The translations under genes were made by a program, and so were the position numbers. This document shows positions 1 through 64,000 of a stretch of DNA of 64,000 nucleotides, one piece after another; the first letter of the stretch is position 1; each line of letters opens with the position of its first letter. The stretch comes from Phaeosaccion multiseriatum (taxonomy: Eukaryota > Protista > Ochrophyta, other classes). The notes beneath the pieces were generated by a model. It was given only the letters and a program-made list of their open reading frames with translations. It ran no database searches and was not told the origin of the DNA. The stretch is taken from contig OZ218954.1 in the NCBI GenBank assembly GCA_965112735.1, forward strand, positions 1,550,001-1,614,000. The letters are read 5' to 3'.

Positions 1-13
1 CGTCACGCTAGGC

Positions 14-460
14 ATGGCGCTTCACCAACATGCTGATGGCTGCCCATCCCGTGAGAAGCTGCTCTCTCCCATCGACAGTGAGAACACCGGTGACTTGCAG
101 ATACGAGAGGTCCTCCTGTTCTACCCTTACACACTAACAACCAGTTTCTGCGGCGCAATGGATGGACGTCGCCCCCGCCAATGCAAGGGCGCTGACGCCA
201 ATACTTTTGTCCCCTCCAACTGGGGGTCTTTCGGGCACGATCCAAAGTTCTTTGAGCTCTTTAAGCAAGGTCCCATCCCCGTCCCCAGCATGATGTCGAC
301 GACGCCTGGCTGTGGAACGGGGGACCAGACAGCATGGGCAGCGGTGCTGGGCGAGCATGAAGCAGCGCTGAAGAGGTGGTCAGAGGAAGGCAAGGCTCTC
401 TCCTACGCGGAGCTTGACGCAGACGTGGTGGAGGAATGGAGCAAGTGCTGGAAACAGTAA
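14..460 (+). CDS. 3' part of an unknown protein; the frame is open from the window edge
   Basis: 148-aa ORF with ordinary amino-acid composition, stop at 460 followed by a (GA)n tract. No family recognised. Confidence 0.35.
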   Translation: MALHQHADGCPSREKLLSPIDSENTGDLQIREVLLFYPYTLTTSFCGAMDGRRPRQCKGADANTFVPSNWGSFGHDPKFFELFKQGPIPVPSMMSTTPGCGTGDQTAWAAVLGEHEAALKRWSEEGKALSYAELDADVVEEWSKCWKQ

Positions 461-1822
461 AGCAGCGAAAGAGAGAGAGACAGAGAGACTGAGGGCGTCA
501 CATTGTGAGTAGTGCTTGATCCTGTATATGCCATGAGCGATGGTGTTTACTGCTGCTGTGTTGAGATAAATCGGTGTCGACACTAGATATCGATCTCTTC
601 TCTCTCCGTTCACTTCTTCTCTTAGTGCTATGTAGCTAATAAGACGCTTTCCCACACTCGTGCAAGTTCGTCACCAGTCTCTAGGTGAGAGATATCACAA
701 CACGACAATTGTCGGTTGAAAGCTAATGCGCATTAGTGCAGCGGTGGACGTAAAGTACGGGATGAGTACGGGAAGTTGAAACGGTCGGAGTAGACTTTAG
801 CACTGCGTCTGCCAAGCTGCATTGGGTATGGCGGACCGACGAGTGTCTAAATCTGCGAGGGAGAAGTCACGTCGTTGGCTCAAAGAGCGGTGGCTCCATG
901 AGCAAGCGAGCAAGAGACAGGAGGGGGTTTTGAGTGGAAGGCAGGAGGGGCTACGAGCTGATTCAGCTCCTTCCGTCAGCATCCATTATGACTTGCGTAG
1001 GCGGTCAGGTATCGAACACTCAGACCTCTACCTGTGTGGGTTGCGTAGTGCCCAGGTGGGGCCCGCAACTGAATCCGCCAGGCGGGCAGCAGCGGTGAAT
1101 CCCTCTGCTCGTAGCGGGAGCGGTGGCAGAGCGTTTACGGGCCAACGGAGACGGTGCGCGCTGGGCAGCGGTCATGTCTCGCACGTATATGCTCAAGCCG
1201 CAGAGGCACCTGCGCCGGGGCGGAGGTAGACGTGCACAGCGGCAACCTCCACCGTAGAGACCAGCGGAGAGAGAGGAGACGGTTTGCGCTACGAGACGCA
1301 GCGCAAGTCGAGGGAGGCCCCGTTTTCAGGGCGGCTCGTGACGTATTAAATGCGGAGGGAGTGTATTAGGCTCGCAGGCCTGGTTGCCTCGCGTCTTTCG
1401 TGCCTTTCGTCGGTTTAATTTATTTTTTATTAAAATTCAAAAGCGTTTCTTTCTTTTGTAATCCGCACAGTCTGTCTCTCTTGCTCTCATCCATTGACTT
1501 GTTGCCTTTCCGTTTACATGTACCTGCTTCAGTACAGTTCTGCCGACAGAATGTTGTAAAGTGAAGTCAAGTGTGGGGGGGGTGGGGGGGAATTCGAATA
1601 CGTCAACGCGAGTATGTCAACAATTACGACTTTCAACAGCCTGACTTTGGGGGGGCACGTCGGGAGCCAGCAGCTAAGAAGAGGGTACCATCAGTGAGAG
1701 GAGTGTGACGATATTCATTGAGTTATTCTCCGGGCACGCCTCTTTACCCCCTCCCCCTCTTGCCCCCACCAAGTTTGCCCCCCCCCCCCAGTGAACGCCT
1801 TCAGCTTGGTAAGACTGTGCTG

Positions 1823-3914
1823 CTAATGCGCCTCATTGCCCTTGAAGGCGGACTGTACGACCCTCTGCGCGTCGTCTGCGCCCATGGGTTGAGAGACCTT
1901 CTGAATGATGATAAGGAGTACCTCCATTTCCTTGGGATAGAAGTCACTGGCCTTACTTGCACCGCCCTCCGACTCGGCAGCAGCTTCAGCAGATTGAACC
2001 ATTTCAGTCTCCCCCCCGCCGGTACATATCTGTCGAAAGGCAGAAGACAAGCACGCCCGAAACTTGGTGAGAATGGCAGTTCCTGACGCAGCCCTCTTCC
2101 TCGTGCGCTCGACAACATCTGCACCACATAGTACCTTGTTCTGGTCAACGAGGCACCGGCCGAAGAACCTGTCCACCTCCGAAGTCAACTCAAACATCTG
2201 CCTCGACGCAAACATGAGCCCTCCCGCGTGCGCTCTCTAACCCCTTCGTAGGGCAGATCCTCTGACGTGGCTTCGTCCTCAGTCACTTCGTGCGAGTTAC
2301 AAAAGAGGCAGAGGTGGGCCATGGGCCCCTCGCCCCCCCCCTCGGCAAACACAGCGTTTGCAGAATGTACCCCGATACGTAACAAATTGCCTGGCGCTGG
2401 CTCTCGGTCCTCACGTCGAGACGGGCATCCTCCAGGACCTGAACCCTTCCTGCACTCGAACCTCTCGGACCCAAGTAAGCCACTCGCTTGCCACTGCGTG
2501 CCCCAGCACCCACACAATGATTCGCAAGTCACCCGCTGGGTTCATGCCAAAAATGCGGCCCAACATTCGTCCTTTCTCGGCTCCATCTCCTCCTCCCCAA
2601 CCGCATCGTCGTAGCCAGCCATGAAGCATTTCCACACGCCTTCGCTGTCCATGGCTTTCTGGACAGCACAATCTCTCGCTCAGTCGCGCTGGAGCTCAAA
2701 TTTCGCTACTGCCGCTAATGCTTCTGCTTTCACTCCGATATCACAAATGCAAACCGTATACGCGCTTGTCAGCGACTCAACAAGCTCATACGCGGGACCA
2801 TGGAACGCCTTCGACTTGAATAGCTCCACGACGAAGGCTCCCTCGACAGCTGTAAAGGAGCTCAACAAAGGGCCTGTGGGCTCCTGTCGCCCGTAGGCAC
2901 GTACAGCCAAAGCATTATCCACAATCTGGGGTGTGTGCTTCTTGATCCGCGCTGCCACCTTCGCCTTCTGCACCTTCATCTGCTCCCTGCACTCCTCCCC
3001 CCTCCGCCTCTTGTCGTCTGCCTGACGCTTTGCCTCTCCTTCGGCCTCAATGCTGGTGACGTGTGCGAGTAGGGTACGCTCATCAATCTCGCGAAGGGAC
3101 GCGTCCTCCCCAGCGCGCAGCACAACGGTCCTTCTCTGTTGCTCCGTCAGCTTCTGTTCTCCAGCGACCTCAACCATAATGGCAGCGATACTTGCCCGGG
3201 CAGCTGCAGCACTGGCCATGGTTTGCTCCGCCTTGGGGCGCAGCACAAGATGAACGATGGCGTCGATGTTCTTCGTCAAGAAACCGCAGTCTGCTGCCAC
3301 TTGCTGTTTAGCGGCAGAAGAGTCCCCGACATGCCTTAAGTGAGCCCTCACTTCGTTCGCAACACCGTCAAGGGGGGTCTCACCCTCCCCTTCCAAGGTG
3401 AGGAGGGCAGCGGTGTCCCTCATATAGACTAGGAGGGCCCCATCTGCAGACGCCCTGCTCTTCCGTGCGAAATCCACTATGGCCTTCTTCACATTTCCGG
3501 TGTCCCTCACCTCCACTGGGCACGCCTGCCGACACTGAGCTGCCGCTTTCTCCTCTTTCGGGTCCTTTATTTCCACAACCTCGCATCCTTCGGTACACTC
3601 GATGCTGCTACGAATCTGCTTGTTCAAGTTCTTTCAAGTCCTTTCAACTCCACATTCCTATACCTCCGGCTCGACATGAGAAAGGCTTTGAGTGCTCCCA
3701 CCACTTCCTCCCTGGAGCCGACGACATTCCTCTCTTCCAAGCGGATCGAGGCGCAGGCCTCGTCGATCTCCTGTCCGAGATGCGCGTCACTCAGTGGGCC
3801 CTTGTCTCCCTCCGCAGAGGCATGATCCTCATCCTCGAGATGCTTGAAGTACTGGTACATCATGGAATGGCTCCTGAGGGTCGATACTGCCAGCCAGAGG
3901 CGCCATCGAGCCAC
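1823..3914 (-). pseudogene. Degraded long ORF, probably transposon-associated
   Basis: Collinear minus-strand ORF pieces (3624-3914, 2680-3627, 2283-2513, 2185-2532, 1823-2215) broken by stops and frameshifts. The motif QAICYVSGYIL...FELTSEVDRFF resembles YIAGY-type C-terminal regions of P/THAP9-like proteins. Confidence 0.35.
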
Positions 3915-4194
3915 ACACTTGGAGACTCCTCTCCCTCACGCCCAGAGATATGCTCCTACTGTAATGGCTAAATCACGATCAGTGGGTCGCCAGCACCCCT
4001 ACCTTCACCACAGCACCAGGATAAGACCCCTTTCTAGCCTTTTCAACCACTTATGCTTTAAACCCTGTCTCCTACCGTGCGGCCTAGGCTACGAAAGAGG
4101 AGCTTCCTGCACGAGGAATTTGACGGATACGCACCCAAAATTAATCCGACGGTTGCGTCTGTCGCGCCTTTCCCCATACACATTAGCGCCCCTT

Positions 4195-5905
4195 GTCGCT
4201 ATCCAACATGAAGCCACTTGTGCTCGTGGTGGTGCTAAGTGCCTTACTCCTCACGCTACTAGTAGTGGTCTTCGGGGAATGGGGCCTATCGTTGCAGACG
4301 GGCTGCGGAGCAGGAGGTATAGAAGGCATGTCAATGGGAGAAGCCGCCGGGAGCGCAACCTCGGGCAAGCTCTTTACGATGGCCAAAGTCCGGCGTTGGG
4401 CAGGGAGGCGGCTGTTCAGCGACGATGACCACTCGTCCTTAGCCGCATCCAGGCCCAGCCCTCCCCCGACTCTGCCCGGGGCCCGCTTGTGTGAAAACTG
4501 GGCGGTGATCACGAGCATCAACCCCCCCACCACCCTGATGAGGCAGCTCGTACAAGAGCCAGACTGGTGCCTCGTGGTAGTGGCGGATCGAAAGAGCCCC
4601 TCACTCGACGAGTGGGACCTGGAGCAGAGCTCTGACACCGTCTACCTGACGCCTGATATGCAAGAGCAGCTGCCCTATACCCTCAAGGACAAGACGCCAT
4701 GGAACCACTTTGGCCGCAAGAACCTGGGCTACCTCTTTGCCATTCATCATGGCGCCAAGGTGAGAGCGAGTCTGTCGATTGTCTTTCGTGTCCTTTTTGT
4801 GTGCCGCTCACTTACTTGTTTAAGAACTCCCCATGATTCTCCGCGTCATCCCCTCTCTCTCCATCTCGTTTCACATGTAACTTTCAATTCTGTCGACCTC
4901 CCCAAAGGGACAATTCATGAGCGACGATTCACTTCACTCCATTTTCCCATTCGTCTGCGATCGGACCTGTCTCTTCCCCCCATCCTGCTCACTCTGGCTC
5001 AGGTCATTTATGATACGGACGATGACAACGACTTGCAACCAAAAGGCCAGCGAGTTGCCGAGCTCCCTGTAGCACAAAGCAGCCTGATTCTGAGCGCTCG
5101 CTCTCCTTCCATACGGTCCGGCGTTTTCAACCCCTACCCATTCTTCGGGGCCCCCCTCGCGTGGCCGAGGGGCTTCCCCCTGGATCTCATCAAGGCGGAG
5201 GTGGCGTCCATGGTTCATGACGGAAACGCTGTTGCCTCCTCCGCTGCCGTGGGGGTGGTGCAGAGCTTGGCCGACCACGACCCCGATGTGGACGGTATGT
5301 ACCGGCTCTCTCCCCTACCGCTCCCCTTCTACTTCTCCAAAGGCAAGGATTCGCTCGCGGATGAAGTTCTCGCGCTACCTCGGGGCGTCATGGCGCCATT
5401 CAACGCACAGGCCACCACTTTCTTCCCGGCGTGCTTTTGGGGGCTACTTCTGCCGGTGACGGTACACGGGAGAGTGGCAGATATCTGGCGGAGCTACTTT
5501 ACGCAGCGACTCATGCAGGACATTGGACAGCACCTGGCCTTTGGGGGCAGCAGAGTCGTTCAAAACAGAAACGCGCACTCATACCTTGCAGACTTCCAAT
5601 CTGAGAACCCGCTGTACATGCGGAGTGGGGCTCTGGTGGACCACCTGCAGGAATGGGAGGGACCTCCTACCGCCGAGGGAGGCATGCCCATGCGCATGGA
5701 GGCATTAGTCATTGACATGTACGAGCACGACATTCTGCAGGAGGGCGACGTGATCAGCATGCAGGCTTGGATCACAGATCTGTACGCCCTTGGCTACAGC
5801 TTCCCTCCGACGACATAGAAGACAGGTGTCGGCGGCTAGTCCAATCAAGGCCGTGCTATCCTCAGACGAAAGAAAGGTGCGACTGAGGTGCTCGGCTTCG
5901 CTTCT
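4195..5905 (+). repeat. Segmental duplication block A (matches ~57920-59630)
   Basis: Near-identical sequence from ~12 bp upstream of the STELLO ATG to the (CCT)n tract. Confidence 0.9.
4208..5818 (+). CDS. STELLO-like (DUF288/GT75-related) glycosyltransferase, copy 1; intron 4760-5002
   Basis: N-terminal TM (MKPLVLVVVLSALLL). Motifs WAVITSINPPT, VVADRKSP, PWNHFGRKNLGYLFAI, IYDTDDDN, WPRGFPL, PFNAQAT, VHGRVADIWRSY. GTGAGA...CAG intron at the same position in copy 2. Confidence 0.9.
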   Translation: MKPLVLVVVLSALLLTLLVVVFGEWGLSLQTGCGAGGIEGMSMGEAAGSATSGKLFTMAKVRRWAGRRLFSDDDHSSLAASRPSPPPTLPGARLCENWAVITSINPPTTLMRQLVQEPDWCLVVVADRKSPSLDEWDLEQSSDTVYLTPDMQEQLPYTLKDKTPWNHFGRKNLGYLFAIHHGAKVRASLSIVFRVLFVCRSLTCLRTPHDSPRHPLSLHLVSHVTFNSVDLPKGTIHERRFTSLHFPIRLRSDLSLPPILLTLAQVIYDTDDDNDLQPKGQRVAELPVAQSSLILSARSPSIRSGVFNPYPFFGAPLAWPRGFPLDLIKAEVASMVHDGNAVASSAAVGVVQSLADHDPDVDGMYRLSPLPLPFYFSKGKDSLADEVLALPRGVMAPFNAQATTFFPACFWGLLLPVTVHGRVADIWRSYFTQRLMQDIGQHLAFGGSRVVQNRNAHSYLADFQSENPLYMRSGALVDHLQEWEGPPTAEGGMPMRMEALVIDMYEHDILQEGDVISMQAWITDLYALGYSFPPTT

Positions 5906-6199
5906 ACCCACCACCACCTCCTCCTCCTCGTCGTCGTCGTCGTCGTCGTCGCTCCTCTCAATCACCCTCCCTTCTGTTACTCCACAGAACCACTGCCCGA
6001 CTTACTACAGGGTGTCTATGGTTGGTCTCCTCGGAGACGCGCTAAGAGACTGGGTACGTCTCAGGGACAGCTTTCTTGCTGGTGATGAAGTGGTTCAAGG
6101 CGGACTGTTTCGCCGCCCTACCATAGGCAGCACCGGGACTTCAGCTTGAAGTGCTCTCTATCCAAACCAGCACCATTGTGATCCCTTGAGCAGGATAAG

Positions 6200-6700
6200 T
6201 TGCAGGACCTACTGGAGCGAAGCGGCGAGCTAGACATTGACGGCCGTGATACCTTCGGACAAACACCACTCTTTTTGGCCTGCTATAAGGTACAAGCTCT
6301 TTCCACGTCCCCCTCTTCTACCTGTCTCTCCTCCTCGTTCTTCCCTCTGCCCCCATCTGGATGTCAACTCGCTCGTTGGTGCTTCTTCTGCTGCTGCTGT
6401 GCTTCTGCTCGTGTCGTGCTCTTGCTCCAGAGCTCCAAGGATATGGTGTCCCTGCTAGTGAAGCACGGCGCCTCCCTGTCGCTCAAGGACTGCAACGGGA
6501 ACTCGCTGCTGCATGTGAGTTGTGGAGTCGGTGCTGTGGAGATGGCATCCCTGCTGCTCGATCTCTCTCTGCAGCGTGCGGGTGTCGGGGAGGGGAAAGA
6601 GCCCGTCGACTTGAGGGTCTTGCTGAGGGAAAGAAACAAGGAGGGAAAGACTGCGCTGGACGTCGCAAAGGTGGGTGAGAACGTCGAGAAGACTCGCTAA
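6200..6700 (+). pseudogene. Ankyrin-repeat gene fragment, copy 1
   Basis: DIDGRDTFGQTPLFLACYK, intron, then SSKDMVSLLVKHGASLSLKDCNGNSLLHVSC...NKEGKTALDVA. Downstream exon-like segments contain stops. Confidence 0.65.
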
Positions 6701-7029
6701 GTCAAGCTGATGCTGCTGTGCTGCTGGTGCTACTGCGGTGGTGTCGGACGCTTTCAGAGGGGTGCAACTCGAGTTCGTGATTTCTTGCTGATGACTAGGG
6801 GGCAGTCGCGCGTAGAGGAACCGTGTGTGAAAGGGTGACAGGTGCTGAAGGAGATAGGCGAGGACAAGGAACGAGTTGCAAGGGCTCTCCGGTTGAGGTG
6901 ACTTTCCCCAGCGGCTTGGGCTATGCTACGAGGGGGCGCCTCCGTAAGAATGCTCCGAAGGTGCTACTTTTGACGAGTCCCTGTGGCTACCTACCTTGCT
7001 CCTTTTTCTGCTCCTTGCTCCTCGTTCTT

Positions 7030-7290
7030 GCTCCTCCTCCCCCTCCTCCTCCCCCTCCTCCTGCTCCTCCTCCTCCTGCTCCTCCTCCTCTTCTTCTTCT
7101 TCCTGCTCCTCCTCCTCCTCCTCCTCCTCCTCCTCCTCCTCCTCCTCCTCCTCTTCCTCCTCCTCCTCCTCCTCCTCCTCCTCCTCCTCCTCCTCCTCCT
7201 CTTCTTCTTCTTGCTCCTCCTCCTCCTCGTCCTGCTCGTCCTTGCTCCTCCTCCTCTTCCTCCTCCTCTCCCTTCTCCTCCTCGCTCCTC
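7030..7290. repeat. (CCT)n microsatellite
   Basis: Directly visible. Confidence 0.95.
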
Positions 7291-7999
7291 TCAATCACCC
7301 TCCGTTCTCTTACTCCACAGACCACTGCCCGGCTCACAACAGGGCTTCTATGGTTAGTCTCATCGGAGACGCGTTAAGAGACTGGGTACGTCTCAGGGAC
7401 AGCTTTCTTGCTGGTGATGAAGCGGTTCAAGGCGGACCCTTTCGCCGCCTTACTATACCACTGTTCCCGTCGACGCTCAATCCCCCCTTACGCAAGGCTC
7501 TGTCCACGATGCTTGGCACCATACCCGAGGCACTCATGGCCTAAGAGAAGCGCTCACTCCTGCCTTCTCTCCGCGCTCATCGTTCCCTGCCCTGCCCAGC
7601 CCCTTGCCGAGGAAGGCAATGCTGCGGCGTCACTCTCGCCGGCGGCTGCTTAATCTCTCGGCGTCAAGAATGCCTCGCTGCTGACGAATCTAACGGCCCA
7701 GATATCGGCCTTGAGCTCTGGACTCGGAACTTTGAAGGCGGACCTCGATGCTTCTCGACGGGAGACGCAGCCGCAACAGCCCCCAGAGCAGCAGCAGCAG
7801 CAGGTGGAGGGCGCACAGGTGGGCCAAGTCTTAGCACAGCAGATGAGAGCCTGCTGGCCCTCATGCGGTGCAAAATGGTCATGGCTGACGAGCAGAAGGT
7901 GCGTGGGAGAGGAGTCCAATGAACAGCTCAATCTGTTTTAGCAGAGTGCCAAATGGGATACAGCAACACCAGACTTCAGTAAAAAAAAAGGAAAGAAGT

Positions 8000-8376
8000 C
8001 GTAAAGGGGCATCGGGTGCCGTCCGCCGTCCATCCAAAAAGTCGTTACGTTTCTGGGATGCCCGTGGTAAGAGGCGTACTCGGGACGTTCAAAAACAAGC
8101 GGACGTCCCAAGGACGCGTCGGGGTGTTCGGACGTCCCCGGGACGTCCGAGCGGCGCCCGTCCGAGGCACGTACATTAGACGGGTCGTGCTTTGGCCGAG
8201 AACGCGTGTGGACGTCCCCCGTACGGGCGCAAGTGGACGTCCCGTGTGCGTGTGTGTGGGCCGGGCGGCGGAGGGGCGTGAAGCCGAGAACAGCGGGCGC
8301 GGTGTCTGGTTGGGTTTGGATAATACATTTACTTTCAAAACAATACACAGCGGTTGTGTACGTCCCTGGGACAGTA
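8000..8376. mobile_element. Probable DNA-transposon end with repeated GGACGTCC palindromes, ending ...GGGACAG|TA
   Basis: At least five GGACGTCC copies (8101, 8130, 8141, 8210, 8235) and a CAG|TA terminus like the TA-flanked MITEs in this window. No partner end found. Confidence 0.4.
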
Positions 8377-9401
8377 CCGGGCCGAGACTATACTACCTGC
8401 TAGTATCGCCGGCTGCTTCCAGCCGGCGTGCTATCTGCTACCAGCCGGCTTCAGCCGACGTGCTACCTGCTACCAGCCGGCGGCCAGTGGCGTGTTACTG
8501 GGCCCTGCGGGCCCGGTAGATATGCTACTGGAAATGCGTCGGGCCCACGTCAGGGATTTGACAAGCCGCCTCTTGTCTCCCTTCCTTCGTTTCGGCATAT
8601 GTCTCCGCGCCACTTTCTCTGCTTCATTCCGTGGGCATTCACTCGTCTCCTCTCGTGTTGTCGCCTCTCCCTCTTCATACCACGCCAAGCCATGCTCTGT
8701 TGAGGCGGCGTTCGTTTTGCATCCAGATGGGGGGGGGGGTGCTAGCGTATACTCATTCATCTATGGTTGGGTCGTCATAGCCGTGGGGTCAGCTTCGCCG
8801 CGTCAGTCACTTGTTACCCCCCCCCCCCCCCATGTCCCTTGTCCCGAATCCAACACACCCTCCATCCATGTCGCTCCACTGCACCCACCAAGCCATCCTC
8901 CGAACCCCTCTCTCTACCCTTTTCTCCATCTAGCCCGGAGGCGCCCTCTTTCGTCTTGGGCCCTGCCTCGTCCGTCCACCCTCCTTTTGTTGCCTCCCTG
9001 TTCGACTGTCGCTCCCCATCCCGCCCAGCTATTCCGTCGAATGTGCTCACCTCTTGGTCATGGACGGGCGGAGTCTATGTCGGCCGCCGGCGTCTGTGGC
9101 CTCGGTGTGGGTTGGGGCGCAAGGACAGACGGGGGAGGGAGGGTGTGTGGGGAGGAGGTGATATTCGTGGGCACCTTCTGTTAAAACATTATGGCCGGGA
9201 CGTGTCGCTTCTCCGCGCACTCTCCTCCTCCCTTTCTCTCCACTCTATGCTGCTGGTCCTTGCCCCCCTGCCCTTCTCTCTCCGCCCTCACTCCCCAACC
9301 ATCCCTCCGTACCCCCATCATTCACCATGCCTATGCCATACTTCTCCCCAAACAACCCTCCCGCCCGTGCACCCTCTTTCATCGCAGGCCCTCTACGTAT
9401 C

Positions 9402-9444
9402 CAAGGGTACTTAAAGAAAACGACGTTTTCTTTGAGTACCCTTG
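9402..9444. mobile_element. 43-bp inverted-repeat remnant with a 7-bp target duplication (P-superfamily-like footprint)
   Basis: CAAGGGTACTTAAAGAAAAC-gac-GTTTTCTTTGAGTACCCTTG (19/20 inverted match), flanked by ACGTATC at 9395-9401 and 9445-9451. Confidence 0.7.
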
Positions 9445-9710
9445 ACGTATCATTAGGTAGGCAGGACAGTAAGTCAATGATGTGGCCCCTCGCGCCCCCC
9501 CCTTATCCTTCCCCCCCACCAAGTGGATAGCTCTCCTTAAACAAGGAGGCTGTCCAGGGTCTTAGGGTGGGATAGCCCTTGTTATTAATACACTTGGTGT
9601 CAGCATTGGACTCTTCTCTCCCCTCTTTTTGGGACCGGAACAGCACGCTCAGCTGGGGGTTGCCTTCCTCTTAAACAGAGGGAGGTAGCGGCCCCACAGA
9701 ACGTGGAGAC

Positions 9711-12595
9711 ATGTTAGCGAGACGGTCGCTGCAGGACAGCAGAGGAGGCTTTCGGCGTTGGGTGGGCACGGACATCAAAGGCACTCTTCTCTTTGTTCTT
9801 GTTGCCCTCTACCTGGGGTCTTTGCTGTGGTGTTGGAGCGTATTTCCTCACAACCATGGTGGCCGAGGTATGGCTGGTGACGGAAATGCTGCTGCCGCGG
9901 TGCCTGGTGTCTCATACCCGGACTCTGTAGTCTTGAAGCTGGAGGAGGTGAACAATCAGGGGCAGCGGACACACAAGGAGACAGAACGGCAGGCGCTACT
10001 AGACCATAGAGACCAGGTTGAGAAACCGCAGAACAGGAAGCAGCAACAGCAACAGCAGCCACAGCAGCGGGACCATGACGGAGCTGTTCCAGTTGAAGAT
10101 AGGCTGGTGGAGAAGCTGCCAGATAAGGGGCTGAAGCAGCCACTCGAGCAGACTGACAAGGAGTTGCTAGAGAAGCTGAAGGAGGCGAAACAGCAGCCGC
10201 TCAAGGGCACCAGACGTGATCGTGATAGAGCCGCTGTGATTGCTGTCCCATATGCCTATAAGGAGCTGGAGCAACCACACAACCAGCGCTGGCTAAACCC
10301 TGACGCCCCGACTACGGGCTTTCATGTAGTCTCCAAGCCCGTGCACGAGCAGCTGTGCTACGATGAGCAAGGCGGGACAAGCAAGGGGGCGAGCGATTCA
10401 TCGGACGCGGCATCCATTCGTCATTGTATGCCCAACTTTGTCATCGTTGGTACAGGGCATGCTGGTTCTACCTCGCTGTACAACACCTTGGTGCAGCACC
10501 CTCAGGTTCTTCCAGCAGCAATGAAAGAGGTGCAGTGGTTTGCGGGCCGGAAGGAGGGATGGCTCAACGTTGAAAAGTACGCGGAGAAGTTCCCGGACAC
10601 GCAGGACGAGTACCATGTGACGGGCGAGGCTTCCACACACTACTTTGCAGACCCGGCAGTGCCCTCTCAGATGCGATGCCTGGTGCCAAACGCCCGCATT
10701 GTCATCCTGCTTCGAGAGCCCGGTGCTCACTGCTGGAGCGCAGCGGGCTACAAGCTCAAGAAGATTGGATGGGATGAGCAAGAGAAGATGTGGGATACGT
10801 GCGGCGGCAAGCTGTGGAAGGATGGAGAGAAGAATCGTCATCAGGACAATTACCACGTGAGTAGCTACAGCAGAGGGCGGGGTCGAGATCTTTCATCCAA
10901 GTACCAGCTCATTTCTTCCGCCACCTCTGCCTGTTCCGTGTCCACTACCGCCATTGTACTCCTCTTCTCACGCTCGTTCCTTCTTCGTCGCCTCCCTCAC
11001 CTCCCCTCCCTGCTCCCTCGCCCTCGCCTCCCTCACCTCCCTGCTCCCTCCCCTCCCTCCCCTCGCTCCCTCCCCTCCCCCCCCTCCTTCGCTCTTTCCC
11101 GTCCTTTGCCTCCCTCGCGTCCACCCCCCTTGACTTGCATTTGCTTGTGCAGCCTTGTCATCAGCCAGACCACTACATTGAAAGCTTGAAGCGGTGGTAC
11201 GCTCACTTTGCTCCGGAGCAGATCCTTGTGCTGTTCTCGGAGGAGCTTCGCCTGGACATGCCTGCTGCCCTTCGCAAGGTGGAAGACCATTTGAGCCTGG
11301 CACCCTTCGACTTTGGTCCAATTTTGGACGCAGAGCAGGCGCACAAGGCGCACGCGGGTGCCAGCGGAGGTATGCCACGCTCCTTCCGGACACTTTTTGA
11401 CCACTGCTTCAAAGCTACTGCTGTGGCCGTGAGGGACATGTTTCCCCAAAGGAATTTGACGGCTTTGGGTGATTGGGCAGATGTATTGAGTGGCAGTGCT
11501 AGCTACAGTGCATTACCTCAAGATGGGCAGGAGGAGGAGAAGTGGGTAGCTATCGTTCATTACCTCTGGTCCATGCCTATGGGAGACTTGGCGAGCCTCG
11601 CAACGCTGGAGACGAAGCTGGACAACAAGATTTGCTACTGCAAGCAGAAGGGCAAACGTTGCTCTGTGCACCTGGTGACTGCCAACTACTTTGGCGAGGA
11701 GGGTCTTGGCAAGATGCTTCCCGTACCGTGGCAGGAAGAGCCTCTGCTCATGACAGAAGAGCTCCGCAGTAGGTCCCCTCACTACGGCAAGCTCTTGGCG
11801 GTGGGGCGGGTGCTGATGGATGTGGGAGAGAGCACGAGCTGGGCGTACTACCACGATGTGTTTGACACGATGATTGTGGATTATTCCATCTCGATCAACG
11901 AGCTGCTCCCAGAGAGCATGGGCGACGAGTACGGCCTCGCCGTTTCGGACGCGCCGATCATGGGACCTTGTGCGGGTGCATACGCCATCAAGAACAATGC
12001 CGTGGGGCGCGAGATCTTGAGGGAGTGGTGGGACATGGCAAAGCACAAGCCCCCGCATGCAGACCAAGGGGCGCTTTATAATGTCATTCTGCGACGGACG
12101 AACGGCTCCACCTTCTTGCCAGGGAATGACGATGCGGTCGGCAAGTACGAAGATGAGTGCCTTCAGGATCCTCGGTACCGGCCGATTTGGGGCAAGCAGA
12201 CGGGCTGTTTCAACGAGTATATGCAAAAGCAGGGTCTCGGGTTCGGGCACCGTGCAGCCAAAGGTGTGTACTTCTTCGATGCTCGGGGCCCTGACATGCA
12301 AGCCTTTCCCTATGAGGGATATGGCAATCGCGCAGAGAAGGGCTACACAGACGTCTTTTACAGCCCCTTCAACTACAGCGATCGATGGGCGTCTGTGTTC
12401 CAGCCTGGCGACTTCCTCCTGCATGGCGGCAACTTGAAGGCATCAGCGCCCAGTGCCATTGCCAAACAAGACCGCAAAGAGCGCTGTGAAAAGGGACCCG
12501 CTGCCGCCTTTTTCGAGGATTGCACACACAAGGAGGAGTTTGGCGCATGCAGAACGTTCTTGACTTGGAAAGAGGGAGGCAGGGCCGAGCCGTGA
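9711..12595 (+). CDS. Type II membrane sulfotransferase (HS3ST-like) fused to a GT34 (GMA12/MNN10)-like glycosyltransferase; intron 10857-11152
   Basis: TM LLFVLVALYLGSLLWCW. 5'-PSB motif PNFVIVGTGHAGSTSLY, then KEVQWF, GEASTHYF, ARIVILLREP. A phase-0 GTGAGT...TGCAG intron joins to YIESLKRWYAHFAPEQILVLFSEEL. GT34-like motifs follow: YGKLLAV, HDVFDTMIVD, AGAYAIKN, ADQGAL, PGDFLLH. Confidence 0.85.
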
Positions 12596-13313
12596 TGTGC
12601 AGCCTTCTGTGCGCTCTTGTCTGGCCTTGACGTCCCTCTGACCGCGAGGGAAGCAGTGCACGGAACTATTTGAAGCTTCCGGGCCGCAGCGACACCATCC
12701 AATACCAGCACTAGCTAGCTCGCAGCACGAGGACCCGCCGGCGGAGGAGAGGCCACAGCGATGAGAGCAAAGCTGTGTTGGAGAGAAAGAGAGCCTCTCT
12801 CGAGCTCGGCGAACAATGCTGAAGCGTGTCTACGTCAGGCTGTGAGACCTTCTCCTACCTCTTGAAGCAAGGCAATTGCGCCCCTGGCTGCCTGCGCCCC
12901 TGGCTGCCTGCGGCCCTGGCTGATCCCCTGACAGCGACGCGCGAGCCGGAGCCCAGGGTTCTTTCGCCGCTCGAACTCTATGCGTCGCTCCTCCCAATAC
13001 CTTAGCTAGGCGCCATGCTCACGTTGCGAGCACTCGACCTCGGTTGGGCCCACCCGGGCGCAGAACGGAAGCGGCTGCTGAACTGAAATTGAAATTTCTC
13101 GTGCTGCAGGACGTAGTGTAACAAGTAGAGTTACCAACGGGAAGAAAAAGGAAGAGAAAAGTCGCATTACATAGTGAGAAATATGCTCGCTTCGGCAGTT
13201 CTTCGGCCTGTCCAAGTGCCGACGACTTGGAACGAGCAAGCCTGCTTCAGGGCTCCTGATATGTCACTGCTTCGCCCACAGCCAAAAGCGTAAATTTTCA
13301 AAAAGCTTCACTC

Positions 13314-14420
13314 CTACTGTACAACCACGGCATCACACACCAGGTGGAACAAGACCGACAGTTGGAGCTGTACAAGTTTTCTGTCGAAGTGCCTGCCGTC
13401 TCTTTTTGAAGTGAAGGTGCACATGTTGTCCGTGATCCGGAAGCCGTCCACTACACGCACCCGGGGATAGTGCTCGGTCAAGAATGCCAGAGCCCGTGTT
13501 TATTTATTATTTATCTTTTGCCGGTCAAACACGGACGTGTAACGCTCAATCGAATCTGCATACTTGTAGTCCGGCGATTTGGGCGGTAGAAACGACGAGT
13601 TTGCGCTTGTCACCGCTGCCAAGGTTTTCTTGTATGCACCGTCCCAACCCCCCGTGCATATGCTATTTGTCAGCATCCAAACGATGATGAACACATAAGT
13701 CGGTCGAGCGAGAATCGCCAAGCATCAGGTGATGAAGAGCGCAGTTAATGTACACAATGCGGGGCTGAGTGTCCACCACCGCTTGCTTCAACGTGAAATG
13801 TGCTTGTTTGGCAAGAAATAGCCGACGCCTGGTGGGTTGAAGCTAAACACGCGTACCGCACTCTTCCCGAGTTTTCTTTTGCTCTCCTTCTCCTGCCTTT
13901 CGAATTCCTCCACCTGCTTGCGTATGAGGGAGTCTCCAATCGCCAATATGGCGTTCGGGACAAAGTCTCGCGCTGCAAAGGATGGCAGTGCCGAATACGT
14001 GCAGATGCACGCCTGAGCAAAGTCTGCGCACACTGTTTCGTTTTGAGGTACGCGCTGCTCCTCGTAAAATAGTAGTCCACGAAACTGGTCGATGTAAGCA
14101 TTGATGTGACGCATATCCCCGCAAGTAGCGCACACGTTGCTGTACAGAAGAAGTGGGGCGACCGGATCAGGGAAGCACCGCACAACGTCATAGCTTCGAT
14201 TGAGGTACTCGAAGGCAGTGTCGGAGCCTTTCTCTCGATTCGCATCCACCCGTTCGTATTTCAGGCGGGGCACATGCGCGGCTGTATCGAGGAGAGAGGC
14301 GAGGAGAGAGCCCGGGGGGAGGGGGGTGGCGAAGGCAAATAACATTGCAGTGATAGAAGGTACGAAGTAAATGTTAGTAAAAAGAATCTGGAATAGCTTT
14401 CGCCTCACTTCCACGCTCAC
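13314..14420 (-). pseudogene. SGNH/PC-esterase (TBL/Cas1p-like) polysaccharide O-acyltransferase or esterase, frameshifted
   Basis: Motifs across three frames, in order: ILAIGDSLIR (GDS), IVYINCALHH, IIVWMLTN, RVVDGFRIT, DGRHF (DxxH). One in-frame TAA at 13500-13502. Confidence 0.7.
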
Positions 14421-14509
14421 CTTCTTGTTGTTGCTGCTGGCTCTGTTGCAGCTTTAATGTCCAGAACACCAGCGGTGCTGGGCAAAAAGGAAGGAGGGAG
14501 AGAGAGAGA

Positions 14510-14566
14510 GGAGGAGGAGGAGGAGGAGGAGGAGGAGGAGGAGGAGGAGGAGGAGGAGGAGGAGGA
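14510..14566. repeat. (GGA)n microsatellite
   Basis: Directly visible. Confidence 0.95.
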
Positions 14567-15284
14567 ATGCTTTTCGGGTACAAATTATCAACCCGCGACA
14601 GCACAGTTCAATGGACTACATATAGAGAGCAGGTAGCGGTACTACATTAGCAAAGGCTACAAAAAAAGGGGGGGAAAGAACAAATAACAAATAATGGGAA
14701 ATTTACTTCTTCCCCCCCCGTGCGTGTTGTAATCCGCCGATTTGAGGCAGCACAGATGGCACCGTACTCCCTCTCGTCTCTCACACACACCCCCACACAC
14801 ACTTTCAGTTTCAGTTTCTCAGGTGATTCCTCTTAAGTCAATATATGTCCTCCCATGCATATGGGGGAGGGGGATAGGGGAGCGCCCGACAGAACCCTTT
14901 CTTACTTTCGCAAGGCCATACGGTCGGCGTCCGCTTCGCTCCTACACTCGTCCTACCTCCCCCTCTCCACCAACACAGCGAGCAACGAGTACCTCATCAT
15001 CCCTCCCTCTCCCGTGCGCTCTCTCACGCCATTGGCCGTTCTGTCGGCTGAGGCGGCAAGATCAGCAGCAAGAGGGTGATGAAAAGGGGGGGGAGAGGGA
15101 TGGGAAGGGGACAGTAAAGCAGCGGAGGGGGTGGCGGAGCGGACCTCGCATGACGGAGTTCTTGTCACCAACACCAGGAGGGGAGATACCTTCAACGTCT
15201 TTGCATGTAAGTGATGTAAGAGGAGTCCAACCCACATATATCCCACATTCCAACCCGATCCCAACCCCTTGGAGTGAATGACTG

Positions 15285-18200
15285 ATGTCTCTTCCTCCGT
15301 CTCCCTCCGTGTATGTCAAGCTGGAGTCAGGGGAGGGCGCACGTATGGAGAGACTGATATACGTGGAACACAGAGTAGTGAAAAGCAGATGGGGCCCCTT
15401 CTCTAACCTCTCCCTTGTTGATGCAGTCCTGCCCTCTTCGGTGGGAGCGAGGGAAAGGAATCGGAATTGTGCTTGGATGCGAGGGCAGCGTTGGTGCTCG
15501 CGAAAGACTGCTCCGACGGGGCGGCAGAGAATCTGGCGGAGATATTTCGAAGAGGACGCAGAAGGGGATGGGGCGGGAAGTCAGATGCACGTCGCCGCCC
15601 GCTTGGGGCAACCAGGAGAGGTACTCTGAACTGCGCCCTCCTTCATTTGGAGGGAGGGGGATTGTGAACCGACCGCTATGACGACCACCTCATTAGGCGA
15701 GAAGGTAAGATGGAGGAGTCCACGATACGCCATTGCTCTTTCTCCACTCTTTCCACTTTCACGTTCACTGCGCGGATTGTGTGGGCGAGTACGAAGCCCT
15801 GATACTAAGCGCTTCTCTGGCTCATGTCGTCCCTTCTGCTCCTCGTCCTCAGGAAAAGCTTGCCCTGCGTCGCAGTCAGGAGGCGCAAGCGCGGAGGGGT
15901 GGAGAGGAAGTGTCTCGGCCCGCAGCTCGTTTTCACATGCCACAGCAATGCCAGCACATGTAGGAGAGCCCCACACACCTGTGAAGAGTGCCGTAGCTGT
16001 GATCCTCCGGTCAGCGAAAGACAGCGGCTCGCTCTCGGGGGACGAAGTAGACTGTCTGATGGAAGACGAGGGTCTGAGGGAGAACTTTTTTGCAGCGGCA
16101 CAGCAGTGCATAATCCTGAGATGGAACGTGGGTAGGCCTCTCATCGAGTGCCTCATTTGCGGTCCACGCCCGACAGTGATTGTCGCAGATGGTGTCACCA
16201 TTGGGCACAACGAGTGCCTCGCGTCCTTCCTGCAGGAGAAAAGGGGTGAGAGGGTTAAGCACAAGACAACGTAGGCGCCTCAGAAGGGGGTGGCTCCAGC
16301 GACGTACACTATGTTTGTGCCCGTCCAGGCTGATGTCGGGAGTCTCTTGAACAGCTTCTTGGGACGGAAAGGCCTTTCGGCGGAGGAGTTCACACGCCTG
16401 TGCGCCATCAGTCCTCTCTGGCTCTGCTCTCTACTCGGAGCTGCCAAGCAAGGATACATCCTGCAGTGCGAGGGCCGGGGTGTGGAGGAGGATGATGGGG
16501 TGCGTTGCCTGCGCGGGAGAATATAGCAGGAAGCTTGGAGAAGGCTCTTACGCAATCAGTGCGCCCGCTCGTCGTGTGAGCCTATCCAGCAGGTGAGATA
16601 GAGAGACTAGGATTCAGCTTTGGACGCTCAATCTAGTTTTGCATGTGTCATGTCTCTACTTATGCCTCTCGCATGTACTTCGTTGATTCTCGCAAACACG
16701 TCTCGACGATCGTACCTGACACCTCCCCTTTGCCCACCGCTCTTATCCCTCGATCCCAGACCATCGGGGTGACGGTGACGGAGCAGACCTCCCTCACGGC
16801 GTCGATTCGGACGAGCAGTTCTCCTGACGTCACCTGCTCGATCTCTATTGCGGCGAAGAGGAGCTGGAAGGGACACGTCCGCCGCGTTCAAGCGCATTCG
16901 CGAAGGAGGTCGTAAACAGATCCTTGTTACCCGCTTTCAGGTCATACCGTATTTCCTGGCGAAGTGCAGTGTGGACCACCCGGGGCTGCTTCGAATTCCT
17001 GGATTCCTCCTACCCCTCTTTGGACGGTTTGCATTCTTTCAGATTCAGAATACCTTTCGGGCCGCGGTGTGGAGCTCCTTGGCAAGGCAGAGACGAACAG
17101 AAGCAGCAGCGTGGAGGTGGGGGACGAGGACAACGTGGAGGAGGGGTGGCGAGGAAAGAGGGTCTGTGAGCTCGCTTGCCTTGAGGAGAGACAGCCAGTC
17201 AGTACAACACGAGACTTCAGGGAAAGGTCTCATTTCGCTGAGGCCCTCCGACGTGTTCGACCAGTCCCTGCATTTGCCGCTGATGTCCGAGGCGGTGAGA
17301 AGGAGGACGAAGGGGGATGGACGAAGAACGAGCTGTCGATCCGGACCAGAACTCCTGGCGTCTTCATCCTGACTTGTCCACACCGGTAAGAGTGTAAGGG
17401 GGATGGGGAGGGAGGCAAAGCAGTGTTTGTCCTTCACCGCGCTACATCGTCCTTTCCTTAAATCGCTCTGTACCGTAGCACTAATCATACCGACCTCTGA
17501 CTCAATATCATGACTCGATATCCTCACTCCCACTGACTTTCCCTTTTCAGGTTGTGCTACGGTGCCTCAATATCTTGCTCGATTCGCTCGTCCAATTCGC
17601 CATTCTCAGCCCCCCCCCCCCTTCTTACTGATTTCTTTTTTGAGTTTAATAAGCATTGATTGCTCTCTCCTTCCCCACTTCTTCGCCGCTTGTAATCTGG
17701 CAAAGTGGTTGTTTGTGTTGCGCATGCCAGAGGTCCTGGCATCTGTGGTCTTCTTCGTAGATAAAGTCCACCATGCGGGCCACAACGACTGCATCAACAC
17801 GTTCAGCTTGGGGGGCTTCGAGACGCCCTCGTCTGACAACGGATCGACCAACGCCCTTGCACATTTCTAGACGGCAATGTTTAGCAGCACTGCCTCCCCT
17901 GCTCTGGGGCGTCTTGAAAACACACAGACAGCCGAGCAGCTCAACAGGTATGTAGCTGTTGCCCTGACTTGCTGAGAGAGCCCCCCATCCCTCCATCTGT
18001 TGTGTTCTGTTGTCTCCCTCTTGTTTGGCATCTCGTCTAGATGTACGGCCTCCTCGATGCTTTCCTTCATCTCCCCGACACGTCTGGGGTGTATGCGAGT
18101 ATCTGTGGTGTGTGTGCTCCTGTCGCGCTTTTGTGTCTGCTAAGTGTGCCTGAAGGGGTCGAACATGCCTTTGGCGAGATATTGGCGATCCTCGATGCTT

Positions 18201-18700
18201 TCCTTCATCTCCCCAACGCATCTGGGGTGTGTGGGAGTAATCTGTGGTGAGTGTGGGGATGCTCCTGTCGTTCTTTTGTGGCTGCTAAGTGTACCTGAAG
18301 GGCTAGAACATGCCTTTGGCGAGATGTTTGCGATGCTCGATGCTTTCCTTCATCTCCCCGACACCTCTGGGGTGTGTGGGAGTATCTGTGCTGTGCATGG
18401 GGGTGGTCCTGTCGTGTGTTGGTGCCTGTTTGATGTTGTTTGTGTGCGTGCTCGATGTCTGTGCTCATTCAGTTTGGGTCAACTCTCCGCCCCCATCCCC
18501 CACCGTTTCCTGCTGCCGCCAGACTGCTGAAGAAGCTCCGCACCCCGCTATCGCTTTTGAACAGTGGGAGCTCCATGCACTTCATGGAGCCTGTGGGGAA
18601 GGAGTATGCTTTGTCCGCTCTTCGGACCCGCTGTGCAGTGCTTCAGTACGTGTTCTCGTCTGACGCGCTGCGTCGAAACGACCTGACCACGGCCCTGGTA
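15285..18700 (+). mobile_element. KDZ (Kyakuja-Dileera-Zisupton) superfamily transposase, intron-containing and degraded
   Basis: Ordered motifs CLICGPRPTVIVADGVTIG; RTPGVFILTCPH; ACNLAKWLFVLRMPE...FFVDKVHHAGHNDC; NTQTAEQLN, intron, RLLKKLRTPLS. Stops and frameshifts present. Outer limits approximate. Confidence 0.8.
18053..18395. repeat. Tandem repeat of ~140 bp, about 2.4 copies, inside a KDZ intron
   Basis: CTCGATGCTTTCCTTCATCTCCCC recurs at 18053, 18191 and 18336. Confidence 0.85.
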
Positions 18701-19537
18701 CTGCGCCGAGCGCGAGATGACGGGCAGGGCCATGCACACAGACAAGGAGGGCATCCTCATCCTCAGGTGTGGCGAGGTGGGTTGCATCAGAGGGTGGAAG
18801 GGTGGGCGGTTGGGTGTCAGGATAAGAGGGTAGGTGCGTGCGTTGGTGGGTGCGTGCGTGGAGAGGCGGGTGGATGGGTGTCAGGACAAGAGGGTGGGTG
18901 CGTGCATGGGTGAATGGGTGGTTTGGTGGGTGAATGGGTGCGTGGGAGGGCGGATGGGTGGGTGTCTGGACAAGAGGGTGCCTGCGTGGGTGGGTTTGTG
19001 CGTGGATGGGAGGGTGGGTGCTTGTCAGGACAAATAGGTCGGTGCGTGCGTGCGTGTGTGGATGTTTTGTCTGCCCCCAAGTATACTCCGTCTGCAGTCT
19101 TATTCACGGATAGGAGGGACGGATTTTGAGTTGCATGACCCACGCGTCCTAAGGGAAGGGGGCGGGGGTGACACCAAGGGAGCTGGACGAGACACAGTGT
19201 CGCAGCAAGAGCCGCCTCACAGCCCATATGAAGAGGTTTCTTGTCTCGGTAGAAACCAGATCGGCCGGCTTTGAGGGGGGGGTTGTGGGGGCGTGCTATC
19301 CGCTATCGGCCGGCGACAGATAGCGGGCCCCGATAGCGCGCTATCAAGAATGTAGGCCGGTCTGGAGCCGAAGGGGTCGACCACCCACACGGTGGATTTG
19401 GGGGTACGGATACGAGGGATTTCCCTAAAAAAAGATTCTATTATTGACATACGCGAAAAATTGTTGCCACGACGGGCTCCCACGGCTTTGTTCACTCTGC
19501 TGCCCCTGACACAGCTGGACACAACCTAGTGAAAAGT

Positions 19538-21139
19538 ATGGCGAAAGCAGTGAAATGGGCGCTGTCCCTTCTGTTTGGCATGATCATGGTTGGGGTGGTG
19601 CTACAGAGCATGATTAGAAACCATTTTGGGGGAGAAAGCCACTTACCACATACCATGCCAGATGTACCAGATGCAAAGGGCGGATCGAAGCCAGCGAAAG
19701 CGCCCACATTCGATCCGCCCATTCACGTGCTGTGGCCGGGTAGTCACGAGCGGGAGGCCCTTGTCTCGCTCGGAGCGTGCCTCTCAAGCATCAAAGGGGA
19801 GAATGGCGCCGCCCAAGCCGGGTGGACAACTGGGGAGTACTGCCCAGAAACACGAAATCTCGACTACTATATACAGCAATACCCAGAGTATTATGCATGG
19901 GCTAAGGAGCATGTCCAGGAGAAGTGGGTAATGGGATCGGAGGAGCCTGATGACGACTTTATGAAATGTGAGGCACATGAAGTTCCGGAGGCAATAGTCG
20001 GCGGCGTTCTGGTCAGGGCAAAACACCCAAGAGCACGAGCAGTAGCATCAGCAGCAGCGACGATGGAGGAGGGCAAGGCGACCATCAGCGAGCTCTATGT
20101 GATCGATGACGAGGTATCTCGAATGACGGTGCAGAAGAACATCTACAACGTGTTTGTCACGCATGCCAGTAAATACATCTGGTGCCCTCTACGGTTGGCT
20201 TTGCAAGCGGCGGCGAGGGGAAAGAGGGTGACCCTCGCTCGGAAGACAAAGAAAGCACCTGCAGTTTTGTTTTGGAAGGACCTATTACAAGACGTCTCCG
20301 ACGCGCCATTTTCCCCCGGAGGCACGTACAGTCGCATCTTTACCGCCAAGATTGGCGGAGCAGCGGACCAGATTGCACACTCTTCGCAAGCCCGGCCGAA
20401 CACACAGCCGGACGTGCGGGGTGTCATGAAGACAGCAGATGCTGTCGTGAACAAGATCCTGCCCTCCAAGGGAGGAGATGCAGAGAAGGGTTGTGGGGAG
20501 AAGGGGGGTGTCCTGCTGGTGCAGCGCGCGGCGTGGTTTCGAAGGCAGCTTGGGGGGGCAGAGACAGGCACGCTCACAGAAGTAGTGGATGCCTTGCTCG
20601 CTCAAGACTTGTGTGTGGAGGTGGCAGACCTCTCCAGGGCCACCCCTCTGCAACAGATAACCAGCGCTCGGCGCGCGCACGTTTTCCTGTCTGTATATGG
20701 GGCGCAGTTGACCAACTTGGTTTGGATGAAGGCTGGCTCGACTGTGGTCGAGATCAAGCAGAATTTCGGCTTTTGTTGTAAAGAGGTGCCCAGAGGCGCG
20801 TATTTGGAGGATGGACGCTTGACAGACCCTGCTGCCTGCCTGGGTAAGTGTTGTGACCGCTGCGACGGATACTCCAACGCTGACTTTCACAACTTGGCCA
20901 GAAGGTTTGGACACCGACACGTGCAGCACACACCCGTGTATTCGACTCCCCCCCTTTCAAGAAATCCAGTCAATCGAGAAGTCACGCTGGTGAACGCGAC
21001 CCACCTGGCCGAGGTCGTCAAGGAAGCGTACACACATACAAACGCCGTGTACAACGTTTCTTCGTTCCCGAACGTTCGACCTGGGGCCCAGCGGCCTGGG
21101 GCCCAGCAGCGCGATGGGAAACCAGCGCGTACTCACTAG
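19538..21139 (+). CDS. Glycosyltransferase family 61-like type II membrane protein, intronless
   Basis: TM WALSLLFGMIMVGVVL. Motifs VLLVQRAAWFRRQL, EVVDAL, TPLQQITSARRAHVFLSVYGAQLTNLVWMKAGSTVVEI. Confidence 0.85.
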   Translation: MAKAVKWALSLLFGMIMVGVVLQSMIRNHFGGESHLPHTMPDVPDAKGGSKPAKAPTFDPPIHVLWPGSHEREALVSLGACLSSIKGENGAAQAGWTTGEYCPETRNLDYYIQQYPEYYAWAKEHVQEKWVMGSEEPDDDFMKCEAHEVPEAIVGGVLVRAKHPRARAVASAAATMEEGKATISELYVIDDEVSRMTVQKNIYNVFVTHASKYIWCPLRLALQAAARGKRVTLARKTKKAPAVLFWKDLLQDVSDAPFSPGGTYSRIFTAKIGGAADQIAHSSQARPNTQPDVRGVMKTADAVVNKILPSKGGDAEKGCGEKGGVLLVQRAAWFRRQLGGAETGTLTEVVDALLAQDLCVEVADLSRATPLQQITSARRAHVFLSVYGAQLTNLVWMKAGSTVVEIKQNFGFCCKEVPRGAYLEDGRLTDPAACLGKCCDRCDGYSNADFHNLARRFGHRHVQHTPVYSTPPLSRNPVNREVTLVNATHLAEVVKEAYTHTNAVYNVSSFPNVRPGAQRPGAQQRDGKPARTH

Positions 21140-21862
21140 CGATGACGCGCGAAATGTTACGACCCGAGCTGCGGCGCAGTGCAGATTGGCTCCTTAACAG
21201 CTCTGAAGCCGGGACGCTCCGACGAGGCACTCGCTCACGATTGACGACTGGAGCGAGCAGGAGCGACCATCTTTCAAGTCATGGGGGCCCCACGCTGCTC
21301 TTCAGCGGTGCCCTTCCAGTGCTCACAGGGGCCAACGACTGTTGGGCGGGCAATGCGTGGTCGGCTTAGGGAAGAGCACCCCCCCCCCGGGGAGGAAAGT
21401 TGGACTATCCCCCCTCCCCACTCCCACTAACCATTCCCTCTTCCCCCTTCGGGGCGCGAAAAAGTTTGGGGTAAGATTCTTAGACGGTTTATGTACAGCC
21501 GTAGATTAGTGAGTGGACGCTTCAATGAGGGAGCACAAGAGTTTCGTTCTAGAATTTTTAATACAACATGTGTACCTCCTTGACGGCCGGTCGCGCGTGC
21601 GTGCATCTTGGAGCGTTAATTGCTACTGGCCGTGGAGCGAACTCTCCTTCGTATCAAGACATCAGCAGCACTTGGCGCGTGACTGCTGGCAGGGAGATGT
21701 ATGCCCAATTTCCCAGCACCCAAACCAAGCTGGTTCCGAGTCCTTCCGCCGCCGCCTCCTCCTCCACCGGGTCCTGTGATTCCGGCAATACCGTGCCGGG
21801 CCCATTCCCATCCCACCAACTGGGAAAGTGTGCCTGCTCAGCAGCTCTCTTCGAAGCTCTCG

Positions 21863-22993
21863 TCATGGAGTAATACCAGCAGCATCTCGAGCTGGTAGTC
21901 CGGCCATATTCAAATACCTGTCATATGGCTGGCATACGTCAGTCTTAGTGATGTTGCCCCAAGAGCCGCACGATTTGTCAAGCCCTTTGGCACAGAAGTG
22001 GAGAATAGGCTCTGCTACTGCACCATCTGGCTTTGCAGGCTTCGCCACTTTGTAGACCAAGGTGCCAACACCCACAGGCACATCTTCATCCTTCAACTTC
22101 TCCGTCACAACCCCCAATGCGTTGGCTGCGCGGGCCAAGAATTGTTCCGGGTTGAATTTTTCCCGTCTTGCCTCTTGCACATCGGCCGTGACTACTTGGT
22201 CAAAGTAGAGATACAACGATTTCAGCAAACCTCCCATGAATGCCATGCCTGCATCTCTGCCCATGAGCTGAAACTTGTCGTTTATTCCTCCCCACGACGC
22301 ACACCTGGGAGAGAGAAGAACGGGCCGGTGCTCTCGCTTCTCGAGTTTCTTCAGCTTGCCGTACATCGCCCTACCATTCACTTTACCCCACGACATGAGG
22401 TCGTCTCGAACGCGCAGGATGGCGTTATACTTGCTTCCCCCTCTATCCAACTCATTGTCGGTCAGCGGGGCGACGCATTCTGCAAGGCTACCGAATATCC
22501 GAATGTGGTTGCCTGCACGATTCCGCCGACGCTCAGCAGACCATTCTGGGCCGACCTTGTCCAGTATCGAAAGATAGACAGGGTGAATCACGGGTGCCAG
22601 CGGCTGCTGGTAGTCCACCACTCGCACGCTGCCCAGTGTCTGGATGCCTGCGCGTTCGACGGCTCTGAGAATGTCGCTCTCATTACGGTAAAGCCCGTTA
22701 CCGCCAACGGCGCCGCTCTTAGTATTCGTGCTGAAGGAGCGCGCAACGTCCATGTCCAGCACAAAGACCAGGTCTATCGTATTGAACACCTCAGAAAAAG
22801 GTGCCACAATCGCGGCCAGCTTGACGCTCAGCTCCAGACGTGAGAGCTGCCCGGTGATGCACACCCCGAGTCTTGGCCCTGTCGCAGGACCCTGATACTT
22901 TGACGATTGCAGCAGGCCAAACAAAAATCCAATCAGGGCTAGGGACAGGGTGACACCAATCAGAAAACCATGGTGGCAGGATGGGATCCCCAT
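21863..22993 (-). CDS. Putative glycosyltransferase-like type II membrane protein (GQ-R / RxD / WGGxND family), intronless
   Basis: TM GFLIGVTLSLALIGFLFGLL. Motifs LGVCITGQLSR, YNAILRVRDD, SWGGINDKF, FNPEQFL. First in-frame ATG is at 22993. Confidence 0.7.
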   Translation of the reverse strand: MGIPSCHHGFLIGVTLSLALIGFLFGLLQSSKYQGPATGPRLGVCITGQLSRLELSVKLAAIVAPFSEVFNTIDLVFVLDMDVARSFSTNTKSGAVGGNGLYRNESDILRAVERAGIQTLGSVRVVDYQQPLAPVIHPVYLSILDKVGPEWSAERRRNRAGNHIRIFGSLAECVAPLTDNELDRGGSKYNAILRVRDDLMSWGKVNGRAMYGKLKKLEKREHRPVLLSPRCASWGGINDKFQLMGRDAGMAFMGGLLKSLYLYFDQVVTADVQEARREKFNPEQFLARAANALGVVTEKLKDEDVPVGVGTLVYKVAKPAKPDGAVAEPILHFCAKGLDKSCGSWGNITKTDVCQPYDRYLNMAGLPARDAAGITP

Positions 22994-23164
22994 AAACGAA
23001 TCTCCTAGGGGCCGAGGGAGGATCTCCTGCCGGGGGGGATGGATCGACCCTGAGTGGCTATGGCTAGGCACTGCCCACTGGGCATGGGATCTGACTGTAC
23101 TACCAACTGTAGAACCAAAAATAATTTTTTTTTCTTCTTCCTCTTAAGAATCTTAGGTGTACAA

Positions 23165-24271
23165 ATGAGGTATTGGGTAGTGGTGCTACTGCTCGTAGGA
23201 GCTGTCGGCTCGGGCAGCTACTATTGGGGCCTGCTTCTCTTCGAACCCATTTCCTCACTGTTCTCTGCGGATCGACCGCCAAACGATAGAGAAGGGGGCT
23301 TCTTTAAGAGGCCAAAATGGCTGGAAAACTCTAGCAAGCGATATGCCTTGCTTTTCTTTGGGGCGACGAGGGGGCTAGCACGAAATGGACATACAGTCGA
23401 GGACCATATTTTCCGTCCCCTGGCGAACCACACCTACGACACCTTTGTGCACACGTTTCTGATAGAGGGCTCCATTGAGGCAAACGCTAGGGACTTCCAA
23501 CTGCTCCATCCTACGAGGTACGATGATGACGGATGACGAAGGCAGGAGAGGAAGAGAGGTGGACTTTGCTTCCTCCCCCGTTCCGTCATTCCCTCGCCCC
23601 TGATTCCCCCCTTTGCCCCTGACCACCGTGTGCACCCATGATTCAATCCCAGGTACTTGCTGACGAGCCAAAAGGCCTTCGATGAGACTATGAAGGACGA
23701 CCCACGCTATGCTGCCTACGTTAAAAGGTACTGGTACAAAAGCTCTGTAACGGTGAATGTTTTTCGTGCGAGGCATTCCCTGGCACTGGTTTGGGAGCTG
23801 TTCACCGCCTTTGAGCAGGAGTTCAATGTGACATACGACGCCATTGTCGTCATGAGATCGGATGTGGCTTATTTGGTGGACATTGAATTGCATCCTGTTG
23901 GGGACAGAGACATCTACGTGCCCTCTTGGGGGACCTGGGGCGGGGTGAACGACCGTTTCGCCTTTGGGGGGCACACTGCTGCGAAGGTGTATTGTAATAG
24001 ACACGAGGCCTTGCTTTCAGAAAAGGACGAGGCGCTGCTCGCATCGCACAAAAAGTTGAACTCGGAGATGTTTCTAAAGTGGGCGCTGACAGAGGGCCAC
24101 GTCAGCGTCAAGACGACGAACATGGAAGTAGCAAGGGTAAGGGACGACGGTTGCATTCATTCAAACGATTTTAGTATGGTTCGAGATCGGTGCAAAATGG
24201 ACGGCGGCGGCAATTCCAGCAGTGCGTGCGGAATACTGGCCGGGGGCACTGTGTGTAAAGAACGATACTAG
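23165..24271 (+). CDS. Putative glycosyltransferase-like type II membrane protein, same motif family as the divergent neighbour; intron 23518-23652
   Basis: TM MRYWVVVLLLVGAVG. Motifs ALLFFGATR, YDTFVHTF, YDAIVVMRSDV, YVPSWGTWGGVNDRFAFG, NSEMFLKWAL. A phase-2 GT...CAG intron restores the frame. Confidence 0.75.
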
Positions 24272-24338
24272 ACTGGTCCATGGGATGGGAGGACGACCCA
24301 CGTTTGCTCCCTCAGACTTACGAGGTGCAGAAGGTATA

Positions 24339-24742
24339 CTGCGTAGTCGCCGCTGAGTGGCCCCCTGAGGCCGATTTGAGCCAATCCTTAACGGATTTTG
24401 AAAGGGGTTTGACCATACTTTGAACCACCTTTGAAGGCCTTTGAGCAGACTTTGAGCGCGTGCTGTGGGTGATGGCGTGGCGAAGGGGGGCTGCTGTAGG
24501 CTGCTGGCGTCGTCTCTGCTCTGACGGCAAGAAAGTGTTCAAACTTGGGTGAATTGATGAACGGAAAATGGGGGTTGAAAGTCCCCCGGGGGCGCTTCAG
24601 TATCGGTTCAGAGGCGCCTCAAATCGGGATCAAAGTCTGCTCAAAGGCCTTTAAAGGTGGGTTAAAGTATGGTCAAACCCCTTTCATCAGTAAGGGTTGG
24701 CTCAAATCGGCCTCAGGGGTGCACTCAACCGCGACTTCACAT
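24339..24742. mobile_element. MITE with long (~115 bp) terminal inverted repeats, TA-flanked (Tc1/mariner-type)
   Basis: Left arm CTGCGTAGTCGCCGCTGAGTGGCCCCCTGAGGCCGATTTGAGCCAA...TTTGAGCAGACTTTGA mirrors right arm TCAAAGTCTGCTCAAA...TTGGCTCAAATCGGCCTCAGGGGTGCACTCAACCGCGACTTCACAT. TA on both sides. Confidence 0.8.
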
Positions 24743-24911
24743 TACCCACTCTTCTACATTTGTGAAAGTTGATGGCTCGCGTCTTCTTTCCCCTAGGATG
24801 GCTGGATCCTTAAGTCTTTTCACCAAAGGCAAACAACCAATAATAACCCAACCCCCTGTGCAATACATGTTCCTGTTCATTCGGCCCAGTGCCTTGATGG
24901 CAGCCAGCACA

Positions 24912-26276
24912 TCAGCCCAGTGCCTTGATGGCAGCCAGCACATCAGAGGCGTGCTGCTTGACCTTGCCCTCAACATCTGTAAACACCTGCTCCACCTTGC
25001 CGTCTTGCGAGACGATAAACGTCAGTCTGTTGGCGAAGCTTCCCATAAAGGGAATGCTCAGCTTGGAGCCGTATGCCTCTGCCACAGCGGCTCCCGAGTC
25101 GGACAGTAGAGGGAACTCAAGCCCGTAGGACTTTTCGAAGTCCAGGTGCTTGTCTACGCTGTCCACACTCACGCCTGCGAGGGCGAGAGAAGCAAGATGG
25201 GACAGCACAGGAGAGAGAGAGAGAAGAGAGAGAGGTAGAGAGAGGAGGGGGGTGGAGGGGAAGGGTGTTCAGGGTGCGTTGTGTGTGTGTGAAGACCGGC
25301 TGATCTTCTACCCCTCATCTTCCGCTCGGGTGCTTCAGACATGTAGGGACTGCAATACATTCGCATGGCCGCTTCGACAACCCGCCTCCTCTTGAGCTGG
25401 GACGTACAGTCTGGCGATGATAACTGCCCCCCCCTCCCCTCGTCCGGACGAACACTCCTTTGCATCAGAGCAAGTACTCACCAACAATCTGTGCGTCGAG
25501 GTCCTTGAATCTGAGCACAGAGGCCACCCGGAGCCAAATAATGAACAGTAAGGAGCAGGCGGAGGGGAGGGGGGGCGCGGAACGGAGAAGAGACGACAAC
25601 ACGATCAGGGCCACAAGCAATCACCAGGGCCAACAGATGGCCATCCTGCACAGGACCCTCGAGACCGCAGGTTATGCAGGGCACACCATCTAAGATGAGA
25701 GCATGAGCAGACGTGCCACACACACACAGGGCAGGGAGCATCTTCGTAGAAGCACCCAGAAATATGGAAGAAGCACTCCTCCTCCCTGCTCTCCTCTCTT
25801 CCACACAAAACGATAGACAGCATTGACCACGTTCTTTCCACCGCTTCAGCTTGGTCGTACTGCAAGAGGTCTCCCTCCCTCGCTCCTTCACTCCTTCCCC
25901 CGCCCCCTCCCTCGCTCTTTCAGTGCTTCCCACGCTCTTTCCCTCGCTCTCCCACTCCTTGCCTCGCTGTCTCTCTCGCTCACTCTCATTCCTTCCCTCG
26001 CTCTCTCTCTCGCTCACTCTCTCATTCCTTCCCTCGCTCTCTCTCTCGCTCACTCTCTCACTCCTTCCCTCGCTCTCTCGCTCTCACTCTCTCACTCCTT
26101 CCCTCGCTCTCTCACTCCTTCCCTCGCTCTCTCACTCCTTCCCTTGCCTCTCACCCCTTCCCTCGTTCTGTACCTCACTCCCTCCGTTCTTCATTCACTC
26201 ACTTCGAAAACTCCTTCTGGAAGCCTTGCGCCTCGATTGTGCACCCTGTCGACATGGTGGAGAAGGTATGGGTGAA

Positions 26277-26335
<59 letters not shown>

Positions 26336-26939
26336 GAGGCAGGACCATCATTAAGAAAAACAAAAAAACGAAAGAGGCACGGTGAAAGAGGTGGCAAACG
26401 AGGCTGCCAGACGAAGCAGCGTGGCAGGGGAAAAGGAAAAAGGGGGAGGGGATACTCCAGCAGTGCCTTCCATAATGCACACGGACCTGATGTGAAATCC
26501 CCCGGGTAGAAGTACACGACGGTATGCTTGGCTTGCTTCACCAGCTCTGACAGCTTCAGGTCCTTTCCTCTGTTACTTGGCAGCGTGAAGTCCGGGGCAA
26601 TAGACCCAACCTTGGGAGGACCACCACCCGCGGCCGCCGCTGGCGAAGCAGCTCCCAGCAGCGAGGCCGAGGCGAGCGTAGAGGCGGTACCAACCGCTGC
26701 GCTCTTGAGGAACTCACGCCTGCAAGTGAGGCACAGAGAAAAGAGAAGGAAGGATTAAAAGCTTCCTCGGTCTTGTGTCTCAGGCGACACAGCGGCCTCG
26801 ATGTCCCTCCCTCCCTCCCTCCCTCCCTCCCTCCCACCCTTGCCCACCTCGGCGTGACCGCACTCATCGTTGTGAAGGCTGCGCAGCTTAGCGCGCAGCT
26901 GCATCCCACCGCAATACTGAGCACGACCGGAAGCTTCAT
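24912..26939 (-). CDS. PRXQ: Plastid peroxiredoxin Q (BCP-type), five exons
   Basis: Signal peptide + AAF presequence; RREFL transit motif; APDFTLPSN...VVYFYPGDFTSG/CTIEAQGF (PxxxTxxC)/FKDLDAQIV/GVSVDSVDKHLDFEKSYGLEFPLLSD...RLTFIV. Confidence 0.93.
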
Positions 26940-27088
26940 CTTTCTCTCTTTCTATGAGTTGGAGGGGTGGGTCAGAAGTATTTGGGGAATCATCGATCAG
27001 AAATCAGGGGGAAGGAAGATGGCACTAGATGGTGAAAGGGAGAGAGGCGCACTTTCTCGATCACCCCTCCTCCATCAAACCCACCACG

Positions 27089-27430
27089 ATGCAAAGATAT
27101 ATCCCTGTGTTGCTCTGTCTGATCCTCTGCTTGGCTCATGCTTCGGCCTTTGTATGCCCTCCTCCAGCGTCAGCCGCAATTCAAAGGAAATCTGGCCGGA
27201 CATCTCTCTCTCTGATCAATCTGCGTCAACCACTTTCTTCTTCGCCTACTGTATTTCTGCATGGGCACCCACTCTTCGCAAAGAAGGGAGGGGGCGGAGA
27301 TGAAGAAGGAGAAGTTGGAAAGAAAAAGTTTGAGACGAAGTACCTTATCGGATGGGGAGTTTTGGCCTTCGCTGTTTTGTACGACTTCTTCATCACGCAC
27401 GGTGGGCAGCCCTACCTGAAGCACCCTTAA
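27089..27430 (+). CDS. Small plastid-targeted single-TM protein
   Basis: MQRYIPVLLCLILCLAHASAFV (ASAF motif), S/R-rich transit peptide ending LFAKK, C-terminal TM YLIGWGVLAFAVLYDFF. Confidence 0.7.
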   Translation: MQRYIPVLLCLILCLAHASAFVCPPPASAAIQRKSGRTSLSLINLRQPLSSSPTVFLHGHPLFAKKGGGGDEEGEVGKKKFETKYLIGWGVLAFAVLYDFFITHGGQPYLKHP

Positions 27431-27645
27431 TTGCGCTGAAGCAAGGGAGCTTCGCCTTCACGACTTCTTCGTCCCACGCGGTGGGCAGGGCTTTCTTCGT
27501 TCCACGCCGTGAGCAGCCCTACCTGACACACCCTTAGTTGCGCTGGAGCAAGGGAGCTTCGCCTTCATGACTTCTTTGTTCTACAGGGTGGGCCGGGCTT
27601 TCTTCGTCCTACACGGTCGACAGCTCTGCCTTAAGTACCCTTTGT
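27375..27645 (+). repeat. Degenerate 107-bp tandem repeat of the 3' end of the small plastid gene (~2.5 copies)
   Basis: CAGCCCTACCTGA at 27407 and 27514, with a degenerate copy at 27621. Confidence 0.75.
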
Positions 27646-28335
27646 AGCTACGGTGGAGCGTGGCGAGCACCTGTATTGGGGGGGATGGGGATGGGATAGG
27701 AAGGCAGTGGAATAGTGCCTTCACCAGCACCAGCACCAGCACCGCGGGCACCACCAGCACCAGAGCAAATCCACGTCCTAGTCAGGGAAAAAGGGGGGTC
27801 ACTGGGTGGGAACGATACCAGCGACAGTAGGCGGACTATCGAGGCTCGAGCGGGCAGGCTCCCGCCGCACAAAACCCCTGTTGCTACAAGGACAGCAGAC
27901 GCGTAGGAGGTAGGACACTCTGGTCTTTCCAAGCTTACCTGTTGCGATGGACGAACATCGACTCGAACAGCAGGGAAGAGCGAGGCCCCAGGGAAGCGTC
28001 TGCTTGGGCGGTGGAGGCGCGTATGAATCCAAAGTGCTTTACATTTTTATTAGAAAATGTTTTAATCCTTGCTGTGGCTATCGATTCTGTCAATGATCCA
28101 TCGCATTCATTCTCTCGCTGCTGTGTTTGTGCCACACATTCCAGGAAAGGCTCATACATAAAGAGGAAAGGGCTATATCTCGCACTTCCCCTTGCTCGCC
28201 CTCTGACAGCGTGCCGCCGCATGTGTGCGTGCGTGTGCAAGTCCTCTCCCCCTCCACTGATGCGTTCCTCCCCTCCGCTTGTACTAGTTCACTGCTTTGC
28301 CTTGCTTTGTCTTGCTTCCCTTCGATGCAGCGGCT

Positions 28336-31300
28336 TCAGCTGCCTTCTTGGGGGGGCGTGTGCGCGTTGAGAGCTGTCGTTCGCATCTTGGCGTCGTACA
28401 GCTAAAGTGTGCGAAGAGGGAGGCACGGAAGGAGGGAGGGAGGGAGGGAGGGAAGGTCGGAAAAGGGAGAGAGGGGCATGGAAGAGGCAGATTCTGAGTC
28501 GACAGACGGGAAGCCCAGACAGATAGGTAGGTCTACAACTCACAAGACTGTCGCTCAAGGCTCGTTGGGTTGGGGAGGGGCGAACCGACAAGTGAAGCAC
28601 CGAAGCACCAACATCCACACCACTTACCAGCGTCTGCAGCTGCAGGTACTCCGCTCTGTGCTTGTCGAGAGAGAGGCGCTGATTGTTGTTGCGCGACTCC
28701 AACTCCTGCTTGCTCTGGGGTGAGGCGAAATGAGTTGATTCAGGACGCGATATAAAAAAGGGAGTGGGCGTGAGGAGTGGGGAAAGGGTCGTCGTCCTGA
28801 GGCGTGATACCCGTTCGTAATCATTGAGTGTGGAGCATCGATATATGTTGTCTCGATGTTGTTCGTCGCGCTCGATATCTTTGTGTAGGTGGGAGGTAGT
28901 CGCGACTTACCGCCTTGAGCTGACTGAGCTCCCTTTGGCACTCTTCCAAGTGGTTGGCAAGAGTTTCCATCTTTATGGAAGAGGAGAGTAACAGTAAGAG
29001 GACGATCAAGGCAAAACAACGAGTGAGAATAAATGCTACGCTTGGCACGGCGTTGCGGCTGCTGTCCCCCTCCTTCCTTCCTTCCTTCCTTCCTTCCTTC
29101 CTTCCTTGCTTCGTTCCTTCCTTCATTCATTCATTCCTTCCTTCCTTCATTCCTTCATTCATTCATTCCTCCCTTTCTCCCTTCTTCCCTCCTTCCCTCC
29201 TTCCGCCTTCCTCCATACCTGCTGCAGTAAGTCTGCTTCCCCTCGAGGCTGTCCGCTCAGCAAATGGTTGCCCGAGACTGGCTCCTCGCACACGGGACAG
29301 GAGCTCACGTCGTCTGCGCACGAGCTGTACACCGCAGCAGAGGCGAAAAGCAGGCCAAAGTCAAAGATGGACGCAAGCAGGAGGATCAACCGGGGAGAGG
29401 GGAGGGGAGGGAAGTCTGATTAGCGTTTCGTGCTCGTGCTTTGTCCATCATACTACGCACGAATGCCCCGCGTATCCTCTTGTCTTCTTGTTCCCGTCCT
29501 CACTCACCCGCAGGTGGCCAGATGCCCACATGGCTCAAGCACCACAGACTTGAAGGCAGTCCTTGGGTCAAGGGAGGAGAAGGTGGTGCCAGATAGACAG
29601 AAGAGAGGAGCGGCGCTAGCATGAGCCCGTGAGTCTTGATACGACCGACATTTGTCACCTTCGTCACCCACCTCAACTCAACTCGATCGGACTAGCTCGT
29701 GTCCGTGCTAGACTTCACTTGCCATGTCACTCACTCCCTCCCTCCTCGCTCACTCACTCACTCACTCACTCTCTCACCCACTCACTAACTCACTCACTCA
29801 CTCACTCACTCACTCACTCACTCACTCACTCACTCACTCACTCACTCACTCACTCACTCACTCACTCACTCACTCACTCACTCACTCACTCACTCACTCA
29901 CTCACTCACTCACTCACATTCACTCACTCACACTCACTCACTCACTCACTCACTCACTCACTCACTCACTCACTCACTCACTCACTCACTCACTCACTCA
30001 CTCACTCACTCACTCACTCACTCACTCACTCACTCACTCACTCACTCACTCACTCACTCACTCACTCACCTGCAACACATGCACTCGGGCTTAACCGCGA
30101 GGAGCACAACGCTCTTGGTCGCCTCATGGGCATCATCACCGTCACCGCGACTGCTGTCTTCGTCGCCATCTGCTCCCACTTGCGCGCTCGAGTCTCCCCC
30201 CCCTTCCCCTTCCCCTGTCCCTCGATCTTCTCCCTCCTCCTCTCTACATGATGCCTTGCTGGCTCGGCCCAGTAGCCTCTCTACGACACCAAAGCCGAAC
30301 ACACGCGCCCCCGGGGGCGTAGAAGGTGCCGTCGCCGCCTCCAGAGAAGAAGGGGAGGAGGAGGAGGCTAGACCTCCATCCTTGACTGACGTGGAAAGGG
30401 CCCGGGCAAGCACCCGCGCCTCGCACACGTCGGCCTTGGCTTGGGCGAGAGAGGCCTTAAGTGACTTCACCTCCTTCACCAGTGCCCTGGAACGTGCAAA
30501 TGGGGGAGAAAGTAGCCCAACAAAACAGAACAAAACAAAACAGGCTTACATGTGCGTGCGTGCGTGCGTGCGTGCGTGCGTGTGTGTGCCGTTGCGCGTG
30601 TGAAGGAGTGCGTGTGCGCGTGCGTGCGTGTGTGCGTGTGTGTGTGCGTACATGTTATTGTGTTGGAGGGCGGCGTAGTCCTCCCCCCCGCGCCTCTGCT
30701 CTCTCCTCTCGTGCAAGATGGATACGATGACATCGACGTCATCATCGGTCATATCCGCCTTTTCGTCCTGCCCCACCACTGAGAGCATACATGCAAAAAG
30801 CGAGGGAAGGGATGGAGAGAGAGAGAGAGTGGAAAGAGAGAAGAGACGGAGGGGGAGGGGGGAGGGAAGATCGCGGAGGACTGAGAGGGAGAGATTGGAG
30901 AAAGAGAGACGCAGGAAGAGAGATGCAGGCAGAAACGGAGGGCCAAACTGCCGAGTAAATCAGTTCCATATCACGACATGGGAGAGTTCCATATCACGAC
31001 GCGAGAAGTGTGGCTCCAAATGTCTACGAGTGTGCTGGGCCGCCTGGCTTGCGTTTCGTCTCCCCACCGCACCTTGCTCGGGCATGAGGTCGTGGCTGTC
31101 GAGTGCATCAGTGTCGGCGCCGCTCTCCAGCAGCAGGTGGATCACCTTTCGTCGGTTGGGGGGAAGAGAGAAGAAAGAGAGTGAGGATAGACAGAGCGCG
31201 AGAGGGAGGGAGGGACGGAGGCAGTGGGCAGAGGAGCCACAGGGATGGAGCAGACATTCCCGGTAGACAACAAGAGGCACAAGAAGACGCACCCCGAGCC

Positions 31301-32856
31301 GACCACTAGATAGGGGGAGAGACTCGTTCCGCACGCAGAACCCTCCTCCCCGCCCCCTCTCTTCTCCTTGACAGCAGAGGGGGGCCTTAGCTACATTTAA
31401 CAACTCAACTCCCTTATGTCCTCAGTCCTAACCTGCACGTGTCCCATGGTGGCGGCGAGATGGAGCGGTGTGGCCTCCGCCGCCGCGTCCTTCACTTCCG
31501 TCAGGGCATTGGCCTTGAGCAACAGCCGCACCACTCCCACGGCTCCTGCCCAGCTGGCACTGTGGAGGGGCGTCCACCCATCCACATCCACGCTGGTCAC
31601 GTCGGCGTCGCACTGGAGCAGTAGGCGCGCAATCTCCGTTCGACCCTCCTAAGGGAACATTGGTAGGGTGTTTGAGGTATTTGCTTGTTGTTTTTCGTCG
31701 CAAGTCAAGCGGAGGAAGGGAGTAGGGTCAGAGAGAGGGTATACTTGGTATACCTTCCTGGTGGTGAGGGTACACCTTCAACACTTGGAAGAGCCCAACC
31801 CCCCTTCCCCTTGGAGCTTCTCCTTTGGAGAATGAGAGAGCCAAGACGCTTCCTCCCCTTGACATTGTGGAGGAACTTTTGAAGGGCGACAGCGCTAACC
31901 TCCTGTGAGGCAAGTCCTACCTGTGAGGCGTGGTGTAGAGCCGTCTCGCCCCTCTCATCCTTCATGTTCGGATCAGCAGAGGCCTCCAGTAGGATTCTGA
32001 AGGAATATACGTGCCCGCGAAGGAAAATCCATGAGTACTGAAGTAAAGGGAGGTGGATAGGAAGGGGCGGGGGCGGGCGAAAGCAAGGCGAGGGAGACCA
32101 CGCCCCATCCTACCTCGCTATGGAGTACTTGTCCTTCTTGCACGCGAGGTGCAAAGGGGTGACCTGCCGCAGAGAGCGGGCATTGGCATCTGCACCACTC
32201 CCGATGAGGTGCTTCACCACCTCCTGTCGGGGGGGCGTCATAGTTGGCATAGAGAGAGAGTGTGGGCTCGTCAAAGATAGCCCCCCTCGGCGTGGCTCAA
32301 GTTTGTATGCAATCATCGCACAGAGCTGTAGGGATCCTTTCGGGAGGGGCGGCGGGCTCAGAAGCGAAGAGCTACATGAACGACCATACTCATGTTGGAA
32401 AGCTAAAGCCCCACTCTCCGACTCGGAGATGACGCGCATCGTACAGTGAACTTCTTGCAGCTCGCACCTCACTGCCCTGCTGGGTAGCAATGTGGAGGAG
32501 CGCTCTTCCCGTGGGTAGGGTGGAGGCGTTGGGATCGCCACCAGCCAAAAGGGAGCATGTCAGAGCCTGCACACGCAAGTAGACGCAGAAGAACGTAGGG
32601 TACCTAAAGTAAGCGAAGCATGAGCATGAGCAAGGCAAAGGCGACCGCAGACCTGCTTGTCGTCCTCCGCACCTTCACGACAACAACAACCTTGTATCCC
32701 TCCCTCTCCTTCCTCTCACAACATCTGCGCCACATCCTCTCTCTTCCGCCTCCACCATACCTCCAGGTTTCCTGCCCTGACGGCATCGATAGCAGCCTTG
32801 TCAGCAGCTGTGACGGAGGGCGGTGGAGGCGGTGGTGTTTCCACCGCCCCCCGCAT
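28336..32856 (-). CDS. Multi-exon ankyrin-repeat + RING-finger + coiled-coil protein (putative E3 ligase)
   Basis: Ankyrin exons GADANARSLRQVTPLHLAC, ADPNMKDERGETALHHAS, DGWTPLHSASWAG, TPLHLAATMGH. RING-like VVLEPCGHLATC/SCADDVSSCPVC. Last exon LYDAKMR...QEGS* (stop 28336-28338). Start codon inferred. Confidence 0.75.
29750..30068. repeat. (CTCA)n microsatellite, intronic
   Basis: Directly visible. Confidence 0.95.
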
Positions 32857-33327
32857 GCCATTGTCCTCGTCTTGGCAATCTCCTTCCCCCCACCCCATCG
32901 CTCCTTCCTCACTTGTGCTTTCTCAGAACTTGTTTCTCCTCTATATCTCCCAGCGTGTGGTACGCTTTGCTTGTCTCTCATGGTACAATACCTCTCGCTA
33001 AAAAACAAAAAAAACTCTCTCGGCGCAAAGGTATGATCCGGCGGCGGCGCCATTGCCAACGGAGAAAAAATCGACTGTACCGAAATTAAACATCGAAACG
33101 TGTCAAACGAGGAGGAGCGGTAATCATTGAGGGGGATGGGGATGATACCGCTCCCAACAAGAAGCAGTGTTGGATAGAAAAGACGCCGCACTCGAAGAAG
33201 CAGAGCTTTAGATGAAAGGAGAGTGCCACGCCACCCTGAACCTCACCCCATCCCAACCGTCCCCGCCTCTCTTTAGTCCTTTCTCTCTCTCTCTGAGGCT
33301 TCAATGCTGAGGAAGACGGAACGCTGG

Positions 33328-34389
33328 ATGCCGATGGCTCGGGTTGGGCGCAAGAGAGGCAGGTACCAAGGAGCGGGACGGGTGGCGCTTGTCTTGGTCC
33401 TTCCCCTGCTGGCACTCCGCAGAAAGCACGGCAGTCCTGCTGGTGGTGCAGCGGCAGCGACTACACCTACGCCGAGTGTACTGGGGGTGTTGCCAGCTCT
33501 GCTGCTGCTGCTGAAGGCGCCTGCCACGGCTGAGTATGCAGGAGAGGTCGCCAGTGCCAACATCACCATCAACGAGGAGCAGGTACGTTGACTGTAGTGC
33601 ATTGCGAGGGAGTGCGGCTGCCACACATCTCCAACTCTTCCTAACATGTGAGCAGCCCAGGTGTCCCAGACTCTATCACAATGTCAATCCTCGTGCACGT
33701 GCACTGCTTCAGGTGTCGCTATCGGCGAGGCGGGGGGATGATCTCACACTCTTGGCCCAGGAATTTTGCAGAGAGCACAGCGTCGCCAACCCACAGCACT
33801 GCGTCAATAGCATCAGGTGCGTGCGTATGCGTTTGAACAACAATGTGGTGACAACAAGAGAGAGAGAGAGAGAAACAGAGGAGGAGAAGGAAACCTCTGC
33901 CCGCCTTCCCCCTCTTCCCTTCCTGCCCCACTTAAGGTGGGAGCTCTCGTCTCAGCTGTACTGCGCACCGGAGGCAGCAGCTATCCAAGGGCAAGAAGCA
34001 GCTTCCGAAGATCAGGGGCGAAGCCGTAGTGGAGCGCCGCCTTCCCCACTCCGCTTCCGCTTCGTAAGGCACTCCATCTACGAAGGCACTGATGAGTTCG
34101 ACCTGCTCAGGTATGAGTCAATGAATGGGGCGGGCCGCACAGAGGGCTCAGACATGAGCACGAATTGGTTGAGGGCGGCGGGGGGCGGGATAAATGCTCT
34201 CTTTCCTTCGGCGTCTGCCCGCCTTCCTCTCTGTGCTGCCTGCATGTCTGCCTGTCTGCGCGCTACCAACCTGCCCACACTGCAGAGAGGGAAATCCTCA
34301 CCCCCGCCCCACCCCACTCGACGTCCCCCCACCTCCTCCTCCTCCTGCTCCTCCTCCTGGTCCTCCTGCTCCTCCTCCTCCTCCTCCTC

Positions 34390-34425
<36 letters not shown>

Positions 34426-35483
34426 CTCCTCCTCCTCCTCCTCCTCCTCCTCCTCCTCCTCCTCCTCCTCCTCCGCCTCTTCCTCCTCCTCCTCCTCCTC
34501 CTCCTGCTCCTCCTCCTCCTCCTCCTCCTCCTGCTCCTCCTTCTCCTCCTTCTCGCCCTCGTCCTCTGCGTACCCTTGCAGAGACATTTTCTGGAGCTCG
34601 GGTGCGGTGGAGTGCCCTCCCTCGGACATGAGCGGCGGCGCGGACTCTGTGGACGCTCTGTGGCTGCTGGGAGACGTACAGCAGCGCTGGGAAGTGCCCT
34701 ACTTCGGCGGCCTTGGGGAGGGGCAGAGAGTGAATCGCCTGCCCAGGGAGGCTGACCTGGGCAGGAAGGACTCCATGACGAGGAGCCTTCTCGAGCTCTC
34801 CAAGGTAGGGGCACACGTCGTCATGATCGAGGAGGAGGGAGTAGGTAGAGGAAGGGCTCAGGTGATTCGTCATGTGGCTCTGTGACGTACATGCTGAGCC
34901 AGTTATTGCTTTTTTTGGTGAGCAGCGGAGATGGGGTGGAGGCAGCGGCTCAATTGTGTACCCCTAGCCTTCACTCCACTCCACTCCTTTCCATGGTTTT
35001 GCTTTGCGTTTCCTTTCCCTTGCGCTCGAACAAGACTTTCGGTGATCGTGCGGTGTCGTTTCTCCCTCGAACCTGGTGGGTGGACTCGCTCTCCGCGGCT
35101 GGCACCACTACAGCAGTTGGTAGTACGGCAGGAAGAGTAGTCGGGGAGAAAGAGGGGGGACTCAGCGGTGGCAATAGAGATGGTAGTAGTGATGGCAGCA
35201 TCAGCAGCAGCAACAGTCCCGGGATGAAGGAGGGTTTCCGAGTCGATGAGCAAGGCTGGGCTCTGCGTATGCCGCATGTCCTCAAGGCGCCCGACAAGGA
35301 CCTCGGCAAGGGGGTCTTCTTGGTGGACGGCCTCGACCTAAGCAACGGCCTCGACCTAAGCAATGGCAATGGCAGCGACGACGTGGGCCGCTGCGGGGAG
35401 GACTGCTTCCTGCAGCGATATGTTTCGCACCCGCTCCTGCTACCCGTCGTGCCGGAGCAACCGGGTGCGTGTATTTTTTTGGG

Positions 35484-35514
<31 letters not shown>

Positions 35515-37669
35515 TGAGGGTATGTACCTGGGCTGCGTGCATGCAGTTGCCTGTGTGGCGCGCACAGTTTGAAGAAGTACTCCTGCTGTTCTTTCGTCTT
35601 CCTCTCTCTCTCTCTCCCTTTCGGCGCCCTTCCTTCCCTTTCTCACCCTACCTCGGTGCTCCACTTCCTCTTTCCTCCCTCTCTCACGCCCAACCCCACG
35701 CACGCACCCACAGGCGAGGAGCGTAAGTTCTCCTTCGGCGTGTACGTGACTGTGAGCCTCGACCCGCTTGCCGTGTATGCGCACGAGGAAATGTTGGTGC
35801 TCTTCTGCACGAGGCCGTACGACGCCAGAAATGCCTCGGACGTACTGGTGAGTGTGTGCGTGCGTGCGTGCGTGCGTCTGAGAAGACAGAGCTTTGGTGT
35901 TGCTGTACGATCCCCACCTTTCTGTAGCTCATTCGTAGTCCTTCCTTCTTTTGTCGTCAGCCCCCCCCCCTCCCACCTTAACCTTGCCCCTCGTTACCCT
36001 CACCCTGTGGCCCATTGGACCCCCACTCCACCCCACTCCCCTTTACTCTGTTTCCTCTGCTTTGTAAAGGGTCACTTGACGAACGGACTCACTCAGCGCA
36101 AACTCAACCCCCTCGAGTATGACGAGAGGAAGCACGTGTGGGACTCCGCCAAGCTCAAGAGTGCACTGAAGGACAAAGGTGAGGCATGTGGGACTTTCAA
36201 GGGAGGCGAGTGGGAGGGGAGATAGGGTGAGGACTATGGCCGTAGTTGAGGTCATGGCATCTTGTCCTTCCGTCCTGCCTTCCTTTTTCGATCCTCTCTC
36301 CCGCTCAACTCCTCTAAATCTCATCCTCTTGCATAATACGTTTTCACGCAGTTGCTCACTCACTCACCGACTCACTCACTCATTCACTCACTCACCTACC
36401 AATTCCTGAATCCCCTTCTACCATTCGTGTCCGCCGTCATGACCTTCTCCCTCCTGCGCAACCTTAGGCATCCCCTGGGGGCCCATCCAGCGCCAGGTGG
36501 ATGAAGTCATCTCCCTTACGCTATTGAGCGGCCTCGAGAGAAGCAGAGACGTCCTCGCTCAAGCCGCTGCGTACCGACGGGTGCAGCAGCAGCAGGAGCA
36601 GCAGCAGCAGCGCGCGCACGCACGCACGCCTCAGGCAGCAAGCGAGGAGGAGGGGGAAGCGGAGGCCAGGAAAGGGGCGACCCAAGCGGTTTCCGAGCAG
36701 GCATTCACGTTCTGGCGCCTTGACTTCCTCCTGGACGACAGCCTGAAGGTGTGGCTGCTTGAGGTGGAGGTGGTGCCTTCCACAGGGGTGATTGGGGCGG
36801 TAGATGGAGTCATCAAGCGGAGGGTCCTCACTGACTTACTCTCCATGCAAGGCTGGGGCGGGCAGAAGAAGCAGAGGCAGGAACAGGAAGAGGAGGGGCA
36901 TCAGGAAGGAGAGCAAGGGAACGATGACCTGGAGTCACAAGTGGAAGAGACACTGTGGGCCAAGCTGCCCGCCGTTGTAGCAGACGGAGGAGAGGCAGCC
37001 AAGGGAGCGGTCCGCACGGTGGTTGCCTTCGAGGAGAGGCACCGCAGGAGGGGAGACTGGAGACTCATCATGCCTGCCCCCGGGGGAGAAGAGGGCGAGA
37101 TTGGGAGGGGTAAGTTGGGGACAGAAGAAGAGAGAGAGGGAGATAGGGCAGCATGAGAGGAGGGGCCTGCTTGCGCCCTCATCATCCCATGCAAGCGCCA
37201 AGTGTGAGAATGCTGTTTTCACTGTTTTCACTAAGGCTTTTTGTCTCTCTCGTGTGTGTTTGTTTGTATGTGTGTGTGTGTGCGCGTGCATGCATCAGGT
37301 TTTCTCGCGCGTCAGGCCTTGCCCAAGGACACGCTGTTGCAGCGTTGGGTGTCCGCGACCCAATCACACGTAGACAACAACCCTACGGCTGATGATGCTG
37401 CTACCCGCGGGGCTCATGAGGGGGGGGAAGGTCGTGCTGAATTAGAGGGGGGACGCACTGCCCCTGGCGTGGGGAGGGGCTTTACCCCTGGCAAAGACGA
37501 TGATGACCCCATACCGCTGACGCTGGAGAGGGCAGAGCGAGAGTGTCTCCGCTGCATCGACGGGGGCAACGGCAAGGGATACTGCATGCGGCTTGATTCG
37601 ACTTCTTTTCAGGAAGGTGGTGACCACCATGAGCAGCAGCAGCAAGAGCAGCAGCAGCAGCAGCAGCAG

Positions 37670-37718
<49 letters not shown>

Positions 37719-38671
37719 GGGAGAGCATGGGCAAAGACACGGTGGGTGGCGTAGGATCGCCTCACCACGAGCCCCGAGTGTCCGGGAGGTGTCAGAGCGT
37801 GCGAACGGGCTGTGCGTACACCCGGGAGGGGAGCTTACTCGACGCAGTACTGGCCACGACCCAGGGGGGCTGCGCTCTCACAAGGTATGGACCTGGTCCT
37901 TACCCCTCTATGCATCTATTCTTTTTGCTGCAGCTGCAGGTTGGAGTGATGAGAAAGATATCATCCGAAAGAGCTCACTTGACGCTCCACTCCAGCGGAG
38001 GCTTTGTTTGATTGACTGCTTTGTACTTGAGTCTGTTGCGTCCGAAGTTTTGAAGTTTTGTTCTGACTTCTGCGACACACCATCTCGTTGTTCCGTGGAG
38101 GTGTTCCTCTGCCGTAATCAGTCTCTCTCTCTCTCTCTCCCGTCCACTGCCTTCAATCTCTCTCACCCATCCACTGCCTTCCCCATCACCAGCGGTGCTG
38201 GAATGGTGCACTTCCTCTCCGGGCTCAACGTGCATCGCGTTTCCTCGCCGGGGATGGACCAAGCCAGACAGGAGTGGTGCAGGTGCGTGCGTGCGCGTTG
38301 TGTTCGTCGTTGCGGCATTCCTCACGTCTGATTCAATTGTGATTTGCGCGTCTCTGTGTATGCAGCTATCTTCTCGCCAGTGTGCATGCAAGCACCTTCA
38401 GCAGCAGCAGCAGCAGCAGTGGAGACAGCCTCTCCGGGATTCCCTCTCCGTACGCTGAGCTCTCAAAGGGTTCAGAGGCCTACCGAACGGTCAAAGGCCT
38501 CCAGGATGTCTGCGACGGTTTCATCGAAGACGACAGCAGCACCTTTACCCGTCTTCGGACAGGCTTTGGGGCGGGAGAGGGAAGCGGAGTCGAGACTGTG
38601 AGCCTCCTGGAGCAACAGCCTCATGGAGACGAGGGTCTGATACAGCAGGAGCAGCAGCAGCAGCAGCAGCA

Positions 38672-38708
<37 letters not shown>

Positions 38709-39278
38709 GATGAGGAGGAGAGGGAGGAGGGTAGATCACGAGGAGTAGAGGACAAGGATGACGACGTGAGTGCCGTTTTCTTGCGGCACATCGACGAGAA
38801 CAGGCCTCTGCTCCTGCTCAACCTCACCACCTCTGCAGACGACATTGCAGGTTCGAGCGAGCTACTGTGTGGGGTGTTGGGCTGTCTGCCTGCCTTGCCG
38901 CCTTGGCACAAACGACCACTCTACCCCTGGGAGACCCTCTGACTCCCACCCACCCCCTCCCTCTCTCCCTCCCTCGCTCACTCCTGGTGGACCTGATGCA
39001 AATGGCGACAATCGCGGCATGTGTGTATATCCATTTGATGTTATCTGCCAGCAGAGCAGTGGAGCGCGTCAGCTCTAAAGGAGGAGTTTGCACAACGCGA
39101 TGTGACCGTGCTAATCTATGACGAGGCCAAGGATAGGGCACAGGTACGTCGTGTACGTTGGGGGTCTATGGGCACGCGGTGGGGCGAGCTCTCTTCCGAG
39201 CCGGGATGAGTCTTCCGAGTCGGGATGAGGCAGGGCGGGCATGCAACACACGGCACACACACACGAAACACGCATGCA

Positions 39279-39317
<39 letters not shown>

Positions 39318-40425
39318 ACACAGACAGACACACACGGCAGAGCGCCATGTGCAATGTGCTCTCCTCTCTCTGTCCCGCCTTATCGGACATACTGCCCCTC
39401 CCTCTCCTTGTAGAGAGCTCCTTGTACAGTGCACAGCTGCCTCCACCCCAAGGCCTTGCCCCTCCTCCTCCTCACCACGCCCGACCACTCTTCGTCCTCC
39501 ATCCATCTTTGCCATGTTGTTCATCCAAAACCTGGCAAAAAGCCGCTGGCGACGACTGTGCTGGCCTTCGAGGACTTCCTCTCGCACTCCGCCCACAAGG
39601 AGAGCCTGGTCCTCGACCACGTGCACGAGCAGGCGGAGGAGGAGGAGGAGGGTTTCCGAAGCGATGAGGAGGAGACGCAGAAACTGAACCTGTACCTCCT
39701 CCTCACCACCCGACCCATGAGGTGTGGAAAGAAACTCGGCCCATAGGCTGCCATCCTCCACCTCTCCGTACTCGTGTGCTCCCCCTTCTCATCTCCCTCC
39801 TCTCCTTTGTCCCTGTCTCTTCGTGAAGTTCTGTGCCAAGGAGATTCCGTCCTATTCCTTCCATTGCACATAGCCTGTACTTCCTCCTCTTGTCGCCTAT
39901 GTAACTAACCTCTGTTTCACTCTCCTCTCCTCTCCTCTTCCCACATCTCCAGTGATGGCAACAGCATGAACCCCAACGGCCTCGACAGCCCGCTCGCGGC
40001 AGCCCTCTTCCCGAGGCTCGAACGCCAGGCCACAGCTCGGTGAGAAGGGCAGAACACTCTACCCTTGTGCTCTTTTTTCTTCCGGAATACTCTACCCTCT
40101 TGCTTGTGTCTTCGTTCAAGGCCTAAGAGGCGCTTTCGCGTATGCTCTTCCCTTCCTCTCAGTCACTTCTCCTCCCTCTCTCTCCCCTTCCCCGGTCTCT
40201 CACTCTCTTCTCTCTCCCCCTCGCCGTTTCCCTCTCTCTCCCTCTCTGTCTCACCTCTCTCTCTCCCCCCTCTCTCTCTCTTTCTACCGCTTCTCCCTCT
40301 TCTCCCTCTTCAATGTGCACACACCAAAAGCCTTCATGCTTTACTCGCAGAGGTATCGACTCTGTCGGCAGCAGCGGAAAGAAGCACCTCGTCCCTGCTG
40401 TCCCTTCAAATTGGATGGTAAGTTC

Positions 40426-40485
<60 letters not shown>

Positions 40486-41129
40486 CTCTCTCTATCGTGG
40501 CATATCACCGTCAACCTGTATCTCCTGTCACCCGAGCTCAAGAAGTCTCTTTGTAATAGAATGTCTTGTCCTGACACCCATGATTCAGTCAGTGTGTCAT
40601 CGTGCCCTCCCCTCCTCCCCTCCTTGGTGTCGGGACACTGGATTGTCTTGCCCTCCGCCTTTACAACCTGCGCGTATCCAGGACCTCGCTCCGGCTCTCG
40701 TCGGCGTACCGCTATCCCACGCATATTGATTGCTTCGAGAACGTGCTTCTGCAACTGCATGGAGTGAAGACTGTCACGCTCTACCCGCCGGTACGCACAC
40801 AGTAGGAGGGAGAGGGAAGGGGGATGGGGGGAGAACAGGACACGAGAGGAAGGAGGGGGAAAGAGACGAAGGAGGGGCGGTGGTGGTGCTGCTCATGTAG
40901 AGAAAACATGAAGGATCTAGGAGTAGAGTGATTCCATACCTCTTCGATATGTCAGTTGCATCCCTTCACCCCCATCCCCCACCCACCCGCGTCGGTTGTC
41001 GTTTTTCGGTGTCACAGTCTCGTGTGGGCGACTTCTCCCCTGACCCGCTCCACAAGCACTGGCCAGCGGCGGGCGAGGATAAGCGCAGCAGAGCCTTGCC
41101 ACACGCCATTACCGTCACCCTTTACCCAG

Positions 41130-41206
<77 letters not shown>

Positions 41207-41521
41207 TGCGTGTGTGTGTACGAGCGTTGACGGGGTGTTGTCTCTCGACGTCTGCCCTCCTTTTGGGCCTCCCACTCTCCCCCTCCGAATGACGACCACG
41301 CAGGGTCGGCGCTCTACATTCCACTCATGTGGCTGCACTCAGTGGAGTCTGCGAGCGAGTGGTCTGTCTCCGCCAATGTCTACTTCTTCCACGGAGCAGA
41401 CAATGAAATGAGGAGGAGAAGGAGGACGAGGACCAGGGCACAGGCCACGACCGAAGAGGGCACAAAGGAGGGTACAAGCAGCCCCCACTTCCCAGCCGAA
41501 GCACCAGAGGGTGACAGTAGT

Positions 41522-41557
<36 letters not shown>

Positions 41558-41647
41558 GACTTGGCGGAGTGGGGCATCTATGTGTCGGCCCGGAAACCCG
41601 ACGCGTGGAGATGGCACGAGCTGCAGCACGGGCAGCTCCTCTGCTGA
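33328..41647 (+). CDS. Multi-exon protein: N-terminal hydrophobic segment + tubulin-tyrosine-ligase-like ATP-grasp domain + JmjC (cupin-like) 2OG-Fe oxygenase domain
   Basis: TTL motifs RVNRLP..LGRKD, FLPRTW, VLKAPDKDLGKGVFLV, LQRYVSHPLL, RKFSFGVYV, HLTN, DFLLDDSLKVWLLEV. JmjC motifs ENRPLLL, WSASALKEEF, PTHIDCFENVLLQLHGVKTVTLYPP, LYPGSALYIPLMWLHSVES. Introns 37110-37298, 37885-38192, 38283-38365/38380 and 38851-39051 keep the two halves in one frame. Start inferred. Confidence 0.75.
34330..34560. repeat. (CCT)n/(TAC)n compound microsatellite, intronic
   Basis: Directly visible. Confidence 0.95.
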
Positions 41648-42034
41648 CACACCAAGTCAAAGAGAACTTGCTGAGATGCACAGAAAGGAGAGAAATGACT
41701 CGAAGCGACGCGCTGTTATTCATAAGATCATAGACACTGTTCTCTCAGATCCACCGGATAGGCTCCGAACGCTAGCACCCTCCCAACGATAGACTCCTCG
41801 GCGTGTCTCCGATACAGGGGAGGATGGTTTCCCCGGGGCCTACATGCTTGTCGCAGTGGGCGAGGTACGGGAATCAGTTGGGCTGGGAATCAGTTGGATG
41901 ACGTACGTGGCGGGCAGAATAGGGCCCCCTGGTGCCCAGTGCAGCGGTATGGCGGAGGGCGTACATCCGCCCGAGAGCGGGGCATGCAGAGGCGCAAAAC
42001 TGTGTCACAGTGCTGTGCGTAGAACGCACAATAA

Positions 42035-42720
42035 CTACAAGCAGTGGTCGTCCACCCAGCGTCGCCAGCTCTCCTGCAGCCCCCCCCACTCTCCTCCGAG
42101 CCCTGTGGGCACAAGCGCGCGATCCAGCAGAAGCAGTCGGTTGCTGAACTGCTTTGCTTCCGCGTCGCTCACAACGGAGCTCACGACGGAGCTCATATCA
42201 CTCACGTCGCTTCTGTCGCTAAGATCACCCTCCTCCTCCTCTTCCTTCTTCTCCTTCTCCTCTTCCCCCTCCTCCTCCCCCCCCCCTCTCCCTCCCCATC
42301 CTCCTCCTGCCACAAGTCGACCGACACGCTCTGGAACCTCTCCCTCGGCAGCGGCAACACAATCCTGAGCGCAATCTGCACGGCCCTGTGCGACTCATAC
42401 AACCATATCTGCTGGCACTTGATGGAGAAGCTCGAGCTCGACAGCCCCACCACCCCCCCGGCTGTAGTCTGAGAGCCCAAACGTCCTGACCAGTCCCACC
42501 CCCACGTCTCTACAGTCCACGACCAGAGCTACCCCGCCCTGCGTGTGTACTGCTCGTCGATGAGGCTCTCCAGAATGAAGGACACGTAGTCCTCGGGCTG
42601 TTGGCCTTTGGTCGTGGCAATGTTTGCCGGATTGAAGACAAGAACTCTTCTCCCCAGAGAGTCGCGGTGCGGGAGGACATGATTCCCCCCGGAGAGGAGG
42701 AGGGAGCGCATCTTACTCGC
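42035..42720 (-). pseudogene. CRAL-TRIO (SEC14-like) lipid-binding domain with frameshifts
   Basis: Consecutive pieces in different frames: HRDSLGRRVLVFNP; TQGGVALVVDCRDVG; FSIKCQQIWLYESHRAVQIALRIVLP; LDRALVPTGLGGE. Confidence 0.6.
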
Positions 42721-42820
42721 GAGCGAGAGAGAGGGTGTGGGGACCGACTGATGCGGATGCGTTATCGTAAAAGGAACAATCTCTCAGATTCATAAGAATA
42801 TGCTTGCTCAGAGTCGTGTG

Positions 42821-45525
42821 CTATCCTCCTCCTCCTCCTCCTCCTCCTCCTCCTCCTCCTCCTCCTCCTCCTCCTCCTTTTGCTATTGCCTCCTCCCCTG
42901 CCTCTACTTCTTGTGTTGCTGGTGGTGCTGTTGCTGCCCCTCCTGCCCATGGCGCTGTATCTTCGCTATTCAACACATTGTCTTGCTTCGCCTTTTGTTG
43001 CATCTCCAGTGCCTCCACCCCCCTCCCCTCCTCCTCCTCCTCCTCCTCCTCCTCCTCCTCCTCCTCCTCCTCTTCCTCTTCTTCTTCTACCCCCCTTCCC
43101 TCCTCCCCCTGCTCCTGATCCTTCTCCCTCTCCTCTTCCTCCTCCTCCTCCTCCTCCTCCTCCTCCTCCTCCTCCTCCTCCTCCTCCCCCTGCTTATAAT
43201 CTTCTTCGAGCTGCTGTCCCTCACTCGGCAAAGCCCTCCCTTCAATGCCGCCGCCCCCTTCTCCCGACTGCAGTCCTTCCCACACCTCGTTCCCCTGGAG
43301 AGGAGAGTCATAATGATGACACTGACCCTCTCCAGTATCCTCCTCGCTACCACGCTCACTACGGGAGTCAAGCTGAGAGTCACCGCGAGCTCCGCCATCG
43401 GACGCAACACCAGCAGCAGGAGTAACATCAGCAGCAGCGGCAGCAGCAGCAGCATCAGCATCCCCGACAGCACCAAGCGCATTAGCATCAACAGGAGCAG
43501 CAGCAGCAGCAGCAGCCCCAATGCCTCCTGCTCCATCTTCGTGGCGCTCCTCAAAGGCAGCGGCGAAGAGGTCTGGCTCCCCCTCCACCTCCTCCATCAC
43601 CACCCCCATACCAGCAGCGTTGAGGGCATCAATGCCCTCAAAGGCCCCTCCATCCATGGCGCCATCCATTGCCATCGCCACCCCCATCGCGGCGTCTCTG
43701 ACTCGCGGGGCCGGCGCTCCGTACTCATCTTCCATCCTCACTCCTCCACACACTTGCCTCAGCAAGGCCGGAGTCCGGATAACCTTTCGCACCCGCCAGC
43801 CGCGAATGGCAGCGACCTCGGGATAGATAAACTGGAGAAAGAAGTAGAGGTGTCCCACTAGGATACCGACACAGTCCGTCATCAAAGGGTTCCTCAGCAG
43901 GAGGGAGAAGCACAGCAGAACCCACGGAAGGTACGGCGCAGTGAAGGGAAAGAGTCCGAGGAAAGACATGCGGACATGCTCATTCCTCCTGCGCGATTTG
44001 TGGTCGTTTAGTGTGGGGGGGTAATATAAGCACATGCAGCCCGCCGAGAGGGCACGAGGAGCCGTCAGAGTCAAAAGGTTGGGGCGTGGGGTTGGGGCCG
44101 GGTTTAAGACCAGACTCAGGGGTCAGAGTGGGGGTAAGAGGAAGAGCAGATTCAAGGGGCAGGGGCAGGGTCAGGGGCAGAGGCAGGAGCGAGATAAAAC
44201 ATTAGTGCCCGTTCTTGTGCGCACCTCCCCCAGACGTAGACCATCATAAAGGTCAGGCTAGAAGCCAGGAACTCAAGCTTCATCCAGGGGTTGGCCAGCA
44301 CCATGAGCGAGGCGCCGAAGAGCAGCATATTCAAGAAATCTGATGGTTTAAGCAGAGAGAACAAGCAGAGCATTATAGAGCGCAAGAGAAGGAAGAAGAA
44401 AGAAGAATGACAAGTGAGAACCAGAACGAGAATGGGGGCTAGAGAGAGAGAGACAGCGAGAGCGCAGCAGGAGGTGGGCAGGGACAGGCCAATTGAAGGC
44501 GGCAGCAGCTGTACTTTCGCAGCGGATAGGCGAGGCGGGGTCTGTGACTCACTACTCTCCTCACATGAACCTCTATCTCCCTCTCTCCCTGTCTGTCTCC
44601 TCTCTCTCTCCCCACACACGCACACACATACTCACCTGCCGTCCTTCCTCTGAACTCTCCCTCCTCCAGCAGCCGGCTGTACCTCACCAAGAAGTACATG
44701 TGAAACTGCCAAAAGGCAATGCAACAACAAGAGTGAGGAGATGAGAAGTACAGGGGGGAGTGGCGAGGGAGGAGACAAGGCCACGACAGAGGGACAAGAG
44801 GGAGGGGCCAATCCCCAGGAGACAGGGGAGGATGTAATGGGAAAAGACGAAAAGACACACACTCAACTCAAGCTTGTTCTGGAAGTGCTTTCGCTTTGTT
44901 TGGGGTGTGGGGGGGACAGAAGACTTGGACTTACCAAAAAGTCGAGTGAGAAGGGCCCAAAGTAGAGAAAATTGGTGACGAGCCTCCATAACTGCCCCTC
45001 CTGTAGTATCTGCGTCTGATTGAAGTAGATGGCGAAAGGAGTGATGACTTCCAGGGTCACGAGGGCCTGAAGAGCGGAGAGAGGGAAACCCGTGAGGACT
45101 AGAGGGAGCGCGTGATGGGAAGCGGGACGGGAGGGAAAGGGGGGCTGCTAATGGGATGCTCATACTACTGCGTGTATACTCCCCTGGGGAGCTAAGAGCG
45201 AGTCGAAACCCGGGCAAGGGAGCATTTACGTACCGTTGTCAAGAAAGCCCCTGTGAGGTAGAGCCTGCTGATAATCGGAATCTGGGGGAAGGTGGTGGAA
45301 GGGAATCACAGGCGGAGCAGCAGCACATGGGTAATGGTCACACATGCGACTGGCAAAGACACGAGCGAAAGCAGCAGCACTGGAGCGAGAAGGCCCGCGG
45401 AAGCTCCACGTTTACAGAGCCTTCCCTTCCCTCCCCTCTCCCTCCTCCTCTGCGATTTCCTGACCGTTCCTTACACCACACACCTCATAATACCAAGTCA
45501 GCGGGTCCGCTGCCGCGTTGTTCAT
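42821..45525 (-). CDS. DER1: Derlin (Der1-like ERAD membrane protein) with a long low-complexity C-terminal tail
   Basis: Exons MNNAAADPLTWYYE/IPIISRLYLTGAFLTT/...QLWRLVTNFLYFGPFSLDFL/FHMYFLVRYSRLLEEGEFRGRTA/DFLNMLLFG...TFMMVYVWGR/RNEHVRMSFLGLFPFTAPYLPWVL...GILVGHLYFFL. The 3' end is uncertain. Confidence 0.92.
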
Positions 45526-45659
45526 CGTCCCCCTGCGTCCTTCCTTCCCTTGCTTCTTTAATCAACTCTGCGCGTTGATGTCCTTTTTGTGTCTGAGCAC
45601 CGCTATGTCTTGAAAACTAAAAGTAATAGCATCGAGTCCGACTTAGAATTACGCAACGG

Positions 45660-45825
45660 ATTAGCGCGCCGGCTCGCTATCGCCGGGGGCGCCGGCGACA
45701 GCGGATAGCACGCCCCCCCCCCAAAGCCGGCTGGCGCCGGCGATAGCGGATAGCGTGCCGGCTGGGATAGCGCACCGGCTGGCGCCGGACTGGCGCCGGC
45801 GATAGCGGATAGCGGATAGCGTGTC
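45660..45825. repeat. Cluster of GCCGGCGATAGCGGATAGC motifs, probably a transposon subterminal region
   Basis: Several GCCGGC and GATAGC units. A related inverted copy lies at ~19285-19350. Confidence 0.5.
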
Positions 45826-46079
45826 AGGGGTCGACAACGAGGTGCAAGGTTCGAAAGGTGATGGAGAGAGGTGTGTGGGGAGAAAGGACTGTGTGTGTGC
45901 GCGTGTGGAGTGAGCGAGAGCTTGCGTGTGTGGCACTGTGCATGCGTGTGTGTGAGCGTGCGTGCGTGTGTGTGCGTGCGAGCGTGTGTGTGCGTGCGAG
46001 CGTGCGTGCGTGTGTGCTTGTGTGTGTGCGTGCGTGCGGGACGCATGCTGAGTGTAGAACTGTGCCGGACTCAAAGCAT

Positions 46080-46350
46080 GCCTTACACGTACGTAGATGT
46101 CGGTCACGTAGATGTTCGCCGCCTCCGTGAGAGCCCCCATGAAGTCTCCAGTCCAGCGAGGTCCCTGCATTGTTTGCAGGCATAGTGGGCCTGGGCCTGC
46201 CCCGAAGCGGGGTACCATACCGGATCTCCATCCTCGGGAGCGCCCGCTGTAGGCAGATGGAGAGCTAGTGCCGAATCAAGCCCTTTGGTGTGCCCCTTTG
46301 CGTGGGCCACGGCTGCACCTGCTCCTCGCGAGGCCCTGTTCAGCCCCATG
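46080..46350 (-). mobile_element. 3' remnant of a CRE-like non-LTR retrotransposon
   Basis: LSICLQRALPRMEIRYGT...LDW, homologous to the + strand remnant at 47190-47485. Confidence 0.55.
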
Positions 46351-47189
46351 CAAGCCTAGCTAGCGGATTGGCTGTAGGCCGCTAGGCCGCTCTAGGCCGC
46401 TCACTTTTCAGTCCTAGGCGGCCTCTCTAGCCCGCCTTGTGACCGCGGGTGCGTGAGTGGCGCCACCCAGCCAGTGGCAGCAGCACACCTGTGGGCATGC
46501 ACTCCTCGCAGGGCAGGCGAGGCGGAAAGAGACAACCCAGACCTTTTGGTGTGGTCTCTCGGCACTCAAGTCATCGGCCTGCTACGAGCAGGATAGGCAA
46601 TCAGTACATGTCCAGATTATTGGAGAGGGATCCGCTCGAGCGGGCGAGCTTGTGCTACTCGTAAGATGAGGTGCAGAGGGGAGAGGGATCTCGTGATGTG
46701 GTGCTCGGAGCAGAGGTGGTGGGCCCCGGGGTGGAGAAAGGGAGGGCGAACCTTCAATACTCTACTATAAGACACTTGGGCGGGCTCCGTGCGAGCCCAG
46801 GGGCATATTCCCCCCCTCGGCCTAGCTACGCTTAGTCGGCGGCCTAGACTCAAGCAGCAGCTCTAGACGCCCCGGCAGACACAGCTTGCGGCTGTATCAC
46901 TGACTGCTCTATACGGCAAAGTCCCCTCATGTAGCGTCGATGAACCGTCCTATCTACTATTCTTGTATCGTCTTACTCTACGTACTCGCTCCGAGTGCTC
47001 CGGTTGCTGCTCATCTGATGAGAAAACCAGTAACGAAAAAAGAAAAAAGAGAAGCGCAGTTACTTATCTCACGTCTCCGTAAGTAGCAATGAACTGAAAC
47101 GAGGGTGATTGTCACCGATATCAAGGGATCGACGGAGGGGAGGGTCTTCGTTTTCTCGTTGATCTTGTCAGAAAGCCCCATCCAGCACA

Positions 47190-47750
47190 AGCCCCAAAAC
47201 TATCACACATTCGAGACGTACGGCAGACTGGGCCAACAAACGGACGAGCTCATCGAGGCGATGGCCATCCACAAGGCATCAAGAGGGCTCGGCCCCGCAG
47301 CGGCGGCAGCCACGGGCCCCATCAAGGGCCTCCTGCGCCAACAACTGTCCCTCGCCCTTCAACGCGCCCTCTCACAGCGGGAGATCAGGTATGGCACCCT
47401 CCTTCGAGCCACGATGACGCAGCACGAAGCAGCAGAAACCCTCGACTGGGGGCTCATGGGAGCCATCGACGGAGCGGCCGCCTGAGGAGCAGGAGTACAC
47501 CAGCCAGCAGACAGCGAGACCATCAGCACACAGCATAGCAACCACAGTTAGTCACGCCTTGTCACCCGCACCACCCACAGCAGGATAGTTCACATATCAC
47601 CTCCACCACCTCACTCCTTCCCACACCCCTTCATCTCCTCCTCCCCCCTTCACTCCCTTCCCATTCCCCATTATCCTCTACTCTACCACCCTTACCATCC
47701 TCTTCCCCTCCACATCACGCTCCATCAATACCACACATACACACATCTAC
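47190..47750 (+). mobile_element. 5'-truncated CRE-like non-LTR retrotransposon (end of the restriction-like endonuclease domain + 3' UTR)
   Basis: FETYGRLGQQTDELIEAMA...LRQQLSLALQRA matches the ETxGxxG...LSxxLQRxNA C-terminus of CRE/SLACS-type elements. Stop at 47485, then a C/A-rich tail. Confidence 0.7.
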
Positions 47751-47763
47751 ACATGGTTACAAC

Positions 47764-48280
47764 TTACCTCGAGCGCTCCAATACTGAGCCCATAAGCTCT
47801 AATATACATCTCACACATTCTCTTGCCCCCTTCCGGTCGTGTGCTGGATACTCGGCGGTGAAGCTGAAATCGGCCGCGGAGTCGCACAGACGTTGTCTCT
47901 CTCCTCTATGCCTGCCGTCGAAAGGCGGGCTGCACGTGGCCGGCACAGTGCTGCCTTTGCCGCTGACGCTGACAACTCCACTGCCCGCTGCACCAGCAAT
48001 AGCGGCGCCTTGATCCCCACCCATCACCACAGAGCCACCACCTGCCACCGCCTTGGCTACGACATCCCTCATGCGCGCGAATCGATTCTCGTCCACCTTA
48101 TGGACAGAGCCAACTAGGATGGAGTGGAGAGGCGCGTCGGGAAGAGGCCACGATAAGGATACAAACAGCCCCATCCGAGCGGCCAAGCCCTTCTCGAAAC
48201 CCAGCCTTTCGTAGTTGATTCCCTCCTCACTCATGAGGTGCTTCGCCTCTTGGAAGCTAGCTAACGATCGTCTGTAGGCA
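47764..48280 (-). pseudogene. Gene fragment, possibly exonuclease/endonuclease/phosphatase fold
   Basis: ILVGSVH...VVMGGD...ADFSF..YPAHD weakly echoes EEP motifs. The 5' end abuts the stop of the upstream gene. Confidence 0.25.
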
Positions 48281-48291
48281 TCAACTTCAGG

Positions 48292-49233
48292 TCAACCTTT
48301 GTCCACAGCAGCGACTCCGTTGTTGTCCGCAGCAGCCGTGTACTTGTGTGATTTTTTCTTGCCGGTTTTTTTGAGCAGTGTCTTCATTGGATGCATCAAC
48401 GGCGGCGGCGCCATCTTGAATTTGTGTAACAGGTAGGCCCACAGGGGCTGATCGCGCCATGAGTCCAGCTCGAGCGAGTAGTGATCCCAAAATGCCTGCG
48501 AGAGCTTCTGATACCGAGGACTCGCCGGGTCATAGCCAAACAAGTTGTTGGCGTACACAGTGCAATTCGGATCGAAGTCCGGCTGAGATTCCAACCACTC
48601 TCTGGTTGCATTCACATTCTGAGGAACGTCTTTCTTTCTCGCCAAGATTCGTTGCAGCTCTTCCAGAGGGCCCCCGCCCTCTGAATGAGGGTGCTGCATG
48701 AGGCCAGCATCCGAATTGCGAATAACTTGAGACATCGATTCCCAAACGGCGTGATCTATGGCCGGCGATGGCATCATTCTGGCATCAAAGTAGAAGACCA
48801 CCCCACACTTTACAGATGCCTCCTTCCAATGCATAAACTTGCCCCAGCGGGAGTGTGTAATCAGTCGTCGGTATGGCAGCTCAGTGACGATTTTGGTCCA
48901 TCCTGGAGCGGGAAGCTCGGCAAGGTTTGTGTAGGCGAAATAACCAAAGTTGTAGTCCTCCGACGATTTGGCAGCTTGCTCTTGAAGGGGGCGAACGTCG
49001 GAGATGATATCCAGCGCAGCCTCGACACTTTCCCAGTAAGCAGCCACCACAAAGCAAATGTCGTGGTTCACCGTCGTGGTCGTGTTAAGTCGCAGCGCGT
49101 GCAAAGCATAACCGTTGTTTTCTTGGTGCAAATATGTGTACCCAAAGAAGAGAACAAGCAAGGGGAAGGAAATAGAGAGAAGCTGAAGGACCACCGTTTT
49201 CGTTCGCCGCCCCTGTCGCCGCTGGTGCTCCAT
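48292..49233 (-). CDS. DUF616 (TOD1/MUCI70)-like glycosyltransferase, type II membrane, intronless
   Basis: TM VVLQLLSISFPLLVLFFGY. Motifs YFAYTN, HSRWGKF, VFYFDA, QHPH, EELQRI, WRDQPLWAYLL. Confidence 0.75.
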   Translation of the reverse strand: MEHQRRQGRRTKTVVLQLLSISFPLLVLFFGYTYLHQENNGYALHALRLNTTTTVNHDICFVVAAYWESVEAALDIISDVRPLQEQAAKSSEDYNFGYFAYTNLAELPAPGWTKIVTELPYRRLITHSRWGKFMHWKEASVKCGVVFYFDARMMPSPAIDHAVWESMSQVIRNSDAGLMQHPHSEGGGPLEELQRILARKKDVPQNVNATREWLESQPDFDPNCTVYANNLFGYDPASPRYQKLSQAFWDHYSLELDSWRDQPLWAYLLHKFKMAPPPLMHPMKTLLKKTGKKKSHKYTAAADNNGVAAVDKG

Positions 49234-49625
49234 GCATCCCCACAAGAACAAAATCTGCTACCGAGAATCAGAAGAGTAGTTGTAAGGGCGTCATGCTCGA
49301 AGAAAGTACCCCAGTGCCGATCCCGATCCGATCCAAATCCCGATGCTACACGAACGAGAGGTGATCTATCTAAAAAAAGAGGTGATCACAGGTGAGAGAG
49401 GGGGCGAGAGGCGATGCCAGCGACCCTCTGGTGCCATCCTCCCTATTTTATTTTTTTTTAAATTAAATTTTTCGCCAACAATTGTTCTGCTACTTAATGC
49501 TTAATGCCGATAGAGCCAGGCGTGATCAGTAGAAGCGTCAGCGTCAGCCGACCTGCAATCCCCGCTACCGCCGGCGGCCAGTAGCACGCTACCGAAAAAA
49601 AATGCGAAAACCTCCCCTTTTTTAA

Positions 49626-49866
49626 CACTCGATTTGCGTACTCAGTTACTCAGTAAAAAGAATCGCCGGGGGTGGGGCGGCAAGGGGGAGTGATCTTGCA
49701 GAAATGCTGACAAGTAGGGAGGGGAAAAAGCAATGAAAGCCGAAAGGCTGTGGATCGATACGCATCTCAAAGAGCTACACGAAGAGCTAAGCGCTTCTCC
49801 CACAGCGTTCATTTTGCTACAAGCGCCCTAAATGTTTTTTTCGGCGATTCTTATGCAAATCGAGTG
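49626..49866. mobile_element. piggyBac-type MITE (TTAA target duplication)
   Basis: TTAA|CACTCGATTTGCGTA...AAGAATCGCCG at the left and CGGCGATTCTTATGCAAATCGAGTG|TTAA at the right. Confidence 0.8.
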
Positions 49867-50293
49867 TTAAAAGGCGAACACTTACACAGACGGTCCGAGA
49901 TAGCGCCGCCGGTCCTCAAGAGGGTCTAGCTGTATATGGAGGAGTGTTGTGGCGCGCCCTGTGCGCGCTCTGCCTACAGAGTACATCCATGCACGTACGT
50001 CCATCGCATGCGTACATCCATGACGTAGCTCCGCCTGGGCAGGCTCTCTCTTTCGCACCGTCACCAGAGACACGATGGACATACGCCGGAGAAGCGCCAC
50101 CAGCCACCACCGACCGCACTCCTCCTCAAGAGTTGGGCGAGCCCCGACCTGCCACACGCCAAAGCCGACGCACGTGACTCTCTCCTCTCCCGCTTGGTCT
50201 CGTCCCTCGCGCTGAGCAGAGAGGGGGCTTTCAGTCCAACGGCGCCGGTAGAGAGCGAGGCATCGCTACATTGACATTGATGTGTCTGGCGAA

Positions 50294-51658
50294 CTATCCA
50301 ACATTAAAGTACTTCTTGTCGAATCCGGGCTCCTCGAACAGAGAGGCGTACTCCACGAGCAGCCTGTAGGAGTAGCAAGCAGCGTCTTCTTCCCGCAGGC
50401 GCCTCAAGGCGAGGTCTCTGCTGCGTTGGCACACGTTCCGCGCCTTGCCTTCGTTCAGCACTGCCCACCTCACCACCTGCTCCAGGTCAGACAGCGAGTA
50501 CTGCACGGGTAGGTAGTGCACCCAGGGCAGGACCCGGTCCGAATACCATTGCTGGTATCGGGACACCTTAAACACGACCGAGGAGGAGCCCAGTAGAGCA
50601 GAAAAACGCTGAGAAAAACCGTTCCCGTCGAGGTCCAGCAAGTACTTGTGCTCGAAGAGCCATCTGTAGTTTCGATACCCCTTGAACGAGTACAGAGACT
50701 TGACTCGAGCGCACTCACCCGGAGGATCCGGGTGGCACTGCACAAGAGAGGAGAAGCCAATGTCCACACCCACATCCAAGCTCTCTGCCAAGCCGCCTCC
50801 GAGGTCCAGCTGAGTCTCGTTGCCCCACTTCCTCACTGCTCTGAACCGCAGCCACTCCCGATGGGCGTCTTTATCGTGTGACCCTCCCAGAAAGGGCCCT
50901 GTGGTGGAGCCCCTCCACACTACGCGCGACGCCTTTCTCTCCCACTGAGTGTCCACGGCTGCCACTCGTGTCGCCTCAGACAAATTGCCCAGAAAGTACG
51001 GCAGGCGGATCTCCGTGGGTGGCTTGCCCTTCTCAATGGACCACCCAAACACGGGGACTTCGTGAGCCCACTTTGCATCCAAGATCGGTTTATCCGCCCT
51101 GGAAAAGAGGAACTCCAATGGCTGGTCCGGCGAGGTGAGGGCAGGTCCAACTTCCTCTAAAATTGGACCCCAGAAGGCCACCAGCTTTTTGCGTAGACCT
51201 GCCGGGAAGCCGTCCGCAAAGTCCAGCGCTCCATTTCCCCTTGTGCTGGCCAAGAAGAATGGACTGCCCAGCTTAGATGCCGAGAACACGCCTCTCTTCA
51301 GCGGCGGTCCTCAACGGAATCTGGCCAGATCCGTCTCGATGTTGGCATAGTCATACAGTTCGCAGTTTCTGCTCTCGGCAAAGCTGAGCCAGGAGAAGAG
51401 CAGATGCGGGGCGTCTCTTCCATAGCGACGGGTGTAGTCGGAACTAAACCGCTCCCACGAAGTGAACGAATCCCCACTTCTTTCTTCCTTCTTCTGATGA
51501 TGTACTAACAACGAATCGGCCTCGCCACCACTTCTTTCTTCCTTCTTCTTCTCCTCCTGTAAGTAATATATACTATATATAAAGTGAATGGCCACCAGCA
51601 ATAAAATCGAGAGGAGGGTGACAAGCCGCCAGGGCTTACTTGTCAGTGCTGGCCCCAT
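50294..51658 (-). pseudogene. Glycosyltransferase family 90 (CAP10/POGLUT-like), copy A, with a premature stop
   Basis: Motifs WERKASRVVWRGSTTG, HKYLLDLDGNGFSQRF, LPWVHYLPV. In-frame TGA at 51311-51313 where copy B has TCA (Ser). Confidence 0.85.
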
Positions 51659-51942
51659 CAGTCGGTTCGCTCCCTCCTCCTTCGAAAAGAGCAGGCCCAA
51701 GGCTTTGCTTGAGGAGTCCGACAGCGCAAACGAATGGAAGCAAGGACGAGGCCGGGAAGGGGGCAAGAGGCAGGAATCACCTTAGGAACTGAAAGTGAAA
51801 GTGTGTGGTGGATTCTGCGGTGTGATGTGATCGTGTGTGGTGGGGAAGCAAGACGAAGAATAAAATAATAAAGAAATGACGGAGCGAGGAAGAGGGGGAA
51901 AGATTTGGAGCAGTTGGTTCTTCCCTTTCCCCGAATTTATCT

Positions 51943-51973
<31 letters not shown>

Positions 51974-51978
51974 CTGTA

Positions 51979-52335
51979 CTCTGATTTCGCGGTTGAGTGG
52001 CCCTTTTGAACGCCCCGTGAATTTTTTTTGACGGCAAATGACGATTACTTTGACGATGTTTGACGACTTTTGATCCCTTTTTTACCCACTTTAAAGCCCT
52101 GTTTGACGCACTTTGACGCCCTTTGACACCCTTTTATCTTAATTCGCCTTCATTTCGTCTAAAAAAAATCACGTAAAAAAAAATCACGGAAAAGGGCGTC
52201 AAAGGGCGTCAAAGAGCGTCAAAAGGCGTCAAAGGGCGTCAAATAGGGGGCTAAAGCGTCGTCAAACGTCGTCAAACGTCGTCAAAAAAATCGTCATTTG
52301 GCGTCATTGTGTGCCACTCAACCGCGAAATCACAG
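51979..52335. mobile_element. TA-flanked MITE (Tc1/mariner-type) with internal TTTGACG/CGTCAAA repeats
   Basis: TA|CTCTGATTTCGCGGTTGAGTGGC ... GCCACTCAACCGCGAAATCACAG|TA (22/23 inverted match). Confidence 0.85.
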
Positions 52336-53148
52336 TAATAAGATCCAGAAGGCCTGAGAAAGCTGACGGTCCTCAAGAGGGTCTAGCTATATATGGAGGA
52401 GTGTTGTGGCGCGCCCTGGGCGCGCTCTGCCTACAGAGTACATCATGCACGTACGTCCATCGCATGCGTACATCCATGATGTAGCTCCGCCTGGGCAGGC
52501 TCTGTCTTTCGCACCGTCACCAGAGACACGATGGACACCGCCAGAGAAGCGCCACCAGCCACCACCGACCTGCCACACCGCCGATGCACGTAAATAATAA
52601 CTCTCTCCTCTCCCGCTTGTTCTCCCTCGCGCTAAGCAGAGAGGGGGCTTTCAGTCCAACGACGCCGGTAGAGAGCGAGGTATCGCTACATTGACATTGA
52701 TGTGTGTGGCGATGGGGAGAGCAACTCCTCCCACACAGGGAACCACGCACAAAGCCGGAACGACGAGACGACAGGTCGAGGCGGGAAATCGGTCCGTCGT
52801 CTTCAGCGTGTTCTTGCGGCGCGACAGGCATGTTCATCTCCTCCTCCTCCTCCTCCTCCTGCTGCTGCTGCTGCTGCTGCTGCTCCTGCTGCTCCTGCTG
52901 CTGCTGCCGAGGCGCTAGTCTCATTTTCCCAGGCGCGCTGCGCTTGTCAGGCAGAGCACGTAGAGTGGCGACAGGGCTCCTTCTCCCGCTTCGGAGTCCT
53001 TTGGCGCGGGTCGACCTCAGCCGTCACGTCAACAAAGGACAGCATGCAGCCCTCGACCCCCGCAATGGGCTCACACCATCTGCGCAGCTCTATCTGAATG
53101 CCGCCGCGCCGCCGGCGAAGCCGCGGAGCCGCCATACAGACTTCCAAA

Positions 53149-54432
53149 CTATCCGACATTGAAGTACTTCTTGTCGAATCCGGGCTCCTCGAACAGAGAG
53201 GCGTACTCCACGAGCAGCCTGTAGGAGTAGCAGGCAGCGTCTTCTTCCCGCAGGCGCCTCAAGGCGAGGTCTCTACTGCATTGGCCCACGTTCCGCGCCT
53301 TGCCTTCGTTCAGCACTGCCCACCTCACCACCTGCTCCAGGTCAGACAGCGAGTACTGCACGGGTAGGTAGTGCACCCAGGGCAGGATCCGGTCCGAATA
53401 CCATTGCTGGTATCGGGAAACCTTAAACACGACGGAGGAGGAGCCCAGTAGAGCAGAAAAACGCTGAGAAAAACCGTTCCCGTCGAGGTCCAGCAAGTAC
53501 TTGTTCTTGAAGAGCCATCTGTAGTCTCGATACTTCTTGAACGAGTACAGCGACTTGATTCGATCGCATTCACCCGGAGGATGCGGGTGGCACTGCACAA
53601 GAGAGGAGAAGCCAATGTCCACACCCACATCCAAGCTCTCTGCCAAGCCGCCTCCGAGGTCCAGCTGAGTCTCGTTGCCCCACTTCCTCACTGCTCTGAA
53701 CCGCAGCCACTCCCGATGGGCGTCTTTATCGTGTCCCCCTCCCAGAAAGGGCCCTGTGGTGGAGCCCCTCCACACTACGCGCGACGCCTTTCTCTCCCAT
53801 CGAGTGTCCAGGGCCGCCACTCGTGTCGCCTCAGACAAATCGCTCGGAAGGTACGGCAGGCGGATCTCCGTGGGTGGCTTGCCCTTCTCAATGGACCACC
53901 CAAACACGGGGACTTCGTGAGCCCGCTTTGCCTCCAAGCTCGGTTTATCCGCCCTGGAAAAGAGGAACTCCAATGGCTGGTCCGGCGAGGTGAGGGCAGG
54001 TCCAACTTCCTCTAAAATTGGACCCCAGAAGGCCACCAGTTTTTCGCGTAGATTTGCCGGGAAGCCGTCCGCAAAGTCCAGCGCTCCATTTCCCCTTGTG
54101 CTGGCCAAGAAAAATGGATCGCCCAGCTTGGACGCCGAGCACACGCCTCTCTTCAACGGCGGTCCTGAACGGAATCTGGCCAGATCCGTCTCGATGTTGG
54201 CATAGTCATAGAGTTCGCAGTTTCTGCTCTCGGCAAAGCTGAGCCAGGAGAAGAGCAGATGCGGGGCGTCTCTTCCATAGCGACGGGTGTAGTCGGAACT
54301 AAACAACTCCCATGAAGTGAACGAATCCCCCCTTCTTCCTTCCTTCTTCTGACGATGTAAGTGAATGGCCAACAGTAAAATCGAGACGAAGAGCAGCAGC
54401 CAGCGCTTACTTGCCAGTGCTGCTATCATCAT
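53149..54432 (-). CDS. Glycosyltransferase family 90 (CAP10/POGLUT-like), copy B, intact and intronless
   Basis: 427-aa ORF with TM WLLLFVSILLLAI and the same GT90 motifs as copy A. Confidence 0.9.
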   Translation of the reverse strand: MMIAALASKRWLLLFVSILLLAIHLHRQKKEGRRGDSFTSWELFSSDYTRRYGRDAPHLLFSWLSFAESRNCELYDYANIETDLARFRSGPPLKRGVCSASKLGDPFFLASTRGNGALDFADGFPANLREKLVAFWGPILEEVGPALTSPDQPLEFLFSRADKPSLEAKRAHEVPVFGWSIEKGKPPTEIRLPYLPSDLSEATRVAALDTRWERKASRVVWRGSTTGPFLGGGHDKDAHREWLRFRAVRKWGNETQLDLGGGLAESLDVGVDIGFSSLVQCHPHPPGECDRIKSLYSFKKYRDYRWLFKNKYLLDLDGNGFSQRFSALLGSSSVVFKVSRYQQWYSDRILPWVHYLPVQYSLSDLEQVVRWAVLNEGKARNVGQCSRDLALRRLREEDAACYSYRLLVEYASLFEEPGFDKKYFNVG

Positions 54433-54608
54433 TTTTTTTTTTTTTTGTGAGTTGGTTCTTCAACTTTTGTGAGCCCTGCCTGGCGGCCGGGGGGCGGGCG
54501 GCGACGCGGGCGCCCGACCGTTGGTCCATTTGGTTAAGGTACAATGAACTGAGCTGAACGGAACCGAAGAGCCGCGTAGGGAGCAGCTATCTGTCGGAAT
54601 TGGATGAT

Positions 54609-54644
<36 letters not shown>

Positions 54645-54746
54645 ATCGAGAAGAGAGGATTATACCAGAATCGAATACATTCATTGCTTGATTCACTCCG
54701 CCCGCGCGACCCCCACTAGCATCTCTCTGCTGCGCCCCCATAGTCA

Positions 54747-57700
54747 TCAGAGATTTTTCACGACGCGGTGTGAGTGTAAGCTGCAGGGTTCGTGGAGGCG
54801 TAGAGACCGCGGAGATGCATCATCATCATTCTCTGCGGCGGTAGCTTCAAAGGTGGCGGAAGATGGCGAGCGCTGAGGTGACGGCTGGCAGGTGGTGCGA
54901 GTCACAGAGGAGAAAACTGCGTCGCGCACCGCTCCTGGGGACTTTAGTGCATAGTCTCGCTGCCGATGCCCCGGTTCCTCCTGCTGCCCCTGCCTCTGTC
55001 CCTGCTCCTGCTGATGGCCTCTGACAACAATGCCCCTAGCCCGAAGCTCCTTCTGAAGGGCACTGCAGTTGGACGGATTCCACCAGCAGTTGGTACAGCG
55101 CTCAATGACGCTCCAGTTGTCAGCGCTCCTGTGTCTGGTGTGCTTCTTTCTGTTGGCTCTAATGATGGCCCGCACCTCCGTCTTGAGCTCTGGCGTCAGC
55201 ACGTGCTCACTCAGGTAGGCATGCGTGACGTTGGTGCCTTCCAAGAGGCGCGCAAAGCTCCACCACTCACCCAGCGCAATGTTGTAATTCTCCCCCGCAT
55301 TGAGGCACCAGATGTGGCCTCTTGCCAGCACTTTGGCAAGCTTCTCAAGCTGCCGCGTTCGAAAACCCTCGTTAAAGTTCTGGATATAGAGCGCCTCGCA
55401 GTTGGTGTTCACCGCCAAGGCCTCCAGAACCTCATCGATCACAGTGCTGTTGGTATCCGGCCCCAGCCAGTGGTGCAGCTTCAACACCACCACGTCTGGG
55501 TGGTTGTTGCGAATCATGCAAAGCATTTGTTGCACCACTGAAGAGTCCAGCATGGTGGTGCCCGCTGCCCGCTCGCTTCTCCTGACCCACTTCTGCCACG
55601 GACTGCATCCACCACCACTGTGTATCCCTCTGCTGTTGTCTTCCAGGTGCCTGTCCTCTGTCATCAAAGAGCTCTCGTTCGCAATCGACGCTGCTGTCCC
55701 TGCTGCTACTACTGCTGCCGCTTGCTGCCGCTCCTCCGCCTGCCTCATCGCCAGAATCGCCTTGGCCGTCTGCTTCGCTTTCTCCTCCAGCGCTGACCAT
55801 CGACTCATTTCACTCTTGTCAGCCTCATCATCACTCACCTCCTCCACAAACACGAACTGCCTTCTCCGCCTCGGCTTCTTCCCCCGTTTCCAGACAACCC
55901 GTCCCTCTGGAGTGGCAGCTGCTGCCGCTGCGGCAATAGCTGCTGCAGCTACCCCGGGGGCTCCGAAGCTCCGTCTCCTATCCTCTTCATCCCCCTCCTC
56001 TTCTTTCTCGTCCTCCCCCTCCTCCATCGTTCCGGCACTCTCTCCCCGCGCCTGTCGAGGCGGAGTATGGTATGGAGGGGGGAAGAGGCCCGCCATCCCC
56101 CCCGCCACGTCTTGGTGAGAGAAGGCACCGCCAGCAGTGGCCACAGCAGCAGACAGGTGCAGCTTGTCCAAGACCTCGCGCGAAGGGCGCGGTGGCTCCT
56201 GCGCAGGAATGCGCAAGGGACCGACAAGGCGCCGCTTCGAGCCCCCACCGCTACTCTTGCTCCCGCAGCTCCAGCCCTGCGCTCTGCTCCGAGCCACAGT
56301 TTGGCCCGACTGATGTGGAGGACACGCGGTTTCTGCTGTTACTGCCCCACCTCTCTCTTCCAGCCCCTGCTGTGTCCCTTCTACTCCTGACCGGCCAGTA
56401 ACAGTACTCACTGGGCTGCACAGTATACTGCCAAGTTCGGTGCCATCGTTGACCAAAAAAAGCTTCTCGTCAACACCACCCCCGCGCTCTGCGGTCAGAA
56501 GGGGTCCTTCTTTGTCGTGCCCCGAACCTCTTGGCTGTGTCCTCTCCGTGTCGGGGGTTCTGATTGTAGCAAGCGCTGGGGAAACCTTGCTGCCGATGCT
56601 ACTGCTGCTGCTCGTTGCTTTACCGGTACCGCCAATAGCATTGCCAGTTTCTTGTTCCTGCTGTTGCTGCTGCTGCTGCTGCTGCCCCTTGGCTTCGATT
56701 TGCGGCTCGTGTTTCTGCGCAAGCTTCAGAGATCTGTGCTCTCCCTCTTTACCAACCCTCTTCTCCTTTCTCTTGATATCTTCTTTTGCAGCTGCCTCTT
56801 TCCTCCTTTCTAGGAGCATCTTGGCTTCTTTCCTCGCCCTAGCCTCGACTTCTCCCCAATCTACGGAGCGCCTATTTCGTTCCACTTTTCCTTCTTCACC
56901 CACACCCCCCTCACTAGCCTTACTCTCCGCAGGCCCTAGACTACCATCCCACTCTCCCTCCTCCTCTTCCTCCTCCTCCTCCTTCTCCTTTTTCTCTACA
57001 CGTCCTCCCTCAGCCTCCTTCACGCCGGGAGTGCGATGGTAGACTGACTTCTCCTCACTCATGGCGTCCTCTCCCTGTAATTCCCCCTCAAGAGTGTGCC
57101 GCGGTCTCTTCCCTGGCCTTCCGCCATGGCCAAGAGGGGCAAGCGTTCCGCCCATGCTGGGTCTCTTGAGGCCTTGTCGACTTCTCTTCCGTGCATTCTT
57201 TCCACCCCCGTGTGTGCTTTTGCATGCCGCTGCTGTCAGACTGTTGTCTCTGTCCTCCTTCTCCTGGCTCCGTGCCGCCTTCGTAAGCCCCCCCTTTTTG
57301 TGCTGCTGCCCGTGCTCCATAGCGCCCCCCCCCCCGCCACTCGCCATGTTCCTTCCCCCCCTTTCTCCTCCCGCACCAGCAACGGAAGTGGACGATGATG
57401 GAGAAAGTAGCAAGGCCATCCTTCTTCTCTGTTGAAGCAGAAAGAGAGCTTCCTGTCGGGCCTGGGCTTCCACGTCCTCCCAAATAGAGGTGGGCGCCGC
57501 ATCCTCAACGTCGTCCTCATCTTCCTCCCCATCGCCATCTCCATTCTTCCGCTGGTTGATACTGGGGCTGCAAGTGCCCACCCCCTTCTCCTTCTGCCCC
57601 TGCTGCTGCTGCTGCATCCACCGGCGTGGAGACATGCTCACAGGTACAGGCCACGAAAAGGTTTTCCTCCTCTCTTCCAACTTTGGTGGTCCTCTAGCTG

Positions 57701-57933
57701 AACGGAGGTTCCTCGCTTTCGCCGCCCCTTTGAGAAGGGGGTGTTCTCCGCCCCCCACGATAGAATGTTTGGGATCCGCCCCTCTTATACGCCTCTTGCT
57801 GTCGCTCCCTCTTGAGAAGCCCGCTTCCCTGAGGGAGGGAAGGAATCAAGATTACGTAAGGATACCTAATAAGTCAGCAAAATGTGTAACGGGCTTTTCC
57901 TCACCTTTTTTGTATCTGTTCGCTATTCAACAT
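54747..57933 (-). CDS. Large, mostly disordered protein with a C-terminal RNI/LRR-like globular domain; probable intron 57830-57904
   Basis: 1003-aa open frame continues upstream to a pyrimidine-rich CAG acceptor at 57830. A GTGAGG donor at 57904 gives an in-frame first exon MLNSEQIQKR. The ordered domain runs IRNNHPDVVVLKL...LEALAVNTNCEALYIQN...IWCLNAGEN...WWNP. Confidence 0.65.
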
Positions 57934-59543
57934 GAAGCCGCTTGTGCTCGTGGTCGTGCTAAGTGCCATAGTCCTCACGCTACTAGTAGTGGTCTTTGGG
58001 GAATGGGGCCTATCGTTGCAGACGGGCTGCGGAGCAGGAAGTATAGAAGGCATGTCATCGGGAGCTGCCGCCGGGAGCGCAACCTCGGGCAAGCTCTTTA
58101 CTATGGCCAAAGTCCGGCGTTGGGCAGGGAGGCGGCTGTTCAGCGACGATGATTTATCATCCTTAACCGTATCCAGGCCCAACCCTCCCCCGACTCTGCC
58201 CGGGGTCCGCTTGTGTGAAAACTGGGCGGTGATCACGAGCATCAACCCCCCCACCACCCTTATGAGGCAGCTTGTACAAGAGCCAGAGTGGTGCCTCGTG
58301 GTAGTGGCGGATCGAAAGAGCCCCTCACTCGACGAGTGGGACCTGGAGCAGAGCTCTGACACCGTCTACCTGACGCCTGATATGCAAGAGCAGCTGCCCT
58401 ATACCCTCAAGGACAAGACGCCATGGAACCACTTTGGCCGCAAGAACCTGGGCTACCTCTTTGCCATTCATCATGGCGCCAAGGTGAGAGCGAGTCTGTC
58501 CATTGTCTTAGTCCTTCTTGTGTGCCGCTCACTTACTTGTCACGCACTCCCCATGATTTCCCACATCGTCCCCTCTCTCTCCATGTCTCGTTTCACCCTA
58601 CCACCTTACATCATCTGTCGACCTATCCAAAGCGATGATTCATGAGCGACCATTCGCTTCACTCCATCTCCGTATTCGCCTACGATTGGGCCTGTCTCTT
58701 TCCCCCATCCTGCTCACTTTGGCTCAGGTCATTTATGACACGGACGATGACAACGACTTGCAACCAAAAGGCCAGCGAGTTGCCGAGCTCCCTGTAGCAC
58801 AAAGCAGCCTGATTCTTAGCGCTCGCTCTCCTTCCATACGGTCCGGCGTTTTCAACCCCTACCCATTCTTCGGGGCCCCCCTCGCGTGGCCGAGGGGCTT
58901 CCCCCTGGATCTCATCAAGGCGGAGGTGGCGTCCATGGTTCATGACGGAAACGCTGTTGCCTCCTCCGCGGCCGTGGGGGTGGTGCAGAGCTTGGCCGAC
59001 CACGACCCCGATGTGGACGGTATGTACCGGCTCTCTCCCCTACCGCTCCCCTTCTACTTCTCCAAAGGCAAGGATTCGCTCGCGGATGAAGTTCTCGCGC
59101 TACCTCGGGGCGTCATGGCGCCATTCAACGCACAGGCCACCACTTTCTTCCCCGCGTGCTTTTGGGGGCTACTTCTGCCGGTGACGGTACACGGGAGAGT
59201 GGCAGATATCTGGCGGAGCTACTTTACGCAGCGACTTATGCAGGACATTGGACAGCACCTGGCCTTTGGGGGCAGCAGAGTCGTTCAAAACAGAAACGCG
59301 CACTCATACCTTGCAGACTTCCAATCTGAAAACCCGCTGTACATGCGGAGTGGGGCTCTGGTGGACCACCTGCAGGAATGGGAGGGACCTCCTACCGCCG
59401 AGGGAGACATGCCCATGCGCATGGAGGCATTAGTCATTGACATGTACGAGCACAACATTCTGCAGGAGGGCGACGTGATCAGCATGCAGGCTTGGATCAC
59501 AGATCTGCACGCCCTTGGCTACAGCTTCCCTCCGACGACTTAG
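57932..59543 (+). CDS. STELLO-like glycosyltransferase, copy 2; intron 58484-58727
   Basis: Near-identical to copy 1; splicing the 244-bp intron restores the full ORF. Confidence 0.9.
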
Positions 59544-59629
59544 AAGACATGTGTCAGCGGCTAATCCAATCAAGGCCGTGCTATCCTCAGGCGAAAGAAA
59601 GGTACGACTAAAGTACTCGGCTTCGCTTC

Positions 59630-59985
59630 TTTCTTCCTCCTCCTCCTGCTCCTCCTCCTCCTCCTCCTCCTCCTCCTCCTCCTCCTGCTCCTCCTGCTCC
59701 TCCTGCTCCTCCTCCTCCTCCTGCTCCTGCTCCTCCTCCTCCTCCTCCTCCTCCTCCTCCTCCTCCTCCTCCTCCTCCTCCTCCTCCTCCTCCTCCTCCT
59801 CCTCCTCCTCCTCCTCCTCCTCCTCCTCCTCCTCCTCCTCCTCCTCCTCCTCCTCCTCCTCCTCCTCCTCCTCCTCCTCCTCCTCCTCCTCCTCCTCCTC
59901 CTCCTCCTCCTCCTCCTCCTCCTCCTCCTCCTCCTCCTCCTCCTCCTCCTCCTCCTCCTCCTCATCCTCCTCCTCCTCCTCCTCC
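59630..59985. repeat. Long (CCT)n microsatellite at the duplication breakpoint
   Basis: Directly visible. Confidence 0.95.
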
Positions 59986-60080
59986 TTGGGATGAGATGGT
60001 CATTTAAGAGCCAGTCAAAGGGGTGGAAAGGGAGAGGAGGAGGAGCTTTTTTGGATCATTGACTTATTATTGTTGACTTG

Positions 60081-60122
<42 letters not shown>

Positions 60123-60703
60123 TGATACCTGTACTCATCCTCCTGCCGGAGGAGGGGGGGCGCTGGTCCAGGAAGGCGCTCTGGAGTTCTCCTAGGACTT
60201 ACTGATTGGTGACTTAGGAATTATGTGAGTAGGCTGAGAGGAGGCATTGGCCTCCGTCCACACACGATGCCAGCCAATGCGAAGCAAGGGTAGGAGGCAC
60301 TACTGCGCCTGATTCGTGACGTTTCCTCTCCAGTTGGGCAAGTAAGTCGCTTCTTCATCCCACCCAATCAGTCCTCCAGGCGCTGCACTGCTGCTTGCAT
60401 TCTATCGATCATCACCTGATGGAGCAGCCAGGCACAAGCACACACGACAGTATGGGAGTAAGATTCCAGTATTCGACGCTGCGAAATGCGTGACCATTCA
60501 TTTCCTGCCACTGGGAGCTTGCTCTGGTGTTGCTGTAACCCATTTGGCACTCTCCTAGAACATATTGAGCTGTTCATTGGACTCCTCTCTCACGCACCTT
60601 CTGCTCGTCAGCCATGACCATTATGCACCACATGAGGGCCAGCAGGCTCCCATCTGCTGTGCTAAGACTTGGCCCGCCTTCGCGACCCTCTGTCTGTTGC
60701 TGC

Positions 60704-62412
60704 TGTAAAGAGTCACGTTGCTCTCCACCTAGGATAGGAGTAGCCGCATGGACAAGGTAATAGCAACCCCAAAGCCAGCCTGGCAGCCAGCCTTGTCTCT
60801 ATTAGCTTTATCCGTGAGCCATCCTAAACGACCAACCTGCTGGGAGGTGAGTGAGAAACGGGCCACGCACCGTTTCTCACCGTATTTGCCTGGGCCTGGG
60901 CCATTGACATAATACTGACTTTCAACATCCCCGTCAGCCATCCCTGCACTTCTAACATCCCCCTGAACTAAACTATTGCGTGTCCCCACGCAACTCAAAG
61001 CGGGTTCGCCTACTAAAGCTCGACTTGTAGCAAAAGCCTCCATGTTGCTTCCAATAAAAACGGATGAGAAATATGCAAAACTCACCCAGGTGTGTGCGAC
61101 CGCTCCTCCAACACACACCCTCCTGTATTGGTGAGAAAACCCCACGACTCAAACTCACCCACACAGGCTCACGGATGAGAACATCCCATGACTCAAACTC
61201 ACCCGCGCAATTCTCTATCTCCACTCCTACTCGCCACCAGCGTTGCCAAAGCCTCGTTGCGCACCACTAATGCTGACTGCTCAAGTGTTTACTGGTGTGC
61301 CTACAAGGCACCCAGACAGTCCCTAAAGCAGCCTTGCGAGTATCCTTCTCTGTCTCCCGCCAAGCTCCGTGCAACAGCAACAGCCGCGCTGCTGCCACAC
61401 TCGAAAGCCGTGCCCGCTGTAAGGCACCGCTCTCGGCAATTCTCTATCTCCACGGCCCACCAAGCTCCAGCAGCAATTTCCGTGCAACAGCAACATCCGT
61501 GCTGCTGCCACACTCGAAAGCCATGCCCGCTGACTAAGGCACCACTCCCGGCAATTCTCTATCTCCACGGCCCATCAAGCTCCAGCAGCAATTTCCGTGC
61601 AACAGCAACATCCGTGCTGCTGCCACACTCGAAAGCCGTGCCCGCTGTAAGGCACCGCTCCCGGCAATTCTCTATCTCCACGGCCCACCAAGCTCCAGCA
61701 GCAATTTCCGTGTAACAGCAACATCCGTGCTGCTGCCACACTCGAAAGCCATGCCCGCTGTAAGGCACCGCTCCCGGCAATTCTCCATCTCCACTGCCCA
61801 CCAAGCTCCAGCAGCAATTTCCGTGTAACAGCAACATCCGTGCTGCTGCCACACTCGAAAGCCGTGCCCGCTGTAAGGCACCGCTCCCGGCAATTCTCTA
61901 TCTCCACGGCCCACCAAGCTCCAGCAGCAATTTCCGTGTAACAGCAACATCCGTGCTGCTGCCACACTCGAAAGCCATGCCCGCTGTAAGGCACCGCTCC
62001 CGGCAATTCTCCATCTCCACTGCCCACCAAGCTCCAGCAGCAATTTCCGTGTAACAGCAACATCCGTACTGCTGCCACACTCGAAAGCCATGCCCGCTGT
62101 AAGGCACCGCTCCCGGCAAACTCAAAGCTACCGAGCTGCTGCCTGAGCCTCTTGGCCAAGGTCAGCTGCCTTCGGGATTCTTTGGGGTTGTAAAGAGTCA
62201 CGTTGCTCTCCACCTAGGATAGGAGTAGCCGCATGGACAAGGTAATAGCAACCCCAAAGCCAGCCTGGCAGCCAGCCTTGTCTCTATTAGCTTTATCCGT
62301 GAGCCATCCTAAACGACCAACCTGCTGGGAGGTGAGTGAGAAACGGGCCACGCACCGTTTCTCACCGTATTTGCCTGGGCCTGGGCCATTGACATAATAC
62401 TGACTTTCAACA
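60704..62412 (-). mobile_element. Non-autonomous LTR retroelement (TRIM-like), 1709 bp
   Basis: Identical 224-bp LTRs at 60704-60927 and 62189-62412 with TGT...ACA ends. 4-bp TSD CTGC at 60700-60703 and 62413-62416. The flanks rejoin into an inverted paralogue of ~7730-7973 (empty site). Purine tract GACGGGGA precedes the minus-strand 3' LTR. Confidence 0.9.
61340..62120. repeat. 113-bp tandem array (~7 units) inside the LTR element
   Basis: GCAATTCTC recurs at 61436, 61551, 61664, 61777, 61890 and 62003; the array ends at GCAAA, 62116. Confidence 0.95.
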
Positions 62413-62842
62413 CTGCTGCCGCTTTGGGGGTTATTGCGGCTGCGTCTCTCGACGAATAGCATCCAGGTCCGTTTTCAGAGTACATGAGTGCCTCGGGTAC
62501 GGTGCCAAACCGCGTGGACAGAGCCTTGCGTGAGGGGGGGCTGAGCGTCGACGGGAATAGAGCGCTCTATCGCTCAAGGAGAGCTGGACGGGATAACGGG
62601 ACCGATCGGAGCTTCAAATTCCCCTTACTCTTAGCATCTCTAGCGCCATCATGAGGACATTAGGCCCCGTTTCCTTGGCTGGACAGGGTACTGGGCAAGG
62701 TGTCGCCCCTTCGAGCTTGTCTGCTCTTCATGTGGCTGTCTTTCAAGAAAGGCTGGTGAGGACCAATAGACAGCGCCGAAACTTCAGCTTAGAGTGCTTT
62801 CTATCCAAACCAACACCATTGTGATCCCTTGAGCAGGATAAG

Positions 62843-63327
62843 TTGCAGGACCTACTGGAGCGAAGCGGCGAGCTGGACATTGATGGCCGCGATACCTTCG
62901 GACAAACACCACTCTTCTTGGCCTGCTATAAGGTACAAGCTCCTCTACCTGTCTCTCCTCCTCATTCTTCCCTCTGCCCCCATCTGGATGTCAACTCGCT
63001 CGTTGGTACTTCTTCTGCTGCTGCTGCGCTTCTGCTCGTCTCGTGCTCTTTCTCCAGAGCTCCAAGGATATGGTGTCCCTGCTGGTGAAGCACGGCGCCT
63101 CCCTGTCGCTCAAGGACTGCAACGGAAACTCGCTGCTGCATGTGAGTTGTGGAGTCGGTGCTGTGGAGATGGTATCCCTGCTGCTCGATCTCTCTCAGCA
63201 GCGTGCGGGTGTCGGGGAGGGGAAAGAGCCCGTCGACTTGAGGGTCTTGCTGAGGGAAAAAAACAAGGAGGGAAAGACTGCGCTGGATGTCGCAAAGGTG
63301 GGTGAGAACGTCGAGAAGACTCGCTAA
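62843..63327 (+). pseudogene. Ankyrin-repeat gene fragment, copy 2
   Basis: Near-identical to 6200-6700. Confidence 0.65.
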
Positions 63328-64000
63328 GTCAAGCTGATGCTGCTGTGCTGCTGGTGCTACTGCGGTGATTTCCACCCTTTCAGAGGGGTGCAACTCGGGT
63401 TCGTGATTTCTTGCTGATGACTAGGGGGCAGTCGCGCGTAGAGGAACCGTGTGTGAAAGGGTGACAGGTGCTGAAGGAGATAGGCGAGGACAAGGAACGA
63501 GTTGCAGGGGCTCTCCGGTTGAGGTGACTTTCCCCAGCGGCTTGGGCTATGCTACGAGGGGGCGCCTCTGTAAGAATGCACCGAAGGTGCTACTTTAGAC
63601 GGATCCCTGTGGCTACCTACCTTGCTCCTCCTCCTCCTCCTCCTCCTCCTCCTCCTCCTCCTCGTCGTCGTGGTCGCTCCTCTCAATCACCCTCCGTTCT
63701 CTTACTCCACAGAACCACTGTCCGGCTTACAACAGGGCTTCTATGGTTGGTCTCATCGGAGACGCGTTAAGAGACTGGGTACGTCTCAGGGACAGCTTTC
63801 TTGATGGTGATGACGCGGTTCAAGGCGGACCCATTCGCCGCCTTACCATACCACTGTTCCCGTCGACGCTCAGTCGCCTCTTTCGCAAGGCTCTGTCCAC
63901 GATACTTGGCACCATACCCGAGGCGCTCATGGCCTAAGAGAAGCGCTCACTCCTGCCTTCTCTCCGCGCTCATCGTTCCCTGCCCTGCCCAGCCCCTTGC

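Follow-up and report, generated by a model that had tools for sequence, protein, structure and literature searches.

Non-homologous enzymes of one glycan pathway adjoin each other in fungal and plant biosynthetic clusters (for example that for galactosaminogalactan in Aspergillus) and in bacterial capsule/EPS loci, systems in which co-regulation has been shown and the product is known. In plants, the STELLO, GT61, GT34, MUCI70/TOD1 and TBL families are not known to be clustered. Among algae, chromosome 19 of Ostreococcus tauri is a small outlier chromosome, rich in glycosyltransferases and tied to prasinovirus resistance; the whole chromosome is low in GC, carries transposons and prokaryote-like genes and shows karyotype rearrangements, and resistant lines over-express it as one block (PMC5082852). 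Brown algae possess a microsyntenic cluster of 3-4 genes (FK-GFPP, sulfotransferase and hydrolase) for fucan synthesis, which is conserved across brown-algal orders (PMC11468063).

Here we describe ~55 kb of nuclear DNA, lying in a window of 64 kb (the whole stretch that was analysed), which is a real, dense neighbourhood of 9-10 Golgi-type glycan-enzyme genes from about seven unrelated families (Table 1). Like Ostreococcus chromosome 19, the locus brings together many glycosyltransferase and other sugar-modifying genes, repeats, a miniature LTR element (TRIM) and some structural duplication; unlike that chromosome, it has uniform GC, its genes lie among housekeeping genes and a second sample preserves gene order. 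With the brown-algal fucan cluster it shares a stramenopile lineage and a carbohydrate sulfotransferase placed beside other genes (there, of sulfated-glycan synthesis), but the 9-10 genes here belong to other families, and no glycan gene lies within 10 kb of the STELLO homologues checked in Scytosiphon and Nannochloropsis. Unlike the fungal, plant and bacterial clusters, the locus is of mixed orientation and falls into two interrupted blocks. The gene products resemble plant STELLO, GT61, GT34 (XXT/GMGT), MUCI70/TOD1 and TBL proteins and animal POGLUT (GT90) and HS3ST in family or fold and in type-II topology, although identities are low, several matches fall under curated cut-offs and the likeness is no guide to substrates.

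Table 1. Coordinates of genes, duplications and repeat elements in the 64-kb window.
Feature	Position	Strand	Evidence
Segmental duplication, copy A	4196-7607		self-BLAST
STELLO-like A	4208-4759 + 5003-5818	+	Pfam PF03385, 66.9 bits
Sulfotransferase + GT34-like fusion, one gene, 862 codons	9711-10856 + 11153-12595	+	
Candidate SGNH/PC-esterase-like gene, at least 4 exons	13317-14345	-	motifs by eye
GT61-like glycosyltransferase, single exon, membrane anchor	19538-21139	+	Pfam PF04577
WGGxND gene 1, single exon, membrane anchor	21863-22993	-	profile search + GT-A fold model
WGGxND gene 2 (DUF7796), membrane anchor	23165-23517 + 23653-24271	+	PF25072
Intervening unrelated multi-exon genes, many microsatellites	24900-47000		Pfam + tandem-repeat search
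AhpC/TSA (peroxiredoxin)	26194-26754	-	Pfam
Ankyrin gene	32113-32559	-	Pfam
TTL	35.5-37.2 kb		Pfam
Cupin_8/JmjC	41231-41644		Pfam
Derlin	42824-44631	-	Pfam
TOD1/MUCI70 (DUF616)-like, single exon, membrane anchor	48292-49233	-	protein-language-model search
MITE-like element 1, 253 nt, 21-nt terminal inverted repeats	49620-49872		inverted-repeat search
GT90 copy 1	50294-51658	-	Pfam PF05686, 75.5 bits
MITE-like element 2, ~360 nt, 53-nt terminal inverted repeats, TTTGACGCC subterminal repeats	51977-52337		
GT90 copy 2, intact, 427 codons, membrane anchor	53149-54432	-	Pfam PF05686, 76 bits
Segmental duplication, copy B, rearranged, runs off window	57920-64000		self-BLAST + tandem-repeat search
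STELLO-like B	57932-58483 + 58728-59543	+	Pfam PF03385, 71.2 bits
TRIM-like non-coding LTR element, ~1.7 kb	60704-62412		

Gene content and layout

The first-pass annotation had counted ten glycan genes or pseudogenes, of which nine are supported, with uneven strength, while the tenth, its 'SGNH acyltransferase', was called on motifs alone. The glycan genes are genuine, and only one of them is no longer intact. Five exceed Pfam thresholds (both STELLO-like genes, both GT90 copies and the DUF7796 gene), the HS3ST-like sulfotransferase and GT61 have weaker Pfam or PDB matches, and the GT34-like and TOD1/MUCI70-like assignments come from protein-language-model matches only; these last two and the SGNH-like gene are thus family calls without profile-level support. 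The genes lie on mixed strands, one block covering 4.2-24.3 kb and the other 48.3-59.5 kb, and nine of the ten encode an N-terminal membrane anchor. They are also intron-poor beside intron-rich neighbours, although the SGNH-like gene, which needs at least three introns, exceeds the 0-1 annotated for nearly all of them.

The fusion gene encodes, in order, a membrane anchor, a carbohydrate sulfotransferase domain and a GT34-like GT-A domain, with a phase 0 intron (10857-11152, GTGAGT..CAG) splitting the sulfotransferase domain. Its Pfam matches to Sulfotransfer_3 and Sulfotransfer_1 are below cut-off, its first exon matches heparan-sulfate 3-O-sulfotransferase (HS3ST1) at E 1.2e-7, and the GT34 assignment derives solely from the protein-language-model search (0.96). 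The SGNH-like candidate shows GDS, INCALHH and DGRH motifs by eye and coding-like GC1/2/3, and had no match in Pfam, PDB or homologue searches. The GT61-like gene matches its Pfam family at E 3.2e-5 (24.6 bits, under the cut-off of 27), and no PDB relative was found by sequence. For the TOD1/MUCI70-like gene, which has no Pfam match, the language-model search gave a score of 0.94, with 25 of 30 matches in PF04765 clusters.

WGGxND gene 1 likewise has no Pfam match, and a profile search recovered 1096 representatives of its family; 7 of 50 aligned members match DUF7796 weakly. Its AF2 model (pLDDT 83) has a GT-A fold (Foldseek E 1e-5 and VIA Z 11-12 to GT-A transferases), and its large family, barely covered by Pfam, is distant kin of DUF7796. 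WGGxND gene 2 matches DUF7796 itself (34.3 bits, cut-off 27), has GT..AG splice sites and aligns with gene 1 at E 6e-5. The two genes stand head to head, 171 nt apart, and this tight spacing of two DUF7796-type genes counts for a neighbourhood. Family-level functional links are seen in the sulfotransferase-GT34-like fusion here and, among homologues, in fusions of WGGxND-family members to GT2, Fringe or CHGN domains and of STELLO to DUF7796 (4 of 120 listed homologues, two of the four checked). The DUF7796 partners in the latter are related to the DUF7796 gene of the window through the Pfam profile only, with no pairwise match.

Local duplication and gene loss

Both STELLO-like genes are well above the PF03385 cut-off (27.8 bits) and are full length against ~50%-identical homologues, with end-to-end coverage in tblastn. 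Copy A has a membrane anchor at its N-terminus, a DxDDDN motif and an intron at 4760-5002 (GTGAG..CAG). Indels between the two copies are confined to introns, and splice sites are canonical; copy B is intact, as its ORF break falls inside the intron. Exon 2 has a Ka of 0.0048 and a Ks of 0.037 (Ka/Ks 0.13), and purifying selection keeps both copies. These genes are carried by a segmental duplication that measures 3.4 kb or more, whose copy A begins 12 nt upstream of the STELLO-like A ATG, also holds an ankyrin-repeat ORF (6182-6697, Ank Pfam matches) and is 93-94% identical to 57920-59681, 62762-63663 and 63623-64000 (self-BLAST). Copy B contains a TCC microsatellite (59635-59986), an inverted copy of A 7461-7973 that is split by the TRIM-like element, and then a direct copy at 62762-64000; the inverted piece explains the long inverted matches in the window. 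The direct repeats of the duplication flank ~50 kb.

The GT90 genes, both far above the PF05686 cut-off of 24 bits, lie in tandem units (52367-54359 versus 49910-51504, 96% identical), and the nearest solved structure to copy 2 is POGLUT2 (E 6.6e-17). Alignment with copy 2 reveals one TGA in the frame of copy 1 (51311-51313), besides a 78-nt insertion (51505-51582) that keeps the frame; copy 1 is otherwise open. The stop is present in the source sample, whereas a second sample of the same organism reads TCA (Ser), from a contig that extends across sequence specific to copy 1. The pair has a Ka/Ks of 0.57, and copy 1 is on its way to loss via a nonsense allele found in one sample only. Ks is ~0.04-0.07 for both duplicate pairs. 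Recent duplication had thus been annotated correctly, but there are two duplicate pairs rather than one, and only one gene rather than two is visibly inactivated, namely GT90 copy 1 by its TGA. The locus has grown by local duplication at the DNA level, through the rearranged STELLO-carrying segment and the tandem GT90 units.

Transposable elements and composition

Recognisable transposon sequence amounts to ~2.3 kb of the 64 kb (two MITEs and one TRIM-like element). Both MITEs are of very high copy number, with contig depths of 60-500 times single copy for the first and up to ~1000 times for the second, which sits between the two GT90 copies and for which one contig joint skips 258 nt. In the TRIM-like element the 224-nt LTRs share 100% identity and have TG..CA ends, the target duplication is the 4-bp CTGC, and a 113-nt satellite makes up the interior. 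Neither terminal repeats nor target duplications enclose a glycan gene or block in the window, and an annotated KDZ transposase has no counterpart in Pfam profile matches to any window ORF; shuffling by DNA transposons, as had been proposed, finds no support in so little transposon sequence.

The glycan genes have host-like composition and canonical introns: their GC is 0.53-0.60 and their GC3 0.61-0.73 (neighbouring genes 0.59-0.71), and there is no GC shift across the window.

Function and origin of the neighbourhood

We consider the locus to be a neighbourhood resident in the nuclear genome, its genes encoding Golgi-type glycan enzymes with type-II membrane anchors, of about seven unrelated families, and forming two blocks on either side of 23 kb of ordinary genes, with a common-glycan function (probability roughly 0.6). 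The enzymes would share one secreted or wall glycan, to which several GT-A and other transferases might add sugars and which the heparan-sulfate-type sulfotransferase fused to the GT34-like domain could sulfate; the adjacency of the genes may reflect shared regulation or co-inheritance, and the small transposons would be bystanders rather than a cause. Upstream k-mers shared among the glycan genes were not found. The parting of the two blocks by unrelated genes counts against a common function, and it is one of the points that would fit a grouping without functional meaning, in which a glycan-rich genome and a duplication-prone stretch bring together genes for unrelated glycans. That 4 of the 10 glycan genes are recent local duplicates fits it too, as do the want of a common promoter motif and of conserved synteny in two relatives. 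Yet with duplicates collapsed 7-8 independent glycan genes of unrelated families are left among ~22, with a binomial P of 1e-6 to 1e-11 at an assumed background of 1-3% (the true density in the genome may be high). Glycan-gene density is thus far above chance if that background applies, and the same families are fused here and in homologues, so that we regard a meaningless grouping as unlikely.

Decidedly doubtful is the reading of the first-pass annotation, a mobile or hypervariable surface-glycan island whose genes DNA transposons capture and shuffle, with a link to virus resistance as in Ostreococcus. Each MITE is indeed separated by 30-40 nt from the beginning of a GT90 duplication unit, and a young TRIM-like element sits inside duplication copy B, but transposon sequence is scarce, nothing brackets the genes and the KDZ call lacks a Pfam match. 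The direct repeats (at least 3.4 kb) on either side of ~50 kb could mediate unequal exchange, and the nonsense allele of GT90 copy 1 differs between samples; against hypervariability, the single 6-kb stretch that was compared has the TOD1-like gene and the two GT90 copies in unchanged order in the second sample, with 0 differences in the TOD1-like gene. The intron-poor genes next to intron-rich neighbours might suggest an island, but there is no GC shift, unlike low-GC Ostreococcus chromosome 19 (PMC5082852). There is no good evidence, in sum, for a fast-changing anti-virus locus moved by jumping genes, and a virus-resistance link or a sulfated, acetylated wall polymer is conjecture.

The intron-poor genes might also have been left behind by an integrated giant virus or by some other horizontal transfer, which we hold to be very improbable. 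Most language-model neighbours of the GT34-like and TOD1-like genes belong to Nucleocytoviricota clusters, although no close viral relative of either gene was found, and giant-virus MAGs encode STELLO-like genes, but at 21-33% identity as against ~50% for eukaryotic homologues. The window ORFs scanned include no viral hallmark gene, composition and codon bias do not differ from those of the host, and at least four glycan genes have spliceosomal introns; a mobile or foreign island is not supported. In favour of a viral source, the word search placed two of the five nearest homologues of WGGxND gene 1 on dense contigs that read as giant-virus-like from gene content alone. One of these two homologues adjoins LicD.

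Gene content and clustering

The locus is a cluster of glycan-synthesis genes in a eukaryote, of a kind that is already known, with a modest dynamic of gene birth and death. Seven to eight unrelated families of glycan enzymes fall within 55 kb of the window (see table), among them a tight triple at 19.5-24.3 kb formed by the GT61-like gene and two DUF7796-type genes. At least three adjacent genes thus encode non-homologous enzymes from a single pathway class, one of the features by which biosynthetic gene clusters are recognized in eukaryotes. Nine of the ten glycan genes carry a hydrophobic N-terminal anchor, as the first-pass annotation had described for nearly all of them. With recent duplicates merged and the SGNH-like gene excluded, seven independent glycan genes stand among ~22 genes, for which the binomial tail runs from 1.5e-9 to 2.5e-6 and remains small when ~1100 windows are allowed for, both under an assumed background of 1-3%. 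An exact-sequence look-up of two window proteins in a public gene index found neither recorded.

Features of the window and their positions
Feature	Position	Strand	Description
STELLO A	4208-5818	+	intron 4760-5002, GTGAG..CAG ends
Sulfotransferase-GT34-like gene	9711-12595	+	exons 9711-10856 and 11153-12595; phase-0 intron, GTGAGT..CAG
SGNH candidate	13317-14345	-	four ORF pieces
GT61-like gene	19538-21139	+	single exon
WGGxND gene 1	21863-22993	-	
WGGxND gene 2	23165-24271	+	two exons; DUF7796
Unrelated multi-exon genes	24.9-47 kb		AhpC/TSA peroxiredoxin, ankyrin protein, TTL domain, Cupin_8/JmjC domain, derlin
AhpC/TSA peroxiredoxin exon	26194-26754	-	Pfam E 2.6e-7; in microsatellite-rich middle block
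TOD1/MUCI70-like gene	48292-49233	-	
MITE-like element	49620-49872		21-nt terminal inverted repeats
GT90 copy 1	50294-51658	-	
MITE-like element	51977-52337		53-nt terminal inverted repeats; TTTGACGCC subterminal repeats
GT90 copy 2	53149-54432	-	
STELLO B	57932-59543	+	intron 58484-58727, GTGAG..CAG ends
TRIM-like non-coding LTR element	60704-62412		224-nt LTRs, 100% identical; TG..CA ends; 4-bp CTGC target duplication
Segmental duplication, copy A	4196-7607		93-94% identity to copy B (self-BLAST)
Segmental duplication, copy B	57920-59681, 62762-63663, 63623-64000		leaves the window
GT90 tandem duplication units	49910-51504, 52367-54359		96% identity

The family assignments draw on Pfam scans of ~90 window ORFs, in which multi-exon genes were queried exon by exon, and they differ in strength from gene to gene. 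Both STELLO genes match PF03385 (A at 67 and B at 71 bits, against a cut-off of 27.8) and keep the DxDDDN and GRVSDIWR motifs that are invariant across 25 aligned homologues. The two GT90 copies match PF05686 at 75.5 and 76 bits (cut-off 24), the aligned portion being the C-terminal third of the profile only, and their nearest solved chains are POGLUT2, POGLUT1 and Rumi. For the GT61-like gene, PF04577 scores 24.6 bits against a cut-off of 27 (E 3.2e-5), and a PDB sequence search gave no match. The sulfotransferase domain, which is preceded by an N-terminal anchor, has Pfam matches under cut-off, and its nearest solved relatives are the heparan-sulfate 3-O- and N-sulfotransferases (E 1e-7). 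It is fused in one gene to a putative glycosyltransferase, the GT34-like part, which comprises the last 347 residues of the product and has neither a Pfam nor a PDB sequence match; a language-model search places this part among GT34 (PF05637), DUF273 and Nucleotid_trans clusters (0.96), and the single-sequence AlphaFold model of the domain is unusable (pLDDT 33). Similarly, the putative TOD1/MUCI70-like gene, previously labelled DUF616, has no Pfam match up to E 10 and is assigned by the language-model search only (0.94, with 191 shared features and 25 of 30 matches in PF04765 clusters).

The 'SGNH acyltransferase' is the weak point among the ten genes. Its GDS, INCALHH and DGRH motifs can be found by eye across the ORF pieces, the first of which has a coding-like GC1/2/3 pattern. 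No exon has a Pfam, PDB or homologue match, and for exon 1 a PDB sequence search and a word-based homologue search both came back empty.

Microsatellites are numerous in the block of unrelated multi-exon genes. We note that the second glycan block also contains a long ORF at 54750-57845 (minus strand; 1032 codons) that has no Pfam match and is not a glycan gene; its N-terminal part is long, charged and of low complexity, and its C-terminal ~200 residues look LRR-like by eye. STELLO-like proteins of 45-50% identity are patchily distributed: they turn up in brown algae, Nannochloropsis, a bolidophyte and further protist transcriptomes, as well as in starfish (Asterias, Acanthaster, Patiria) and in a rotifer.

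To our knowledge, stramenopile algae make sulfated extracellular glycans for which most genes are still unassigned, and the cluster offers a short, testable list of candidates that unites sugar-adding and sulfating steps. Clustered glycan pathways are, as far as we know, uncommon among eukaryotes; if its members proved to be co-expressed, the locus would count towards such clustering being a regular feature of this alga.

Gene duplication and gene loss

Two duplications have shaped the cluster. The segmental duplication that yielded the STELLO pair also contains an ankyrin-repeat ORF, and in copy B it additionally carries a long TCC microsatellite and an inverted copy of A 7461-7973. Its boundary (4196 in A, 57920 in B) lies 12 nt 5' of the STELLO ATG, so that the upstream, promoter-bearing DNA of the two copies is unrelated. 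The reading of STELLO B as a pseudogene is rejected because the break in its frame falls within the intron: tblastn with nine homologues recovers each copy as a complete gene of two exons that ends at the homologues' last residues. The intron contains all of the indels and half of all the differences between A and B.

Nei-Gojobori estimates for STELLO exon 2 (Ka 0.0048, Ks 0.037, Ka/Ks 0.13), for exon 1, which encodes the stem (Ka 0.036, Ks 0.071, Ka/Ks 0.50), and for the GT90 pair (Ka 0.036, Ks 0.064, Ka/Ks 0.57) include Ks values that indicate a similar, moderate age for the STELLO and GT90 duplications. Judged by these ratios, both STELLO copies are under constraint in the catalytic domain, and constraint on the GT90 pair is relaxed.

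Relative to copy 2, GT90 copy 1 has an in-frame insertion of 78 nt and a single TGA (51311-51313, minus strand) at a codon that reads TCA in copy 2. We compared public contigs with the window over one 6-kb stretch (48300-54299). Three runs of the probable source sample match the window at the stop base, and a run that comes from a different study and a different sample of this organism has a Ser codon there, on a 713-nt contig; since this contig reaches sequence specific to copy 1, the Ser reading is not due to mis-mapping of the paralogue. Of the two inactivated genes reported in the first-pass annotation, one is borne out, GT90 copy 1, which, from the contigs compared, appears to be a gene loss in progress, and a nonsense allele that differs between samples provides a natural knock-out for comparison. 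The second sample also covers the region between the copies and the flank specific to copy 2, with SNPs and small indels as the only differences (none at all in 1.1 kb of the TOD1-like gene). It therefore has both GT90 copies in the same order, and the duplication predates the split of the samples. The hypervariability that had been proposed for the locus finds no counterpart within 48.3-54.3 kb, where the second sample has no structural difference.

Transposable elements

Transposons are present, and it was suggested earlier that they had shuffled the glycan genes. Both MITE-like stretches occur at 60 to ~1000 times single-copy depth in the public contigs, and a GT90 duplication unit starts 30-40 nt away from each element. 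The TRIM-like element, 1.7 kb long with an interior of 6.7 copies of a 113-nt satellite, splits the inverted copy of 7461-7973 in duplication copy B. Together the two MITEs and the LTR element make up ~2.3 kb of the window as small stand-alone insertions. We found no terminal repeats bracketing a gene or block anywhere in the window, and no transposase in the Pfam scans. The KDZ transposase proposed for 15282-18700 fares no better, the resemblance consisting of loose motifs seen by eye: 13 ORFs on both strands of 15.3-18.7 kb had no Pfam match, and transposase profiles are absent from 14.7-18.9 kb. As far as the sequence goes, movement of the genes by transposons is not supported, nor does the locus have the make-up of a transposon-captured island of the Pack-MULE, Helitron or giant-transposon type.

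A pair of inverted repeats separated by 52 kb was also considered as the ends of a giant transposon, a candidate that was rejected when they proved to be an inverted piece of the segmental duplication; all long inverted matches in the window trace to that rearranged duplication. Within the proposed KDZ stretch there is a 145-nt tandem repeat (18051-18416), followed by G/T-rich repeats at 18854-19016. In the MITE-like element at 51977-52337, all four runs also show 258 nt (52053-52310) replaced by 18 other letters.

Origin of the cluster and comparison with known loci

The window is eukaryotic nuclear DNA. GC content is uniform (0.53-0.61 in every 2-kb bin), and GC3 of the glycan genes (0.61-0.73) matches that of their neighbours (0.59-0.71). 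STELLO-like genes are encoded in giant-virus MAGs. An endogenous giant-virus element was considered and rejected given this host-like composition, the lack of viral hallmark genes in the ~90 ORFs scanned and a STELLO closer to eukaryotic proteins. The viral STELLO-like genes are 21-33% identical, as against ~50% for the best homologues, which are protist, brown-algal and other eukaryotic proteins. When all glycan proteins of the window were compared by tblastn with 19 viral STELLO loci and two algal loci, only STELLO matched, and viral contigs scanned with the TOD1-like and GT34-like proteins held no close relative of either. These identities, with the want of close viral TOD1-like and GT34-like genes, make a recent viral insertion appear unlikely.

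A more ambitious reading would treat the window and its upstream DNA as a single nuclear 'polysaccharide synthesis locus' of ~85 kb, comparable to the capsule loci of bacteria, with co-regulated genes whose product would be a surface glycan that is sulfated and possibly also acetylated and decorated with phosphodiesters; strains could then differ in copy number and glycan structure, for instance where viruses exert pressure, by way of the flanking direct repeats (at least 3.4 kb) and the duplicate genes. We consider this reading unlikely. Functional coherence of the glycan genes in the window is favoured by the sulfotransferase-GT34-like fusion, by the bidirectional arrangement of the two DUF7796-type genes and by the fusions of STELLO and of WGGxND-family proteins described below. 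Against it stand a k-mer search upstream of the window glycan genes, which found no shared motif, and the surroundings of STELLO homologues in Scytosiphon and Nannochloropsis, where no glycan-gene neighbours were found. Of the cases described, Ostreococcus chromosome 19 comes nearest, with low GC, a transposon load, demonstrated rearrangements and an expression switch (PMC5082852). The low GC and the transposon load are absent from the Phaeosaccion locus, and rearrangements and an expression switch are demonstrated for Ostreococcus only; the deviant, lower GC of the Ostreococcus type is absent from every 2-kb bin and from GC3. A link to virus resistance, part of the reading in the first-pass annotation, gains no support from the present analyses. 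For the stramenopile lineage, brown algae offer the known precedent, a small FK-GFPP / sulfotransferase cluster (PMC11468063).

The WGGxND and DUF7796-like genes

The two WGGxND genes stand head to head with 171 nt between them. Gene 2 matches DUF7796 (PF25072) at 34.3 bits against a cut-off of 27, and gene 1 has no Pfam match. A word search found five homologues of gene 1, and a profile built from these and gene 1 recovered 1096 representative proteins at E <= 1e-3; weak DUF7796 matches occur in seven of 50 aligned family members, and Pfam thus covers the family only marginally. Since gene 1 lacks a DUF7796 match of its own and those of its relatives are weak, we regard it as belonging to a distant sister family and do not count it as a DUF7796 member. 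The AlphaFold model of gene 1 on the family alignment (pLDDT 83) predicts that it has the GT-A fold of nucleotide-sugar transferases: Foldseek matches it to B3GNT2, COLGALT1 and XXYLT1 (E 1e-5), and VIA to mannosylglycerate synthase, hyaluronan synthases and GT6 enzymes (Z 11-12 over 180-230 residues). Many members of the family are multidomain, some being fused to GT2, Fringe or CHGN domains. The candidate list takes in a large WGGxND / DUF7796-like family of putative GT-A fold without known activity.

DUF7796 is also carried by four of the 120 STELLO homologues listed, two of the four being confirmed. When the window DUF7796 gene was compared by BLASTP with the corresponding portions of two such fusions, the similarity was not significant, and any argument from the fusions would hold at the level of the Pfam family only.

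Positions invariant in the WGGxND family include GQ..R, R.D, G..D and E. Of the five homologues of gene 1 that rank nearest in the word search, two are found on dense Tara and Logan contigs without introns (L022, L023, L024) that look giant-virus-like by gene content, with an Rpb1 piece of RNA polymerase, a topoisomerase and SET. On two of these contigs the WGGxND homologue directly adjoins a LicD gene (L022, 10001-12241; L023, 8647-10887).

Follow-up and report, generated by a model that had tools for sequence, protein, structure and literature searches.

The locus and its gene

The gene derived here from Phaeosaccion multiseriatum lies on the + strand between 33328 and 41647 of the 64,000-nucleotide stretch of DNA that was analysed (the window), and comprises 16 exons with 4158 nt of coding sequence, or 1385 codons (Table 1). 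It is surrounded by glycan genes (GT61, Der1 and two GT90), as a first-pass annotation of this DNA had indicated; secretory-pathway genes are found as neighbours in three genomes, and in L003 a Sulfotransfer_2 gene is arranged head-to-head with the fusion gene. All 15 introns are of the GT-AG type with compatible phases, and each splice junction of the model restores the continuous sequence seen in relatives. The exon 2 junction restores ...INEEQ/VSLSARRGDD, only the intron at 33817-33936, before exon 3, restores the C-x13-C spacing of the family, and the Ser/Tyr-rich stretch 34111-34581 between exons 3 and 4 is an intron. Exon 9 displays a codon-position GC content of 0.73/0.47/0.70, similar to that of the sure exons, and pairwise matches to three family members (E 2e-4 to 6e-4). 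The boundary of exon 10 is the least certain of the model: the exon is poorly conserved, giving a weak profile match only, and its acceptor may be any AG within 38365 to 38419. This first JmjC exon contains no in-frame ATG, and the donor preceding exon 11 is a weak GTTCGA at 38851. The whole is one intact, single-copy gene encoding about 1385 residues.

Table 1. Exons, motifs and ligand positions of the TTL-JmjC gene, numbered along the window
Feature	Position	Strand	Content	Support
Exon 1	33328..33582	+	Putative start ATG at 33328; earlier in-frame ATG 33304; donor cag/GTACGT at 33583	
Exon 1, hydrophobic stretches	33382-33417; 33478-33513	+	VALVLVLPLLAL; VLGVLPALLLLL	
Exon 1, after hydrophobic stretches	33559-33567 (sequon)	+	...ATA/EYAG, then NIT sequon	
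Exon 2	33713..33816	+	N-terminal Cys motif EFCREHSVANPQHC 33761-33802	tblastn to P0008, P0072, P0075
Exon 3	33937..34110	+	...WELSSQLYC, then FRFVRHSIYEGTDEFDLL, start of TTL N-domain	tblastn P0002, E 7e-5
Exon 4	34582..34804	+	...GAVEC...LWLLG...VNRLPREADLGRKD	tblastn to P0075, P0008, P0072
Exon 4, RKD motif	34766-34768	+	ATP-phosphate Lys	
Exon 5	35035..35464	+	TFGDRAVSFLPRTW...; low-complexity insert	
Exon 5, motifs	35284-35286; 35410-35424	+	Lys of VLKAP; LQRYV hinge	
Exon 6	35714..35847	+	KFSFGVY 35725-35745; EEMLVLF 35785-35805	Pfam TTL, E 1.3e-7; TTLL6 alignment
Exon 6, substitutions	35731-35733; 35737-35739; 35800-35802	+	Ser for Asp; Gly for Arg; Leu for second Arg	
Exon 7	36070..36178	+	GHLTNGLTQRKLNP...VWDSAKL	
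Exon 8	36468..37109	+	TTL C-terminal part; tail ...EERHRRRGDWRLIMPAP	Pfam TTL, E 4.6e-9
Exon 8, FWRLDF	36716-36718; 36722-36724	+	Family-only Arg; Mg-Asp	
Exon 8, WLLEVEVVPS	36752-36781	+	Glu 36761-36763; Glu 36767-36769 for Asn	
Exon 8, VDGVIK	36815-36817	+	Lys	
Intron 8	37110..37298	+	189 nt, GTAAGT...CAG; contains TGA 37154-37156 and (TG)n run	
Exon 9	37299..37884	+	Cys linker module: FLARQALPKDTLLQRW, CLRC 37544-37555, GYC, poly-Gln insert, GRCQSVRTGC 37784-37813, GGCAL	
Exon 10	38366..38850	+	Ser and Gln runs; ends ...FLRHIDENRPLLLLNLT, start of Cupin_8 domain	
Exon 11	39052..39143	+	EQWSASALKEEFAQRDVTVLIYDEAKDRAQ	tblastn P0001, E 1e-3
Exon 12	39543..39721	+	PLATTVLAFEDF...LYLLLTTRPM	Adjoins ...DRAQ directly, as in relatives
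Exon 13	39953..40039	+	...NSMNPNGLDSPLAAAL...; family NPN motif 39969-39977	
Exon 14	40589..40790	+	...TSLRLSSAYRYPTHIDCFENVLLQLHGVKTVTLYPP; contains PTHIDCFEN 40716-40742	64-75% identity to family, E about 1e-13
Exon 14, ligands	40722-40724; 40728-40730; 40767-40769	+	Fe His; Fe Asp; 2-oxoglutarate Lys	FIH alignment
Exon 15	41018..41129	+	SRVGDFSPDPLHKHWP...ITVTLYPG	
Exon 16	41304..41647	+	SALYIPLMWLHSVE, WSVSANVY, poly-Ser, ...WRWHELQHGQLLC; stop TGA 41645-41647	
Exon 16, LMWLHSV	41324-41344	+	Third Fe ligand, His 41336-41338	

The closest relatives, sought among 1.84 billion representative proteins, carry both domains in the order TTL then Cupin_8, with Pfam scores of 101-124 bits for TTL (cut-off 20.1) and 45-56 bits for Cupin_8 (cut-off 27.4), and the same relatives match the TTL exons and the JmjC exons of the Phaeosaccion locus in order. 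At the locus itself, Pfam TTL (PF03133) matches two exon-bearing ORFs at 31.5 and 36.4 bits; Cupin_8 on the HxD exon alone (67 aa) reaches 23.2 bits, below its cut-off, and that exon is 64-75% identical to the JmjC domains of relatives that clear it. Three relatives are uninterrupted ORFs on separate DNA contigs (L001, 3519 nt; L002, 2901 nt; L003, 3288 nt), and P0008, P0043 and P0049 are intron-free. The fusion family was defined by an alignment made in this analysis, with which the Phaeosaccion protein is collinear over the N-terminal motif, the TTL domain, the Cys linker, the JmjC domain and the terminal Cys. From N- to C-terminus, the predicted protein has a signal-like start, a short Cys motif, an ATP-grasp domain of the TTL/TTLL type, a linker module rich in Cys, a JmjC domain resembling that of FIH and a final Cys. 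Judged from the aligned proteins, the fusion is a conserved architecture, real as a family, which is small and has its members in stramenopile-type marine algae. A literature search found no paper describing this architecture or family.

Catalytic sites of the two domains

The iron ligands of the JmjC domain had been described as an intact HxD...H set, and both motifs that contain them are indeed present, in exons 14 and 16. The family shows no variation in the iron triad or the 2-oxoglutarate lysine (His 40722, Asp 40728, His 41336 and Lys 40767), and the residues H, D, H, K, N and N of the domain align with H199, D201, H279, K214, N205 and N294 of FIH; on this alignment, the site is intact and FIH-like. 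Among solved structures, FIH (HIF1AN), an asparaginyl/aspartyl/histidinyl hydroxylase, comes closest to the JmjC part (E 1.5e-7); identity is low and the comparison covers the catalytic residues, so that it does not reveal which residue is hydroxylated. Unlike the fusion protein, FIH is cytosolic and stand-alone. The JmjC domain would probably hydroxylate side chains of secretory or cell-surface proteins in the lumen of the ER/Golgi.

The best solved relatives of the ATP-grasp domain are TTLL6 and TTLL7 (PDB 6VZQ and 4YLR; E 1.8e-21 and 1.3e-19), with which the family has in common the RKD and K-P lysines, the Q.Y hinge, the HLTN loop, the Mg Asp/Glu and the lysine for the donor-Glu γ-carboxylate. 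The nucleotide and Mg ligands are kept, TTLL6 K125, K174, K215, D346 and E359 corresponding to positions 34766, 35284, 35725, 36722 and 36761. In TTLL6, K283 and K377 hold the γ-carboxylate of the donor glutamate (10.1101/2020.06.07.139295); the counterpart of K377, which contacts the donor-Glu side chain, is invariant in the family (VDGVIK in Phaeosaccion), while K283 aligns to a Glu adjoining an Arg, within a gapped region of the alignment. In contrast to TTLL6 and TTLL7, the family has KFS.G for KFDLR, Leu for the Arg of GLARF and ExE/D for ExN, and adds an invariant Arg before the Mg-Asp, a signal-like N-terminus, conserved Cys residues and the fused JmjC domain. The deviating motifs KFSFGVY and LLEVE, both singled out earlier, are present, and their deviations form part of a loss of both γ-phosphate arginines throughout the family. 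The counterparts of TTLL6 R219/R241 (TTL R202/R222) are Gly and Leu in Phaeosaccion, and Gly and Leu/Val in every family member covering the motif; the Asp of KFDLR is Ser throughout the family, and the third metal ligand, the Asn of LLEVN, is Asn in canonical matches, Glu here and Glu or Asp in the family, so that family and canonical motifs separate cleanly. In TTLL6 and TTL the two arginines hold the transferred γ-phosphate; mutation of either abolishes TTLL6 activity, and the equivalents are essential in TTL too (10.1101/2020.06.07.139295). Since both are missing, ligase activity is uncertain and may be lost.

These replacements, which occur in all members, would suit a pseudo-ligase, still folded and perhaps able to bind nucleotide or acidic peptides but forming no bond, hydroxylation being the sole chemistry of the protein. 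We give this reading somewhat less than an even chance, as the nucleotide lysines, the Mg Asp and Glu, the HLTNG loop and the K377 counterpart are invariant or nearly so at an overall identity of ~35%, and an invariant Arg found only in the family is located on the Mg-Asp strand, two residues ahead of that Asp, at a position that is Gly in canonical TTLLs. The substitution pattern looks like rewiring more than decay. The ATP-grasp domain may use the relocated Arg to ligate a Glu-like amino acid to carboxylates of the substrates that are hydroxylated, or it may do no more than bind ATP or acidic peptides and so present substrates to the hydroxylase, the two options being about equally likely. 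A two-step enzyme, ligating and hydroxylating, had been proposed for this locus; this is not established, as ligation is doubtful with both γ-phosphate arginines gone family-wide, and nothing indicates successive action of the two domains on one residue.

Probable secretory address and continuity of the gene

The hydrophobic N-terminus reported at first pass is present, and it comprises two hydrophobic stretches, the second of which aligns with the signal-like segment of relatives. As assessed by a hydropathy heuristic, a signal-like N-terminus with an uncharged hydrophobic stretch of 11-24 residues is found in all nine N-terminally complete members (seven fusion proteins and two TTL-only relatives); the n-region has 7 residues or fewer in the seven fusion proteins and in P0004, and 24 in the TTL-only P0005 (overall range 0-24). 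Family proteins contain 19-25 Cys, many at invariant positions; seven in the linker and one at the C-terminus are invariant, and a majority-consensus motif FC...C...C is located near the N-terminus. The conserved Cys are consistent with disulfides, but could bind zinc instead, CxxC being among them. The signal-like N-termini, the invariant cysteines and the terminal Cys make a secretory location likely, and we predict with good confidence that the fusion protein enters the ER/Golgi lumen. The luminal or surface location suggested earlier is thus supported, short of proof, and the accompanying suggestion of a non-tubulin substrate is plausible.

It is unlikely that the hydrophobic N-terminus instead anchors the protein in a membrane with its enzyme domains on the cytosolic side, where they would modify tubulin or other cytosolic proteins as ordinary TTLLs do. 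Although TTLL6 and TTLL7, which polyglutamylate tubulin, come closest to the TTL domain, and the genome contains about 14 further TTL loci, which indicates that flagella are probably built, the hydrophobic stretches are short and placed at the extreme N-terminus behind the n-regions described above, the proteins are rich in partly invariant Cys, and the linker, which occupies the position of the cationic microtubule-binding domain of TTLL7, gave no match when searched against the PDB.

The stop codon of the TTL frame is located inside intron 8, 45 nt past the donor at 37110, which alone gives a frame-consistent, stop-free exit from the last TTL exon. This donor pairs with two candidate acceptors, 37235 and 37298, and the latter was chosen because the FLA.KALP motif of relatives begins to match at 37301, where the next exon has its first complete codon. 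The exons flanking the 37109/37299 junction are collinear with the family profile: hhalign places exon 8 on columns 363-555 (E 1.9e-27) and exon 9, with its six Cys all matched, on columns 577-694 (probability 92%, E 6.3e-7). DNA contigs from four runs of one sample match 36400-41700 with zero differences, intron 8 included, which excludes assembly errors as the source of the stop and the splice sites. The bypass of the TTL stop through the GTAAGT donor, as first proposed, agrees with these data; introns do keep the frame open, but those from the last TTL exon to 39052 number three and not four. Two separate genes or transcripts, the TTL gene ending at the TGA and the JmjC gene starting downstream, possibly at an in-frame ATG in the (TG)n run near 37268, upstream of exon 9, are very improbable: the nearby in-frame stop, this ATG and the fact that all four runs containing the locus are DNA are compatible with such an arrangement, but in the closest relatives both halves form a single TTL-then-Cupin_8 ORF, homology resumes with the first complete codon behind the acceptor, in continuation of the exon 8 tail, the read-through tail has low GC3 and no family counterpart, and a standalone luminal JmjC protein would be without the N-terminal signal of the family. 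That a single gene encodes an ATP-grasp domain of the TTL type and, after it, a JmjC/Cupin_8 domain, as had been proposed, is confirmed at the level of sequence.

Known systems and biological meaning

TTL-type ligases are known for writing the tubulin code in the cytosol, and JmjC enzymes of the FIH type as hydroxylases of that same compartment. The family described here joins the two in a conserved fusion that is apparently secretory, with a coordinated change of the ligase site in which three canonical catalytic residues are altered and one invariant Arg is gained. Extracellular JmjC proteins of the FIH1 family, some of them fused to sulfotransferases, have been described in Monosiga and stramenopiles (Iyer et al., 2010, PMC2938197); the fusion family shares its JmjC clade and eukaryotic group with these proteins, which are predicted to be extracellular, but the partner here is an ATP-grasp domain, and a TTL fusion is absent from that work. 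Bacterial gene clusters pair JmjC genes with ATP-grasp peptide ligases (PMC2938197), linking the same two superfamilies in peptide modification; there the genes are separate and the ATP-grasp is not TTL-type, whereas here a eukaryotic TTL-type domain is part of one chain. A predicted secreted protein restricted to animals also has a TTL-like ATP-grasp domain; compared by description only, it differs in having a PC-esterase rather than a JmjC domain as its fusion partner. A JmjC-only fold within the secretory pathway has a precedent in JMJD8 (PMC5684140), which carries a signal peptide and resides in the ER, although this animal protein has a single domain and was absent from the sequence matches.

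The explanation that we favour, and consider probable as a whole, is an intact fusion gene of an undescribed family, encoding a predicted luminal hydroxylase and ATP-grasp protein. The intron-free P0008, P0043 and P0049 provide expression-ready ORFs. An inactive ligase would make the family a clear example of a ligase fold taken over as the recognition module of a hydroxylase. We know of no ATP-grasp ligase demonstrated to be active in the secretory lumen; an active ligase would be one that joins amino acids in the lumen, a chemistry so far undemonstrated in that compartment, and would offer a natural experiment on how ATP-grasp enzymes hold an acyl-phosphate. More tentatively, the protein may be a bifunctional ER/Golgi writer: the ligase, with its relocated Arg, would attach glutamate-like residues to proteins or glycans that are secreted or displayed at the cell surface, and the oxygenase would hydroxylate these substrates too; if so, a modification of the tubulin-code type would have been exported to the algal cell surface.

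Exon structure and continuity across the disputed junction

The window region is eukaryotic, with a GC content of ~0.58 and frequent CAG, TG and TC microsatellites, and between 33.3 and 41.6 kb its + strand carries numerous short open frames, two of which match Pfam TTL above the cut-off (E values of 1.3e-7 and 4.6e-9) and one of which matches Cupin_8 (E value of 7e-5). The motifs cited in the first-pass annotation were all found in the window sequence at the positions assigned to them. The gene model was built with homologues as guides, enumerating only GT...AG pairs that were stop-free and frame-preserving, and splice phases and junction codons were checked singly, junction by junction; searches for the gene used single exons or natural relatives as queries. 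The exons sum to 4158 nt, corresponding to 1385 codons and a stop, and are separated by 15 introns of 120-549 nt, all of which (15/15) are GT-AG. Codon-position GC in confident coding pieces is ~0.65/0.40/0.75, a pattern that is absent from the introns. All exon junctions restore sequence that is unbroken in relatives: the N-terminal motif regains its C-x13-C spacing, and other examples, with a slash at the junction where one is shown, are the stretches ...LLELSK/TFGDRAVSFLPRTW, ...KDK[G]IPWGPIQRQ and ...KDRAQ/PLATTVLAFEDF. The model is weakest at exon 10 and its donor GTTCGA at 38851, since this exon is poorly conserved and its acceptor could be any AG within 38365-38419.

Inside intron 9, a cysteine-rich, coding-like frame of 61 codons (37936-38118, + strand) was not accepted as an exon, since it offers no phase-matched donor-acceptor pair with a credible intron length, lacks the codon-position GC pattern and matches no family profile; it may be a chance frame, a relic or an alternative exon. 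GAG/GGA-rich low-complexity stretches at 39631-39652 and 41410-41432 recur genome-wide and give rise to many false joints and depth spikes when contigs are placed on the window.

Coordinates of the exons of the fusion gene and of genes adjoining family members (window positions unless a metagenome contig, L002 or L003, is named)
Feature	Position	Strand	Arrangement
Exon 1	33328-33582	+	
Exon 2	33713-33816	+	
Exon 3	33937-34110	+	
Exon 4	34582-34804	+	
Exon 5	35035-35464	+	
Exon 6	35714-35847	+	
Exon 7	36070-36178	+	
Exon 8	36468-37109	+	
Exon 9	37299-37884	+	
Exon 10	38366-38850	+	
Exon 11	39052-39143	+	
Exon 12	39543-39721	+	
Exon 13	39953-40039	+	
Exon 14	40589-40790	+	
Exon 15	41018-41129	+	
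Exon 16	41304-41647	+	
GT61	19529-21139	+	flanks fusion gene
Der1-like ERAD protein	42821-44074	-	flanks fusion gene
GT90 (POGLUT/CAP10-type)	50294-51289	-	flanks fusion gene
GT90 (POGLUT/CAP10-type)	53149-54432	-	flanks fusion gene
TPT/nucleotide-sugar-transporter-type gene	L002:1886-3061	-	head-to-head with fusion gene
Sulfotransfer_2 gene	L003:4130-5428	-	head-to-head with fusion gene

The first-pass annotation had joined the TTL and JmjC halves into one gene across the junction 37109/37299, and this proposal was borne out by single-ORF relatives and by exons that are collinear across the junction in a 12-member family alignment (A1); that the two halves form one fused gene is very probable from these comparisons. 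With the last TTL exon as query, phmmer returned only 42 matches among 1.84 billion representatives, the top group of which is sharply separate from ordinary TTLLs, and in five of the eight best matches the TTL domain is followed by Cupin_8/JmjC; word-index searches added further members with both domains, P0074 (see below) being one of these. Three members, on separate metagenome contigs, are each encoded by one unbroken ORF (3519, 2901 and 3288 nt, the last two at L002:3332-6232 and L003:6001-9288), which shows that the fusion is not an artefact of gene prediction. The same family proteins match the TTL exons and the JmjC exons of the window in order, with 64-75% identity over the exon containing the HxD motif. 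In the decisive test of the disputed junction, exons were compared with the A1 profile: exon 8 matched columns 363-555 (E value of 1.9e-27), its tail being aligned to within a few residues of the donor, and exon 9 matched columns 577-694 from its first full codon (probability 92%, E value of 6.3e-7), with six of six linker-module cysteines in register. In this comparison nothing in the family corresponds to the 15 codons that read-through would add before the TGA, and the first JmjC exon contains no in-frame ATG. Each half is single-copy in the genome, a search of which revealed neither a second copy of either half nor another TTL locus adjoining a Cupin_8 locus.

The search of sequencing runs for RNA at the locus returned DNA runs only (n = 4, one sample), whose contigs cross the introns and are identical to the window at every base; the contig joints listed in these runs are not splices, all lying in low-complexity, GAG-rich sequence. 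In intron 8, a (TG)n run immediately before exon 9 (37237-37297) contains an ATG in frame and reads as a hydrophobic 'CVCVCV', which could in principle mimic the start and signal peptide of a JmjC-only isoform.

The ATP-grasp and JmjC sites

TTLL6 and TTLL7 are the closest solved relatives of the family's ATP-grasp part (E value of ~1e-21). Retained in this part are the lysines for phosphate and adenine, the hinge, the HLTN loop, Asp and Glu as Mg ligands and the counterpart of TTLL6 Lys377, which holds the side chain of the donor glutamate (10.1101/2020.06.07.139295). The two motif deviations first noticed in the window, KFSFGVY and LLEVE, are present there and belong to a set of changes seen in all members covering the respective motif: KFDLR is replaced by KFS.G, the Arg of GLARF by Leu or Val and LLEVN by LLEV[E/D]. 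In TTLL6, Arg219 and Arg241 bind the transferred gamma-phosphate and mutation of either leads to loss of activity, as does mutation of either Arg202 or Arg222 in TTL (10.1101/2020.06.07.139295). An Arg in the motif F.hWR.DFLLD is strictly conserved across the family, at a position taken by Gly in canonical TTLLs. It lies two positions before the Mg-binding Asp; on a beta-strand both side chains should face in one direction, so that it is plausibly a relocated phosphate-binding arginine.

For the JmjC part the best match is FIH (E value of 1.5e-7), ahead of JMJD5 and TYW5. The FIH match was obtained with the full JmjC domain of a relative as query; PDB searches with single JmjC exons of the window gave only E values of 0.4-1.2. 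FIH has the same residues at the iron triad, the 2-oxoglutarate Lys and two more asparagines, all of them invariant in the family, and their natural reading is that of an active 2-oxoglutarate oxygenase, whose target residue is not readable from the JmjC sequence. Of the proposed two-step activity, ligation plus hydroxylation, the second step is consistent with intact JmjC residues, and the first is placed in doubt by the family-wide motif changes: whether the ATP-grasp domain would ligate or only bind is about evenly balanced.

N-terminus, cysteines and linker module

All nine N-terminally complete relatives examined, comprising seven fusion proteins and two TTL-only proteins (P0004 and P0005), have a hydrophobic, uncharged segment of 11-24 residues at or close to the N-terminus. 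This segment starts within the first few residues in the fusion proteins and in P0004, and is preceded by an n-region of 24 residues in P0005. An F-C...C...C motif common to members follows it, the linker contains seven invariant cysteines and the final residue is always Cys; zinc binding may be an alternative role for these cysteines. The window protein has two hydrophobic stretches, the second of which, followed by ...ATA/EY, occupies the position seen in relatives, leaving the true start uncertain. The secretory reading of the first-pass annotation gains from the signal-like N-termini and invariant cysteines, and a lumenal or extracellular location of the family protein is likely.

The linker of the relative P0002 (residues 462-815), folded with 11 sequences, gave a model with a pLDDT of 67 and a pTM of 0.47, for which Foldseek found nothing in the PDB below an E value of 0.3; searching the ESM Atlas by the features of P0002 yielded no usable match.

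Genomic neighbours, sister group and known systems

Secretory-pathway genes adjoin the fusion gene in three genomes (those of the window, L002 and L003). The earlier placement of the gene among glycan genes agrees with the matches of the flanking ORFs to GT61, Der1-like and two GT90 proteins. A Top1 gene on L002 points to a pelagophyte-like host. The head-to-head pairs on the two unrelated contigs L002 and L003 may point to common regulation or to a scheme of hydroxylation followed by sulfation. Predicted extracellular FIH1-type JmjC proteins, some fused to sulfotransferases, have been described in stramenopiles and Monosiga (Iyer et al., 2010; PMC2938197), and the secretory-pathway neighbours fit this description.

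A sister group of 580-740 aa proteins without a JmjC domain, formed by the P0005 cluster (P0060-P0069) and P0004/P0059, shares with the fusion family the signal-like start, the N-terminal Cys motif and the rewired site KFSFGVY / WR.D / LLE.[ED]; proteins of the P0005 type have the C-terminus ...SSGY, and one of them is a Tara gene-catalogue entry. The family has few members in the collections searched, and its database members are unnamed or 'hypothetical', the sole named one (P0074, CTAYLR_003432) coming from the pelagophyte Chrysophaeum taylorii, where it is annotated as a hypothetical protein. In P0074 a transaldolase domain follows the JmjC domain and the ...C end of the family is absent; its gene model is probably two neighbouring genes, a family member and a transaldolase, merged by annotation.

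A TTL-like domain in a predicted secreted protein (C7orf58), extracellular FIH-type JmjC domains (PMC2938197), an ER-resident JmjC protein (JMJD8; PMC5684140) and bacterial operons combining JmjC genes with ATP-grasp ligases (PMC2938197) have already been described, and a literature search found no paper on TTL and JmjC in one protein. The TTL-JmjC combination is a new domain architecture and represents a distinct TTL clade inside known superfamilies.
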